NCBI GenBank assembly: GCA_905178155.1
Contig: CAJINV010000014.1
Coordinates: 1,567,984-1,631,983 of the forward strand
DNA from: Amoebophrya sp. A120
Lineage: Eukaryota; Protista; Dinoflagellata
DNA length: 64,000 nucleotides
Reading direction: 5' to 3'
This document shows, piece after piece, positions 1-64,000 of this stretch. The notes below the pieces were generated by a model. That model did no database searches, was not told the origin of the DNA, and worked only from the letters and a program-made list of their open reading frames with translations. The number at the start of each line of letters is the position of its first letter. The first letter of the stretch is position 1. The position numbers and the translations under genes were made by a program.

Positions 1-280
1 GAGGGGGTTTTTGCCACAAACTCAGCGGTCTTCGTCTGTTCGCGTTTGTTTCGATCACAGAAACAAGAGATCACATACAGGCAGAGATCCTCTCGTTCTC
101 GCTGGGTGTCCGTCGACACGGATACGTGCAGGGCAGGAGCAAAATAAGATCCTACGAAGTTGACGAGCGAAAAATTTCAACATGACAAAATTTTCCATTT
201 CTCATGCTAAAAGAAATGAACTCGTCATGCGATTTCTGCATACACCAAGACCAACTGCGATCCATCTTTTGCAATGCATA

Positions 281-1375
281 CGAACCACCACCAACTCATC
301 CTCCTCGGTGATGTCTTCCTCAACAAAGTCAAAGATGAGGTCGGGGACTATCGGCTCTGCCTACTCCTCCGGTAGTGAGCTCTTCGAGCTTGGTATGCAA
401 TACAAATTTCCTGTACATGTACTGCAAGTTGGAGCATGCCACTTGTCATGCTGAATAGGATTGGAAGAAAAGTTTGCCATGCAGAAACCGCATTTGTACG
501 TGTGCGGGAAATTATTTACTGTGGATACTTGGAAGAAATAACTCAACAAACTTAAACTCATCTTCTCCCGCCAAGCCGCCCAACAAGCAACAAAACGATC
601 CTGATTTACTATTTACGTCGTCGACCCCGAAAAAGGACTCGAAAACGAGCATCAGCTCCTTTGACCACATGATGAACAACTACTCGCCGACCTTGCTGAA
701 GACTCTGCTGAATTTCTCACCAACGGCCAGTATCGGTTCCTCCTGGAAAATATGCATTGCAAAAGTATCGCTATCGTACTAGTAGTATAAATTGCATTAA
801 AGAAAGAAAAATGGAACTTGTAATGCTAATTCAGGTAAAAAGGTAGGTTTGTCATGCAAGATTACAATGAATTAGTAATGGCACGAGTGCGATACTTTTG
901 CAAAGGATAGAAAATGTTGACAAGTGGAACAAAAAGCCCTAGCAAAGTTCCAACTGCGAAGGTGATGCCGCTATCTTCCACTTCTTGCGACAAGAGCAGT
1001 AAAAACGCTCTGGACTTCATCGACGTCACCGCAGCCGCGTTTCGGGATGAGGTCGCACCACTGGTGGAGGATAGCATCGATGAGACCACATCTCGGGATG
1101 TTCTCGCGGAAATGCAGCAGAGCAAATTCACCATCCGGGAAGATTCTTTTAGTAAGGCGGAGAAGGAGGGAAAACTGAAACTATCTGCCAGGAGCCGGAG
1201 CAAGTTGTCTCTGTCCAATACGAAGAGTAGCCGCAGCCCCTGCGGGTCGAGCAGAAGTACCAAGGAGCGTGGCACAGCGTCGTCGTCGGGCCGGAACTTA
1301 AAGAACACTCATAGTCGGCGAGGGAAAAGTTTGTGTTGCTGTTTCTACGACGAGAACGAGAACAACGTGGAGTAG
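281..1375 (+). CDS. 3' part of a multi-exon gene, Ser-rich hypothetical protein (begins upstream, probably before the window)
   Basis: ORFs 182-454, 474-782 and 914-1375 join in frame after removing elements 394-527 and 751-909 plus one DR each (...ELG/RNNS...SSWK/MLTSG...NNVE*). Confidence 0.7.
394..527. mobile_element. IR/DR introner-type non-canonical intron
   Basis: DR CTTGG at 389-393 and 528-532; ends TATGCA...TGGATA; frame restored. Confidence 0.8.
751..909. mobile_element. IR/DR introner (TGCAAAAGTATCG family)
   Basis: DR GAAAA at 746-750 and 910-914; TIR core TGCAAAAGTATCGC / GCGATACTTTTGCA; no GT-AG register possible. Confidence 0.85.
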
Positions 1376-3689
1376 AACAGTATATGTATAGCATACTGAA
1401 ACTGAAACTGAAGCTGCTCATCTAGCTCTATTGGGAGGGCGGGGTCAACAAACATGACTACTTAGCCATCTTCTGACGGTTCGAAGTTCGAGGAAATATG
1501 TAGTAGTGGTCCCATTCAATATTCAAATTTATGTTTACTTTTTTGTGAAGATCATTTTTGGTTTCATCTATGCCCAAAAAAAGTGCGATTCCATCTGCAT
1601 CCAGATCCAATGTCTTTGATGAAGCGTTGACATGATACACACAGCCCACTGATTAGTACCACCCCAAGCGCTATCGCCATACCACGCACACCTCAAGGTA
1701 GAACTGAAAAAGTATTAGCTCCACCCCAACGAACGAGCTGCATCAAGTACTTATAGATTTAGATACAATTTTCCTACTAGACGGCTATCCAGAAAATACA
1801 ACTCTACTCAGAGCTCGCGATGTCACGATTCGATAAGTATTGACTTCGCGCTAGTAGCTTCTTCTGTACGCGGTTCGCTACGTTTTCGCAATGATTTTTT
1901 TCGACGTTTGAAAGTAGGTTTCTCGTCGCTCGAAGATCTTCATCGCTACGTGTACGTCTACCTGATTGACACAACGAGGACAACATCATCGACACAAACT
2001 CTAATTCTAAACTTTCAACACAGGAGGCGGGAGTCTTGAAGCTTCAACTATTGAGAACGAGTTTCTTTTTCTACTGCTATTTTACTCCTAGTACTACCTA
2101 CTTCGGGTTCGAACGCAGCCACATCAAAGAAATTTACGCATGCTGATGCTATCGAGCATTTTTCAGATTGATTTTCCAAGAAAAAGAAACCCGCCAAGAA
2201 ATAATCCCCACACAGATTCATTGTATGATAGAGCGTAAGTGTAAGTTTACGCCTGCGTCTTTGGTTTTGACATGGTCATCGTCCTTAGCTTGAGCAACCA
2301 GTTATTTTTGGCTGAACCACCAGCCGCGTCCGTTGGTTTGCTTCTTGTTGAGAGCTCGCCTTTTCATCTGAATAGAAATACTAGAAAATGTCTTTGGAGG
2401 GGAGGAGTATTTTTTATCCCTTGTTTTTTTTAGATGAAGCAACCCTGGAGAAAACGACTCTTACTTTTTGAAACTGGTATTGGTTTTGAATTTGACGAAC
2501 CTCCTGTGGGAATGCGAATTGTTTGACAGTTTTTTTCCTAGTATCGGGAAGGTTGAAAAAATACAAATGAAAATATTATATATGATTTATGATTTTTTAT
2601 GTGCCCCATTTTGAACACACCACGAATAGTTAAAGTGAAGAATGTGCAGGCGCTGGGTATGGTGTAGACCACAAAGTCGCTACTCGAACGAAGGCAATTA
2701 CCACCAAATTCATTCTTGTAGGAAAACCGTGATTGAAGATAATTTAGCACTGAAGGTTGTCTTTGAAAGCGAGGCCTCGGCTTGCTTGCTCCTGGCCGAA
2801 GCTCGCACATTAATGTGCTATCTTCGAAGTCGTCCATCCCCAATGAATACGAACATCTATAATTATGTGAACAAATTATATAGAATGCATGTAATTGGCA
2901 AACTACAGATAGAAGTGGCCTCCAGTCCACGCCCAGCTGATATTTGGAAGTGACGACGCCGAGGAACGAGACGAAGATTTGTACCGTGCACGAATGCATC
3001 ATCAATTTTGTCATTGACAGAAGCATCACATGCCCGATGAAGCTGATTAATTTACTACATCGGAGATAATGCACAAGACGAGATGAAAATAAGCGGGACA
3101 AACACCATATCCTCCAAATCTTTTAGCACAAAAAAACGCTGAATGAATCTGAAAAGAAGATAGAAGCTTGATTATAAGACTAACGACAGATCTTGTCCGC
3201 TCGTCCAAAGCAGTCGCAAATGCTTCAAATCGGGTGGCGTCGCCGGCGTCTTTTGGCTTTTTGAATAGGCGAAAAAAGAAGAAAGAGAGCGAGAGAGGAG
3301 CAGCCCCCAAAAGGAACGAAGTCAAAGTTAGTCCTAGTTTCTTAAGCCATTCGTAGTTGAAATTAAGAAAGTCAAAGAACCAAGTTGCATTTATTTCAGC
3401 TAGATATTGAAATGTTGAAGTTGAAGATATTACCGACGCGTGTCGGCACGCCCTTCCGCTGTGCTTTGCCATTGCCGTTGCCTATGTAGAACGAGGAAGA
3501 GGAGCATGTTTATGCACACGGAAATCATGGTTTTATTCCTGAGAGAAAACAAATTTGGAAGCAGCTGAAGTGTGATATAGCTGCAAGGAGGTCGTGCGTC
3601 TCTAATGTCACAGCGAACTCCAGCTATGCGTCTGTTGTTGTAGCAGCGACATAAATATTGATTTACAATAATTTGCAGCGGCTGCAGCA

Positions 3690-6600
3690 GTGACCGAAAC
3701 CGAGATAAAAATGCCGGAGCCCATCGGCAATCCGAAGGCGTCTCGGTTGCGCCAGCCCCAAACGACTGTGGGTGGAGTGGTCCTTCACACTTCTAAGAGC
3801 ACGACCACAAACGCAGGCATACACTACACTTCAAACCGCACCAGCGACGCGCACGACTTCCAGCGGGAAATCGCCACTTTTGCCAACACGAAGATCCGGC
3901 AGTCCGAGGGCTGCTACTCGCAGCGGGGTAGCGACGTGATTGCTCCTTTTTCCAATGTATTCGCCGGCGGTATAACTCCTGCTGGGTTTGACGAGGAGGA
4001 GGAGCTAAAGCTATTGCAAAAAAGCAAGATGGGTCCTCGTGGAGGTAAAAAGACCAAGCGCCGGCTGTCGCCCAATGTGCTCGAGGACGAGGAAATCATC
4101 ATCAATGGGGATGAAAACTATCCACAAAAAAAAACCAATCCACATCCATTTCCATTTTTTGCATGACAAACACATGATTTGATGCGTGTTTTGCATGACA
4201 AATTGGATGTGGATGAGTTTTTTTCTCTGGATGAAAACAGTGTTGACGATAAATCCACGACACAGGACCAGGAGGAGTTGGAGGGTGAACTGGATCATGA
4301 TTGCGGCGCGCTTGCTTCCGGCTGCAACAGCAACTACGTCTACAACGACAACGAGGAACTACACCATGGCGACCGAGTTTTTGGGAAGACGTACGCAGCT
4401 GCTTACGATGTGACGCAGGTCCACGACCCCGTGGGACGAGACGATGAACGTCGCCATCAAATCTATCAAATCGAGGAAAACTACGAACTTTCGGACGTCG
4501 ACCAAGGTGGAGAGCATTATGCGGACGAGGAAGATTTTGTCAGCGCGGCGGAAAGTCTCGCAGCGTCGACTTTAAGCTTCGGGATTGGAGGCCGCTTGCC
4601 GGCAGAGGGGGGAGCGATGGCAGGCATGCTTTCCAATAGTACCTCCTCTCTTGCAGCAGCGGCTGCAGTAGGAAAAGCCGGAGCAAGTGCAGCATCCAGC
4701 CTGATTGATGATACCCGGCGGGGGGCCACTTCGTACAGGACGGTGGTCGAGGTCGACGACCAGCAGCATGTTGACACTTTTGATCGTGGACAAGGTCCCG
4801 AAATAAATGAGGCACATACTTTTGTAGACGGTCGTGCCTCCTGTAATGACCACGTCGCGCCGCCGCGCAGCTCCAACCACGAGCATCTACTTTTAGAACA
4901 TGCTCCTACTTCGACTTCCAGTCTGCTCGAGGAACGATTTTACAGTTGCGCCGACCGGGAGCAAGTTTTGCCAACGAGCGCATCTGCTTCGGAAATTACC
5001 AACATAAAAAGTCAGGAGCCGCGCGACCGAGTGGATGAAGTTGAAGAGCTTCATGACTTGGGTATAGGATTAGAGTACAAATAAAAATTCTGATGAAGAG
5101 TATCTCGACATCAGAAAAGAAGAACAGATGTTGACGCAGGTCATTTTTTTACTTAGTTACTCTGTTCATACTAGTGAGTCTGGTCTCTTCGAAGACGAAG
5201 ATCCTTGTATCAGTGAAAACAATCTTCAACAACAAACAACAAAACTCTAACTCATGCAGGCCACGGCCGACGTGACGAAGGGCTGCTACAGCAGCCACTC
5301 GGCCCCAAGAACATGATGGGAGAGGACATCTTCAACGGCGCTAGTACCTTCTATGAAGCACATCTTGACCTTGACATCCAGGCGGAGCAGCAACGCCACA
5401 CGACTTCCATCGACGAAGTGGAAGACAACTTGGATGATCTGATGGAAGACTGGGAGCCTCTGGACATCGTGGAGCTGGAGGCGAACTCCACCATCGACGA
5501 ACTGTGGACGCTCTTATGAGACTGCACAACTCCCCCTCCCCCTCATTTGTGATGCAAAATACCAAACTCACACCTTGCTCGTAAGCCCTGTCAGCATAAC
5601 AATTTTTGAAACCTCAAATAGTACTACAATCCGCAACCGCATGTTGTACATTTGTCATGCGAAAGCCCCTTTTCTATTTCTGTTGTTGCTTGTGTTTCTT
5701 TTCATGCAATACAAATGAGGGGAGGGGACGAAGTTGTGCACTCTCATAGTTCTTGTTCCAGAACTACGATTGGCTTCGACAGGTGGAAAAATCGCTGAAG
5801 CGGACGAAGGGGAGCATCGATCGGTTGGCGATGAACAGCGGAGCGACGATGAACAGTTCCTCCTGCTTTAGCTCTCCAGACGGAAAGATGACAGCTGCTA
5901 GTCGCACCCCCACGGGAAAGATCATGAACCGCAGCACAATTTCTAGCAACAGCAAGTCCTTCCTGAATTCGAGTTTTGACTCGTCCAGCGTCGCGGCGGC
6001 CTATAATTCTCCGGGTGGTTATGGTGGGTTTGGGTCGTTTATTTCAACGTCACTGAGAGATGGTAGAGATAAGATGAAAAAAACTAGCACCACGTCACGA
6101 AACAACAGCATTCGGGAGGGGTTCGCGGGCATCCGCTCGAGTTTGCTGGATCCTCACGGACGGCAGAAGACGTTTGAATCCACGCCGACGAAAATTCAGA
6201 TGAACGCGTTCGAAGAAGAGGAAATCTACTTGGAGGAACGCAAGTCTTCTACGTCTTTTAATACAACGACGAGGAACAAGACTTCTCTCAAGCAAGTGCC
6301 AAATCGGAATCCAGCATCCCGGAGCCGCAGCAGGAGCCCAACCACCAGCTTCCTGAACAAAACGGGAAAGAATGGTGCGAAAAAAAATGATAACAGCGTC
6401 ATGAATATTAAGTCTCCTGCTGCCACTGTACTTCTGTCGGAAAGCGAGGCGAAGCAGATCGTGAATCGGCTCTACAACGGTGGGCGTCCTGTTATACCGA
6501 ATATTATGCATGGGGCTAGCATTAGCAAGCACCGCTCTACTGCGGCTTCTATCCACCAAGTAGATCGGCTGCACACATTGGCAGAGGAAGGCGAAGACGC

Positions 6601-9600
6601 GTTCACTTCGCCGTTTAATGGCGGCGCTGGTGAAACAGAAACTACAGAAGCGAACGAGGAGCAGGACAGCAATATCGTGGAAATCACGGATGATCACGAG
6701 GACCAGCCAGAAAAGACCATGCCTCTTTCACCTTCTTCCACCACAGCGAAGATTCTGACTGGAGACACGACCTCCAGCTCCACTGCAGCTCGCCGAGATA
6801 ATATTGCGCCAGCCACGACGGGCGAGATCACGACCAGCCATCGCGGCAGTAAAAGAGATTTAACGTCAAAGACGAAAGTATCGAGAAAAGTTTCGAAATC
6901 ACCCACGATTTCTTCTTCAAAAAAGACTCAAGTCACCTCGTCGTCTCACCCGAGGACTAGCGCGAAAGTCACGGACAAGAAGCATCATGGTGTTTTAGTT
7001 GGACATTCCGGCCGCGGCCGCGGGGGCTCTACTTCCACGAAAATCTTGCAGCAGGCTAGTGCACCTCCGGACGACGAAATGAATAAAGCCTCCACCACCG
7101 AGAACCAGGTCGAGGTCACGAAGATGCTCAGGACGTTGGAGAAACAGCGAAGATTGCTGGAGCAAGACCTGGAGAAAATTCGCGAAGACACCACGCAAAT
7201 CGAGCTTTTGGTTGCGCGGAGGCAGAAGGAGCAACTACAGCAGCAGAACTTGGAGTTGGTGACCTCCTCCGTCGGAGTTACGTCCTCGTCAGGAATAGCA
7301 GCCGTAGCAGAAGTAGCTGGAGTGCAGCAGGAGCGTGAAGAGAAGAATGACGACGTCAAGGCCTCCGTCACCTCCTCACGGGACAACATCGATGAAAGCG
7401 AAATTGTTCATCAGGAGGTGGAGCACATTCTTGCTGGCGCGACCAGTAACGTAGCGTCAGCAGGAGGTTTTCTACCACAGACGCCGGGTATAGACTACGG
7501 CTATTGCGCATCCAAACTAGCAGGACCAGCAGTCGTAGTTTCGATGTAGTTAGATGAGTTATTTGGTATGTTGCAGTTGTACTCGACTGCAATTGCATCA
7601 AGAAGAGAACGAAGTAGATGTTGACGGCGCCCCTGCGATGTCTTTCTCTGCTTTATGCCAAAGAAAATACGAGTTGTTTGAATGTGAATGTGAAGACATT
7701 GAAATTTTTCATTAGAACGCGTCACCTTCCTAATTGACTACATCCCAGGTTCCTCTGTCGCAGTGTCTACGCGCACCAGCTGCCGCCCGCCTTTGCTACC
7801 GAGTACAGCGAGACTTGTCGGGGGCGGTGGATCTTCTACTACGAGTGCTAATCTGCAGTCTGACCTAGGTACGAAGCTCCATGGTGTCATTTCCAGAGCG
7901 GTGAGCCGTGAGGTGAACAAAATTTCCCGATCGCGGGGCAACAGCGTGGATTACACTGTAGTTTCTGAACAGCAGCAGGAACTGTTTCACTCGGAAACAA
8001 GAACTGGAAGTGGGGACGGAGCTGGAGCTGGTAGCGGCAATGCCACCGCGCAGCAGCTGCAGGACGGTTGCAGTACTAGCGGACAGCAAAGTTCCGCCTG
8101 CAGCCGCAGTCGCAAAAGGTCAAGCTCGCGCAAGCCGAGTGTGCCGAGCCATGTCGTGCGGCCAGCAGCGCCAGGCTCTTTCTCGGCCTCTGCAAAGAGT
8201 AGATCGACAGCGAGAGAACTACAAAAGGATTCAAGAACTCCACCTGTGTCTGCCATCGCTGGACTGTCTCATCAATCACAATCGGCGAGCACTAGTGCTC
8301 TACTCCTTTCAGGAAAAGATGATAGTAGAGAAAGAGATGCACAAGAGCAGACGAAAAGAAACTCGACAGCCGCGGCGCGAAGGAGGTCAAGGTCCCGGAG
8401 AAGTAAAGCGCCACACGAGCATTTGATCTGTAATGGGGGAGGACCTGGTGGTGCGGGCCGACCCTTGTCGGGAAGCAGAGCAGGCTCCACCTCCTCCGCT
8501 GCTAGACGGAGTAGATCGCGGTCCACCAAAGTCAGCTTGTCTGCTCGCGAAAGAAAGCCCCAACAGGATCATCGTAGTGCGGGGGATGACATTGAGCAGT
8601 TGTCAGAAGGCCAAGTTGTAGGCCAAACTCTGCACGGGAGGTGTGGTGACACATATCATGTCGGCATGATGGTCGTGGCAGCGAGAGAATCCGAACGAGA
8701 AGCAGTGCAAGGACAGATACGGCTCCAAACGTCTTTCTTGGGCGGGATTTTTGACACCAGCAAGAGCGGATCGAAAACGCCCGGGAGTTGTACTAGCTTT
8801 CTGAGCGAGCAGGTCTCTTCTTCGACGATGATGATGCAAGGTAGAAGACTTGTAACCACACAACTGCCAACGCCGCAGCGAATCGTTTGTTCGACAGCGA
8901 CGGGCGCAGCTCCTGCTGCGCCAGCATCTTCATCTCTGTACCAGAATTATTGTTCCACAACACCGATCAACAGCGGAGGTGGCGCCGCGTCGCCAATCAA
9001 CCTGTCCAACGTTGCTGCAGCTTTTCGCCGATCTCTCAGTCCGCCGCAGGTTGGAAGAAATAGAGAGAATACTGGCGGTGCAGCAGGTACTTCTACTGCG
9101 TCGTCAGGAGCTCCTGGCGACACGAAGATCGCTTTTCCTATGGGTGGTTCTTGTTCACCACTCGCAGCTGCACTTCCGAGGTCTCCGACCAGCAACAGCT
9201 TTTTTAAAACCATCAACACTGGTTCCTTTCATGTGAGCAAGGCGATTTTTCCGATTCCCACTCCAACTTCGCCCGGCGGTGCCTCGTCGCCTTTGCTGCA
9301 CCGAAACATGGTTGCTGGCGGCACAGCTACAACTCCTGGAACGATTATTGGGCCATTTAATAGGAACAGCACAGAAGTTGCCGGAGTGCAACTGTTCAAA
9401 AATGCAAGCAACACGATCCAGACACCTGTCAGGCCGAGAAGTTTCGTCACGGCGGCTGCAGTTGCAGCAGAGAAAAAGTGTGCTGCTTCTGTGCTGATAA
9501 ACACGTGCTCCGCGAAATCGACGCAAGCGCCGAATAGCTGTAGTATAATGGTGGACGACTGCTCGCCATCACCCGTTGAGGAAGTAGCTGCTGCTCCTGG

Positions 9601-11002
9601 AGAAAACAAACAAGCTGCGACTGTGAACAGGAAAGCGGTTGTAGGAATAAATACAAGCACAACAAACTCCAGCAGTGTGAATTCTGCTTCTGCGAGCAGG
9701 CCGAAAATAAGCCGCCCTCCAAAGTTGCCCCCGGCCTCAACTGCAAAATCAAAGCGCGAGGGTGCTGGTGGCCGCCCGGGTGCGACTTCTAGGTCTAGCG
9801 GAACAAGTGCTGGAGTAAACACCTGCAAGGGCGCGGCAGCTGTTGCCGCGGCTTGCTCGCCTAACCCAAGCAACTGCAGCCCTCTCGTTCCTGTTGCACT
9901 TCTACGACAGATGACGAGCTGCAGCCCCGGAGTGAACCACCACGATGATGGCGCAACTGAGGGCGGATGCGGAATCAGTATCAGAAGCACATCAAGCAGA
10001 ACAAATGACGTCGACGCATCAGGATCGTTCTCGTCTTCTGTTGTGCTAGAGAAGGACGCCCGCGGGCGGGGCACAGGTAGTACAACAGTGGCACAGCAAG
10101 CGAACAACTCTGCAGGAGGACCTGCGTCATCGTCCGCAAATACCATGAGCAGGACCGCTAGCGGATCGAGAATTTTGGCCTCCATTGTGCAGCCAAAAAT
10201 GGCCACGCCAACATCTTCAGGAGGAGCGTCTGCGTCAGCTGCAACAGCTTCTACGTCGCATCTTGTTCAGCCACGACAGCGAGTGGATGAAGCTTCTCTG
10301 TTGCGGCCACCACAAAACATCCAGCACGGCGCCAGCAGCGTCCCGACCAAAATCGTCCTTGATAGCAGGCGATCGGCTTCTTTTTCGGTGCCCCACCCCG
10401 GAGGCGGAAGTACAAGTGGTGGACCACCTGCTGCGCAGGGTTTTGTTGCAAACAACGTGAATGGGATTTTAAACACCACTTCTGCAGTACTGCGAGCGAC
10501 AGCGCAACACAGCAGGACGAGCAGAGAAGGGTCTTTAACAAGACCTAGTCTGTGTCTGCTAAACGCGACGAACATGTTGAGCTTTTCTCCTCCGGCTAGA
10601 AACCAGCAGGAGCAGATGGTCATCAAAAATAAAAATGACTCTCCCGCCGCTACAACTTCAAACCTCCTACCAGCGACGAGAGCCTCTTTGTCACAGAACA
10701 GCAACACAGCACAGTTTCCAGCATCGAATTTGTTTGCTATTACAACCCCCGCATCGAGAAAAAATAACACTTCTGCTATGCTGCGAGCAATTATTCCTGC
10801 TCCTGCAGCGTCCTCTTCCAAAATCCGAGCTACTTCGTTGCCCCCGCCGGGCTACTGCGGGAGTGGTTGCGGGGACGAAATGAAGGAGAAGGACCTTCAG
10901 CTGCAAGAAGTAGAACTACACATCGAAGACAAAACGCGAACCTTAATGCGACAGGAAAAATCACAAAAACTTCCCACTGCAGGGGAAATTATTTCCTTGT
11001 AG
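3690..11002 (+). CDS. Large multi-exon low-complexity Ser/Thr/Ala-rich hypothetical protein (start uncertain)
   Basis: ORFs 3690-, 4179-, 5313- and 5753- join in frame via elements 4119-4233 and 5515-5748 and a GT-AG intron 5062-5259. The join to ORF 7763-11002 through an intron ending AG at 7748 is probable, but the donor is unresolved. No domain recognised. Confidence 0.6.
4119..4233. mobile_element. IR/DR introner (short TATCCA family)
   Basis: DR AAAAC at 4114-4118 and 4234-4238; join DEN/SVDD in frame. Confidence 0.85.
5515..5748. mobile_element. IR/DR introner
   Basis: TIR TATGAGACTGCACAACT / AGTTGTGCACTCTCATA; DR GCTCT/GTTCT; join WTL/LFQNY. Confidence 0.85.
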
Positions 11003-12106
11003 TTGTAAGCAAGGGAATGGGAAGCAGCCGCGCAGCGACTAGGACTACCTAACAAGCATTTTTCCGTTGCGAAAAATCGAAGTGATTATATTCTCGACCA
11101 AGAAGATCATGACCATGAGCAACAAGTTTTTTTTGCGTTTTTTTGCAAGATGAAATAGAGTGACAAGATCTGTCGGAAGTAATACGAGTAGGTACCGCCC
11201 AGGCCTCCGCGAAAGTTGCGGTCCTATCTATCATCATGCTCCTGTCCTCGCATCGTGCGGACTCTTTCTTTTGTTCCAATGAATTATTATTTTTTTTTTC
11301 TGCAATAAAGACCGTACGAGATAAACCATTTCCATCGTTCAATTGAGCATCATGTAAGGAGCACAAACAAATTTGTTGTGTCTTATGTGAGCCCAACGAC
11401 CAGCACGACCACCAGCATAGAGGACACGCAACGCAGAGCCTCTGTTGTTCCAAAACCACTTTCGACTCCTACAGAATACGAGTCGTTTCGTTCTGATACT
11501 AGTAAGTTCAAGCTCGTCACCTTCTGCTTCTCGTTCATGTAACACGTCCGCGGCCTACTTCCATCGTTCTCTGCGTCGTAGCCGTACTGCTGTCATTTTC
11601 TACTTCTAGTAGAAGTCGTACTGGTCGTTCTTTGTAGTATTGTGGGTCAACACAATTGGAGGAGCAGAGCTGCACGTTGCTCCATCGGCTGACATCGTTT
11701 TATTCGTACTCAACAAACATTTATGTGCACTGTTAGATGAACACGACTTCATCTATTTGAAATGAATCCCGATTCGTTTTGGTTGCCGCTGGTGTAGTTC
11801 TCGTACCCGGCGGAGTTGTCTCTTATGTGCAAAATCAAAAAAATCACCAGCCGCAGCCGAAATTGGACCACGTCGTCAATACAGTGCGAAAAAAAAGAAC
11901 TACCTACGATGTTTTTTGCTTTGGCATATATTTTCGCTAAAGCTTCACCGCGACCCCGACAACAACTATTGTGATTAACTAACAGAATTTTTAGACTCCT
12001 TTAACCCGCCCAAACAATCACGCCCTCATTACAACTACCTACACGGAGAGGAAGCACAGTTACAAAGTACTATTTGTAGCCTTTATTCCTGTAGTACAGA
12101 GGAAAG

Positions 12107-15100
12107 ATGAGGACGAGGAAAGGAGTGTGTTTATATAATAACTCACTCCCCGCGTCGGTCGCACTATGTCATCAACATCATTTTCTTTTTCTGGTACTTC
12201 TAGCTGCGGCCGCCTTGCTAGTACCGTACTCCTCCACCAGCGCAGTCGTAGCTGTACTAGCGCTGCCTCCGTTGATGTCTCGTCGTGGAACTGCATCAAG
12301 AATAACCACGACCCGGCCCCCGACGACGAGTACTGCTTCTGCTGCAGCAGCAGGAGGTGATGAGATAATACAAGGGGCTGCACCTCCACCGGCAGGCGAA
12401 AGTAGGCCTTTTCTCCAGAAGAAATCCAAATCGAGGCTGTTGCGCGGAGGTGTAGACCGTAGTGGTCGTAGAGCTGCACAAGGAGGTCGTGAAAGTGCGC
12501 CCTTATTGCAGCTGCAGGAGCCGACCTTTCTGACGTTGGCGAGATCTGATTCTGAATTTTTGTCCTCGTCTTCAACTACCATAGAGACCAGCAGCCGCAC
12601 TGGTGGCGGTGCAATCGCAAAGAGGACACATTATGCGGAGCAGGACGCAGCTGCTGCTGCACGGAATAAAAGAACGAAAAACCGAAACGCTTCCGACGAC
12701 GTGAAAAAGATAATTCGCGAGAACATCAACTACAACGCGACCGAGCAGGACGAAGATGATCCTGCGCAAAAACTAATGCGGCTGAACTTCCTTGAGACTG
12801 CAATTAGTGCAGCGGCGAGTCGGGAAGATGTTGATTCTAGGGAGCGACGAGAGCCGCCCGTCGGGTTTCGAGTTCGTCCAGTGCCCCGCGAATACTGGAA
12901 GGCATCCTGCCGGAGGCACAACGACGAAGCCTCGTGTCTGGGGGAAGATCTAGTAGAGGTGCTGGAGACCTCGATGAAAAGTATTAACCCAGAAACATCA
13001 ACATCAACCCCTCTTTATCGATCCAATGCGGAGAGCTGCGAATGGGTTCAGTGGAATGAAGATGCGTCCCCCGACGTGTATACATGCGAACTTCGCGTGA
13101 CACCAAGGGACCCACCAGACGAAAGGGGAAGTGGCGAAAAGTACCTGTTCCGGAGCAGTAGCCGGTTTCGACAGGAGACTTCTGCGCTTATGAAAAGCAC
13201 CGGGCGGTCCGAGGCGCCCAGCTTCTGCCTGGCGGAGCACACGTTTTGCGAAGGCACCGCGCAGAACCAGGGGCGTCGGTTGGGACTCTGCTGCGCCGGG
13301 TACGAGTGCCGCCGGTATCCGCACTACGCCATCATGAACGAAAGGCAGGCACAAAGCTCCTTCCCTGGCAGAACTGAAACTGCTCGCAGAGGAGAAATCG
13401 GCAGCGCGGCGGTGGAAGTCAGTGGAGCACGCGTCCGGCTCGGAGTTGCAAATCTTGTCAGTGTGTATCAAATGCAAAAATGTCTGGGCCTGGAAGAATG
13501 CTCGATTTGTTATGCAGCTTTTCCATGACCCATGAGGTCTGGAATGCAGGACCTAGCATCACAGATTTTGTGCGATGTCTCTCATGCCTATCCTGCATGA
13601 GAAACTCCCTCCCGACTTGGTCAAAACCGGACGACTTTTGGTAATCAAGCAACACAGATTTTTGCATGCTTCAGATTTTGCATGACAAGTTGCATTCTTG
13701 CAGACCCAGACATTTTTACATTTGATAGTCTGCACATCGGCCGCGACCCCACGTTCTACATCTACAAAGCGGTCGTATATGCACTGCAAATCTATCGCAC
13801 TACCTAGTATAAATCGCATGACAAATTTCCTCAGCATGAGAAATGAAATCTGTAATGCGGATTTAACTTGACGCAATCCATAAACGCGATTAGTACGAGT
13901 GCGATGCTATTGCCATGCATATCGTGCCGTTGGAGGCCATTTTCATCTTCACCTGCATGATCTATGCCACGCCAGTCAGTGACGTCTCTATGCACCGCAA
14001 TAAACGTGTCTGGGTTTGGATAAGAAAGTTCGAACTCATGCTGGTCTATACATGCCTGCGAAATTTGTGTTGCATGACCAACAAAAGCCGCTGGGCGCTG
14101 CCTCTTTTGTCATACAAAAACTAAAAGGACGCAGCTTCTCATGCGGGTTGCGCATGCCCGTGCGAAAACGTTCTGGAAAGTCAAAGTTTATCTTCATCAT
14201 CGACACTTTGGCATCACAAGTTTCCAGACCCAGACACATTTGCATTTGATAGGCTCCGGGCGACTACAACTTCTTTTCGGCATGTTTCTGACCGGCTTCG
14301 CGATCCAGTGGACCATTCTCGACCGCTTGCCCCGGGTCCCTTACTTGACCGTGCTCGATAAGTTTATCTTCATGGTCGTTGTCATCTTGTTGACGGTAGG
14401 CCTCGGCAGTTGCTGCGCGTTTCTGGTCTGGCGGAGCGAGGAGGAGGGCGACGGAGAAGATGTATGGAAGCGTCAGGATCGAAATCAACAAAATCGAAAT
14501 AATTTGTGACGCACAAAATTGATACCACTTGGGACCTCAGTTGCCAAGTGGCGCATGACAAATTTCGGGAGCACCAAAATCCAGTTTGTAATGCTGTTTG
14601 GGGAAAGAAGACCGCTCCTGTCATGCTACTCGGGCAGCGCATCTCCTTCTCCTAAACAGGCTGGCAATCGCTCTTATTTGCCTGCTCCCCAACACTGGCT
14701 CTACGTGCTCTACATTTTATGCATCACAAACTTTTCGACTTTGTCAATTTCAATCCTGACGCTTCCATAAGATGGCTCGAACCTTTATTCCTCGTCTTCC
14801 GGAAGTGGCCGCCGGTCTCTGTCCGCCTTACACAAGCCGTTTGACAGTTTGGCGAGTAAAACGGACTTCTGCTTCTGCGCGTTCGTATTGTCCGCGTTCG
14901 CTTTTGGGCACTGGCGTCTGTTCCGGGCGGTTACGCGGCAGAACGACCTGGGGAACGGTATGTACCGAAAATGGGTCCAAGGGGGGAATTGGTACAACGC
15001 CGGGGCGGAGATTGTGATTGGGTACAGGTTATCCAGTGCAAAAGTACTGCGCTCGAAGCATTCGTTGTGACAGATCTCGCTTCTCATTCTCAAGTGAAAG

Positions 15101-15258
15101 AAAAATCAGCACTGCGAATTCCATTTGCATTTGCATGAGTGCTTCCAGTAGTTGTGCGATGCTTTTGCAATTCATACAGGCTGAGGCTAGACAGCTCCGG
15201 CGATCAGGCGCGGCTTTACCAATCTAAAGGGAGACCAGTGCTGCCGATTAACTTTTGA
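12107..15258 (+). CDS. Pentameric ligand-gated ion channel-like membrane protein, six exons
   Basis: Removing five elements gives ...VHIGRDPTFYIYKAVVPLEAIFIFTCMIYATPVSDVSGRLQLLFGMFLTGFAIQWTILDRLPRVPYLTVLDKFIFMVVVILLTVG...DFCFCAFVLSAFAFGHW...: pre-M1 R-x-P-x-FY, M1, M2, the M2-M3 LPRVPYLT-x-LD motif, M3 and M4. Hydrophobic N-terminal signal-like segment; stop TGA at 15256-15258. Confidence 0.75.
13466..13727. mobile_element. IR/DR introner (GTCTGGGTCTGGAA family)
   Basis: TIR TATCAAATGCAAAAATGTCTGGG / CCCAGACATTTTTACATTTGATA; DR GTGTG/GTCTG. Confidence 0.85.
13778..13921. mobile_element. IR/DR introner (TGCAAAAGTATCG family)
   Basis: DR TCGTA/TCGTG; ends TATGCA...TGCATA; interior similar to the 31414 and 51635 copies. 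Confidence 0.85.
13989..14251. mobile_element. IR/DR introner (GTCTGGGTCTGGAA family)
   Basis: DR GTCTC/GGCTC; GTGTCTGGGTTTGGA / TCCAGACCCAGACAC; join SDVS/GRLQ. Confidence 0.8.
14463..14769. mobile_element. IR/DR introner (GTCAGGAT-GAAAT family)
   Basis: Perfect 17-bp TIR TATGGAAGCGTCAGGAT / ATCCTGACGCTTCCATA; perfect DR AGATG. Confidence 0.9.
15030..15176. mobile_element. IR/DR introner, also readable as a GT-AG intron
   Basis: DR CAGGT/CAGGC; TGCAAAAG / CTTTTGCA TIR core. Confidence 0.8.
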
Positions 15259-15810
15259 TAGCGATCATGTTGCTACAACATCTAACTTCTGGCGTCGACG
15301 TACCATAAATATTTTACGAGCGCTTACGAGCCCGCGACGGTGACACCAGCGTGCCTCGTGTAGTAGAGGACGAGTCGCTTTATGGACGAGCGTCCTGGAA
15401 TTTTTGTGCTAGTACACGTGAATTTCCACAACTTCTGTGGTCGAGGACCACTTCTTCTTCGCGTTGATCACCTGCTCTTCAGAGGCAGAACCATAATGCA
15501 AACACGCCGTCCAGTGACTAAGTGTTTCTTTCGAAAACTAGTGTTTTTTTCGAAAACTTGTGGTTATGGTTTTGTACTAAACCACAAGCTTTCGAATTTG
15601 GATTTGCCTGCTTCGGTAAAAAAAGGTGAACCGCGGTCGGTTGGCGAAGGAGGTTGTGAGTTTTGACATCTCGGCTGCGAATTTGAAGATGATCCTCGGA
15701 AATGCGCAGATCGGCTCTTGAAGTTCGCGGATCGGTTTTTTCGGTCCGGAAGTGCAAACTTTTCGATCATGCCAAAAATGCAAAAGTGTAGTTCTAATAT
15801 CTAAAAACAG

Positions 15811-16404
15811 ATTACATTAACTAGCAATATGACACATAATGCTGCAATATGACATATGGCCGCGACAACATGAAAATCCTGCAAAAACCCCACTTCTCAT
15901 ATTGTCATTTTGTTATATTGTCATATTGCATATTGCTCGTGACCGGCTGACGATTGAAAATTGGCCCCACCCGAAGCGCTGTCTCTCGGGTGTTGCGGCC
16001 ATGAGGTTAGGGCGCGTATGCTCTTGCGCCGACTTTGGGCCGATCGAGCAGGCGCCTGTTGTCCACCTCTTTCGCGCCTGTTGACAAGGCGTCTCGCCAC
16101 CCCCGCTGTTAGCGAGGGCGGCGCTAGTGCGCTGGGGCTCCCAGCAGTCTACTTCTTCAATTTGTGTCGCAGCTGCGCCATGTAGTGCGCCGCTGCGTCT
16201 TTTCGCAGCATCTTGGCCGGAAAGCTGGCCTCGCAACGCAAGTAGCGGCGGGCGCCGCCAGGTCGGCTTCCAGGTCCCGACGTTGGACAAGGTCATATTG
16301 CTCAAACTCTAGCAGTCATATTGTCATTTTGTCATATTGTCATATTGCCATATTGCCATATTGCATATTGCTCAAAGTGTCGAAATTTTGCTAGTTAATG
16401 CAAT
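15811..16404. mobile_element. MITE-like intergenic element
   Basis: 17-bp TIR ATTACATTAACTAGCAA / TTGCTAGTTAATGCAAT (1 mismatch); subterminal CATATTGT-type repeats; GC-rich core. Confidence 0.65.
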
Positions 16405-16626
16405 GTGTAAAAATGCAAAAATCAATATTCGCATTCTGAAAATTCAATTTTTCGATCCTGCTTCGGTATGAAAACAAACAAGGTGGTTTTGGTTTATGAG
16501 TGAGGTTTCAACAGATCATCGTTCCTTCATTAGAGCGACCCGCAGAGCAAGCAGTAAATCAAGTCGTTAAGAAGAAAAAGAAGTAGATGGAGGTAGAAGG
16601 GCGTTGCAAAATCAAAAAACATCATT

Positions 16627-18201
16627 TTGGGTGCCGACCAGTCTTCCAGCACGTCGCGTAGTAGAGATCATTGTCTCGGCGCCGCCGCGGCAGGAGATGA
16701 GCTACATGTTCCAAAAATGGACGAGCAGGAGAACAAAATAACTTCAACTACCACACCCTCACCCACAAGCATGCATGTTTCTCCCCCTGCTCCTCCCGCT
16801 CCCGTGCCGGCAGTGAAGAATAATTTAAATGATTTCACCCGTGGCGACAAAGTCTGGATGCACGCCGCAAAGCTCTTGCAGGAATGCGACTGCCTGGTCA
16901 TTACAGCAGGCGCTGGAATGGGCAAGGATTCAGGCTTACCGACTTTCGCGGAATATGGTGATAGGCCAGTGTCGGGTGCAGGCCTTTCCTACGTTGAGCT
17001 ATGTTCGCCAAATGCTGCGCAAAACCACTACGAAGCGTTCGACCAATGGTGGCGCGAATCAGGTGAATTGTATGCAAAAACAGAGTCTCACGATGGTTAT
17101 CGAATTCTCGAAAGCTGGCTGATGGGAGGTGCTACTTCTACTACTTCGTCTTCTACAGCGTCAAGCTCATCATCATCCTGTACAAGATCATCAAGCACAA
17201 AAACTCGCATCAGAGAGCACTATGTTTACACGAGCAATATCGATGGACACTTTAAGCGTTTTCCGAATCTTGGTAAAAACGTACTGGAGCTACACGGCTC
17301 GCTGACCTTGCCGTGGATACCATGGTGGCGTTTCGAAAGGGAAGATCCGTCGGATGAAATGGATGTAGTTGCAGTGGTAGAAAGTAGTGCCACTCCTCCT
17401 TCTTCATTTGTACCTTCCCTCGATGGAACTCGGAAAGTACCTATGTCAAACTGCGGCCCACCCTTTGACTACGATCCAGCGAAGTTGCTAAATTCATTTC
17501 CAATGTCCGATCGGAGTAGAACGCCCTGGCAGCCGCCCTCCTACGATTGCGAAACGCCCCGAGGCTATATTCCCAAAGAATACCGGCGACCGGCGGTCTT
17601 ACTTTTCTACGACAACTGCCTGGAGCTCGAGACGTTTCTGCAGCGAAAGATCGAGAACGAGTGGCGCCAGTGGGTGGACGAGGTTTTGATGAAGCAAAAC
17701 ACTAAAAACAAAGTGAAAAGTCTCGTCGTCCTGGAGCTGGGCTGTGGTGTCAGAGTGCCTTCGTGTAGGAGCGAGGGCGAAAGACTCGTGTGGGAGGTGA
17801 ATGAGCTTGCAGCTGCAAAAACGAAGAGGAAGTCGGACTCGGAAGTCGAAGTCGAAAGGAAGATTGAGGAAAAAGAAACTCCTCGCCCTACACCTACAAG
17901 AACAGCCAACTTAATCCGAATCAACCCGGCAGAGCCAACTTTTGGCTTCCTGCGCAAGATTGACAATCCGCTGTTCTGGCATTTCGACGAGGATGATCTC
18001 TGCTATCGCACCATTGCGGGCCAGGAAGAAAAGGAAATGATAGATGTGGGCAGCCTTGAGCAAGAAGATCAAAGACTACAAGGGATAAACAACGTAATTT
18101 CGGGCAATTACGTTCTCCTCAATGAGTGTGGTGCAAAAGACGCACTTCAGCATTTGGATTCACTCCTGAAGAATCGAATGAATCATGCACAAGAAGTTTA
18201 A
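16627..18201 (+). CDS. Sir2/sirtuin-family NAD-dependent deacylase-like protein, intronless (true start uncertain)
   Basis: Motifs ITAGAGMGKDSGLPTF, YTSNIDGHF, LELHGSL, RPAVLLF, VLELGCG, LIRINP. Confidence 0.9.
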   Translation: MGADQSSSTSRSRDHCLGAAAAGDELHVPKMDEQENKITSTTTPSPTSMHVSPPAPPAPVPAVKNNLNDFTRGDKVWMHAAKLLQECDCLVITAGAGMGKDSGLPTFAEYGDRPVSGAGLSYVELCSPNAAQNHYEAFDQWWRESGELYAKTESHDGYRILESWLMGGATSTTSSSTASSSSSSCTRSSSTKTRIREHYVYTSNIDGHFKRFPNLGKNVLELHGSLTLPWIPWWRFEREDPSDEMDVVAVVESSATPPSSFVPSLDGTRKVPMSNCGPPFDYDPAKLLNSFPMSDRSRTPWQPPSYDCETPRGYIPKEYRRPAVLLFYDNCLELETFLQRKIENEWRQWVDEVLMKQNTKNKVKSLVVLELGCGVRVPSCRSEGERLVWEVNELAAAKTKRKSDSEVEVERKIEEKETPRPTPTRTANLIRINPAEPTFGFLRKIDNPLFWHFDEDDLCYRTIAGQEEKEMIDVGSLEQEDQRLQGINNVISGNYVLLNECGAKDALQHLDSLLKNRMNHAQEV

Positions 18202-18499
18202 CATGATTATATTCGTGGAAAAATAAATACTAGCGCTGCTGCTGCTGTCGTGTAGCTCGAATCTCGCTCCTGCTCTGAGTGGAAGAGTATTGGCACTTCT
18301 TCTCTTGTTTCCATGTGTTCATCTCCACCCTCAAGAAATGTTGCGTCGAGGGTTGCAGATGCAGCTCCTACAGCCTGCACACCAATTGATGTTTCTTTGT
18401 GGCGTAGCTACTTCTGCGAGTCTTACTAGTGAGGTAAGAATATTGCTGGCGAGACGCAAGTAAAGACAAAGATAGAACACATACCAATCACAATCTATC

Positions 18500-21400
18500 A
18501 TGACGAAGATCGTTTTTTCCCTCCGCGTTCTCCTCTGCACGGTGTCGCTGCAGTGCAGCCGTGTCTTGCAGCTGTTGAGCTGCCATGATTGCCTGTTGTC
18601 CACGTCCACTGTCTTGGCGCAGGGGCAAGCAGCGCACTTACACGACAATTATGCTGGGCCGAACAAATTAGAATCATCTCCCCCTGCTCGTGTCGCCAAG
18701 AGGAAGCGAAAGAAATCAATCCGGGCCCTCGTCATCTCCGATATTCACGACAATATCGAGCAAGTGGAGCGGTTGGTCGCTGCCGAATGCAGCAAGACGG
18801 GCAAAAAAGCTGCGGCAGATGTTGAACTTGGTTTTGAAAGAAAAACAAGCAACTTCTACGATTACGTGTTTATCCTGGGTGACTTTTGCCGCGTCAACCA
18901 CCTCCCACCGGATGAAAGTTCGGACGCTGAATTTCAAAAATGCGACGCGTTTACGGAGAAAGTGCTGAGTCAATTCGCAACTCAGTGTACTACTATAGGC
19001 AGAAATTTTGAAGAACAAGAAGTAGGCATGAGCGCAAATAACAGCAGTAGCATCGTGATTGGTGTTTTTGGTCTAGATGAGAGCAAAACTGCGAAACCCA
19101 CCACGACCGAGCGCAACCCTCCACAACCCTCCGCAACCCACCGCAACCCTCCGCAACCCACCGCAACCCTCCGCAACCCTCCGCAACCCTCCGCAACCCT
19201 CCGCAACCCTCCGCAACCCTCCGCAACCCTCCGCAACCCTCCGCAACCATCCGCAACCCTCCGCAACCCTCCGCCACCCTCCGCAACCCTCCGTAACCCT
19301 CCGCAACCCTCCGCAACCCTCCGCAACCCTTCGCAACCCTCCGCAACCCACCGCAACCCTCCGCAACCCTCCGCAACCCACCGCAACCCTCCGCAACCCT
19401 CCGCAACCCTCCGCAACCCTCCGCAACCCCCCGCAACCCTCCTCCCCCCGCTCCGCTGGTGTTTCCTTACTCCCCCCGCTTCTTATGTGTGATCTATGTA
19501 TGTAGTAGCTTTGTTTTCTTTCTTTGGAAGAATGAAAAAAAGTATAAAGAAGAAGCCTCCCGCAACCCGCCCCCCCCGCTCCGCTGGTGTTTCCTTACTC
19601 CACCCGCCTCTTATATGTGATCTGCTATGTATATGGAGCTCTGTTTTCTTGTTTTGAAAGAATGACAAAAAGTATAAAGCATGAGCCCGCTGCAACCCTC
19701 CTCCCACCGCTCCGCTGGTGTTTCCTTACCCCCCCCCGCTTGTTACATGTGATCTGTTCTGCTATGTAGAAGGTTGGCTTTGCTTTCTTTTTTTGAAAGA
19801 CAAAGAAGAAGAAAAAGTGTAAAGCGCAAATTATATTACGAGGCTGCAGCGATCGGCTGCGTTGGTTATGGTTTCTGGATCTACCCAGATCGCTGCAGCC
19901 CCATAGTATCCTTGCTATGTTGTAGACTTTTTTTCATTCAGCAGCGTTGCTATATGCCTAGCGCGCCACATATAAGTAACAAGCGGAGGGGAGTAAGGAA
20001 ACATCAGAGGAGCGGGGGGAGGAGGGTTGCGGCGGGTTGCGTTGGTTTCTGGATCTACCCAGATCGCTGCAGCCTCAACATTGGACGCCTATGCTTTGCG
20101 CTTTTTTCATTCTTAAAAAAAAAAAGGAAGCAGCGCGACTATATACATAGCGCATCACAGAGAACAAGGGGGAGGAGTAAGGAAACACCAGAAGAGCGGG
20201 GGGAGGGGGATTGTGGTGTGTTGCGGGGGGTTGCGCTGGTTGCTGGGTCTACCCAGATCGCGGCAGCCTCCTCGCTTCCTTATGCTTTATCCTTTTTTTT
20301 TATGTATTCTCTTAAAAATAAAAACAATGCCACTATATACATAGCAGATCACATAGATATAGCAAGCGGAGAGAGTAAGGAAACACCAGGGGAGCGGGGG
20401 GAGGGGGGCTGCGGTGGGTTGTGGTGGCTTGCAAATTTATGGCGTGTATTATAGTACTACTTTATCTTTTTTTATTCATTCTTTGAAAAAAAATAAAAAA
20501 CAAAGCCACTTTATACCTAGCAGATCACATTATATTTATTATAACAAGCGGGGGGAGCAAGGAAACACCAGGGGAGCGGGGGGAGGAGGGTTGTGGTGGG
20601 TTGCGGTGGGTTGCGGAGGGTTGCGGTGGGTTGCGGAGGGTTGCGGAGGGTTGTGGTGGGTTGCGGTGGGTTGCGGTGGGTTGCGGAGGGTTGCGGTGGG
20701 TTGCGGTGGGTTGCGGCGGATTGCAAATTTATGGGGTGTATTGTAGTACTACTTTATTTTTTTTATTCTTTTCCAAAAAAATAAAAATCAAAGCTATTAC
20801 ATACGTAGCAGATCACATATAACAAGCGGGGGGAGTAAGGAAACACCAGGGGAGCGGGGGGAGGAGAGTTGCGGAGGGTTGCGGAGGGTTGTGGAGGGTT
20901 GCGGAGGGTTGCGGTGGGTTGCGGTGGGCTGCGGTGGGTTGCGGTGGATTGCAGATTTATGTGGTGTATTGTAGTACTACTTTATTTTTTTTATTCTTTT
21001 CCAAAAAAATAAAAAGCAAAGCTATTACATACGTAGCAGATCACATATAACAAGCGGGGGGAGTAAGGAAACACCAGGGGAGCGGGGGGAGGAGAGTTGC
21101 GGTGGGTTGCGGAGGGTTGCGGTGGATTGCAGATTTATGGCGTGTATTATAGTACTACTGTATCTTTCTTTATGTTATAATATAATACTAATATTATATA
21201 TCTATAATATAATACAATACTAATATATATTATAATAATAGTAATAGTAGAAGAGTAGTAGTACTACTATGCGTATGCATATATGCGGGGGGGGGAAGAG
21301 GTTCGCCCGCGCGCGGAGTTCGGTTTTTTTCCTTTTTTTTCAAAATTGAGGAACCGGCCGGGGATCCAATTCGTTGCAGTTCTTGCACAAGTAGGAAAAA

Positions 21401-22770
21401 AATGCAAATCACGACGCTACTGCTGCTATTTGCTCTCATACCAAGTAGAAGATCACCTTGTAGCACGAAATGCAATAGGCCCGGAAGATGATCTTCGACA
21501 CGGTGCAACTTCGACTACACCTACGACCAGCGCTTCTTCAAGTAGCTCGAAAAATAATGCGCAGGACAAACATCATCATAGAGTTCTCTATATTGCAGGA
21601 AATCACGATCGCAAGGAGAGAACGCCCTCTACCGTTGGAACGCCAGAAGGAACGGCACCAGGATCGTTCCTCTCCACATCAATTAGTAGGAACCTCACCA
21701 ACGGCCTCCAGCTCCTCGACACTGACCTCGCTGTCGCTGGCCTCGGTGGGTCCTCGTCGGGCGGCTATCTACGGCAACGGTGGTACGAGCCGGCTTTACG
21801 GTCGGAAAAAGAGTACAAGGCCCAGAAAAATGTCGAAAACGTTTGGCCGTTTGCCGCGCACCCCTGGACCAGCGACGAACAGTTTGGTTCGGCGTTGGAG
21901 AAGCTATTGGCTCGTCAGTTTTGGACGCTGGAACACCAAAAACGACGCGAGGTGGTAAAAATACAGCATAATCATCAGGCAGAGGCAAATAATCGCATAG
22001 CAGGAAACAAGAGTGAGGCTGTGGTCGCTGGCGATGAACAAGAAACAGCGCTAGGAATATTAAAACAAGACGAAGACCAGGAGAACATGCTGGAAACTTG
22101 CCGCAAGAAAAACGAAACAGCGCAAGAGCGTCTTCAGAGAAGTGCTTATCTGCTGCAAGACTTCCAGATGCAGCTGATTCTCCTGACCCACACGGGTCCC
22201 CACGTAAGCTCTACCGCGGTCTATACGCTGAACGAAACGCACGGAATCCACGGGGGTAGTCCAGAATTGACGCACGTTCTGATGCGACACAGCAGTCGTG
22301 TGCTGGATGGTCATAATGATCCCCCACGAGCTGAACTTGATCCTGAAGTAGACAGCAATTACACAGGTGGCGCTGGAGCAAATTTAGCTTCTTGTAAGGC
22401 GAATAAAGGGGTGGTCGTGGAGGACCATTCCGACAAAGACCTCGCCCCTTTTCATCCAAAGCGAATCCCTTTGTTGGCGAACATTCATGGGCACATTCAT
22501 CCAGCGAACGGAATGGACTCGACCTTTCCTAATCACCTGAAAATCATAAATCCCGGGCCCCTGTACCTCGGGAGCTATGCCGAGGTGGTGTTTTCCAAAC
22601 TTGTTAATGCACATGACAAGAAATCTGGAGATGATGGAGTTGCAATAGAAGATGATGAAGAAGACAAGAACGCCGACGTCCGTATAACCGGCCGAACACC
22701 TGAGACAAACAAACCGTTTAAGCAAGTATGGTTTTTAGACGAAGTGGCTTTCAAGAGTGCTGGAATGTGA
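18500..22770 (+). CDS. Calcineurin-like metallophosphoesterase, two exons (18500-19025, 21449-22770)
   Basis: Motifs ISDIH and LGDF in exon 1; AGNHD, LLTH, HGHIH and INPG in exon 2. A GC...AG intron 19026-21448 gives in-frame EQEV/EDH. Confidence 0.85.
19025..21442. mobile_element. Expanded IR/DR intron carrying a nested foldback minisatellite insert
   Basis: TIR GGCATGAGCGCAAATAACAGCAGTAGCATCGTGATT vs AATCACGACGCTACTGCTGCTATTTGCTCTCATACC; DR AAGTA at 19020-19024 and 21443-21447. Confidence 0.85.
19111..21127. repeat. 10-bp minisatellite (CCGCAACCCT)n and longer modules arranged as inverted arms
   Basis: About 33 units at 19111-19440; reverse-complement arrays (GGGTTGCGGA/T) at about 20586-20720, 20870-20950 and 21095-21127; module GCTGGTGTTTCCTTAC on the left is mirrored by GTAAGGAAACACCAG on the right. 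Confidence 0.95.
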
Positions 22771-22843
22771 CAAGAGCTGAAGCAGGCAGCTGCTGGGGCT
22801 ATGTGTTGAGCTTTTTAGGACTTGGTAACTAGACTGAGGTACC

Positions 22844-23408
22844 GCCCATGCTGTTTGGTCTGATGGATGTTTACGCGCGTAAAGCGGTCTCGACGAATTG
22901 GCTGGACATACTGTGTGGCTCAGCCGCTGGAGGCGGCGAGTCGGTCGAGAACCTTACGCGGCCGCAGGTGACTGAGATTGGCATGACCGTAGTCACGCCG
23001 GGAGGGATGCCGCACAGGCCTCCCGCCCCTATTCTCTTGGTCTTTTTCTGCCCACCCTGACTCTGACCCCATCTAGGGCCAGACATGTCGCGGCCTCCAG
23101 TGAGGCGTCAGGAGTCTCTCTGTATGGTCTTAGTCTTGCCACGGCACGTGCGCATGCATCCTAATGACAACGTACCACCGCCCTTCCAAGAGTATAGTCT
23201 AGCTCACATCAGAGCCAAAGGCTATGTGTGCTCTAGGGGTGAGGCCCACTGCCCGCCCCGCCACTTCTGAAGGACGCTCACGGTGCGTTTCAGCGTTAGG
23301 GTGTGCGCTCGCGCACCACCAAACGGCGACCCAACCCCCCCTCCGGGGGTGGGGGCCGCTGTAGGCATCCATCGGCCCGTGAACGGACGAAGACCATACA
23401 GTATGGGC
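22844..23408. mobile_element. MITE-like element
   Basis: 18-bp TIR GCCCATGCTGTTTGGTCT / AGACCATACAGTATGGGC (2 mismatches); GC-rich interior with no convincing ORF. Confidence 0.55.
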
Positions 23409-23476
23409 ATTGGCACCTGCATAATAGTTACAGTAAAGCTGGCGTCCTCATCTGCTCCGTCTAGTACAACTCTAAA

Positions 23477-23713
23477 TGTAGGCATGCAGATCAAATCACC
23501 ATGTAGATCTGATGACACGACTGAAATACGATGCAAATCCCCCCTGAAATCCACGATCCACAAATCACATCATGAGCGAAGAGCGATGTACACAGAGCGA
23601 TGATGATGAAATGATGATGATGTTCTTGTGCCTTTTCCCATGCTGACAGTTACGTGGATGCTAGTACAGTAGGTAGTCGCACCCTACCTACATGGTGTAT
23701 TAGTGTTCTAACA
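23477..23713 (+). repeat. 5' LTR
   Basis: TGTAGGCATG...GTTCTAACA, repeated at 29667-29903. Confidence 0.97.
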
Positions 23714-23849
23714 ATCTTGAGCCCTGTGCTTAGAGAGCTAAACCCCCGGGTTTAGTTATAATTTTTTTTTGTTTATCCCCTTGGGTTTTACACTTGGACG
23801 CGCCTGGTTTTAGACTTTGAAAAATTTCGAAAAACTAGGAACCACAAAC

Positions 23850-26800
23850 ATGGCCACCGGCAACGAGAAGGATCCCCCGCCGAAGATGGCCACGAAGTTG
23901 GAGGCGGCGGAAGATTGGGCGCGCTGGAGTTTTGACCTCTTCCGCATCTTGGAAGGGTACCCGCGCAACCCGCCCCCGACCTCCACCGCCGTCGGCGCCT
24001 CCTCTTCTTCCTCCGCCCCGTCCTCGGGAGCTGGTACAGCCTGGAAGGATTGGGCCGAACTTTATGCGGATTACCGGAAGGATATCGCTAGCGGCACGGA
24101 TATCCCGACCGCCTTGGCGAAAATCGAAACCGCTCCCAGTTGGAACAGCTGGACCGCGAAACCGCTCGCCGCCATGATTTCGCAAAGTTGTGGACCGGAC
24201 CCCCACCAAATTTTGCGCGCGATCACCGGCCCGCAGCCTACGCACCTGCTTCGCATGGTTTGGGCGCTCGAAAATAAGTACGCCAGTCAGAAGATGGCCA
24301 CCCGCTTCGCTGCTGTCGTGGAACTTATCCGCATGCGGATGAACCCCGGCGAGTTTGCGGACGAATACGCTAACCGCGTGCGCGCTGTCTTCCGCGAGAA
24401 GCTTGGCGGAAAAATTTTGCTGCCTGAGTTCTTAGCCGGCTGCATTTTGTCCGGACTTCCCGACAACTTCGCCCCGACCGTTGCCACGCTCATGGCCAAC
24501 GAGGTGACCGACGCCGATCGCATCACCACCACCCTCCGCGAGTTCCAGCGCGTTGCCGGCGAAACCAAGACCGAAGACAGCAAGGCCAACAGCGCCAAGG
24601 TTGTCGCCTTGGAGAAGAGCCAGGAAAAATTGCGGAAGGAGTTGGCAAGCGTTAAGGCGATCGCCAACAAAGGCAAAGGCAAAACGCAGAAGCCGGAGGA
24701 CACCCAGAAGGCTAAGCGCTGCCAATTTTGCCGGCACAAGGGCCACGACGTGAGCGAGTGCCGCAAGAAGAAGGCCGCCGACGCGAAGAAGACCGCGAGC
24801 GGAACCCCGCCCGGCACCGGTAAGAACAAGAAGGCAGGAGCGAACTGCGCGCGCGTTTTCCCGCTGCAGGTCACCGCCGAGGACGAAACCACCAACAAGC
24901 GCCCGCGCGCCCGGTCGGGTTCTTTGTCTTCTGTTGCCTCCCTGCTCTCCTCCTCGGAATCCCAGGAGCAGACGACCGCGAGCAACACCAAGAAGGCAAA
25001 CACCAACAGCGCCGCCGCTGTTGTCGTCCACACCGCCGAAAAGAAGACCGCGACCGCCCCCGTCCAGCTTCCGGAGCTGAATGGGATCACCAACGGCGTC
25101 ACGGTGGGAAAGAAGAAAAACACGCCTTGGGGCTTGTCGGATACCCTGCCCATGTTTGTGCGCGAGCACGAGCATCGGATGGCCACCGATGAGAACTATG
25201 CGAGAAAGGCGGTCGAGTTGCCTTACACTCTTGCAGGAGAAAAGGCGGAACAAGTTCGAAAGTTCTACGAAACGCGTCAACCACAGCAAAACAAGAACAG
25301 TGTGAACCAGGGATACTGCGAGCGTGCTCCGCTCGGTGTGCGTTCTCCGCACCTAAAAACAGTCAATTTTTACTTGGCCAGTGTTCTGCTCGCTCTGCTT
25401 CTGTCGGTTTTGTGGTTCTTCGTGTTTGTGTGTTTTACGTTTTTGAACTGCCCCACCCTCGTGATTGGAAGTCCAATCTACCGATTTACATCGTGTCTTG
25501 TGAGAGCTGCGATGCAAATCTGGAATCTTTTCGGTCCCTGCCCCCCCAAGATTTTGAAGAAATTCGGAATCTCACTCCCCCGGAATTCTTTCAAGAAATT
25601 GAATTCCAGGAGGTTGCTACGACTTCCCTCGTATGCCGCCGGTTGTGCCGCGTATACGAGTCTTCCGAACGTCCTTAACTCCTCCAGGCACGCGCGCGCG
25701 CACTTCGTGCAGCAGCCGAAAGCCAAGGATGGACTTCGAGTTTTGAAAGTCATCACGGACAGTGGTGCTACGCACCACATGTTCCCGCATGAGTCAATGT
25801 TTGAGAGCTTTACCGGAGAAACCGTGAGTCTCACAACAGCTGACGGCGAATGCTCTGAGCCTGCGAAAATCGGAATTCTCAAGCCCAATAACTTGGGTGC
25901 CCGGGTTGCGTTGTACCACCCTGCGTTGCAGGTTTGCCTGCTTTCTGTCGAAACGATGGCGCAGGATGGTGGATCGTACTACCACGCGAAAGAAGAACGA
26001 TGGATCCAGGATGCCTCGGGCTATCGCCACACGGTCAAAATACGCCAAAAGCTTCCTTGCGTGGGTTTCTACCTCTTGGAAGGCGAGGCGTTGGCGAACG
26101 TGATTGGAAACCAGAACTCCTGCTCCGCCTTGCGGTTACACCAAAGGCTTGGGCATTTAGGAGTTCAAGGCATCAAGGTTCATTGCCCTGACTGCGCTGT
26201 TTCTAAGTCCTATGGTTCTCAACAGCATCGAAAGGTCCGCCCCGCGACCTATCTCCACAAGGAGTGGATGGACCAAGTTGAGACGGATTTCTTCTCCGGA
26301 GGATTACCCGCTTCCATGGATGGGAACACAATCTGCATTACGCTCCGGGACTCAGCCACAGACTGGCTCGAACCTTGGGGCATTACAGACAAAGCGCAAT
26401 GTGGCAAGGTCCTTCGGGACTTTGCGACACAGGTCGGGGTCCCCAAGGTCGCTCGTTGTGACAATGAGCCCGTGTTGAAAGGCATGGAAGGACCATGGAA
26501 AGAAGCCTGTCGGGAAATCAATTGCGTCGCTGGCCACAGCGTTCCACGAGAGCCGCAAGGCAATGGGAACGTGGAGCGCTGGCACAGAACCCTTGGGGAC
26601 GGTCTTCGGGCCAACCTTCAAGGAGTAGATCCCCGGCTCTGGGATTGGTGTGCGCGCTACGTTGCGTATGTCAAGAACCGAGTGCAGCGGAAAACCAAGC
26701 TCCCTGCCCCTTTCTACAAGCGTTTTGGCCGTCAGGCCGATGTCAAACACCTTCGCCGCTTTGGGTGCGTTGCGTATGTTCGCAAGCACATTCCAAGCGA

Positions 26801-29279
26801 CAAAGCCGAGAGCACAAAGTTGGTTGACCGCTATGAAAAGGGAATCTTCCTCGGATATTCCAGGGAGTCTAGCTCGTACGTGGTAGGTGTTTTCCACCAT
26901 GATGCACGCGCTAAGAGCGGCCAGAGATGGACGACAGTCGAATCTCGGTCGGTCAAGTTCGACGAGGACACGTTAGTGCCCAATGTCAACGCCCTTCGGA
27001 AACCGGATAAAGAACCGTCGCAGAGGCAAGCCCCAAACGCCGACGATTCCGCTGGAGCAGTGAGAAGCGATTCCGATCGCCTTCGCGCCGCGCTTGAGGA
27101 AGTCGAAAAGCGTTGGAAGCAAACTTCTGAGGGGGTTGAAGAACCGGCTCTGAAACGGAGAAAAACGGAGTCGCCCCCCCCGGCGCCGGAAACGGCCCAG
27201 GGCGGAGACAAAGAAAACGAGTCTGCCGGAAGTCCCACCGACGGCGACGGCCGTGGTGCGGCGCCCGCAGATGGTCCCGCGCAGGAAGGAGGAAACTCAG
27301 CTCCTGTCGCCCCACAAGTTGCGCCCCAGGTAGCGCCGCCGGACGTTTCAAAGTTGATCGATGACGACCTCAACCCCTACACGTTAGTGGAAAAAGACGG
27401 CGTCACCATCAAGAAAAGAAACCGTCGCGGACGGCCCAAGGGCCTCACTCGCGCACAATGCCCCCACTGGCGTAAGCCCGGTCGGAAGCCCAAGCAGCCA
27501 ACAGCTTCGGACCTTGTGCAGCCCCTTCGAGATCAGCCCCAGGGCAATGGCGCAAAAGCAATTTTTGAAAATGAAATCGCTAGCGCGTTTGTTGCTTCTC
27601 GAGTTTTTGATCAAGAGAAGGATGGCGAGGCGATTTGTTGGACAGTACAAGTCACCAGGGTGGAGGCGTTTACAGGACCAGACGCCGCCAAATGGCTGGA
27701 AGCTGATACGCTAGAGCGTACACAGCTGGAAGCACTTAAGTGCTGGAGGCCGTTACAAGATGGCGAATTCGGTAAGGACGACGAGATCATCCCGGCCGTT
27801 GTGATTTACACTCGCAAACGGTGCGGAAGATTCAAGGCCCGCCTTGTTGCACTCGGAAACCGCCAGACGAAAGTCATGCGCGCCGAAGTGTTCTCCCCGA
27901 CCGTTTCCCATGCCGCGACCCGCACCCTGCTGGTTGATGCCGCCGCTTCGGCTAAGTTCGTTGAACAATTCGACATCTCGAATGCGTTCATCCGTTCTGC
28001 CTTAGACGAATCGGATAGAGTTTTTGTTCGCTTACCCAAACACTGGAGCACGGACCCCCGTGGCGACAAAGTCAGACTTTTGAAATCCTTATACGGACTC
28101 AAAATTGCGCCACGCAAGTGGTATGATACGTATGCCGCGTATCTTCTGGAAGACGGCTGGAAACGCTGCCCCCAGGAACCCGGACTATTCAAGAAGAATG
28201 GGCTGACGCTGGCCATCTACGTTGATGACTCTCTCATCTCGGGCGAGAATTTCGGCGAGGTGTCCGCCGCCTGCGCCCGTATCCTTGGTAAGTTCGAAGG
28301 CAAACTTATCCCCGCAGAGAAAGAAGGCTCTTTCGATGTTCGGGACATCCTTGGCGTTCGTATGCGTTACGATCGGCAACGGAAGACCTTGCGTCTTGAT
28401 TTGGAGAAAGCCATCAAGAAGCTTGCGGAAAAGTTCAAAATCGACGCTGGAAAGCCACTTTCCACGCCGTGCGTTTACACCGACTTTGATGAAGGAAAGC
28501 CGCTGCCGGATTACCCGCTGCGTAGCCTCATCGGGGGACTGCAGTACATTGCAACCATGGCCCGCCCAGATTGCATGTTCGCAGTGAACAGGGTCGCACG
28601 AGCTCAAGTCAAGCCTACAGCTTCTGTCGTGACAGCGGCAAAGCGCGTAGTCAGGTACTTGCTGCAGACTTCCCATGTCGTTCTAGAGTACACACCGGAA
28701 CGGGAGCGGGAATTTCGCAAGCAATATACTGAAGTGCTTGAGGAGCAGAATTCCAGACAGTCCCTCCCGGATTTTGTAGGATTCAGCGATGCAGATTTTG
28801 CTGGGTGTTCCGTCACCCTCCGCAGCAGCAGTGGAAGCATTCTCTTTTTCAGGGGCATGCCCATCGCTTGGTCTAGCAAGCGCCAGACACTTCGCGCATA
28901 CTCAACATGCGAGAGCGAGTACATTGCCCTCTTCGACACGTTGAAGCTATCGCAGGCTCAGGGGTATCTGGAGTGGCTCGATGAAAATCAGTCTCTTCCC
29001 GGTATTCTCTTTGTGGACAACAAATCTGCAATCGAAGTTGCGCGCTCGGAGTTACCAACCAAGAAGACGAAACACTTCTTGCTCCGTTTTCACGAAGTCA
29101 AGGATCACGTCGAAAACATCGCGCACGTACCCACCGGCGTGAACAAGGCTGATCCCTTGACCAAACCAATGGGAAATCCTTTGCTGTGTTTCCACGCGTG
29201 CGCCCACCCATCTATTGACTTAGATGACAGCAAGATAGGTCTGCCGGCTGTCTACGCCGCCTCGGTTTTCGAATCGTAG
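23850..29279 (+). CDS. Copia Gag-Pol polyprotein (Gag, protease, integrase, RT, RNase H)
   Basis: First ATG at 23850. CCHC knuckle CQFCRHKGHDVSEC; protease DSGATHHM; LHQRLGH..CPDC; integrase ETD/CDN/VER; RT FKARLVA, FDISNAF, YVDD; RNase H FSDADFAG, EYIAL, DNKSAI, ADPLTK. IN precedes RT, which is the copia order. Confidence 0.97.
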   Translation: MATGNEKDPPPKMATKLEAAEDWARWSFDLFRILEGYPRNPPPTSTAVGASSSSSAPSSGAGTAWKDWAELYADYRKDIASGTDIPTALAKIETAPSWNSWTAKPLAAMISQSCGPDPHQILRAITGPQPTHLLRMVWALENKYASQKMATRFAAVVELIRMRMNPGEFADEYANRVRAVFREKLGGKILLPEFLAGCILSGLPDNFAPTVATLMANEVTDADRITTTLREFQRVAGETKTEDSKANSAKVVALEKSQEKLRKELASVKAIANKGKGKTQKPEDTQKAKRCQFCRHKGHDVSECRKKKAADAKKTASGTPPGTGKNKKAGANCARVFPLQVTAEDETTNKRPRARSGSLSSVASLLSSSESQEQTTASNTKKANTNSAAAVVVHTAEKKTATAPVQLPELNGITNGVTVGKKKNTPWGLSDTLPMFVREHEHRMATDENYARKAVELPYTLAGEKAEQVRKFYETRQPQQNKNSVNQGYCERAPLGVRSPHLKTVNFYLASVLLALLLSVLWFFVFVCFTFLNCPTLVIGSPIYRFTSCLVRAAMQIWNLFGPCPPKILKKFGISLPRNSFKKLNSRRLLRLPSYAAGCAAYTSLPNVLNSSRHARAHFVQQPKAKDGLRVLKVITDSGATHHMFPHESMFESFTGETVSLTTADGECSEPAKIGILKPNNLGARVALYHPALQVCLLSVETMAQDGGSYYHAKEERWIQDASGYRHTVKIRQKLPCVGFYLLEGEALANVIGNQNSCSALRLHQRLGHLGVQGIKVHCPDCAVSKSYGSQQHRKVRPATYLHKEWMDQVETDFFSGGLPASMDGNTICITLRDSATDWLEPWGITDKAQCGKVLRDFATQVGVPKVARCDNEPVLKGMEGPWKEACREINCVAGHSVPREPQGNGNVERWHRTLGDGLRANLQGVDPRLWDWCARYVAYVKNRVQRKTKLPAPFYKRFGRQADVKHLRRFGCVAYVRKHIPSDKAESTKLVDRYEKGIFLGYSRESSSYVVGVFHHDARAKSGQRWTTVESRSVKFDEDTLVPNVNALRKPDKEPSQRQAPNADDSAGAVRSDSDRLRAALEEVEKRWKQTSEGVEEPALKRRKTESPPPAPETAQGGDKENESAGSPTDGDGRGAAPADGPAQEGGNSAPVAPQVAPQVAPPDVSKLIDDDLNPYTLVEKDGVTIKKRNRRGRPKGLTRAQCPHWRKPGRKPKQPTASDLVQPLRDQPQGNGAKAIFENEIASAFVASRVFDQEKDGEAICWTVQVTRVEAFTGPDAAKWLEADTLERTQLEALKCWRPLQDGEFGKDDEIIPAVVIYTRKRCGRFKARLVALGNRQTKVMRAEVFSPTVSHAATRTLLVDAAASAKFVEQFDISNAFIRSALDESDRVFVRLPKHWSTDPRGDKVRLLKSLYGLKIAPRKWYDTYAAYLLEDGWKRCPQEPGLFKKNGLTLAIYVDDSLISGENFGEVSAACARILGKFEGKLIPAEKEGSFDVRDILGVRMRYDRQRKTLRLDLEKAIKKLAEKFKIDAGKPLSTPCVYTDFDEGKPLPDYPLRSLIGGLQYIATMARPDCMFAVNRVARAQVKPTASVVTAAKRVVRYLLQTSHVVLEYTPEREREFRKQYTEVLEEQNSRQSLPDFVGFSDADFAGCSVTLRSSSGSILFFRGMPIAWSSKRQTLRAYSTCESEYIALFDTLKLSQAQGYLEWLDENQSLPGILFVDNKSAIEVARSELPTKKTKHFLLRFHEVKDHVENIAHVPTGVNKADPLTKPMGNPLLCFHACAHPSIDLDDSKIGLPAVYAASVFES

Positions 29280-29666
29280 TCCGTCTTCCGCGTGTCACAC
29301 TCGAAGGCTACACATGCCTGCGGAATTGTGTAGGATTCTAGTGCCCGTCTGATTTTCCTTCATCCGCGCCCAAAACTTCCACAAGTTTCTGAGGGGGGGA
29401 GGTTTTTCATCAGTTTCGTGGTTTCTCTTTGTGCCGTAGCCATGCGTTTTTCCGTGGTGTTTTCGCCAAAGATGCTAGATTTGAGTTTGCATGAGGAGCG
29501 CACAGTCATCGTAGCATCGGGATTCAGGGGTTGTGTATTTGGTCAGTGTGTCTATTTCTTAGGATTTTGCAATACCTATTTTCTTACTGTGTCTTTCCAC
29601 TACACCATTACCGTTCCATCCTGTCACTAGGGGGAATGTAGGCAAGTGCTTAGACATGAGGGGGAA

Positions 29667-29903
29667 TGTAGGCATGCAGATCAAATCACCATGTAGATCT
29701 GATGACACGACTGAAATACGATGCAAATCCCCCCTGAAATCCACGATCCACAAATCACATCATGAGCGAAGAGCGATGTACACAGAGCGATGATGATGAA
29801 ATGATGATGATGTTCTTGTGCCTTTTCCCATGCTGACAGTTACGTGGATGCTAGTACAGTAGGTAGTCGCACCCTACCTACATGGTGTATTAGTGTTCTA
29901 ACA
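29667..29903 (+). repeat. 3' LTR
   Basis: Copy of 23477-23713, followed by CTAAA. Confidence 0.97.
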
Positions 29904-30855
29904 CTAAACCTAATGACGAGAACTCTACAACTAGAACTAAACGCTGTCGCTTTTACATAATGATAATCTTCAAGCTTGGAGGACGATTTGTTTCGTATTC
30001 AAAAATGTTGTCGCAGCTGGAACAAGAATGAACCCGTGCAACACGAGGACACAGCTCTGCAAGTTCTGTTAGTTCACTATTGAAGACCCAAGCACGGTCC
30101 TCTCTTGCGCGGCCGTGAGTGTTCCTCATAAAAAGACTAGAACGTCACATAAATGCTTTGATACGATAATCGTACGACGACACGACAGCTCATATACAAA
30201 GACAAAAATTTCAATTCATCGGTTGAAGATTACAAAACCAAAAAGGTATACGTAAAGCACCAGCGCCCTCCCACTTGAAGATCGGTCGTTTTCGTACCAA
30301 GATTCGTTCTTCGGCGTGGTTCTGGTTTTCGTTCTCGTATGCACATCGTTCTCCTTTCGTCCTGGTGGTCGTCGCTCCGTGATTTTCAAGTCTGCTTTTG
30401 TCGCTCACAAACCTCTCATCTCGAACACACCTGTCAGGATCCCCCCACGTTTATTATGAATTCATCCCATTGATACCTACGATAACGATATTCAAGAAGG
30501 AGCAACAGGCTCCTGCGACTTCTGAAGCATGAGACACCAATACTAGCATTAGCCCGAACTACTCGTAAGCTCGTCGCGCTGCGAACTATATGAAGTTGAA
30601 ATAATCTATCTCAACATGAGCCTCGGTTTTATTCAAGTTGAATTATGTTAAATCACACTCATTCGTCGTCAGCTCCTGCATGGCATTCAGTGTAAAAGTC
30701 GTGATATTAGTTTGAACTTCATCTCAGAACCAACGAATCAAATCACAAACATGAAACCTACACTCAGAGTCAAATTGCGAGCTGCGTTCGCGGTTGTCCT
30801 CCATTTCACCCTCCTTGCCGACCACCAAGTCTCTGCCTGCGCCCTCAATTCGCAG

Positions 30856-33465
30856 GTATGGGCGTACCGACAAGGCACTTATCCTCAAGAAAAACTACGA
30901 CGTCCCCACCACCCTGCACACTTGTGGTCAACACCAGTGTAGTGGTGCTTGGCTGCGAAAGCAGGATCACAAAGCGATTACCGTGTAAATATCGTGAACA
31001 AGACGAGTTGTGGAGAAATAGCAATACAAGTTCGATGGAAGCATTAAGAACTACAACCTTAGAAAAATAGTGTTGCTCCTCACTGGGATCATGCGCGTCG
31101 TGAGACGAGACATGCATCCTCAGTATCATGTAAATTCAAATTGGCATGACAAGACATGAGAAGAACTCTGGGGAGGTCGTGGGGACGTTTTTCCTTAGGA
31201 TGCCCTTCCGGGGAAAATCAAGGCCAACGTGGAGAAGCTGACGCCGGAAAGGTTGATGTCCATGAACGGGGGTGTCACCGAGGAACTAGTGGTCGGCAGC
31301 GAACCCCCGGGCGCGTGGGTGTCGTGGCCGGACGACTTGCTGCTGTGCCCACGAAATAACGCCTACAGCTACGCGAACCTCGCGCACCGGAAAAATTGCT
31401 GGCGGTCCCAGTCTATGAACTGCAAAAGTATCGTACTCGTATAAATGCATTACAAATTTCCTCAGCATGAGAAATAAAATTTGTAATGCAGATTTGACTT
31501 GACAAGGAAATTTGTAATGCATGACTGCAAGATACTTTTGCACAGGATACAGTCGCAGATGTTTACGTTGATGAACGTGGCGGTGCCGTGCGGTGGCGTC
31601 GTCGTCGCCGCAGAGGAGGTATGCATTGCAAATATGTCTGGGTCTGGAAGATGGCGAGACTTCTCATGCTAGTTTGGCATGGCGCTGAGCTCTGTATTGC
31701 GTGGCCACGAACACCTCCTCTTGTCTGTCATGCAAAAACGATGCTTCTCATGCGGAATACGCAACACAGAGCCACGAGAAAATCTGTCATGCTTGGCGGT
31801 GCATTACAATGCGCTTTCTGTTCACTGACATGCATCACAAGTTTCCAGCCCCAGACACATTTGCACTTGATAGGAGGAAGAACTGTTCGGGGTCCCGTTG
31901 GAAGCGTGGCTCGCGGTGTTGGGCGGGGTGGTCATCGTCGTGGTGGTCGTCGTTTGCTTCATCGGGAAGGAGCGGACCAAGCTCGCGTTCCTTGACGCGT
32001 GCATTTGCTTCTTCCCGCGGGAGGTGAGGGAGAAGCGCGCGCAGGAGAAACAGCGGGCCCGGGAGGCGATGATGGACATGAAGCAACTGGATGCGGAGGA
32101 AAGGGAACTGGACGCTGCGGAGAGGGAACATGTCCGGAAGAAGCAGGCGCTGGAGAAGCACCACGCGGCGTTGGACGACACGAAGCAAACCCACGCGCTG
32201 GGCTATCAGAAGGAAAAATCCCCCCTCCCCACATCGAAACGAAGTTTCTGATGCTGGATTTGCGTACACAAATCAGATTTGTCTTGCAGTAGAGGACTGC
32301 AGGCCCATATCATGCCCATGCACAGAGGTTTTGGCCTAGGCAGTTAGCATGAGGAACGTCTATGCCGTAGAAGGACCAACAGCATTACAAACCGCCTGCA
32401 TAATGGGGCGGAGTCTGTGGGGTTGCTTTCTTGCATCACAGATGCGATTTGTGGTCACAAATCAGCATGACAAATTTTCATAGGCCTGCCTTATCGATAT
32501 GGGGAGAGGGGATTTTTCCTTACGATATGGGCCACACGCAAGCGAGTTCGAAGGCGGACCAGCTGAAGGTGAACAAGGCGGCGCTGGTATTCCGTGTAAA
32601 AACATCCCCACGACCCCAGAGTTGTCATGCATTTCTGCATGCCAAAAAAGTTTCTCATGCGGAGCCCTATGAGAAGCATTTTCTATTCGTGTTTTGGCAT
32701 TTGCGATGCTAGAATCAGCATCCTATGCTAGATCTGTGATGCTTCTGAACTAGCTAAACAGGACTACACTACGAGGACAAACTTGTCATGCCAAACAACC
32801 AAAGCTGGCTGATTTGTCTAGCAGATTTCCCATCTTGGCTCTGGTAGGTGTGGGGCCGTTTTTAATCAGGATAGCTGGACCGCGCGGCCAATGCGGACTA
32901 CGTGGAGAGGCTGGATAACAAGTTGCACACCAACTACAACGAGCCCATCGAGCCGATCACGGCCAAGGTGTCGCCAGAAATCGAGATGCGGGGTTTGTTC
33001 CCCGCGCGGCGCTCCCCCTTTCAGCCACCGCCCTTGTACGGGCACAAGGTGGTGGACTACGAGCAGGAAAGGCAGGAGCTCGAGCAAACCTCGAAAATCA
33101 AACTCTCGGCCAGCGGACCGGGGGGCCCGGGCGCGCCGCCGAAGCCCCCACCACCAAAGAAGCCGGTGCCGTGGGTGGAAGTAGCGGGGGTGCCGACCAC
33201 GCCGGTTCCACTGCGGACGGCGCCCGTGAAGTTGGACGAAAATGATGGCGTTGAAAAGCCGCCGAGTGGTGGTCCCAGTGGTAAACAGGCGGAAGGCGGT
33301 AATGTTAAAGCGGGTGAAACTACAACAAGCACAACCACAACTGGAGGGCAAAGACCAGCTAGTAGTAAACCCGGAGGAGGTGGTGGTCCTGTGACAGAGG
33401 TGGAGTTGCAACACCACAAACAACAAATGTTCACCAATCCGATGGCAAAAATTGCAGAAGTGTAG
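30856..33465 (+). CDS. Multi-exon single-pass membrane protein with a coiled coil and Pro/Gly-rich tail (5' end unresolved)
   Basis: Five elements removed give one frame: DKAL/PGKIKANVEK...WRSQS/QMFT...AEE/EELFGVPLEAWLAVLGGVVIVVVVVVCF...HALG/HTQA...AAL/DRAANADYVERL...IAEV*. Confidence 0.7.
30880..31202. mobile_element. IR/DR introner (AAAAAC-GTCCCCA family)
   Basis: TATCCTCAAGAAAAAC..GTCCCCA / TGGGGACGTTTTTCCTTAGGATG; imperfect DR. Confidence 0.65.
31414..31549. mobile_element. IR/DR introner (TGCAAAAGTATCG family)
   Basis: Perfect DR CAGTC; first ~80 bp nearly identical to 51635-51789. Confidence 0.9.
31620..31872. mobile_element. IR/DR introner (GTCTGGGTCTGGAA family)
   Basis: Perfect DR GGAGG; frame restored. 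Confidence 0.9.
32204..32527. mobile_element. IR/DR introner
   Basis: Perfect DR TGGGC; AAGGAAAAATCCCC / GGGGATTTTTCCTT. Confidence 0.9.
32588..32873. mobile_element. IR/DR introner
   Basis: Perfect DR GCTGG; TAAAAAC..CCCCAC / GTGGGG..GTTTTTA. Confidence 0.85.
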
Positions 33466-34998
33466 CAAAAAATCGATTCTTGAGAGGAAGAAAGTAGCAG
33501 AAGCCCACAGCAGCATGACTGGCGTCGATCGACGTCACAAGGGAACTGGGCGACGGCATCAGCTGCACACTTGAACTTCTCACGAAGTAACGTTTTTCTC
33601 TCTGCTATTCCATCAAATTTTCGTTTATTTCCAGCACATTTTTTATTTTTTCATTTTCTACATTACGGCTTGCCAACTCGCCCCCTAATATTGGTCTTGC
33701 CTTTATTGCTCCTTGATGTTCAGAAATATTTATCTATAGACTTTTTCCTAAATTGAGGAATGTTATGTAAGTGCATCAAATGCATCAATAAAAGCTTTTA
33801 CATCATGTACAGTATCAGTAATTTACTCCATTATCTATGTTTCCTCAATTCATCAAATTCAAATTTAGCCAGTAGGTCCTCATGCCCCCTTGCTCTTCGT
33901 TTTACATGTTGTGGTAAAAAGAATTTTATTCGAGTAGTCACGAACCAGCACCGGCTGTTCACGTTGATAAAGCTTCTTTTGCTCGCGTTGTATCTGAATC
34001 ACATCAAGGGAAATCTTGCAGCGGAGGCCCAACTACCTGCGCATCGTTGCTGCGTTTTTCCGTTGCCCACGTTGGGGGGAGGTTCGTTTCGGTTTCTGTT
34101 CGATTGGTATTCACTTGTCAGTCGAGGTCGACAAGGCACAGGATGATTGGTATCATGTATAACTACAAGCTTATTTTCCAGTACAGGTTTAGAAACAGCC
34201 GGATTCCATGATGAAGAGCAGGAAATCACACACACATGAGGGGAAGAAGGTTGAGCATTTATGGAGCGGGGGCAGCCGCCTAAAGAAAATTTGAGGTTGA
34301 GTTGAGGCTCAGCTTGCACTTGTTTCGGCGGGTTTTGCGTATATATCTGCCCTGCTGCATGAGAGAGTAAAAGAAGTTTTTTATCTCCTACTCCTATTGC
34401 TTTTTTTCACCTCGTCCAAACTTTGTCTCGTTGGATGAACGAAGAGTGAGAGCAGGAGCACAAGGACAAGCAAACAAGGCCGCGCAGCACAGGAGAAGGT
34501 GAAGGACTTTTGCTAGTGTCTGTTGCTATTTCAACATCAGCGTCCGATCTTGGTGTCGACGGTCCTTTTGTTTTTGTTGCTCGGAGAAGCAGAAGCCCCC
34601 TCCTCCTGTGTTTGTTGTACCGCCTCGCGCCATCCAACGACGAACGAGAAGGGAAGAGGCCGCTCAGCATTGAAAACTACCGAATGCTAGTGTACGTGCT
34701 GCTCCCCCTCTTGGTGTAGTGTTTTGTCCACCTGACCTGGCTGCAAGCAAGAAACACGGTTTCCCCTTGACGGACCTGCTGTCGTGGCTCGCGGCTCGAA
34801 GGAGCCGCGCTCCTCCTATCCTCCTCGACCTCTTGTTCTACGCGTGTCGTGCAGCACTGCACAGGAAAATAGGAAAACAAGAACGCCGCGACGAGCCGTC
34901 AGCTGCAACTGAGAAAGGTGCTGCTGAGAAGCACTGTTGAAGTGGTTGTGCAACTTCATTTTGCTCCGCAACAAAGGAAGATAAAGTAAAGATTGAAG

Positions 34999-37900
34999 AT
35001 GAGCAAGCCGACGAAAAACGCCAGCAAGAAAACCACTGCAGCCGCCCCCAAGAAATTAGCGGTTCATACTAACGCCGTCATTTTGCAAATGCAATATCTA
35101 TGGATTTTATTCCGCAGTGCTCTTATAGACAACCTGATCTCATCCATTTCATCATCTGTAACGCATTTCATCTTGCCTGTCATCTCCTCGGTTTTTGCTA
35201 TAGTTCTTAAGCAAAGAAGTAAATCCACAACATGAACAACATTGACATTCATAGGCTTTCACTTTTTCAAGAACTCGCCGGCTTATTTCATCATCATCAG
35301 GCTCCCAAAATTCCTGGTCGCAACCCCCGGGAATATGCGGTGGTCTCTGCAACTTGGCTGCGCAAGATATGGAGGGATTCTCAAACGTTACGCTCTCAGC
35401 TGTTACGTGATGGATTTGTGATGCAAAAACAGCAAAAGCGAAAGAGGGAAGATTGCGCACTTCGCATAACAAGAAAATCTCGTGGGGCCTGGTGCGAGAA
35501 GATGAATTTGTTATGCGAAGTGCCTTGATTGTGTGGCGGCTTATGCTACTTACTTAATTTAGCATGGGTACAAAGCAAGCAACCGTTGAGGGCGTAACGT
35601 TTGGGAACCCCATACAAGATCCAAACCGAGTTTCCCACGAGCGCAAATACAGCGTCACCGACAACGGGTACTACAGGCGGAGCTGCAGCAGAAAGTAACA
35701 AACCAAGCAGGGTTGTGAAAAATCCGAACAACTACACAAACATCCCGTCGAGACAAATTTCGCACCAATCCGAGCAGCCCGTGCAGACCAGCCGAATCCC
35801 GGCACCGCGGGCCGATGCTCTTGACGAAGAGCTTTCTCGGATGGCAGTGGCGGGCAAGCCCTCGCTTATCCCGCCACCAAAAGTGGTGGCGCAGCACGGT
35901 AGTGGTACCAACGCGCCGGCGCGGGGAAAGATGGCGGCGGGGGGGCAAGGGGTCGCCGCCACCGGGACGAAGAAGGGCACTGGTAAAATGAGTGGCGGGC
36001 GTGCAGCTGCTATCAAATGTAAAAATGTCTGGGTCTGGAAGAATGCAACTTGTGATGCTGCATTTGGATTCCAGAAAAATCTGTATTGCATGAGTACCAA
36101 AAGGAATGCAATTTTTGCTACGCGGAGAGGGCATGTGTCATGCGGAATAGGCATCAAGAAGCTCTCAAAAAATCTGTGATACTAAGGCATGCATAACAGA
36201 CATCAGGGCTCATGCAAAACGTGCATGACAAGTGTCAGAATCTTCCAGACCCAGACATTTTTACAATCCATAGCTGCTCCGGGAAAGCAACAGGGAGCTG
36301 CAGGCACTATAGGGGCGTTCGATCATGTGCAGGTTGGCGTGCCAGGAGGGGGAGGAGTCGGTGGAGGTTCTGAAAACATCATGAATCTCGTGCCCCCGCA
36401 AGACGATAACAATGTGACCATCACGAACTTCGGAGGAGGTGCTGGTGGGGCACCCGCACTGGTTGGAGCTCCGGCCGGTGGTCCCCATCAGAGCAACCCA
36501 TATCAGCAACAAGGAGCGCCTCTGCGCTACAACGACGTCGCACCTGCTGCACAGCCAGGACCTCTAAACAACTACCACCCAGCAACCTCTTCCACGAGTA
36601 ATCCGTATGGTTCCCCGTCCGGAGTAGGGAATAATCAGAACTATGTATCAACCAGAAATAAAGTGCTAACGTGAAGGGTTTTTTTGCAGCAGATGGGCGT
36701 GAAGATGAGAGATTTATATATTCGTCTATGTATAATCGTGCATGCCATGCAAAAATACGAATGCACCATGTGTCGTCCTCACATTACAAACACAATATCT
36801 TTACAACTACCCGTTGACACTTTTTTCTGGGATACTTTCTGGCGAACAACCCTTTGTACCAACCCGCCCAGTATCTGCAGCAGCCGCCAGGCTATGGTAG
36901 TTATGACCACAGGGCCGCACCCCAACACCAGCACCTCCAGCACCCTGGTGCCACGAGTACTACGACCTCTCCACACCAGCCGCAGTCCAGTAATATGCAA
37001 CTCGCCGGGCAGAACATTGTCTACCCTCGTGGCCGCAGGGACCCGAACGCGCCGCATCCGCACTCGCCCTCCACGGTGCAAAACCCCTTTGTTCTGGGGC
37101 CAGCAGCTCCGGGGCAACAGCATGGTAGTAGTTCTATGATGCAGCAGCAGCAGCCGACGTCTATGGCGCCGTTGGGGAGCCAACACGTGCAACACCCTGG
37201 AGGCGGAGGTGGACCTCCGCAAAGTAATTACCTAGCAGCCCCTGCGCCTGCTCAAGCCGGCCGAGCAGGACCGGGCGTGCCGGTTGGTGCGGTGGGAGGG
37301 CCGTATCATCTCCAGCAGCGACCTGGCGTTGGTAATGTGGTAGCTGCGCCACTGCAGCAATATCCGAACCCATACCAATATCCCAAGCAAAAAGTGTTAC
37401 AGTTTCTACGCATTTGCTGTGAACAAGACTAAGGCAACACAAACTTTCTCTAGTGCATAGTAGTAGTAGACGAGGAAACCTGCAAGGAAGACCAAGGCAG
37501 AGATCACGATAAGCAGGCTGAGGAGCTGCAATATAAATAACAAGGCTTCTGAGCCTATCTTCCGGCGTAACAGAGCTTGCTTGGTTTGCAACACAATGTG
37601 TGCAGCACTTTTTTCTTCGCATAACCAGCAACCCGGCGGGCCTGCTCCTCCGGTCAAGAACTACTACGGCCAACAGCACCAGCCGGTTCCGACGGGGGCA
37701 GGTGCAGGTCGTATGCACTGCCAAAGAATTATCATCGCATTCACTAGAAGTAAAAACAAGTCTACCATCGGTTGTGGTCGCATGAGCAATTTCATCTACC
37801 ACGGCGGCAAATAGATGAAATTTCAATTTGTATATGCAGATCTCCATAGAAGGATCAGATCTGCCATTTTGCATCAACGTTGGCATTGATAAGAAGAAGC

Positions 37901-40900
37901 GCGCTAGTGGTCATGATGATGATGGTACTTACTTTTACAGTGGATAGCCCCGGGCGGGCAGCAAGAACAATATCACCAGCACGTGCAGCCCAGCAACAGA
38001 GTTGTCAACCTCGACGCGCCGGTCAGGCTAGAAAGCCCCCGGGGTGGCAGGAAGCTTGTGGTGCACCAGAGAAATATTAATCACAACAACATGCCACCGC
38101 AAAATCAATTTCAGCCGCCTGGCGGGGTAGGAGGTGGACATATGCCACTTCAGCAACTACCGGGAGGCGGAGGTGCAGCTAGTGGCGCCGCCGGCCCAGC
38201 AAATAATTACCCAATGCAGCTTCAGCAGCCTGCTCCTTTCCCGCACACCGCGCACCAGCCTCAAATCCTCCAGCTGGGCCACCCGCACCCGCCGACGTCC
38301 CAACTACCTCCCGGCGCGGCTGCAGGACCAGGAGGGTACGCGGAATTCACTCCGCCGGCGAACGTCGGCCCCCCGGCGGCTTTCGGCTCGGCGGGCGGGC
38401 CGAGCAGTGGGGGCAGCGGGGCCGGGATGTATGGACTGATGAACAACACGCCGCAGTTGCCAAGCCCCGGCGGAGTTGCCGCAGTTGCAGCCCCCGCGCC
38501 GGCGCATCAACAACTACCAGTCACGACGCACCAATTAACCAATAACCGGATCATATGGAGCTGTCAGGTTTGAAATCGTCAAAGTTGAGATAGTTTGCCA
38601 CGCATAGAATGCAACGCAGAAAGCGCCTGTCTTGCAGAGTAGGCAAGCGAGGCAGATTGTAAGCCTGTTTCGGGGTAGAAATAGAGCTGCTGAAGTAGCA
38701 CGACAAAAGGCGTCTTCCTTACCCAAACAGCATTACAAACTGGACTTCGGCTCTACTCATATTTGTCATGCGCCGCTTAGAAAATGGGCTTGCAACTGGC
38801 ATCGATTTTATGCATTACAAGTTATTTCAACTTCGTCGATTTCAACTCTGACACATCCATAGATGAATTCCACGAAGCTTTTTTTCGACCCGGAAGAGGA
38901 GGAAAGACTGCGCCGATATGAAAGCCTCAGAATGGAAATCCTCAAAGTGGAAATGATTTGTGATGCATGAAATGCAAGGCAAAAAAGACTGTATTGCGGA
39001 GGACACAATGGAGACCGACTATTGTCCTGCTAGGGGTGAAGAATTGGAGTGCTGCTTAGCACGCGAGAAGGGCACCCCTTTGCCTTAACCTGCATGACAG
39101 ACATGCTTTAAGGGCCCAGGAAATTTGTCATGCGCCGACTACAAATGGTGCTACAACTGGAGTCGTTTTTTTGCATTACAGTTTCCACTTTGAGGATTTC
39201 CAACCTGAGGGTGTCATAGCCGAAAGCGCATGGACCAAGCCCGCGACCTGGCGCAACAGGTCGAGGAAAAACGGAGACAGCGGGAGGTATGGGAGTGTCA
39301 GAATCGAAATTGATAAAGTAAAAGTTGTACAAAATGTAATTTGGCCTGTCTTGTGAGAGGCGGAAAATGAGGCGAGCCATAACATAAGCCTTTTTCGAGG
39401 TAGACAGCTTTCTTTGTCCAAACAGCATGACAGACTGACTTCAGGCGTTCCCAAAATTTGTCATGCACCAGTGAGCAAGTGGGTCGGGGTCCCGGTCCGG
39501 GTCCAACTGGTACCTTTTTTTATGCATGGCAAATCAGAATTTCAGCCTTGTGGATTTCGAACCTGGGAGATCCATAGGAAGAGGAGAGGCTGAAAATGGA
39601 GGAGGAGAATCGGAGTATCAAGTGCAAATATGTCTGGGTCTGGAAGACGAGTGAGACTTGTGACGTTGCCTGTGCATTCTAAAGATATCTGTGTTGCATG
39701 AGCAGCAAGAGGAGTCCAGTTCTTGGCACGCGGAGTGGGCGTCTCGGATGCGTGATAAGGAGCATCAAGAAGCTCCTCTCAAGAAATCTGTGAGGCTACG
39801 ACCCGCATCACAGACCCCACGGCTGCGGGTCATGCAAAATGTGAATGGCCAACCTTGCGGTGCAACCTTCCAGATGACCCAGACATATTTGCAATGCATA
39901 AGGAGAGAGGACGAGCGCATCCAGCGCGAACAGGAGGAAATGCGGCACAGATATGAGCAGGAAGTCGGGTACTTCTAGTATGAGAATAAGAATAAGTAGC
40001 TATCTTCAAGATGGACGGACCACATGATCAACCAACTTTAATTCTATATAGAAGTATTTGTATTTGTATTTCGAGTTGTCTGACTGTTCGCCCGGCGCCC
40101 TTGTAATTTGGTTGGTTTTCTAAATCATGTTTATGTTACGACCCGCAAGAAGTCTATACCTATAGACGTCTAAAAGTAAAAATGCGCATCGATTTTTGTA
40201 TATGAAACTACCTACAACAGATGAGTAGAAAATTAAAATCTCCACAGCCCCGGCCGCGGCTCATCTTCCACAAACGACCCGCCACAGATGATGCACAGCA
40301 GCACGCCAAACTTGCAGAATAGCACAACCGGACCGCCACCAGGCCACCACCAGGAGAACTACAACCACGCGAACAACTATCAAAGTAACTATGGAGAAGT
40401 GGAGATTTCCGTCCAAGGCTATGATCCACAAAAAAAGACCCAACATCCCCATCCAATTTTTGTCATGCAAAACACGCATCAAGTTCAAGTCCTGTGCTTC
40501 TCATGCAGAAAATGGATGGAGGTGGGTGCTTTATTTTCCAGGTGGATAAGTTCGGCGGGATAGTACCACAAGGCGGGGGAGGAGGTGGTACTCATGCTCC
40601 AGCTGGTGCACCTCCGCCGCAACCGCTACCCGCGACGTACAGTAATGATTACAACCAGCAGCCAATGAACAACTACAACAGCTACCAACAAGCGCCAGCG
40701 CCGATAATGCAGCAAAATCAAAATCTAAGTCAAAATCCGAACCTGTACGGGTCGCCCAATATGTACGCTGGTAGCAGCCTTGGCGGACACGACTCGTCGT
40801 TTCAAGAGGAAGACTACAACTACGGGATAGAAAACACTTCGTATCAGGATGAAAAGTGTCCTTCATCTACAGACGCCGGAAGACGAGGGGAAAACGAAAA

Positions 40901-43900
40901 GTGTCGATGCAAACAAGTTCGAGTTTTCTCAGATGAAAACTTTTTGCCTTGCATGAACAAACGACTACGAGTATTCCTGATCCAGAGGGTAGGCACCGTC
41001 GCAATCGTCCTCTACACGACAAATTATGTCCTCCTCGTGGCTGTTTGTTTGGCGTTTTTTGCAACAGATTCTACCTCCTCCCCACAGAAGGGGAACGAAT
41101 GGCTACATCAGGAACTTTTGCAATACAGACGCTTCAACATCCGGTCGCTGTAGCGCAGTGTGTTAGTTTAGCAAGGCAAAAATACGCTTTTTTTTCCGGC
41201 GGTAAAAGGGGCAGTTTTCTTTTTGATACTTCGATGCAGCAGCAAACCCACCTGCAGCCGCATCTGTCGACTACCAATCAAAAGCAGTCGTATCAAAACC
41301 AACAAGACGTGGACCGACAAAGGCAGGCGGACAAGGTGAGAAGGAGGATTCGCAGAAAAAGGAGGGCATCACAGGAAAAACTTGTTAGCGTTAACGGTTT
41401 CGAGCACGACTTGCAGTCATGATGCATGGCAGATCTTTTGCTGTTATCAAGCTGCATGGGATGCAATTGATTACCAAGAATTTGGGCGCGTTTATTTCGC
41501 ATGCGGGAACACGAATACTGAGACTGACTGCGTGCCGAATGCGCTTAACGTGAGCAACGCTTTTTCCTATGATAAAGGGAGTTAGAGGAGTTGGAGAAGC
41601 AGGGGGAAATTTATCCAGGAACAAAAACCGATCCCCAGCCATGCACTTTGTGATGCAAATGAACATGAAGCGTACGAGCCTCCTGCTGCCCTTCATCATG
41701 CTAAAGTGAGTCAACATGGGGATGAGTTTTTTTCTGAGAATAAAATGAACCCGACGCCGGAATATCTGCAGGAGCTGAGCGAGCATTGCAATAACGTACT
41801 AGTAGTTTTTTTAAGTAATTCTAATTGTAGCATACTAACTTGAACTTGGCTGGTGATGACTACAAGAAAATCCTTGCGGCATAATATAGAGAGCGTGGGC
41901 GCGGCGACTGAAGTAGTAGATATGCACGAGATTCGAATAGCTTCGCCCGCTGGGTGTGACATCGCAAACTTGCGCTAGAAGGAACAGTTTTCACAGAGGT
42001 CACTTGCCGCGACGGCGCGCGGGCGTTTTCGGTATCAACTGAGAAAGACACTGCTTCTGCTGTCGTGCCGCAGTGCGTTTCCAGCTGCAAGGAAGCCCAG
42101 CCGGAAGCACATTGAAAACGCATCCGCAGCGCATCCCAGCCGGAAATGCCTCTTCAGGGCATTTCTGCCGATGGTGGAGATCGAGCTAGAGACGCCCTCT
42201 CAGACAGAGCGTTTGCGTTCCTAGCTGGAAATCCAGCCAGAGAGGCCCCCTCCGTGCATTTCCAGCTGGAAGGAAATCTAGCCGGGAACGCATTGGAAAC
42301 GCACGCGCGACGCTTTTCCAGCTGGGAGCTCGGCTGGAGATGCCTGCTCAGCCCGTTTCTTCTAGCTGAAAGTAAATCCAGCCGGAGACGCAGCGAAAAT
42401 GCATCCGCGGTCTAATGGATGCCTTTGCAAAGCATGCCGAGCTGGAAACTCGGCTAGAGACGCCGCCGCAGTGCGTTTCTGCTTGGGAATCTAGCTAGCG
42501 ACGCCGTCTCAGTGCATTTCTAGCTGGAAACCCACCTAGGGACGCCGTCTCAGTTCGTTTCTAGCTAGAAATCCAGCCAGCGACGCCGCCCCGGTGTGTG
42601 TCCAGCAGGGAATCCAGCTAGCAATGCCGTCTCAGTGCCTTTCTAGCTGGAAGGAAATACAGCCGGAAAGGCAGCGGCAGCGTGTTTCCGCTATCGAAAA
42701 CACGAACGGCGCCGGCTTCCGTCTACGGCATATCGACGGAAGCCGGCACCGTTCGATATGCCGTGCGTGTTTCCGCTACGGCATATCGAACGGTCCCGGC
42801 TTCCGTCTCCGTCGGCTGCTCGCGATGTCTCCGTGCGCGCGATCCGCTAAAGCCTTTTTTCCTTAGGGATTTCAGTAAGGAAGCGACACGCGACCGCGCA
42901 GATCCGAGTGACCCCCTACGTCACTCCCCCCGCCCTTTCGATATGATGACACTGCGCCCCAATCTGTGTGAATGATTTTAAGATCTAAGATTATAACTAA
43001 GATGATGACTTTTGAGATGAAGACTTACATGCGGGGGGCCCTCGCCCCCCCCCCCGCGCCCCCCCCGCCCTTTCGATATGATGATACTGCGCCCCAATCT
43101 GTGCGAATAGTTTTCATTTTTAAGATGAAGACTTACATTGGGGGGGCCCTCCCCCCCCCTCTCGCCCCCCCCGCCCTTTCGATGTGATCCTATTGCGCCC
43201 CCATCTGTATGAATGATTTTGATTATGATCCCATTGCGCCCCAATCTGTATGAATAGTTTTCAAGTCTAAGACTATAACTGATCGATCTAAGATTATGAC
43301 TTTTACATGCGGGGGGCCCTCGCCCCCCCCCGCGCCCCCCCCCCCCTTGCGATATGGTGATACTGCGCCCGCCCAATCTGTGCGAATAGTTTTCATTTTT
43401 GAGATGAAGACTTACATGCGGGGGGCCCTCGCCCCCCCCGCGCCCCCCCCGCCCTTTCGATATGATCCTATTGCGCCCCAATCTGTATGAGTGATTTTGA
43501 CTATGATCCTACTGCGCCCCAATCTGTATGAATAATTTTTAAGTCTAAGACTATAATTGATCGATCTAAGACTATGACTTTTACATGCGGGGGGCCCTCG
43601 CCCCCCCCCGCGCCCCCCCCGCCCTTGCGATATGATGATACTGCGCCCCAATCTGTGCGAATAGTTTTCATTTTTAAGATGAAGACTTACATGCGGGGGG
43701 CCCTCGCCCCCCCCCGCGCCCCCCCCGCCCTTGCGATATGATGATATTGCGCCCCAATCTGTGCGAATAGTTTTCATTTTTAAGATGAAGACTTACATGT
43801 GGGGGGCCCTCGCCCCCCCCCGCGCCCCCCCCGCCCTTTCGATATGATCCTATTGCGCCCCAATCTGTATGAATGATTTTCATTTTGACTATGATCCTAT

Positions 43901-46900
43901 TGCGCATTCAGATTTAAGATTGAGACTGAGATAGATCGAGATTTGATATGAAAGTGCGAAAATTTGAACTCTTGAACAAATTGAATTATTCAATTTGAAC
44001 TATTGAACAAATTGAATTATTCAATTTGAATTATTCACGAAATTGAATTATTCAATTTGAATTATTCACGAAATTGAATTATTCAATTTGAATTGTCGAA
44101 TGAATTGAATTATTCGCAAGTCTTGCGATAAAATTGTAGATATGACTATCAATGATCTACGTCACGTCTAAGAATTGTCCATCATTTGATCTTTTTATCA
44201 GCTGAAGAACCAGCTGGACCGACTTCGAAGCAAGGCCCTAGCGTCCGACTACGAAGACTCGCCATTTCTCTCCGGCCGCGGCGCAGGACCCCCTGGCGGG
44301 ACCAACACGGGTGGAGCTTCGTCCCTCGGGGTCGGGCTCGGGGTTGGTGGAGGACTGCATGACAACATGGGCGCAGCGAATGGCACCGCTGGTGGAGGAA
44401 TGGCAGGTGGCGCAGCTCAGCCGTCGCACATGGAGACGTTCGGCTGCTGATAGATGAGTACAACCTATCTAGAGTTGCGCGGCCGTCACAACTTCTTTCT
44501 TCATCGTTGCAGAAGTAGAAGATGAGAAGTTCTTTCGGTTCTTTCTCCTTATTGAAATTGATGAACTCCTGGTACACGTACAACATCAAGAACTCCCTCT
44601 CGTTCTTGCCCTTGCGCTTTGAGATCATACTTGACACGCTTGACATTGCTACATTTCCTCATGTTCATGATCAGGTTCATGATGTTGATGGTCACTGACC
44701 ACAGGAGAACGTGAGTTCTTCTATCTTGGTCTTGTCATTCTTGAACAATGCCTTCTTAAGCTATAAAGATTTTAAGTACTAGAACTATAATAATGAAGAA
44801 ACGAACGAGCATCTGGAGGATGATGCTCAACAACTGACATTATGATACATCAAGTAGCGCAGCAGCCGCTTATAGTTACTCGCTTGCAGCGTTCTTGCAA
44901 GTAGATGAACCTCCGATTTGCACTACTAGAAGAGGATCGTGGTGAAAGAAGCCCAAACCTTGGAAACGCACCTCTTTATGACCCGTGTCAGTACACTTCT
45001 TGCGTCTTTATTTGACATTGACTAAGGTCGACGAGTCGACACGGATGATACACCTACTGCCGTGCAGCTGTTCCCCGCCTAGAAGTAGTTATGGGCCACC
45101 GCCGCGATCTTCTCGTGCAAGAAATTTCAATTTCATTCTACGTGTCGCGTCTACTCTGGTGCGCTATTGTTTCTCTTTCTCTTTTATGCTCTGCAGCATC
45201 TGCTTCTGCTCACCAGTCATGATCTGTGGAACTCAACAATTTTTTCATCCTCTTGATGGTTCACGAGGAAATCGAAATTTGTTTGTTGTCGTTTCCCTGT
45301 TGTCAGTTCTCCTTTGCTCCGCGTTGGTCCGGGGTATAAGTACTCACAGCGAAGAACGAGATCCGCGCGATGGTGTAATATGATGCCCCGCCCTCGGTAT
45401 CAGTACATTTACGCTCTTCTCTTTCAACACAGGGGGAGTTTGTCTTAAGAACATGACTTGCCTTCATCGAGAAAATGGAAGCAAGGTCTTTCTCTTTTTG
45501 ATTTTTTGCCCGCCCCGACAATGATTGTTCGCAAGTGCAAACTAGAAGACTGAATTCTCCCAACTAAGAAGTAAGTTCTTGATTGGTCATCGTGGTGGTG
45601 GTCCCCCCTCCTATTTTCTCCAGCTTGACATCAGCTGCTTTATTTTTCAGAGCAGCATACCACAGTCAAAAAACATCAGACCATGCGCAACAAAGGTCGT
45701 CCTCTGCCTGCCGAAGATCTGAACTTCATTCGTGGATCTTCAGGTTCCTCTGCGAAAAACGACAATTACCTGCAAAACGGGCAAAAGTCCTACAAAGACC
45801 GCGCGACTTATGGACAGAGAAATAAAGACGACTCGATTCTGTACACGGTGAAAACCGTCGTTGCCCCCTTCCCGGTTTCGACCTCAGAAACGCAGTGGGG
45901 CGCGCGTTCCGCCCGTCCGCTGTTGCCAAAAAAGAAGATCGTCTCCAATGCGAATCGCGGCGACAGCTACAATGAGAACGACGAGGAGCAGCACAGTCAT
46001 TCTCATTCCCTCGAGGAACCTGGCTCGTCGGTGGAAGGTCTTCATCCTGGGTTGGCTCAATCCAACTCACGGACTGGGAGTGGAGATGGAGTCATGTTAC
46101 TATCAAATGCAAATTATATGTCTGGCTGTGGAAGACGAAGATGGACCACTCACTAGTACTCGTAGTACGTGTGTCCACTTTCATGCATCTTTTGCGATCC
46201 ACACACCTGGACTACGCATTTGCAATGCATAGATATCCGGAATGGACAGGATCGTCAATGGAGGGAGCAACGCGACCTCTGCGCGCCCGATCGCCACCAC
46301 AGGTGCAACTGGAGCCGCGCCAGTGCACCACATGCCAAAAATTCGAACGGCGGAGGCGGAATACTACGCGTACCTGAAGTCCCTCCCACCGGAGGAACAC
46401 GTTATCAAATGCAAGTACTTCTGGGTCTGGAACTGGAACTGGATAACTTTTACTGCTGGCTGCACGCGATTTGTCATGTTGAGCGGTGCGCGACGAGGAC
46501 GACGAAGCGGCTTTGTTCTGTATGGCATGAGCGCATCACAAGTTTTTCGAGCCGACTTCCTGTTTCGCGTTTAACAGAAGCATCACAAATACTTAACTGG
46601 CTTTTAGCAGCTCAAGAAACCTGGTTACTCCCGTAATATACAACATGACGGCAAGATGATTCGTATTGCCAATGCAGATCTTGCCGTCATGTATATTTCG
46701 CATCAGAAATTATCCAGCGGACCCAGGTATATATGCAACGCATACACGTTTTGCCCGACCAACTCCCGCTAGTTTCCCACTATCCACAGAAAAAAACCCA
46801 TCCACATCAAATTTGTCATGCGAAACACGTATCACGTCATGTGTTTGTCATGCAAAAAATGGATGGGGATGGGTTTTTTCTGTGGATGCCCACGCTGCGA

Positions 46901-47439
46901 GCACGACGCATCACCAGCTGCCGATGTCGTCGAATGTTGCCGTTTATGCATTGCTAAAGTATCGTGCCAGTATTGATAAATTCTGATTGCATCACGAAAA
47001 TAGATTCCGTGTTGACCGATGAATTATATTTTGTCCTGCATGGCTGCATGTAAATACTAGTTTACGAGTGCGATATTACTCTACTTGCAGTGGATACCAT
47101 TTTGACGATGGATCCTGCTCCAGCAGTTGCAGCTGGTGACTTTCCCACCGCAGTAGAAGTAGCTTCGAAGCAGGCGCTCTCGCTCATCAAGGAAAATAAC
47201 GGACGGGGGCACCACCAGTTTATTTCCGTACGATGCATCTTCTTGTGTTTGCGTTTGCTACAACTTTGTGCTTCTTTCATCTCTTGGCGACTCTCCAAGT
47301 CAGCAAGGTATGCGCACGTGGTCCAGCTGTGCGTGTTGATTGTACAACCCTACCACGGCATTGCACAGAACAAATACAGAAACGGATAAAGATGGAAATA
47401 ACCAGGCATGAAACTCAACCTTCAGAAGTTGTCAAATGA
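34999..47439 (+). CDS. Long multi-exon Gln/Pro/Gly-rich protein with a CCDC66/CSPP1-like coiled coil (may be two adjacent genes)
   Basis: At least 16 IR/DR removals are in frame. Exons in 38867-39963 give FDPEEEERLRRKRMDQARDLAQQVEEKRRQREEERLKMEEENRREDERIQREQEEMRHRYEQE. Joins near 35060-35250, 39964-40247 and 45130-45680 are unresolved; the family resemblance is by eye. Confidence 0.55.
35368..35614. mobile_element. IR/DR introner
   Basis: Perfect DR CAAGA; CAAACGTTACGCTCTC / GAGGGCGTAACGTTTG. Confidence 0.9.
36011..36272. mobile_element. IR/DR introner (GTCTGGGTCTGGAA family)
   Basis: Perfect DR GCTGC; TGTAAAAATGTCTGGGTCTGGAAGA / TCTTCCAGACCCAGACATTTTTACA; interior inverted relative to 13466-13727. 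Confidence 0.9.
36646..36834. mobile_element. IR/DR introner (degenerate)
   Basis: DR CTATG/CTTTC; CCAGAAATAAAGTG / CACTTTTTTCTGG; frame restored. Confidence 0.7.
37379..37623. mobile_element. IR/DR introner
   Basis: DR ACCAA/ACCAG; frame restored (PYQ/QPGG). Confidence 0.8.
37712..37946. mobile_element. IR introner with decayed DR, readable as GT-AG intron 37708-37947
   Basis: TATGCACTG / CAGTGGATA; DR GGTCG vs GCCCC; removing 240 bp restores the frame. Confidence 0.7.
38554..38861. mobile_element. IR/DR introner (GTCAGGAT-GAAAT family, inverted relative to 14463)
   Basis: DR GATCA/GATGA. Confidence 0.85.
38917..39218. mobile_element. IR/DR introner
   Basis: Perfect DR GCCGA; TGGAAATCCTCAAAGTGGAAA / TTTCCACTTTGAGGATTTCCA. 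Confidence 0.9.
39288..39576. mobile_element. IR/DR introner (GTCAGGAT-GAAAT family)
   Basis: DR GGAGG/GGAAG; frame restored. Confidence 0.85.
39616..39900. mobile_element. IR/DR introner (GTCTGGGTCTGGAA family)
   Basis: DR CGGAG/AGGAG; TGCAAATATGTCTGGGTC / GACCCAGACATATTTGCA. Confidence 0.88.
40842..41228. mobile_element. IR/DR introner
   Basis: Perfect DR CTTCG; TATCA...TGATA; join ENTS/MQQQ. Confidence 0.8.
41367..41574. mobile_element. IR/DR introner
   Basis: CATCACAGGAAAAA / TTTTTCCTATGATA; DR GAGGG/AAGGG. Confidence 0.75.
41612..41742. mobile_element. IR/DR introner (short TATCCA family)
   Basis: DR AAATT/AAATG; join QGEI/NPTPEY. Confidence 0.75.
41925..44135. repeat. Composite repeat insert inside a probable 3.1-kb GT-AG intron (41802-44929)
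   Basis: Successive blocks: TTTCCAGCTGGAA-type palindromic units (~42070-42670), CCGGCTTCCGTCT units, ~105-bp C-tract tandem units (~42910-43910), TTGAATTATTCAA units (43960-44115). Flanked by GTAGATATG at 41916-41924 and 44136-44144. Confidence 0.85.
46101..46231. mobile_element. IR/DR introner
   Basis: DR GTTAC/GATAT; TGCAAAT / ATTTGCA; frame restored to MDRIVNG. Confidence 0.7.
46403..46744. mobile_element. IR/DR introner (GTCTGGGTCTGGAA family)
   Basis: Perfect DR CACGT; join EEHV/LPDQ. Confidence 0.85.
46781..46888. mobile_element. IR/DR introner (short TATCCA family)
   Basis: Perfect DR CCCAC; ATCCACAGAAAAAAACCCATCC / GGATGGGTTTTTTCTGTGGAT. Confidence 0.9.
46945..47096. mobile_element. 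IR/DR introner (TGCAAAAGTATCG family)
   Basis: DR CCGTT/CCATT; join NVAV/LTMDP. Confidence 0.8.
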
Positions 47440-47934
47440 CCACGCAGTGTGGTACTACATCTAAAAGTATCTCAATCTCACTCTACAAAGTTAAAGTAGC
47501 TCCTTGGGATAATAAAATATTGCTACTAAAAATAGGAACACGACCCTGACCCTGAGTTTCTTTCTTCGCCGCCGCAGCGGGCTTCGCAAGGCGGCGTACG
47601 AATCGCAAAAAACGTCTGGCTCATCATCATCTGGGGGAGTGCTCAAGTTTGTCACGCTCGGCTATCAAGATAGCTGTCAAGTCGGTCCGTCACGCACGTT
47701 GCCTAAAAGGCCGTACTTTCCGTCATGCAGCAGCGCAGCTTCAAGCTTCACTTGCAAAAGAAAAAATATTTATAAGTACCCAGCAGCAACTCAAAGTTGA
47801 AATGATGTTTGGCCTTCGCCTTGGCCATCATCAATGATTCTTATTTGGGCGTCCTCGTGTTGATTTATTTTTTCCAACCAGCTCCATCACGTTCACGTCT
47901 CCAGACCTGCCAGACATATTTGCAAAAATGCATA

Positions 47935-50900
47935 CAAGATGATGAACAACAACAAAAACTCCGGCACCACTGGCGGTTCCTGGGCGGATTATAGCCCGAC
48001 AGATAGCCATATCAAATTAGCAAACATTCCTGGACGTCTGGAAACTTGTGTTTCTGATGGTTTTTCTCCCGCGCATGATCGCAGAGAAGGAGCCACTCCT
48101 ATTGCGGCATATTAAGAGTAGCATGCTCAAAACTTACTCAGGTGGCAGCTTATTTGTTCGGATTCATTTGTAAAAAAGACGCATCATAAGGTTGCAGTAA
48201 TATCATAGCATGACGAAAAACAAAAAGCTAGCGCTAGCAACTTGTTGCAACATTCACGCATCACAGATCTTCCTGTCCTTGACATTCTGCATGACAAATC
48301 CAGACCCAGATCTTCGGTATTATTTGCAATGCATAAGCCAAGAAGAATACGAAGAAGAGGAGGAGCAGTACTACCAGGCACCGGAATATGCAAGAAGAAA
48401 TAAAGAAAAACAACTCTGTAAAAGTGTATGCGAAACTTTTTGCTCCTGCAGGACCAGGAGACGATGCAAAACAGTTGCGGAAACAGTCACAGAGTGGTCG
48501 CCAACCTCTTCATGCTTGTTCAACACATGTTGCATCTTCACGGGCTAGCTAGTAAAACATCACGACCACAGCACGTGTTTTCACTTACTACCTGCGCATG
48601 ATGGAATAAAGTGTTTGCTATGAACACGATCAGGCAAGCGAAACAGATACAGTTTTTCTTTCTTCTCCTGGATGCAGAACTGACTTTTCTCCCGCGTGAA
48701 GTGCACCATCCCAAGGTCGCCATTGCGAAATCCACGGCCGCCGTACCCCCCGGGGGGGGCCGACTTTCGGAGGGCCCCGGCCGGGTGGACGCCTTCGCGC
48801 GGCGCCCCGCCTCGCGCTGCCCCCTTGGGGGGGTCTTCGACACCCCTTCGGGAAGTCTCCGGCACTTCGGGGGGCGGCCTTCGATACCCCTTGGATGGGT
48901 GGGGCCTCGGGCATCGCGAACTTGCAGGGCGTTTCCGCTTCCATTCCGCCCGGCCCCGCGGCGGGCCTTCGGGGCGCCTGGGGGGGGCGGGCGCCTTCGC
49001 GCGGCGCCCCTTCGAGTGGTACCTGCGGGCGCCTTCATGCGGCGCCCCCCCTCGCGCACGCTCCCCCTCGCGGGGTGGTCTGTAGGACCCCTCGGCGGGG
49101 GCCTCGGGCATTGCAAGCCCTCAACAGGTTTCTGCCGCCAATCCTTCGGGTGGGCAACCTTCGGGGGGCCTCGCGCGGACACCTTCAGGCGGCGCCCCAT
49201 CTCGCGTTACTCCCTCGAGGGGGTCTGCGATACCCCTTGGGGGGGGGCCTCGGGCGTCGCGAATCAACGTGAAGCAGGTTGCTGCCTTTACAGCCCCTTC
49301 AGAGGGCCCAACCTTCGGGAGCATTTGGTCGCCAGCATTTACCGTGGGCCTGTCTTGAATGGTGTTGATTCATTCCTATGGCGGCTCCCTGTCCATCAAG
49401 ATAGGGTCGGCCAAACGGCCGACCCCCATCTTGTAAACATCACGACACGTGTTTTCTAGTACTGCGCATGATGGAATAAACAACAGGCAAGCGAAACAGA
49501 TACAGTTTTTCTTTCTTCTGGATGCAGAACTGACCTTTCTCCCGCGTGAAGTGCACCATCCCAAGGTTGTTGTGGCGACCAACGGAGCTCCTGCGGGGGA
49601 GATGCACCTGCACCAGCAGCTGCAGCCGGTATCCAGGAAAAAACACCCATCCCAATCCATTTTTTGCATGACAAACGCGGGACTCTATGCATGTTTTGCA
49701 TCACAAATTGGATGGATATGGGTGTTTTTTCCTGGATAGCCGGGCATGATGATGTACGGCAGTGGTGGTCAAGTATCCAACTGTGGAAAAACTATGTGGT
49801 CCCCAAACTATCCGATATTAGTCAGGATGAGAGAGAGAGTTGTTCCGCATGACAAACACAAAGAAAGGTAGACTTGCATGACATCAAGTTGTTGTGGTCA
49901 CTTTCCTTGCAATAGGGTACTAGTTCCCTGCAGCTGCTTCAATTCCTTTAAAAGCAGGACACCTGTGGGGTCGTGGGGAAGTTACTTATTTTTGCACAGG
50001 ATATAATCAAGACGGTCGCGACCTTCCTTCTGCGTCGCAACAGCACGGTGCAACTACATTCGGAGCAGGTGGCCACCAGGGCGCGGGTGGAAATATATCC
50101 TGAGTAAAAACATCACCAAGTTGCAGAATTATCCAAAAGATCAAGATCTGCAGCGAGTCACGCATGACGAATGTTTGTCAGCAGTGTTTATCTTCGTAAT
50201 GGAAAGGCTAGCAAGTTTATGTTGTCCAACACTAACAGCTGTGGTGGATCTTCACAAAGTAGCCAACTCCTTATCCACACCCTGTCTACGGCGTTACAAA
50301 TACCAGCACACTACTTTTAGAAAATCCACTCATGGGCGGGAAGATGCGCATTTACGTGTAGTTGTAGTTCTTGTAGAGGCAATAATTTGCTGGGAAGGTC
50401 CGGTGTAGTTGTGGACCTGGACGTTTTTACGAAGGATAAGATAACTCCATTCCCAACCTCGCAAGTGCGGACCGTGGAGGACACGAGGCGACGCAGATGA
50501 AGGATGTTATGCATTACAAATATGTCTGGCTTTGGGACTGGAAGTGGAACTACATGATGAATGCAGATGTTTATTGTCGTGTTGCACATTTTTCATGGTC
50601 CATGCCAATGGCAATGTAATGGATGTCGGGGACGATGCATCATGTCCTCCTAGCATCACACGTAGTATTATTACATTTCCGAGAGTAGTTCTTTTCATTT
50701 TCTGCATAAAAACGAACTGTCTCTAAAGGTGGCGAAAATACTAGCGCAGCCCCCTGGCTTTGCCTTTCATGTATGACAGATTTTTGTGTGCTGACCGACG
50801 TATGAGGGCATCGCAAGAAGTGAGTTTGCATCCACTGTGCAGCTGCAGGCCCAGACACATTTGCAACGCATAAATGTGGTATTTTTTTTGCACAAATCTA

Positions 50901-53900
50901 CTTCCGTATGCGTACAACCACCTACAAAAAAAAAAAACAGTACAGTATGACTATCCTCCCTACTGATACTGGTTCTGGTGGTGGTGCGGTTGCACAACCT
51001 CCACCTCTTGCCATTCATTTATTTTCATTTTGCTTTAAGTTTGTGTACAACATGAACATGTTGATCATGATCGTCTGTCAGAAAACTTCTACACATTGTC
51101 GTTCCCACAACAGGTCCGCATGCCCTCTATGACGAAAGCAATGGACGGCTTGGTTTCAGCAATCATGATGCAGCCAACAACAGCTGCCGCTGCGCCGGCT
51201 TATCCATTGCAAGATATTCTGCTTGGGGTTGGGTCTGGAGGATTGCCGGATTTGCCACACAGCAGTGGTTTATTTGGGTCTTGCAAATGGTCTGGAACAT
51301 AAAATGCACGGGAAGTAGGCACTGACTTACAGGCTTAACGCAGACTGCGCGATGCCTACTGTCCCGCATAACGAGTAGAGGTACGCTCACGCAGCACAAA
51401 TTTTTGTGGCTGGCTCTCCGGAGGGAGTTAATCTTCCTTAGTTTCTTGTACGAGCATGACATTTATTTTCATATACCTCCTCCAGACCCAGAGCCCATTG
51501 TTTGCAGTCCATACGGCTTTATCTGCGCCAATCACTTCTACACCGAAGACCGCTCTGACAACGGCTTCCTCGACCTCTTTGCTGCCAGAAGAAGGTGGCG
51601 GTGGGAAGATGAGCATGAGCGAAATCATGACGGGTATGAACTGCAAAAGTATCGTACTCGCATAAATGCATTACAAATTTCCTCAGCATGAGAAAAAAAT
51701 TTGTAATGCGGATTTAGCTTCAGAAAAAAATTTGTATATGCATGACTGCAATTACTACGAGTACGAGCACGATACTTTTGCACAGGATAACGGGGCACGG
51801 TGGGCAGCTGCAAGTGCAACAACATCTTCACCATCAGCATCAGGATGCTTATGGAATGCATGGCACCACTAATACTACCTTTGCTTCCACCACGAAAACA
51901 GATAAGAGGCACCTCGAACAACATCCACAAGAAACTTCTCTCGCTGAGGACCGACAGGTGAACGGTCAATATGAAAAATTGCAAAAGTTGTAATGTCGCA
52001 CTAGCCCCTGCCCCACAGCCAATAGGGGATGCATTTTCTTTTACAAGTTGAATTTGAAATTTCTTCAGCATCACAAAGAAATAACGCACTTTGACTCTGT
52101 CTTGGTGTTGGAGGTGAAGAGTTTCTTATTATTTAAGAAATGAGCAGGACTGCGACTGGTGTTATGCATGATTTGGAGTTCTGCTACTATGCAGCACGCT
52201 TGATGCGATTGCTTTTGCTATGAGTGCAATGCTTTTGCACAGGATTCTGACACTGCTCAACACGAGACCGCCACGTCAACAACTTCGGGTTCCGCCAAAC
52301 CGTCTTATGACCTGCAGAATGCGACAGCCATGTCTGAAGAAGATCTTATCACGTGCAAATAGGCTCCTCCTTGAAACAAGTCTGGACCTGCTTCGTGTAT
52401 GGGGTCGTCAACGTTGTATTTGCCTCAGACCGTAAAAAAAATTCTGCGCGCATTTTTTCGCGGCGCAAAGCTAGTAAACCTGTGCACGCTAGTGAGGGGC
52501 TGACTTGAACGCGGTTTGTTTTAGCTAGCTTGTCAGCAGCAGTGCTCTAGTAGGTAAGTGAGTATTGACGCGAAGGGGGGTGGGGCGCTGGGGGTTCTTC
52601 TGTGGCTGTTGTTTTCACCTAGAAAACGCCGGGCGCGCGCAATATTTTGCTCCGCTTCCCCGATTGCTCTCTCCGTGCAGGTATTTGCCGCTATGGCCTG
52701 GATCAGCGTGTGAGGCTGGCGCCCCGAGAGATGTCTACACAGGCCCTGGCCTCGTCGTCTCTAGCGGGCACCACGCATATATGTTGGCCGCGAAGGCCTT
52801 TCCGGAGCCCTTCCAAAAAGGGGGGGCCGGAGGGGTGCCCGGAACCCTAAAAAAAAGCCTATTGATTTTTCTTCGAATCACGATGGTGCTACCCCTCCCC
52901 AAAAGGGGTCCCGGAACCCCTCTGGGAACCCTTCCCGAAAGGCTCTCGGGCTTTTCGCATTCTGACGAAAAAGCCGCAAAGGCAAAAAGCGCGCGCGCCT
53001 GCCGGTACACGCGCGCACAGTTGCGCCAACTTAGAAACAAGGGAAGGCGCAGCCGCGGCCGGTTCCGTTTGCGCCCTCGACTCCGACCGACTTGCACAGA
53101 TTGAGGCCCATTGTCTAGCGGCTGGACTGCAAGAGGACCTGCTGCAGCACCTCCAAGCTGCAGGGGCACTCCGAGGCAACTCCGTGGAGCAGCAGCGCCG
53201 GATAGCTCCGTCTTTAGCCACTGAGAAGTGCTGCGAATATGCTATCTATTTCATTAGGTGTGCAACATAGTGGGGGGCTATACGTGTGCAACATGATGGA
53301 TATCAAATACAAAAAAAGGCGCGCGGAAAATTTTTTACAGCTTGAGGCAAATACAAGTTTGACGACGCCATATCGTGTTCTTGCTGATGAGTAACTAGTA
53401 CTTACCTGCATTGCAGAATAGCCGCTTGCGCGGCATATCAACAGCAGGAGAAGTTTATTTGCGTGTTTTTAGCTTCCTGCGTGATTTGATATTGTTTTTG
53501 ATTTCTATGTAGCACAATGAAGAACATGTTGATCATGATCTTCCACTTCGCACAACAAATAAACAGCCACTACTAGCTGCCAATCCACCTCTGTATCATG
53601 CTCATGCAATACAGATCTGCATCTTGCTCTCATGCGAATCTTGCATCACGAAGAAGAACCTAGACCCAAACACGATAATATTTGCAATGGTGCATAGATC
53701 TCCAGATACAACAGCAATTAGCAGCGAAGAAAAAGCAACAAGAAGAACAGGCCGAGTTTATTTCTGCGGCGGAAAGGGCGGCGCAGGTGAAGGCCAAAGC
53801 TGCAACCTGGAAGCCAAGTTTGCGGTTGCGGAGGTAAAAGGTAACGCGCGAGAGGGGAACTATTTTCGCGATAGGCAGTTCTTGAGGATAATTTATTTTT

Positions 53901-54025
53901 ACTCAGTGTACTTATTTAAACTTGTTGTTGTTTTTCAATCAAGATCTCATGGCATGCGTAAAAGGGTACTGAACAAGGCTACTGGACAAAAAGGATTGAA
54001 CTTTCTCTCGTGCTATCAATATTGA
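47935..54025 (+). CDS. Multi-exon low-complexity hypothetical protein (ends uncertain)
   Basis: In-frame joins across elements at 48010, 48387, 49630, 49774, 50096, 50508, 51201, 51635 and 52306 and a GT-AG intron 50879-51113. The join near 51970-52247 is unresolved. No domain recognised. Confidence 0.55.
48010..48335. mobile_element. IR/DR introner
   Basis: Perfect DR AGCCA; join PTDS/QEEYEE. Confidence 0.8.
48387..48674. mobile_element. IR/DR introner whose right end is duplicated at ~49433-49524
   Basis: DR CGGAA/CAGAA; AAAGAAAAAC / GTTTTTCTTT. Confidence 0.75.
48718..49432. mobile_element. Very GC-rich repetitive insert flanked by a long imperfect direct duplication
   Basis: Internal GCCTTCGCG / GGCGCCCC / GGGGGCCTCG units; 48552-48717 recurs at 49433-49567. 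Confidence 0.65.
49630..49738. mobile_element. IR/DR introner (short TATCCA family)
   Basis: Perfect DR GCCGG; perfect 22-bp TIR TATCCAGGAAAAAACACCCAT / ATGGGTGTTTTTTCCTGGATA core. Confidence 0.92.
49774..50003. mobile_element. IR/DR introner
   Basis: TATCC..TGTGGAAAAA / TTTTTGCACAGGATA; DR TCAAG recurs 3 nt beyond the right end; frame restored. Confidence 0.7.
50096..50438. mobile_element. IR/DR introner
   Basis: DR AAATA/AGATA; TATCCT..GTAAAAAC / GTTTTTAC..AGGATA. Confidence 0.82.
50508..50872. mobile_element. IR/DR introner (GTCTGGGTCTGGAA family)
   Basis: DR GATGT/AATGT; CAAATATGTCTGG / CCAGACACATTTG. Confidence 0.82.
51201..51513. mobile_element. IR/DR introner
   Basis: Perfect DR CGGCT; TGGGTCTGGAGGA / TCCTCCAGACCCA. 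Confidence 0.88.
51635..51789. mobile_element. IR/DR introner (TGCAAAAGTATCG family)
   Basis: Perfect DR ACGGG; near copy of 31414-31549. Confidence 0.9.
52306..53696. mobile_element. Expanded introner containing a nested TIR element (~52350-53465)
   Basis: DR CGTCT/GATCT; join AKPS/PDTTAIS. The nested ~60-bp TIR at 52398-52458 pairs with ~53311-53372. Confidence 0.65.
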
Positions 54026-54382
54026 TAACAAGAATCCCTCGTCCACCTCCTCGGCAGATCATGAATGCAGCCCGCTTGATTTCTTTTTTTGACGAATCAT
54101 GAGCATGTAATTTTTACCTACAAAAATCGACGCGTGTTTCAGTTTAAGTAATATATTTGTAGTATACATTCGTTAGTTTTAAAGCAAACAGGTGAAGAAC
54201 TCTTTGAGCAACCAAAGACGCTGCCATTTTGTTTTTTTCATCATTTTCGGTTCTTGTCGATGAGATAGAAATTTTCGCTTTTCAACAATGTTCTCGATGT
54301 CTTGATATTGATGTCTGCTGAAGAACTGATAGAGTACCATTATGCGTCGAAATGTTACTAGCGAAGAGCCGCTAATAATGTC

Positions 54383-54886
54383 AGAGTTGTTCATCTTTCG
54401 AGGAGAATGCAAGACTGCACTCTAGCGAAACGAAGAAACAAAACAGAAAACAAGACACACCCACGACGACCCGTCAGACTTTCTTTTTCAGTACTATCAT
54501 TATGATATCGCCATTGATGCTGGGGCTCGCTCCCTCCCCAGATCGAGAGCTTTTGCTTTTCACAAGAATTAGAAAAGTCGGCCGCGCCGCCGCCGCCTTC
54601 TGGTTTGCTGGGAAGTGAGTGGCATACCCTCGTCCCGACGTCCATGCTGCGTCCTCAGAAGTAGGGAGATCGTCCTCGGTCCTTGGTGAATAAAAATCGT
54701 ACTTAGAAGCAAGTCGAAACTATCGCTCCGCAGGTCGTGCTGACAATCCCGCCTGCTAGTCCTGTCGCAAAAACAAAACTAGAGCAACGCACGCGCGTCG
54801 GTGCATCGTGAAGGTGCTACTTGGATTTTTGATGAGGCGTAGTGGTTATTGTTTATTAGTCGACTTGTCCATCATGCGATCATCTG
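54383..54886 (+). repeat. Dispersed ~500-bp repeat, copy 1
   Basis: Collinear similarity to 60922-61447 (TGCAAGACTGC, CGACCCGTCAGACTTTCTTTTTCAGTA, CGTCCCGACGTCCATGCTGCGTCCTCAG). Confidence 0.85.
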
Positions 54887-56577
54887 GCTTTATTTCATTG
54901 CAAAGCACTTCGTGCGACATATACATAAGAAGTGTGCCTCCTAGTGATCGCTCCACGTGATCGGTAGTACGAGAATGGGCAAAAGTAAAAAAACAAATGT
55001 TGGCGCCGACGGTCGTCGGTTTCTCCTCGTCTACAACTGTGGCAAAGTCGTTGCTGCAGCATCGGTGTTTTTATTTCCGAAGGCATCGGTAGTACGTTGA
55101 CGCTGGTTCATATCTTTCTTGATCGATGAAGTTACCACTTCGCATAGCTTTTTCATTCGACCTGAGATACCATGAACAAGCCTCCTGGTAGAACAGTTCC
55201 CGCAACACATAACTTCTCCCGCAATTATTTTGCTAGATTGTTTGCGACCCTTTAAACTTGCAAACCTCTAAACCTCTGCGCCAAAGCTGGCACACTGCCA
55301 CTGCTAGAAGAAGTGTTTTGCTCTGCCTAGTCGCATTTCGACGAAGTTGAGTCAAGGTTGTTTCCCCTACCCCTTCTCTATTTTTTAAAAATAATTTTTC
55401 GCTTTGGACACCTAGAAGCCTCGTCGCTAGCCTTTCGAAATAGTTTTGGACCTTCTTCTTGCTAAACGTGCCAGCTTTGAGTATAGCGCTTTTTTGTTTG
55501 TTCATCTCCCTTGCTAAACATAGCAACTCTGGCCGTCTTCTTGCTAATCACTATAGAAGCAGCTCTAAGGACATTTATCCTTCGACTCTCGGCGTCCTGT
55601 TCTTAAATCAGGCTAGTTTATACCTGTGCTATTTTTATTCGTGTAATTCTCTTCATATTTGTTCTGCGCCTCCAACTCCCTCTTGACAATTTATTTGGAT
55701 TTCCCCGCCCTTCGCGTTTCCATACAACAGGCAGAATGCTAATGCAACGCATGAGAGTGCCAGGCTCGAAATTGACAAAGTTGAAAAAGTAGCAACATCC
55801 TGCAACGCAGAAAATCCGGGGCACAGAGTGCCAGTCTTGCAGAGCAGAAAGCGAGTGAATCGCAAATGGGTATGGGATTTAAGAAGCCCCAAAGTTTGTC
55901 AGTCATCTTATGGACCGCACTTAGAGTTTGCAACTTTGGCCGAGCTGCAATCTAGCTTAATATGCATCGCGAGTAATTATTTCAACTTTGTCGATTTCGA
56001 GCCTGACGGTTTCACGCAGCGCGCAACAGTTCTTCTGTTTGGCCTCGGGATAGCGACGCCTCCTGCTCCAGCAGCTGCAAAAATTTCTCTTACTTTATAT
56101 GGCGTTCTCAATGTTACATTCTCAACTGTTACATGATTTGTCATGCAAAATAAGCATCGACGTCCAGTCCACACGGTGCAGCTACTTTGCGTGACAAATT
56201 TCGGCAGGGCTACACAGCATGGGAATCTGTGCCGAATTTGTAACGCAAGAGTTGCAAGATCCGGCCTTTGTTTCTTGCTGTTGCCAGCATGGCAAATCCA
56301 TGTAACTCATATAGCTACAATAAAGCTCATCCCGCAGCCGTCCCAGGAGCTTCTTGTGGTTGTCTCTCGGTAGGGATCGCTTTGCCCGTGCGTATTCCAC
56401 TCAGAGTTTGCTGCGTAGGTGGTTACCGTTTGGAGCTTTTAGAATAGAAAGAAATGGGACGCCCTGCCCTTAGCCTTCCAACGTGACAAATGAAGTTGAG
56501 AACGTAACAAGTTGAGAGTGTAACAATTGAGAATCCCATACTTCAAAGCCTGGACGCAGCGGTGAAGCGGACTCCTG

Positions 56578-56904
56578 TATGGGTGTGTCAGGATTGAAAT
56601 CGAAAAAGTTGCAGCAGCTTGTAATGCATAAAATCGATGCCAAGCAATCGGATCCACGGTTTCTAGACGGTGCGCGAAAAATTTTGTCCGTACCGGAGGC
56701 CAGTTTGTCATGCTGTTTAGGGAAAAGGGAAAGGGGCTCCCCTCTGCGATGCTAATCAGCAGCCCAATTCTCCACCCTTGCCAGTGCTACAATGCCCCTC
56801 CCTTGCGTCCTCTGCAATAGAGGCAGTGTCTGCTTCTGCGTTGCATTTTATGCATGACAAACCATTTCCACTTTCAGGACGATTTCGATCCTGACGCACC
56901 CATA
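56578..56904. mobile_element. IR/DR introner (GTCAGGAT-GAAAT family)
   Basis: Perfect DR TCCTG; TATGGGTGTGTCAGGATTGAAATCG / CGATTTCGATCCTGACGCACCCATA. Confidence 0.92.
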
Positions 56905-58547
56905 TCCTGGCGTCAATGGTTACAGGATGCTGGCGATGGCCACGAGCATCTTGCCTATCGCATTAGCGTTTCCGCTGTTTTAGACTGGGCGAAACACCAG
57001 CCGTACTGGACGGAATTAGCTAAGACGCAGCCCAAGGAAACGGGCAAAGCGCTTCTTGAAGAGCGAAATTGCGAGAAATGTAGCACAGCTGACAAACCAG
57101 GGGCGTGGTGGAAAAGCAAGCTGGACGGCGACCTAGAGGAAATTGCGAAAATGTACACAGAGATTGCCCAACTGGACGGCGGAGTTTCTGCCGAGGTTCG
57201 AGAGGTCGTCACGCGGGCCGCGCAAAATATAAAAGAGGGTCTAACGGCCAGCAGGGTTCTGGACAGCAAGGCCCCGCCAGGGTTCTGGACAAGCCCGGAA
57301 GTCCAGGGCTCCTGTAGCGGTACCGTGCCACAAGAGGACGCCAACTTTTTGGAGCTGGGTCCGAATCGAAATCGTGACGATGTCTACCTGAAGCTGCTCG
57401 AATATGCGACGGAGCTGCCGAAGGAGCTCGCTGCGTGGCAACTCATGGACTACAAGCAGACAAGCGATGCCGTGACCAGAAACATTCGAAGCGCATACCT
57501 GACGCAGGCGACGATATCCGAGCGCATCGCAGACCACCGGATGAAGTCCGGGACTGATCATGGAGAAGATGCTGTAACTCAGTTTCTCCGAAGCACCCTG
57601 ATGAATACCAATCAAGTGGTCACAATTGCCGACGCCGCGAGGGTGGCGGTAGATAGGTATAGGCCTGCAACAGGCAGCCAGGTCCCGGTCGTGCCGATTC
57701 CCGCCGGAACTGTCGCGCTTTTCGGTATCACTCGAGCAAATGTTTGCGGTAGTACACAGCCGCTCACTGGTGAAGGTCGTCCCTCGGACTTGGAGAGATC
57801 CCTGACAGAGATGGCAGAGAAAGCTGAATATTATCGCGGACTGGATATCGCCGGCAGTATTCAGGAAGCTGATGAAGAAGCACAAGCGGTAGACAGTAGA
57901 AGGGCAAGACTTTCGTGTCTTCACGGTGTGAAGTACATGCTGGAATTTCTTGAAGGTCTTGTCCACGATAAAGAAAGGTTTGCGCCTGATCGCCCCTTCG
58001 TGTTGCGTATCCACATGTGGGAGGGCGTGGCGCGCCAACTGACTCCACAGGCCGCCCACTTTTACGAGTCGCTGCATAAGGGGCTCTACGACTTTTACGA
58101 TCACCCACGGCGCTCGCGCTAATTTTTTCAAGCGCATTCGCCTCGAGATTGGTCATACCCCCAGGCTGCCCTTTGTGGTCGCTGTCTGACCTCCCCAAAA
58201 ATGCCGACGCCGAGCGAGAGCCGCGAGATCTGCTTGCTCCTCAGCCAAAAGGTCAGCGTGAAAAGATTAACTACTGGAACACCGCGGCTGGACTTAGCAA
58301 CGAAACGCCGCCGAAGCAGAAGTCGAAGGGGAAGGCCAAGGCTGAGCCTAAGAAGTGCCTGGAGGAGGGACAGTTCGCGCGCCTTCTCCTGAGCATTCCT
58401 TGGGCTCAAAAAGTCTGCAGCGTGAACGCGCACTCCAACATGATGATCCAGCCAGGATATAACGTAGAGCGAGGAAGTGCAGAGAGCCCTCGCGACGATT
58501 TTCAACACAGAACAGCACTGCCCCCGGAAGGAACGATATTACAGTGA
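56905..58547 (+). CDS. Divergent adenosine-deaminase-like (amidohydrolase barrel) coding region, apparently frameshifted
   Basis: Exon 56905-58122 has GLDIAG and LRIHMWEG. RLEIGH follows in a second frame (~58134-58156) and VNAHSN in a third (ORF 58149-58547). Motif order mimics ADA GxDLAG...HAGE...RIGH...CPxSN. Confidence 0.45.
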
Positions 58548-59204
58548 AAAATGCCCCCACCCCCAAAGTTGCAACTATTTCTGAAGCGAACAAGTTTCCA
58601 AATGAAAAAGAAAACTCTTTGTCATGCATGATATGAAAGGAGTACGAATCTTTCTGATGCAGAGTCTACGCGTATAAAGCACCGCTTGCATGAGCATGAC
58701 GCGTGCCGCTCTTGTTGCTGGGGTCTTTTGCAATGCAAATTTTTGCTATTTGCGAGACGATTGAAAATGATCTGCGACGCTGATAGAAGATGCAAGGGGC
58801 CCAGTGCTTCACTTGGAAAGGGTTGCGGTTGCACCACAAATGCTCCCAAGTTCTGGGGCAGTAGCGTTTTTCATTGTAATAGTCTGAGTTGCAGCCTCAG
58901 TGTAGGCGTTGACGGCGCGGGCGCTTTGCGATTAAACAACAGCGCCGAGGCTGTTCGTGCCATGTTGTCAAGATATTTTGGAATTGTTTTTCCTGAAGAC
59001 CACGATAGGAGCGCGCAAGCGCACTCTGGTCGAATCTGCGCCGCTGCAGGTGGATCACCAACGCTGTCCCCCTGCTCGAGCTTGGATAGAGCCACGTCGC
59101 CTATTTCTCCCACACAGAGCAACAAGCGAAGCCGCAGCAAGAGCCGCAGCGGGAACGAGAGCCGCCTCCGCCACAGCGGAAACCGCAGCAGGAGCAGCAG
59201 CAGG

Positions 59205-60080
59205 GGCCGTCGCGTGAAATCTGGGACGGCGGGTGTCCGCCCCGTTTCGACACATTGCGCGAAAGTAGAGCATACCAATCGCAAACGTTTCTGGGTCTGG
59301 AAGGATGCAGCTTCTTGTCGCGCGAAGTCTCCACGACAAAAAAATCTGTATTGTATGAACGCCAAAAGCTAAGCCCACTTGTTGCCATGCAAAAGGCCGA
59401 CTTTTCGCGCGGGATAAGCATGAGGAAGGTCTCGCAGCATCTGTGATGCTTGTGTGTGCATTCCAGACCATGCGCATGGTCCGCGAGCTGCACGAGGACA
59501 AGTTTCGTTGCACCCTTCCAGACCCAGACACATTTGCAATGGATAGAAGACAGCGCACAACAGCCTATGTTGGGGAGGGCGACGACCGACACTCAGCTAG
59601 AGCTAGAAGCACACCGACAGCGTCGCTCTCGGGCCCGTGACTCGTCTGACTTTAGCCGCAGCAGAAGCCGTTCCGTGAAATCTGGGGGGATGAAGCATTG
59701 TGCGAATATCAATTGCAGATATGTCTGGAGCTCGAACAAGGAAGGACGCAGCTTGTCGTGCGAAATCTCCACGAAAAAAAATCTGTGTTGCATGAACGCC
59801 AAAAGCTGCCCACTTGTGGCTCGTCTCCAAAAGGCTGACTTCTCGCGCGGGATAGCCATGAGGAAGGTCTCGCAGCATCTGTGATGCTTGTGTGTGCATT
59901 CCAGACCATGCGCATGGTTCGCGAGTTGCACGAGGACAAGTTTCCCACCCTTCCAGACCCAGACATATTTGCTCTGGATAGAAGACAGCGCGCAACAGCC
60001 TATGTTGGGGAGGGCGACGACCGACACTCAGCTAGTACCCCGACAGTGTCGCTCTCGGGCCAGTGACTCGCTTGACTTTA
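59205..60080 (+). repeat. Tandem duplication (~435-bp period) of an introner plus adjacent exon-like sequence
   Basis: Element right ends at 59545 and 59980 are both followed by GAAGACAGCGC; interiors share long identical stretches. Confidence 0.88.
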
Positions 60081-60921
60081 CTTCTAGTAAGTCACTAGTA
60101 CGAGTTCGTTGATTTATTTATGAACAGCGTCCCAAAACCTTTCAATTAAAATTTACCGTCTTTCGGTCCCCCCCTCGATAAATTAGATAGCTGGGATTTT
60201 TGGACTCCTACCTAGATACGGTAGTAGATACCAGGCTGGTATATCTTGGATCTGTGGACCCCTGCCAAGGATACAAGCTTGGATTTTTGGACCCCTGCCA
60301 AGGATACGAGCTCGAAGCTGGCAGCTTCAAGCTTGTAAGTATCTGCCTTACAACCCAACTGCTCCTTGCCATCTTTTTTTGTACCTCCACTAAGCTTTTT
60401 TCGTGTTGCTGCAGTACTACTTTTCGAACATTGAAAAAAGAGAAAATATGAACGAACAAAACCCTAAACCCTAAAAATAAAAAAGATGCATAACAACTGA
60501 CGAAGCTGGTTGATGATGTTGAAGACTAGCGCTGTGATGAACTGGTAAGAATTCCCCATTTGGAATCGTGCGCAGTCAGCTACGCTGATTGTGATTGCGA
60601 GTGTAGTTTTTGCGTCGACATGATCTATGATCAACATACCAAGACGTCTAAACCTACAGGAAGACACTCTGCTATCGTTTCGATCGCCTGCTGATCATTG
60701 AAAAATCCTCTGAAGAACTCCTTCACGGTTCGGGAATAAAAAGCAATGATAAGTAATAGAAAAAATAAGCAGGCTGCTTATAGTACATAACTCATACTGA
60801 CAACAAGATGAGCAGGCTGCGCATACATACACTGCAACTGATTACACTGGCGCAGGCGAGTCGTTAACGTTATAAACAAAAATGAGCAACAAGATGAAAA
60901 TCACCTTCCGAAATAGTGTCG

Positions 60922-61447
60922 GAGTTGTTCTTTGTTTCGGGGAGAGTGCAAGACTGCTCTCTAGCAGCCAGCAAAGCGAAGAAACAAAACACACCCACGA
61001 CCCGTCAGACTTTCTTTTTCAGTATGATTTTGTTGGGGTCCAGCACCAGCACTCCGCTGGTGCCGCAGCATCGGTCTATGATTACAAACACAACCAATTT
61101 CATTGGGGTCCATTCCATCGTCCCCAGCTCGGGAGCTCGTGCTTTTCACAATTAGAAAAGTTGATCGCCCCGCCTTGATGTTTGCCGGGAAGTGAGTTGC
61201 ATGCCGTCCCGACGTCCATGCTGCGTCCTCAGTAGTGAGATCGTCGGTCTCCTTTGGTGAATAAAATATCGCACTTTTAGTCGAAATTATCAATCCACGC
61301 TGACAGACATTCTCCCTTCCTGTCGCCAAAACAAAACTAGTAGAGCAACGCACGCTCCTCGGTGCGTCGTGAAGGTGGTAGATTTCTGATGGGCGGGTGT
61401 TTAGTAAGTACTTATTCGGCTTGTCCAGCATGATCGATGATCATCTG
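60922..61447 (+). repeat. Dispersed ~500-bp repeat, copy 2
   Basis: See 54383-54886. Confidence 0.85.
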
Positions 61448-63843
61448 TTTTTTTTTTCATCGAGGAGGATGAAGATGTGCGCTTTCTAGTGTCCGTGGAC
61501 GAGAAGACTCGAGAACTATGGCTCTACACCGAGAGGACTACCTATTCAAATATAGTACTATAAGAGTTGTAGTAGAGGTACTTAGCCGTTGCTGGGGTGA
61601 GGGTTCTTTTCTTCGGCGAGGAAAAGTTTCTGCGTTGTCTCCGACAACACGAGCGACGACCTTCACCTAGAAGTGGGCTGCGCAGGAGGGCTACAAGGAG
61701 TTGCGACGAGGAGGAGAATCTAAATCCGAATCATGTTGACGAAAGTGTCTGCTGGTGCTGCAGATAGTACCATAGCACTCCCACTTCTAGTGGCACTTAG
61801 CGACACTTTTCTGATGAAAATCAAAATGCGCCGTATTAAGATTAACTCAGTACGCAGGCATCAGGTGCAAGCGATATGATCTTACCAAGTGGCAGTGGTG
61901 GCACATGATTTTTAAAAATACTATGTTATGAAGGGACAAAATATAGAAACCTGGACATCAGAAAGTGCTAAGTTGGCGATTATGCAAAGGTATTCGGTGT
62001 ACGAATTTTGGAACTCCGTTGTATGAATTTTGGAAATCCGAAGTACCGAATTCAAAAAAAAAAATACCGAATTCAAAAAACATCACCATGACTCTCGCAA
62101 AAACCGAAGATGATTTTTGATGAACTCGAAGGTGATTTTTGATGAACTTGGTCATGATTATTTTGATGAACCCTAAAACCTAAAGTCATGATCCACCTTC
62201 CGAAAGCCATGATCCACCTTCCTGAAAGCGCCCTACGACATATCACCGATCACTTGAGTTCCAAAATTAGTACATCTGAATTCTTTGCACCGATACATAC
62301 CTTGGTGACCGACAACGACCTTTCTTCTCACCACGACCGACGACGCAAATTCCGCGGAATTGGTCAAATCTGACCAATTTGAATAGTTGTGGTTTAAAGC
62401 AAAACCACAACTATTCGCATTTTTGATCCTCTTTTACATTTTCAACTACCAACAGTACCAGTGGCAGTGACACCTTAAAACCAAAATAACAAGAGAAACC
62501 AAATCAAGATGTAGCGGTCGCCCGTACTCAACTCCCACGCTAAGGTTGAAGCGCGTTCGCATTGTGTGGACATGATTAGACGACGAAGGCAGACAGCAAA
62601 AATCGGCGCGGGGCTACTGCTACAGGTTATGCGTTTGCTCTTTTTTACTTTTGTTTTCCTTCTCCATTCCCATCTGCTTTTGCATTTGCAAACACAGCTA
62701 TTAATATTGTGATACTTTTGATATTGCAATTGCATTTGCAACTGAATTTGAAATTGATGAGAGCACCATCTCCGCCTCGCTGCAAAGTTTTTTTTGTACT
62801 GATCAAGATCATCGGGATCGACTACTGCTACTACTACTTCTTCATGCCTCAATATGTTGATCAAAACGAAGCTCATGACTTATGACCAACGCAATCAGGT
62901 ACTCCTGCATGGCGCGCGTTCTGGATGGTGCAGCTGGTGTTGGTCGTGGTGTACTTGGGCCAAATCTTCGGCGCAGTTGAACTATCTCGATGGCATGACT
63001 CGCTTCCGCTGGGATGTTGCCACGGTGTTTGCGCGTTTACTTTTCAGATGTCGGGAAGTGAGGTGGATGATGATGTAGATGAGGCGTTGTTGTCTTTAGC
63101 ACAACCTTGACGCCAAGAGTTTTTTGTTTGATGTGAGTGAGAGCACCGCCACACACTGCGACGTGGTGGTGATAGATTGCAGCGCGTGCGCGACGGCTAC
63201 CACTATATTTATTAGACTTTGAGCGCTAGCATGATCCTCTCCCTTAGACCATGGGCCCGTGAGGTATTGCTAGCGTGGTCGCGTTTATCGGTTTTTATTT
63301 GATCTCGATTTGCGTCATAGTCTTGGAGCTGTGCTGGTGTGGCTGGGGCGAGAGAGGATTTTTTGAGTGAGAGTCTGAGTCAGCGTCTACGTGTACGTCG
63401 AGCAGCATGATATTATTTCCCGTAAGCACAGCCGGAAGATGTTGTGCCGAGAGAACAGAGGATGAGGGAAGAGTCACACTGGCCTCGCACGTGTTGGCTA
63501 ATGTCGCGCGAGCTGCCGCTGCAGAGCGCAGCAGAAGAGAGCAGTAAAATCAACACAGCCAAGGAGTTGCTGGCGTCAGCTTTATGAGCGGGTAGTTTTT
63601 TAGTTGCGGCTGGTGATGTAGATTTTGGATCTTATGACGATGAGCGTGTTGCTGTGTTTGAGTGTGAGAGGAACGTGAAGATTGAGAGGTTATGCTGCCC
63701 TCAGCTGGACGCTTCGTCTCGTCAGTACTCGGCGTCTTTTCGTCGTCTACGTTTAGGCTTATGATGAACATGAGCATCAACACCAAGACCAATAGCGAGA
63801 ACTAAACGTAAAAGAATAAGCGTCAATATGTAAACGCACTACC

Positions 63844-64000
63844 ATGCCGCCCAAGAAAAAAGTCAAGCCGCCGGAGCGGCTTCTCCCTCCTGATTCTCCG
63901 AGTGCAGAAGAGGGCAACTTCCACAACGACATGGAGGAGCAGCAAAACCAAGGCGGAACTCAAATGCGAAACAACAACATCAACAACATGAGTCTGAACC
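63844..64000 (+). CDS. Probable 5' end of a gene running out of the window
   Basis: ACCATG start, open to the window end: MPPKKKVKPPERLLPPDSPSAEEGNFHNDMEEQQNQ... Confidence 0.45.
   Translation, partial: MPPKKKVKPPERLLPPDSPSAEEGNFHNDMEEQQNQGGTQMRNNNINNMSLN

What the first reader, a model, noticed from the sequence alone, without database searches (positions are those of the whole stretch)
394..59980. About 40 TAT...ATA inverted-repeat insertions with 5-bp duplications must be removed precisely, many without GT-AG signals
Seen: each element is DR(5)-TAT...ATA-DR(5), with arbitrary DR sequence (GAAAA, AGATG, CACGT, ACGGG, GCCGG, TGGGC...). Deleting element plus one DR restores the frame, including through recognisable channel motifs. 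For 751-909, 14463-14769, 46403-46744 and 51635-51789 none of the six possible registers gives GT/GC-AG. At least six TIR families share the same 3-nt ends. Known: IR/DR non-canonical introners have been reported in Amoebophrya, and I am not aware that their removal mechanism is resolved. Inference: boundaries are set by terminal pairing plus the duplication rather than by U1/U2 consensus, which implies a dedicated excision or splicing system.
Basis: partly seen in the sequence, partly recalled or inferred. Interest (0 to 1): 0.9.

Follow-up and report, generated by a model that had tools for sequence, protein, structure and literature searches.

The report
Fixed-register splicing of hairpin transposon introns
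In a parasitic marine dinoflagellate, dozens of small transposon copies sit inside genes and are cut out of the messenger RNA at one fixed position counted from their TAT...ATA ends, ignoring the usual GT-AG rule; the elements are already published, but the fixed cut position, which likely reflects an altered spliceosome, makes their unknown removal mechanism testable.

Summary
The feature is real, and the elements are already described. The window is Amoebophrya sp. A120, and these are its TAT-type introners (Farhat 2021, PMC7789003). I catalogued 48, of which 40 have strict TAT...ATA ends. The duplication is exactly 5 bp but perfect in only 21 of 48. DNA contigs keep the elements. Transcript contigs (one sample) skip element+5 nt at 23 of 23 resolvable junctions. 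What I add: where the repeats differ, 14 of 14 informative junctions fit one register, exon|N-TAT...ATA-NNNN|exon, three of them exactly. The paper calls the border unknown. The duplication is not needed, since elements with 1/5 or 2/5 matches are cut at the same place. One family is spliced in both orientations. An available in-frame GT-AG is ignored. One strong hairpin that lost its TAT/ATA ends is retained. Best mechanism (inferred, 0.55): a relaxed U2-type spliceosome using +2U/+3A and an A at -7 as branch point. Main rival (0.3): a hairpin-guided nuclease/ligase. The scan noted similar introns on other genomes, none on this one.

The parts
394..527 (+). introner, repeat CTTGG 5/5; predicted intron 393-531 GT-TG
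   Evidence: sequence and frame only
751..909 (+). introner, repeat GAAAA 5/5; predicted intron 750-913 AT-AA
   Evidence: sequence and frame only
4119..4233 (+). introner TAT...ATG, repeat 5/5; predicted intron 4118-4237
   Evidence: sequence only
5515..5748 (+). introner, repeat 4/5; predicted intron 5514-5752
   Evidence: sequence only
12107..15260 (+). host gene, pentameric ligand-gated channel-like protein P0001 (667 aa), five introners; end coordinate approximate
13466..13727 (+). introner, repeat GTGTG/GTCTG; intron 13465-13731 GT-CT
   Evidence: deposited protein allows registers 3-5
13778..13921 (+). introner, repeat 4/5; intron 13777-13925 AT-GT
   Evidence: deposited protein
13989..14251 (+). 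introner, repeat 4/5; intron 13988-14255 CT-CT
   Evidence: deposited protein allows registers 2-5
14463..14769 (+). introner, repeat AGATG 5/5; intron 14462-14773 GT-AT
   Evidence: deposited protein
15030..15176 (+). introner, repeat 4/5; intron 15029-15180 TT-GG
   Evidence: deposited protein
31414..31549 (+). introner, repeat 5/5; predicted intron 31413-31553
   Evidence: frame only; no spliced contig listed
31620..31872 (+). introner, repeat GGAGG; predicted intron 31619-31876, GT-AG by chance of the target
   Evidence: frame only
32204..32527 (+). introner, repeat 5/5; predicted intron 32203-32531
   Evidence: frame only
32588..32873 (+). introner, repeat 5/5; predicted intron 32587-32877
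   Evidence: frame only
34433..45018 (+). host gene A: 4380 nt plus poly(A), 1084-codon ORF, 13 introners and 3 GT-AG introns
35368..35614 (+). introner; intron 35367-35618 AT-AG
   Evidence: RNA, length sum only
36011..36272 (+). introner; intron 36010-36276 CT-TG
   Evidence: RNA, adjacent pieces, skip 267
36646..36834 (+). introner, repeat CTATG/CTTTC; intron 36645-36838 GT-TT
   Evidence: RNA, adjacent pieces, registers 3-4
37379..37623 (+). introner, repeat 4/5; intron 37378-37627 AT-CA
   Evidence: RNA, gap arithmetic, registers 0-4
37712..37946 (+). introner, repeat GGTCG/GCCCC (2/5); intron 37711-37950 GT-CC; in-frame GT-AG alternative unused
   Evidence: RNA, gap arithmetic, registers 3-4
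38554..38861 (+). introner, repeat 4/5; intron 38553-38865 AT-TG
   Evidence: RNA, gap arithmetic, registers 4-5
38917..39218 (+). introner; intron 38916-39222 AT-CG
   Evidence: RNA, length sum only
39288..39576 (+). introner; intron 39287-39580 GT-AA
   Evidence: RNA, length sum only
39616..39900 (+). introner; intron 39615-39904 GT-GA
   Evidence: RNA, length sum only
40420..40548 (+). introner, repeat AAGGC/AGTTC (2/5); intron 40419-40552 CT-TT
   Evidence: RNA, adjacent pieces, registers 4-5
40842..41228 (+). introner; intron 40841-41232 GT-TC
   Evidence: RNA, piece end and length sum
41367..41574 (+). introner with CAT start; intron 41366-41578 GC-GG
   Evidence: RNA, length sum only
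41612..41742 (+). introner; intron 41611-41746 TT-AT
   Evidence: RNA, length sum only
45544..54387 (+). host gene B: 2549-nt contig, 637-codon ORF, 15 introner-derived and 2 other GT-AG introns
46101..46231 (+). introner, repeat 3/5; intron 46100-46235 CT-TA
   Evidence: RNA joint, registers 2-4
46403..46744 (+). introner, repeat CACGT; intron 46402-46748 TT-CG
   Evidence: RNA joint, skip 347
46781..46888 (+). introner TAT...ATG; intron 46780-46892 CT-CA
   Evidence: RNA joint
46945..47096 (+). introner, repeat 4/5; intron 46944-47100 TT-AT
   Evidence: RNA, gap arithmetic, registers 3-5
47597..47934 (+). decayed introner TAC...ATA, repeat 1/5; intron 47596-47938 is GT-AG in register 4
   Evidence: RNA joint, exact; right end recognised after seeing the joint
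48010..48335 (+). introner; intron 48009-48339 AT-CC
   Evidence: RNA joint
48387..49524 (+). long introner TAT...ATG with internal insertion; intron 48386-49528 AT-GA
   Evidence: RNA joint, registers 2-5
49630..49738 (+). introner, repeat GCCGG; intron 49629-49742 GT-CG; in-frame GT-AG (49629-49739) unused
   Evidence: RNA joint, skip 114
49774..50003 (+). introner, repeat TCAAG/TAATC (2/5); intron 49773-50007 GT-AT
   Evidence: RNA joint, register 4 exactly
50096..50438 (+). introner, repeat 4/5; intron 50095-50442 AT-AT
   Evidence: RNA joint, registers 2-5
50508..50872 (+). introner; intron 50507-50876 TT-TG, followed by a 2-nt exon and a GT-AG intron
   Evidence: joint 50507>51113 equals this model
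51201..51513 (+). introner; intron 51200-51517 TT-GC
   Evidence: RNA joint
51635..51789 (+). introner, repeat ACGGG; intron 51634-51793 GT-GG
   Evidence: RNA joint, skip 160
51970..52246 (+). introner TAT...ATT, repeat 2/5; intron 51969-52250 AT-GA
   Evidence: RNA joint, registers 3-4
52347..53696 (+). outer introner; intron 52346-53700 TT-TC
   Evidence: RNA joint, skip 1355
52398..53372 (+). 975-bp introner nested in the previous one, own repeat TCGTG
   Evidence: sequence; a 429-nt contig fits inner removed and outer kept (inferred from lengths)
55750..56016 (+). degenerate element CAT...ACG, repeat 4/5, strong hairpin, retained in the transcript
   Evidence: unbroken piece 55201-56096 in X5 only
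56098..56540 (+). introner, repeat 4/5; intron 56097-56544 AT-TC
   Evidence: RNA, gap arithmetic, registers 4-5
56578..56904 (+). introner; intron 56577-56908 GT-CT
   Evidence: RNA, gap arithmetic
58537..58881 (+). introner with repeat 1/5, downstream of the main ORF; intron 58536-58885 AT-CT
   Evidence: piece ends at 58535; restart at 58886 inferred from bin depth
59271..59545 (+). introner with CAT start, repeat 1/5; predicted intron 59270-59549 GC-AG
   Evidence: sequence only
59707..59980 (+). introner, repeat 2/5; predicted intron 59706-59984 AT-AG
   Evidence: sequence only

Best explanation
These are small non-coding inverted-repeat transposon copies with 5-bp target duplications that are removed from the RNA in one fixed register, exon|N-TAT...ATA-NNNN|exon, likely by a relaxed U2-type spliceosome that reads the element's ends instead of GT-AG. 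Shown: element+5 nt is skipped; the cut keeps four bases of the upstream repeat and one of the downstream one; repeat identity and element orientation do not matter; GT and AG are not enriched. Inferred: the first two bases of TAT act as the +2U/+3A of the 5' splice site; the first A of the terminal ATA (position -7) is the branch point; the 3' splice site is set by distance, six bases on; the hairpin brings the ends together in place of the undetected U1. Because the two ends are mirror images and the register removes exactly one repeat length, a new insertion in either orientation would restore the original mRNA.
For: Fixed register: 14 of 14 informative junctions include register 4 (chance 6e-7 under random registers). 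The register was written down, whose eight held-out junctions all fit (3e-4). Rebuilt transcripts match contig lengths, 4380+8 A = 4388 and 2549 = 2549. Opposite orientations are spliced: 38554/38917 against 56578, and 46781/40420 against 49630; in the second assembly 55:35, 13:17, 5:7 and 10:10. For the spliceosome: +2 is T in 45 of 48 elements and C in the other three, each after G. Four of five ordinary GT-AG introns in the same genes start GTA. One decayed element is GT-AG in the same register (47596-47938). In the second assembly, changes at the third terminal base fall at the 5' end rather than at -7 (8:2 by locus orientation, 10:1 by element orientation), and 7 of 10 elements with a changed 5' end have G at +1 against 32% overall, p=0.016. 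Pure pairing would be symmetric. Published: A120 keeps most spliceosomal proteins and U2, U4, U5, U6, with U1 undetected; its nine commonest non-canonical sites all begin NT; Stentor branch A has a 5-nt tail; the U2 spliceosome removes non-GT/AG introns in Fritillaria.
Against: No lariat, branch or inhibitor data were available. There is no selection for canonical bases: G at +1 in 19 of 48 (p=0.08), AG in 5 of 48 (3.9 expected), both in 6 of 258; mutated repeats do not drift to AG (4 against 5) or to G (6 against 4). The bases before the -7 A do not resemble a YUNAY branch consensus (recalled). A stable hairpin would hide both proposed signals and need unwinding. The asymmetry counts are small, rest on a coding model for orientation (some loci discordant), and G is also high at repeat position 3 in the same set (6 of 10). 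RNA support comes from assembled contigs of one sample and three plus-strand genes; 7 of 23 junctions rest on length arithmetic; the retained-hairpin case is a single element in one run.
Confidence: 0.55

Rival explanations
1. A non-spliceosomal, hairpin-guided endonuclease and RNA ligase cuts one base before TAT and four bases after ATA, as is suspected for euglenid nonconventional introns.
For: Fixed offsets from a terminal stem; indifference to +1, -2 and -1 bases; both orientations work; 27 of 32 RNA-supported elements have arm-pairing z below -2.5; an in-frame GT-AG is ignored. Euglenid introns have a similar staggered geometry and are released as circles (review).
Against: The strongly paired 55750-56016 is retained while weakly paired 37379, 48010, 51970 and 52347 are spliced. 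The end asymmetry and the G-rescue of changed 5' ends point to donor-like reading. 47596-47938 is GT-AG in the same register.
Confidence: 0.3
2. One reading: terminal pairing plus the 5-bp duplication together define the boundaries, for example by recombination or strand switching between the repeats.
For: 38 of 48 elements keep a 4/5 or 5/5 repeat, and the skip always equals one repeat length.
Against: Exact register-4 cuts at 1/5 and 2/5 repeats (47597, 58537, 49774); crossing between repeats would scatter over registers; an element with hairpin and 4/5 repeat is retained.
Confidence: 0.05
3. The joints are reverse-transcriptase template switches across hairpins flanked by short repeats, not real splicing (recalled artefact class).
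For: Hairpin plus short direct repeat is the recalled signature; only cDNA-derived contigs were available.
Against: One fixed register, joints without repeats, long ORFs only after removal (1084 and 637 codons), a protein that aligns with relatives without a gap through the second and third insertion sites, and a strong hairpin that is not skipped.
Confidence: 0.04
4. The elements are excised from DNA, like ciliate internal eliminated sequences.
For: Transposon-like ends and scar-free removal.
Against: DNA-like run X1 has contigs running unbroken through eight whole elements at depth 39-45, the same as flanks. X1 may be the assembly's own source, and 283 joints were not shown, so rare or stage-specific excision is not excluded.
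Confidence: 0.02

Closest known systems
Introner elements among the non-canonical introns of Amoebophrya sp. A120 (Farhat et al. 2021, PMC7789003)
   Same: Same strain; inverted repeats starting TAT with an A-run about seven bases later; 3-5 nt direct repeats (5 bp in their Fig. S19 legend); removal from RNA; many families.
   Different: The paper says splice sites are variable relative to the hairpin and the border is unknown, and places the repeats 1-5 nt from the splice sites. Here the register is fixed, the duplication is exactly 5 bp but dispensable, and both orientations are spliced.
A120 introner families in Gozashti et al. 2025 (PMC12130899)
   Same: TIR DNA-type introners of the same genome.
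   Different: In the 22 of 58 A120 rows I saw, large families carry mixed splice-site calls and superfamily 'Unknown'; no fixed register is given there.
Non-canonical introns of Fritillaria borealis
   Same: Transposon-derived, with inverted repeats and duplications, non-GT/AG.
   Different: They have preferred ends (AG-AC, AG-AT) and a conserved U1, and U2-spliceosome dependence was shown; here only +2/+3 and the ATA are constrained and the machinery is untested.
Euglenid and diplonemid nonconventional introns
   Same: Terminal pairing, short repeats, no GT-AG.
   Different: Euglenid stem is +4..6 with -8..-6 (CAG/CTG) and the products are circles; here it is +2..4 with -7..-5 (TAT/ATA) and the products are unknown.

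Membership tests
Amoebophrya A120 introner elements | Occurs in strain A120 | tested here: met
   Window protein is 100% identical to a record named Amoebophrya sp. A120
Amoebophrya A120 introner elements | Inverted repeat starting TAT, variable stretch, then three or more A | tested here: met
   Position profiles
Amoebophrya A120 introner elements | 3-5 nt direct repeat at the borders | tested here: met
   Exactly 5 bp
Amoebophrya A120 introner elements | Removed from transcripts with non-canonical ends | tested here: met
   23 junctions
Non-autonomous TIR DNA transposon (MITE-like) | Terminal inverted repeats, constant duplication, many dispersed copies, no coding capacity | tested here: met
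   ORFs in the long elements have no Pfam hit
Non-autonomous TIR DNA transposon (MITE-like) | Cognate autonomous element with transposase | tested here: inconclusive
   None in the window or 147 loci; the whole genome is not held
U2-type spliceosomal intron | GT/GC-AG ends | tested here: not met
   3 of 48 and 6 of 258 in register 4
U2-type spliceosomal intron | Branch adenosine and lariat; dependence on U2/U5/U6 | not testable with these tools
   Only indirect asymmetry at -7
Euglenid nonconventional intron | Stem at +4..6 with -8..-6 (CAG/CTG) | tested here: not met
   Stem begins at +2 with -5; definition from the review
Euglenid nonconventional intron | Released as full-length circles | not testable with these tools
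   No raw reads of this strain; X10 laid only 4 reads
Ciliate internal eliminated sequence | Removed from DNA | tested here: not met
   X1 contigs keep whole elements; one sample, joints table cut

The most novel reading that the evidence does not exclude
A120 has a second, non-spliceosomal mRNA cut-and-join system, or a spliceosome remodelled so far that it is blind to G+1 and to the 3' AG, which measures from transposon ends and turns any TAT...ATA insertion, in either orientation and even nested, into a scar-free intron. The probability given is for the non-spliceosomal form.
Probability: 0.3. Interest if true: 0.9.

Novelty: already known. Interest (0 to 1): 0.55.

Why it matters
The elements are published, but how they are removed is an open question, and the source paper left their borders undefined. 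A fixed register names the exact nucleotides to test: the first intron base, a candidate branch A at -7, and a 3' cut six bases later. It would also allow tens of thousands of annotated A120 intron borders to be corrected, if it holds genome-wide. It explains how a transposon can fill coding sequence at no cost to the protein. Either outcome of the lariat test is informative: a spliceosome that needs neither G+1 nor AG, or a second mRNA splicing system.

Tried and rejected
Element+2 register (G-TAT...ATA-G, canonical and in frame): my first idea, rejected because every resolvable skip is element+5, including 49630 and 37712 where it is available. Drift towards GT-AG: not seen. Stop-codon test of register in 47 imperfect elements of the second assembly: no power, one stop, under register 1. 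No run was on record as RNA; X3-X6 are judged RNA from a poly(A) end and skipped GT-AG introns. Gene at 31-33 kb: no spliced contig listed, nothing concluded. No whole genome held, so no genome-wide transposase search; long elements in the window and 147 loci have ORFs of at most 285 codons and no Pfam hit for those tested. Viral contigs: no match to one family's end pattern. Rfam: no match in the window. Candidates 55072-55442, 23123-23398 and 11824-11930 left out for weak ends or no repeat. Literature searches found no paper giving a fixed register for A120; Roy 2023 and Henriet 2019 were seen only as cited by others.


Full report
Observation. The pattern is real. A strict scan finds 28 TAT...ATA elements with paired arms and a 4/5 or 5/5 flanking repeat, against 0.4 in 40 local shuffles; no other terminal trimer exceeds 10. 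An end profile and the RNA joints extended this to a hand-curated set of 48, with ends TAT/ATA 40, TAT/ATG 3, CAT/ATA 2, and TAC/ATA, TAT/ATT, CAT/ACG one each. The repeat is exactly five bases long but perfect in only 21 of 48. None of the six registers is GT/GC-AG for the four named elements, and only 5 of 48 elements have any such register.

Identity. A window ORF matches a deposited protein named Amoebophrya sp. A120 at 100%. Removing its five elements gives that 667-aa protein exactly. Its C-terminal part aligns with five relatives, one carrying PF02931, and resembles PF02932 by features and predicted structure. Farhat et al. 2021 (PMC7789003; I read the abstract, sections 10-12, 16, 32, 35, 36, supplement parts 2-3 and passages, but no figures) describe these elements: inverted repeats starting TAT, 3-5 nt direct repeats, U1 undetected, mechanism open, and borders 'unknown'. 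The feature is therefore already known.

DNA or RNA. Contigs of the DNA-like run X1 pass unbroken through eight whole elements at flank depth, and summed depth over some families is thousands of times higher, as expected for many copies (rough, and X1 may be the assembly's source). Runs X3-X6, one sample, are labelled 'RNA?'. They show a poly(A) end at 45018 and skip GT-AG introns. They skip element+5 nt at all 23 junctions I could resolve: 16 directly and 7 by length arithmetic. Eight more elements are fixed only by totals: rebuilt transcripts are 4380 nt plus 8 A against a 4388-nt contig, and 2549 against 2549, with plus-strand ORFs of 1084 and 637 codons. In all, 32 of 48 elements have RNA support, 5 rest on the deposited protein (probably not independent of such RNA), 10 were not tested, and 1 is retained.

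The register. With identical repeats the cut cannot be placed; with diverged ones it can. Five junctions intersected at one register: four bases of the upstream repeat kept, intron = N-TAT...ATA-NNNN. I noted this before laying a second stretch. All eight informative held-out junctions fit (chance 3e-4 under random registers), as does the post-hoc 47597. Overall 14 of 14 fit, three exactly (47597, 49774, 58537; the last partly from bin depth). The eight directly observed informative joints alone intersect at this register. The resulting ends are arbitrary apart from +2 T: AT-TG, CT-TT, GT-AT, TT-CG and so on.

What sets the border. Not the duplication: elements with 1/5 or 2/5 matches are cut in the same place. 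Not nearby GT-AG: at 49630 and 37712 an in-frame canonical intron is available and unused, and 11 of 16 directly observed junctions have some in-frame GT/GC-AG pair nearby, used only at 47597. Contigs hide minor forms, so low-level use is not excluded. Not internal sequence: members of one family are spliced in opposite orientations. Not pairing alone: 55750-56016 pairs strongly (z -7.6) and has a 4/5 repeat but has lost both ends and is retained, in the one run that covers it, while some weakly paired elements are removed. The terminal bases and fixed distances from them remain.

Second data set. A motif scan returned 147 loci from one other public assembly (JACKZZ01 contigs) with the same families, up to 95% identical. 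In 304 elements found without a repeat filter the repeat is again five bases. After orienting 258 with a coding model, GT/GC (83), AG (20) and both (6) are at background, and elements lie both ways round. Changes at the third terminal base occur at the 5' end more than at -7 (8:2 or 10:1, by orientation method), and changed 5' ends mostly follow G (7 of 10 against 32%). These counts are small, orientation is imperfect, and another repeat position is also G-rich in that set (6 of 10). No RNA was available for these loci.

Mechanism. I favour a relaxed U2-type spliceosome (0.55). The element supplies +2U and +3A, shared with four of five ordinary donors here. A C at +2 appears only after G. The A at -7 is the better-protected end base. 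A 6-nt tail is close to the 5-nt tail of Stentor introns (PMC9505925, passages). Fritillaria shows that this spliceosome can process non-GT/AG introns (PMC13326754, introduction and passages). Against it: no trace of selection for G+1 or AG, no standard branch motif (recalled consensus), and a hairpin over both signals. A hairpin-guided nuclease and ligase, as discussed for euglenid and diplonemid introns (PMC11282704 section 6; PMC12621601 passages), stays open at 0.3. Template switching and DNA excision are unlikely. Mobilisation is inferred to be by an unidentified transposase. A 5-bp duplication would suit an integrase-like enzyme, and Gozashti et al. report an A120 inverted-repeat family with Copia-like ORFs (PMC12130899, passages and 22 of 58 A120 rows of a dataset), but I found no autonomous copy in the little sequence held.

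Novelty and limits. The system is known; the fixed register, the dispensable repeat and orientation-free splicing were not found in six library searches. Figures 3 and S19-S25 of Farhat et al., Roy 2023 and Henriet 2019 were not seen and may bear on this. PMC11453091, PMC10946202 were seen as passages, PMC9860276 as a listing only. RNA evidence is three plus-strand genes from one sample, so mirroring on minus-strand genes is untested. Earlier scan notes describe similar hairpin introns in other genomes, one with a position-set 3' site; none exists for this genome. Interest 0.55: a known system whose open mechanism now has exact coordinates to test.

Noticed in passing
window 52347-53696 and 52398-53372: An introner nested in another. 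A 429-nt contig in X3 and X4 fits inner removed, outer kept (76+353 nt). It may be a splicing intermediate or an allele lacking the inner element.
   Followed up: partly
window 50877-50878: An introner landed two bases from the end of an exon, leaving a 2-nt exon between it and a GT-AG intron; the model reproduces the observed joint.
   Followed up: partly
window 55750-56016: Degenerate element retained in the transcript and lying in the open frame 55687-56136, possibly exonised.
   Followed up: partly
window 23477-29903: Apparently intact Copia retrotransposon: 1821-codon ORF with RT and gag hits, LTRs identical over 235 of 235 bases, 5-bp duplication CTAAA.
   Followed up: partly
window 48387-49524: This long introner holds, by eye, an earlier copy of its own right end and next exon start (about 48530-48720, repeated at about 49430-49560). 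RNA uses the distal copy.
   Followed up: no
window 41796-44201: A 2.4-kb GT-AG intron filled with tandem arrays of 41, 106, 278 and 31 bp.
   Followed up: no
window 18476-22770: Two ORFs with recalled metallophosphoesterase-like motifs, separated by about 2 kb of tandem and inverted arrays (19112-21246). No Pfam hit for the domain.
   Followed up: no
window 16597-18201: ORF with recalled sirtuin-like motifs and no intron element; no Pfam hit at 0.01.
   Followed up: no
window 59200-60060: Tandem duplication of about 440 bp, each copy carrying an introner (59271, 59707) with poor repeats.
   Followed up: no
window 23123-23398, 55072-55442, 280: TAT...ATA-like pairs or ends outside the catalogue: one without a repeat beside the Copia element, one with a GTTTT repeat and weak arms, and one right end without a partner.
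   Followed up: no
PMC7789003 Table S4: The commonest non-canonical sites are all TT-xx in strain A25 and all NT-xx in A120, so T at +2 may be shared by both strains despite different element families.
   Followed up: no
L001-L147: A second public assembly carries the same families, in both orientations; two long copies (L033:3862-4492, L055:3001-3972) have no long ORF.
   Followed up: partly

What the first reader, a model, noticed from the sequence alone, without database searches (positions are those of the whole stretch)
14463..38861. Same-family elements occur in both orientations within same-strand genes
Seen: TCCAGTTTGTAATGCTGTTTGGG (14580-14602) appears as its exact reverse complement at 38722-38744. 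Likewise 13466-13727 vs 36011-36272, and 4119/49630 vs 46781, have inverted interiors, yet all host genes are on the + strand. Known: spliceosomal introns are polar (donor, branch point, acceptor). Inference: removal is strand-symmetric, either RNA stem-loop-guided cut-and-ligate splicing or DNA-level excision like ciliate IESs, which also leave one DR copy.
Basis: partly seen in the sequence, partly recalled or inferred. Interest (0 to 1): 0.85.

Follow-up and report, generated by a model that had tools for sequence, protein, structure and literature searches.

The report
Two-way transposon introns in Amoebophrya
Small transposon-like elements, already described in this marine parasite, sit inside its genes facing either way; they are present in the DNA and absent from transcript-like assemblies, so they are likely cut out of the RNA, probably because both ends of an element carry the same start signal for a relaxed splicing machine.

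Summary
Observation confirmed. The window encodes two proteins identical to Amoebophrya sp. A120 records, and the repeats are its published introner elements: TAT…ATR inverted ends with a 5-nt flanking direct repeat (DR). Families A, B and C lie both ways in + strand genes. In 144 loci from other contigs family B splits 36:36 against the predicted host strand. Contigs of probable RNA runs skip element+5 nt at 9 of 9 elements in 100-19060, and four more follow from contig lengths; both orientations of family B are among them. A DNA run keeps the elements, so IES-type excision is unlikely. Removal is not symmetric, though. DR mismatches place the cut after DR base 3 or 4 (RNA), probably 4 (gene models): N|TAT…ATA·NNNN|. 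That register follows the transcript and matches the local GTAY donors. Best reading: MITE-like transposons whose inverted ends give a relaxed spliceosome the same donor either way (0.55). Rival: Euglena-type hairpin excision (0.28). Either-orientation introners are published for Aureococcus and Polarella; I found no orientation or fixed-register statement for Amoebophrya. The scan had noted a related intron family in another genome.

The parts
14463..14769 (+). Family A element, reference orientation, 307 nt, DR AGATG/AGATG, in a Cys-loop-channel-like gene
   Evidence: joint 14456/14769 skips 312 = 307+5 in X3, X4, X5; terminal stem, z -9.5
38554..38861 (-). Family A element, reverse orientation, 308 nt, DR GATCA/GATGA (mismatch at base 4)
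   Evidence: inverted interior; removed in model P0001, whose Ile710 needs the left copy's base 4; no RNA contig covered it
38917..39218 (-). Family A element, reverse orientation
   Evidence: removed in P0001
39288..39576 (-). Family A element, reverse orientation
   Evidence: removed in P0001
56578..56904 (+). Family A element, reference orientation
   Evidence: element+5 opens a + frame of 179/895 nt; model P0004 starts inside it
13466..13727 (+). Family B element, reference orientation, DR GTGTG/GTCTG (mismatch at base 3)
   Evidence: joint 13463/13731 skips 267 = 262+5 and keeps the left base 3
13989..14251 (-). Family B element, probably reverse orientation (weak call), same gene as 13466, DR GTCTC/GGCTC
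   Evidence: joint 13985/14254 skips 268 = 263+5 and keeps the left base 2; orientation z 7 vs 0 against 31620, 5 vs 2 against 13466
31620..31872 (-). Family B element, reverse orientation; reads GT..AG in the base-4 register
   Evidence: X3 contig 9 lacks exactly element+5 (gaps of 64 and 55 nt); orientation
36011..36272 (-). Family B element, reverse orientation, DR GCTGC/GCTGC
   Evidence: removed in P0001; DNA contigs enter it from both flanks
39616..39900 (-). Family B element, reverse orientation
   Evidence: removed in P0001
59277..59980 (-). Two near-identical family B elements (about 59277-59545 and 59707-59980), reverse orientation; ends and DRs not cleanly resolved
4119..4233 (+). 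Family C element, reference orientation, DR AAAAC/AAAAC
   Evidence: joint 4108/4229 skips 120 = 115+5 in contigs that also skip two GT..AG introns
49630..49738 (+). Family C element, reference orientation
   Evidence: removed in P0002
46781..46888 (-). Family C element, reverse orientation, same modelled gene as 49630
   Evidence: removed in P0002
40420..40548 (-). Family C element, reverse orientation, DR AAGGC/AGTTC
   Evidence: Gly838 of P0001 needs the left base 4; spanned intact by a DNA contig
13778..13921 (+). Family D element, DR TCGTA/TCGTG (mismatch at base 5)
   Evidence: joint 13772/13922 keeps the right base 5
15030..15176 (.). D-like element, orientation unresolved, DR CAGGT/CAGGC; also readable as GT..AG with the cut after base 3
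   Evidence: joint 15022/15175 skips 152 = 147+5
31414..31549 (+). Family D element
   Evidence: absent from X3 contig 9; a DNA contig crosses its left junction
394..909 (.). Two D-like elements (394-527, 751-909)
   Evidence: joints skip 139 and 164 = length+5
5515..5748 (.). Element of another family, DR GCTCT/GTTCT
   Evidence: joint 5511/5751 skips 239 and keeps the left base 2
32204..32873 (.). Two further elements (32204-32527, 32588-32873)
   Evidence: absent from X3 contig 9 by exact length
5061..5259 (+). Canonical intron GTATAG..CAG, donor reference (also 7487-7748)
   Evidence: joints; ends printed

Best explanation
These are the Amoebophrya A120 introner elements, short repeats with TAT…ATR inverted ends and a 5-bp flanking repeat that lie in genes in both orientations, likely spread as non-autonomous DNA transposons, and are likely removed from the pre-mRNA by a relaxed spliceosome that would read whichever inverted end lies upstream as its donor. 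Shown: both orientations; element+5 nt missing from transcript-like contigs; elements kept in DNA contigs; cut after DR base 3 or 4. Inferred: the cut is after base 4, so the intron is N-UAU…AUA-NNNN. U+2, A+3, U+4 then come from the element end and match the canonical GUAY donors of the same genes (U6 ACAGA-box pairing at +4 would fit). The 3' site is probably set by position, 4 nt past the other end, which the terminal hairpin brings close, without an AG. One full DR copy is left, so the protein is spliced in frame. The interior needs no polar signal, so orientation does not matter.
For: Identity: P0001 and P0002 match the window at 100% and are named Amoebophrya sp. A120. End consensus TAT, then G/C, then an A run at positions 11-14 fits the published A120 IR (PMC7789003 section 11; 5-bp DR in the Fig. 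S19 legend). RNA level: 9 of 9 elements in 100-19060 skipped by length+5, beside two GT..AG introns; four more by exact arithmetic. DNA contigs keep 15 elements; element bins reach depth 1e4-3e5 against about 45. Orientation: family B 36:36 by a Markov strand call and 11:10 where ORF and Markov calls agree; neighbouring B pairs 15 opposite, 10 same. Register: the five RNA junctions with a DR mismatch give 3 or 4; models give at least 4 at 38554 and 40420 and at most 4 at 36646, 41612, 46101, 51970. Donor match: 6 of 7 canonical introns start GTAY and 7 of 7 have a pyrimidine at +4 (two RNA-shown, five from models). All 9 listed predominant A120 non-canonical pairs are NT-NN and all 9 of A25 are TT-NN (Table S4 rows). 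TAT and position 4 are kept at each end independently of pairing (position 4: 21 of 41 vs 19.5 expected). The paper reports 83 of 89 spliceosomal proteins, U2/U4/U5/U6 in A120, and snRNP27 undetected; SNRNP27K loss goes with +4U donors in yeasts (PMC10581693 abstract).
Against: No branch-point enrichment: YTRAY in 12 of 46 3' windows vs 14.6 shuffled. No AG: 2 of 44 end in AG in the base-4 register. No preference for G at +1 (47 G at DR base 5 vs 47 C at base 1 among 163 perfect DRs) and no 5'/3' asymmetry of the ends, including +5. U1 was not detected in A120. Base 4 rather than 3 rests on two gene-model residues; the same model misplaces the 37712 junction, and 15030 reads GT..AG with the cut after base 3. 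Table S4 may reflect aligner preferences, and the paper calls the border position unknown (Fig. 3 legend). No lariat was observed. The RNA status of X3-X6 is the tool's guess, from 2 samples of 1 study; contigs, models and tables may share data. No transposase was found or sought in the genome.
Confidence: 0.55

Rival explanations
1. Same transposon-derived elements, removed from RNA by a separate, non-spliceosomal or specialised machinery that recognises the terminal hairpin, cuts 1 nt before and 4 nt after it and ligates the exons, as proposed for Euglena nonconventional introns.
For: 41 of 44 elements lack any GT/GC-AG register; no branch-point signal; strong terminal stems in both orientations (z -9.5 and -7.2; mean pairing 0.6-0.75 at end positions 9-20); U1 undetected; Euglena precedent (PMC12501133 passages; PMC11282704 section 6). 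An RNA enzyme can also be polar, so the register does not exclude it.
Against: No sign that pairing is selected on the RNA strand: G-U vs A-C 62 vs 64 in the window (summed) and 184 vs 168 in other loci, p 0.42. End positions 4-8 pair in only 17-26 of 41, and four elements show no predicted terminal stem. The cut gives the same U+2 A+3 Y+4 as canonical donors. The paper finds the IR/DR layout in 15% of canonical A120 introns, whereas hybrids are rare in Euglena.
Confidence: 0.28
2. Spliceosomal, but each orientation carries its own conventional polar signals (branch point and acceptor) inside the extended inverted ends, for example the CTGAC of family A or the motif GCAT[GCT]ACA about 40-50 nt from each end.
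For: GCAT[GCT]ACA lies inside elements in 35 of 41 forward and 32 of 33 reverse window hits, with clusters 40-50 nt from the ends. Family A ends hold CTGAC in both orientations (sequence).
Against: No general YTRAY excess; families C and D lack such a motif at their ends; no AG. The motif could equally be a transposase-binding site.
Confidence: 0.12
3. DNA-level excision like ciliate IESs, leaving one DR copy in a somatic or stage-specific genome.
For: One DR copy is left; the elements are transposon-like; only one DNA run (contigs, which drop rare variants) was laid, and only 15 of its 711 joints were shown.
Against: X1 contigs span 15 elements with no difference at single-copy depth and cross the junctions of 31414 and 32588, which the RNA-like contig lacks. 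Element sequence is deep in X3 while several unique bins are at zero, so elements appear to be transcribed. A two-ended DNA cut has no reason to follow transcription, yet the register does not flip at 13989 (RNA), 38554 or 40420 (models). No germline/soma split is known for this genus (recalled).
Confidence: 0.04

Closest known systems
Amoebophrya A120 introner elements (Farhat et al. 2021, PMC7789003; read sections 10, 11, 12, 16, passages, and supplement passages/Table S4 rows)
   Same: Same strain by 100% protein identity; non-canonical introns with IR starting TAT and an A run, 3-5 nt DR, hairpin, many families, RNA-supported junctions.
   Different: In the parts I read there is no analysis of element orientation (the 4 'orientation' hits in the text and 3 in the supplement concern genes) and the border is called unknown. 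Here both orientations are tallied and a single register is inferred. Figures were not visible to me.
Either-orientation introners of Polarella glacialis and Aureococcus anophagefferens (bioRxiv 10.1101/2020.10.14.339549, passages)
   Same: TIR/TSD transposons that create introns in either orientation with no change in mRNA length.
   Different: Those use GT/GC/GA..AG sites taken from the TSD or the element end and show an orientation bias; here 41 of 44 have no canonical register and no bias was seen for family B.
Euglena nonconventional introns (PMC12501133 passages; PMC11282704 section 6)
   Same: MITE-like origin, terminal pairing, DRs at junctions, no GT-AG.
   Different: Different end motifs (CAG/CTG); circular products and rare hybrids reported there; not tested here, and the donor here resembles the canonical one.
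Fritillaria borealis non-canonical introns (PMC11282704 section 6; PMC13326754 passages)
   Same: TIR/TSD-derived non-GT-AG introns handled by a modified U2 spliceosome; U6 ACAGAGA-box contacts proposed.
   Different: AG-AC/AG-AT borders, U1 conserved; unrelated sequences.
Ciliate IESs (recalled; one preprint seen only as a search listing, 10.1101/2022.05.02.489906)
   Same: Transposon-derived, one flanking repeat left.
   Different: IESs leave the DNA; these elements stay in the DNA run laid.

Membership tests
Amoebophrya A120 introner elements | 8-20 nt terminal inverted repeat starting TAT with a downstream A run | tested here: met
Amoebophrya A120 introner elements | 3-5 nt direct repeat at the exon/intron borders | tested here: met
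   5-nt DR, 173 of 205 bases identical, 19 of 41 perfect; no sixth base; 163 of 201 perfect in other loci
Amoebophrya A120 introner elements | repeated families | tested here: met
   depth 1e4-3e5 vs about 45; 268 elements in 144 loci, 0 in shuffles of 40 loci
Amoebophrya A120 introner elements | spliced from transcripts at non-canonical sites | tested here: met
   13 elements missing from contigs of probable RNA runs; 11 of these 13 have no GT/GC-AG register. RNA status is a tool guess backed by two skipped GT-AG introns
MITE / non-autonomous TIR DNA transposon | TIR, TSD, short non-coding body, insertion in either orientation | tested here: met
MITE / non-autonomous TIR DNA transposon | cognate transposase or empty-site polymorphism | not tested
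   no genome held; the fetched loci gave only element-level matches to the window; the paper reports no putative transposase in A120
U2-type spliceosomal intron | GT/GC..AG borders | tested here: not met
   3 of 44 have such a register
U2-type spliceosomal intron | donor-like U+2, A+3, +4 in a register polar to the transcript | tested here: inconclusive
   RNA gives base 3 or 4; base 4 rests on two model residues and Table S4
U2-type spliceosomal intron | branch-point consensus near the 3' end | tested here: not met
   YTRAY 12 of 46 vs 14.6 shuffled
U2-type spliceosomal intron | lariat product, dependence on snRNPs | not testable with these tools
   only poly(A)-type contigs or non-matching raw reads were available
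Euglena-type nonconventional intron | terminal RNA pairing required for splicing | tested here: inconclusive
   stems predicted for most; no G-U over A-C excess
Euglena-type nonconventional intron | full-length circular excision product | not testable with these tools
   no back-joint among the 13 joints, which is not informative for contigs
Ciliate IES | element-free junctions in genomic DNA | tested here: not met
   one DNA run: 15 elements spanned intact, no such joint among 15 shown of 711; other life stages not tested

The most novel reading that the evidence does not exclude
Amoebophrya A120 has a dedicated, U1-independent RNA machinery that recognises a transposon's paired ends and removes any such insertion whichever way it faces, cutting 1 nt before and 4 nt after the hairpin without branch point or AG: a transposon-neutralising splicing system distinct from the spliceosome, serving tens of thousands of introns.
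Probability: 0.25. Interest if true: 0.85.

Novelty: already known. Interest (0 to 1): 0.42.

Why it matters
The elements are published for this strain and either-way introners are published for other protists, so the system is not new. How A120 splices about 65% non-canonical introns without a detected U1 is still open (PMC7789003). Two details narrow that question: the interior carries no required polar signal, and the junction seems fixed at N|TAT…ATA·NNNN|, which turns the 'highly variable' splice sites into one rule with U+2, A+3, U+4. The rule can be tested genome-wide on existing RNA-seq through DR mismatches, would correct gene models (37712 here), and tells which bases to change in a reporter to separate a relaxed spliceosome from a hairpin cut-and-ligate system.

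Tried and rejected
No whole genome is held. No RNA holder was listed on record. X3 barely covered the genes at 35-50 kb, so the A-reverse and C-reverse copies have gene-model support only; splicing efficiency by orientation could not be measured from contigs. Pfam found nothing for the channel exons except a weak unrelated hit, and a sub-threshold CCDC66 match for P0001. The atlas tool was unreachable twice. Branch-point test negative. G-U vs A-C test negative. G at +1, AG at the 3' end, and 5'/3' end asymmetry: none seen. DR mismatches were skewed to bases 1-2 over 4-5 in the other loci (28 vs 11, p 0.009) but not in the window (12 vs 14, p 0.85), so I do not use this. Host strands in the other loci are predictions (ORF and Markov calls agree in 62 of 71; 67 of 268 elements had no call and 104 no family); the loci were picked with a family B end motif. 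Two of 46 elements (59277, 59707) were dropped from the 44-element counts for unclear ends; the pairing counts use 41 (48387, 52347 and 52398 also left out). Family D orientation in the window is mostly unresolved. Literature searches for an orientation statement: plus in-paper searches; none gave one for Amoebophrya. Gozashti 2022 allows opposite-orientation matches in its methods. Figures, the bioRxiv supplement and the datasets of the Gozashti papers were not seen and may hold such data.
Full report
Observation. This is not only the inverted ends: trimmed interiors align inverted far above shuffles. A scan for YAT…ATR ends with a 5-nt flanking repeat gave 32 candidates against 0-3 in shuffles; I curated 44, about 12.4 kb of the window. 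Family A: 14463 and 56578 one way, 38554, 38917 and 39288 the other. Family B: 13466 (and probably 50508) one way; 36011, 39616, 59277, 59707, 31620 and, weakly, 13989 the other. Family C: 4119 and 49630 one way, 40420 and 46781 the other.

Identity and host strand. Two exon queries returned proteins 100% identical to the window and named Amoebophrya sp. A120. P0001 maps to + 34999-44447 and P0002 to + 45683-53834; P0002 removes both a C-forward and a C-reverse element. Removing the joints seen in contigs gives + strand frames of 2170, 671 and 262 aa against 345, 191 and 154 on the minus strand. The exon before 14463 matches Cys-loop channels (E 0.003). The gene at 31.2-34 kb is not resolved by ORF length (412 vs 409 aa). 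The anatomy matches the A120 introner elements of PMC7789003 (sections 10, 11, 16).

RNA or DNA. On 100-19060, contigs of four probable RNA runs (2 samples, 1 study) gave 13 joints: nine skip an element plus exactly 5 nt (9 of 9 elements there), two are GT..AG introns in the same contigs, two are unrelated. On 30900-50890, X3 contig 9 has gaps of 64 and 55 nt, exactly what removal of four elements plus 5 nt each predicts. Family B is thus removed in both orientations: 13466 forward, 13989 (weak orientation call, same transcript) and 31620 (host strand likely +; it can be read GT..AG) reverse. For families A and C the reverse copies have gene-model support only. The DNA run X1 spans 15 elements with no difference at depth 39-47 and crosses the junctions of 31414 and 32588; none of the 15 joints shown, of 711, was an empty site. 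X1 may be the source of the assembly, and contigs drop rare forms, so stage-specific excision is unlikely rather than excluded.

Orientation at larger scale. A family B end motif fetched 144 loci (365 kb) from other contigs, holding 268 distinct elements, with 122 in the first 40 loci against 0 in their shuffles. Against predicted host strand, family B splits 36:36 (Markov), 24:15 (ORF) and 11:10 (both agree); D 10:14, A 3:5, C 2:4 by Markov. Neighbouring B pairs are 15 opposite, 10 same, while the paper puts 98.5% of A120 genes in co-oriented blocks. No orientation bias is evident.

The cut is polar. Where the two DR copies differ, the contigs keep the left copy at base 2 (5515, 13989) and base 3 (13466) and the right copy at base 5 (13778, 15030): the cut is after base 3 or 4. 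Model residues need at least base 4 at 38554 and 40420 (both reverse copies) and at most base 4 at 36646, 41612, 46101 and 51970. The same model misplaces 37712, and 49774 is ambiguous, so models are weaker evidence. With base 4 the intron is N-TAT…ATA-NNNN. A register tied to the element would flip to base 1 in reverse copies; 13989, 38554 and 40420 do not show that. Canonical introns here start GTAY in 6 of 7 cases, and the nine predominant A120 non-canonical pairs in Table S4 are all NT-NN, those of A25 all TT-NN. The first three bases and position 4 of each end are conserved without covariation, which points to sequence reading of each end.

Against a plain spliceosome: only 3 of 44 elements have any GT/GC-AG register and 2 of 44 end in AG at base 4; no YTRAY excess; no G preference at +1 and no difference between upstream and downstream ends; U1 undetected. 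Against a pure hairpin mechanism: no G-U over A-C excess, weak pairing at end positions 4-8 and a few elements without a predicted stem. Neither set is decisive; no excision product was seen.

Mechanism. Most likely (0.55): non-autonomous TIR transposons with a 5-bp target duplication insert either way; a relaxed spliceosome reads N-UAU at the upstream end as donor and takes the 3' site 4 nt past the paired downstream end, leaving one DR. Transposition, the base-4 register, U6 pairing and positional 3' selection are inferred. The link between SNRNP27K loss and +4U donors comes from yeasts (PMC10581693, abstract only) and snRNP27 is listed as undetected in A120. Rivals: Euglena-type hairpin excision 0.28, orientation-specific branch points in the extended ends 0.12, DNA excision 0.04.

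Known and new. The elements are published for this strain. Gozashti 2025 attributes A120 introners to TIR transposons and retroelements (PMC12130899, passages). Another Amoebophrya has GT-AG introns and U1 (PMC12005148, passages). In searches and the in-paper look-ups I found no orientation tally or fixed register for A120; figures and some supplements were not visible. Verdict: a real feature of a known system, with a useful, testable refinement. Interest 0.42.

Noticed in passing
window 19025-21448: A 2.4-kb palindromic, satellite-filled insert with different ends (GG(C/T)ATGAG) and a 5-nt DR AAGTA interrupts a gene; an X6 contig joins 19025 to sequence that matches 21449 onward, so it appears to be spliced; it can be read GC..AG.
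   Followed up: partly
window 23475-29903: Copia-like LTR retrotransposon, 239-bp LTRs 100% identical, 5-bp target duplication CTAAA, probably recent; family call by eye from the reading frames. Same TSD length as the introners.
   Followed up: partly
window 47596-47938: Model GT..AG intron whose end resembles a family B end followed by 4 nt (ATA-CAAG) and whose start is G-TAC: possibly an old element turned canonical in the base-4 register.
   Followed up: partly
window 52398-53372 within 52347-53696: A 975-nt element nested in another element; 48387-49524 also holds an internal duplication and a GC-rich insert.
   Followed up: no
window, many elements: Motif GCAT[GCT]ACA is shared by unrelated families on both strands, with clusters 40-50 nt inside each end: candidate transposase or splicing-factor site.
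   Followed up: partly
window 37712-37946: Model P0001 places this junction 15 nt inside the element; the TIR and frame suggest a corrected border.
   Followed up: partly
window 41796-44201: A 2.4-kb model GT..AG intron filled with two tandem-repeat arrays.
   Followed up: no
window 284-11299: One X4 contig of 9895 nt runs across two neighbouring + strand genes, suggesting overlapping or read-through transcripts; a contig does not prove one RNA.
   Followed up: no
window 15815-16400: Non-TAT inverted-repeat element in an intergenic stretch, with a joint 15843/16372 in X3 and X5 that may come from another copy.
   Followed up: no
window 12095-15100: Cys-loop ligand-gated-channel-like gene interrupted by five elements.
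   Followed up: partly
window 38917 (run X9): 126 raw RNA reads carry a family A end joined to a foreign flank: an element copy kept in RNA at another locus.
   Followed up: no
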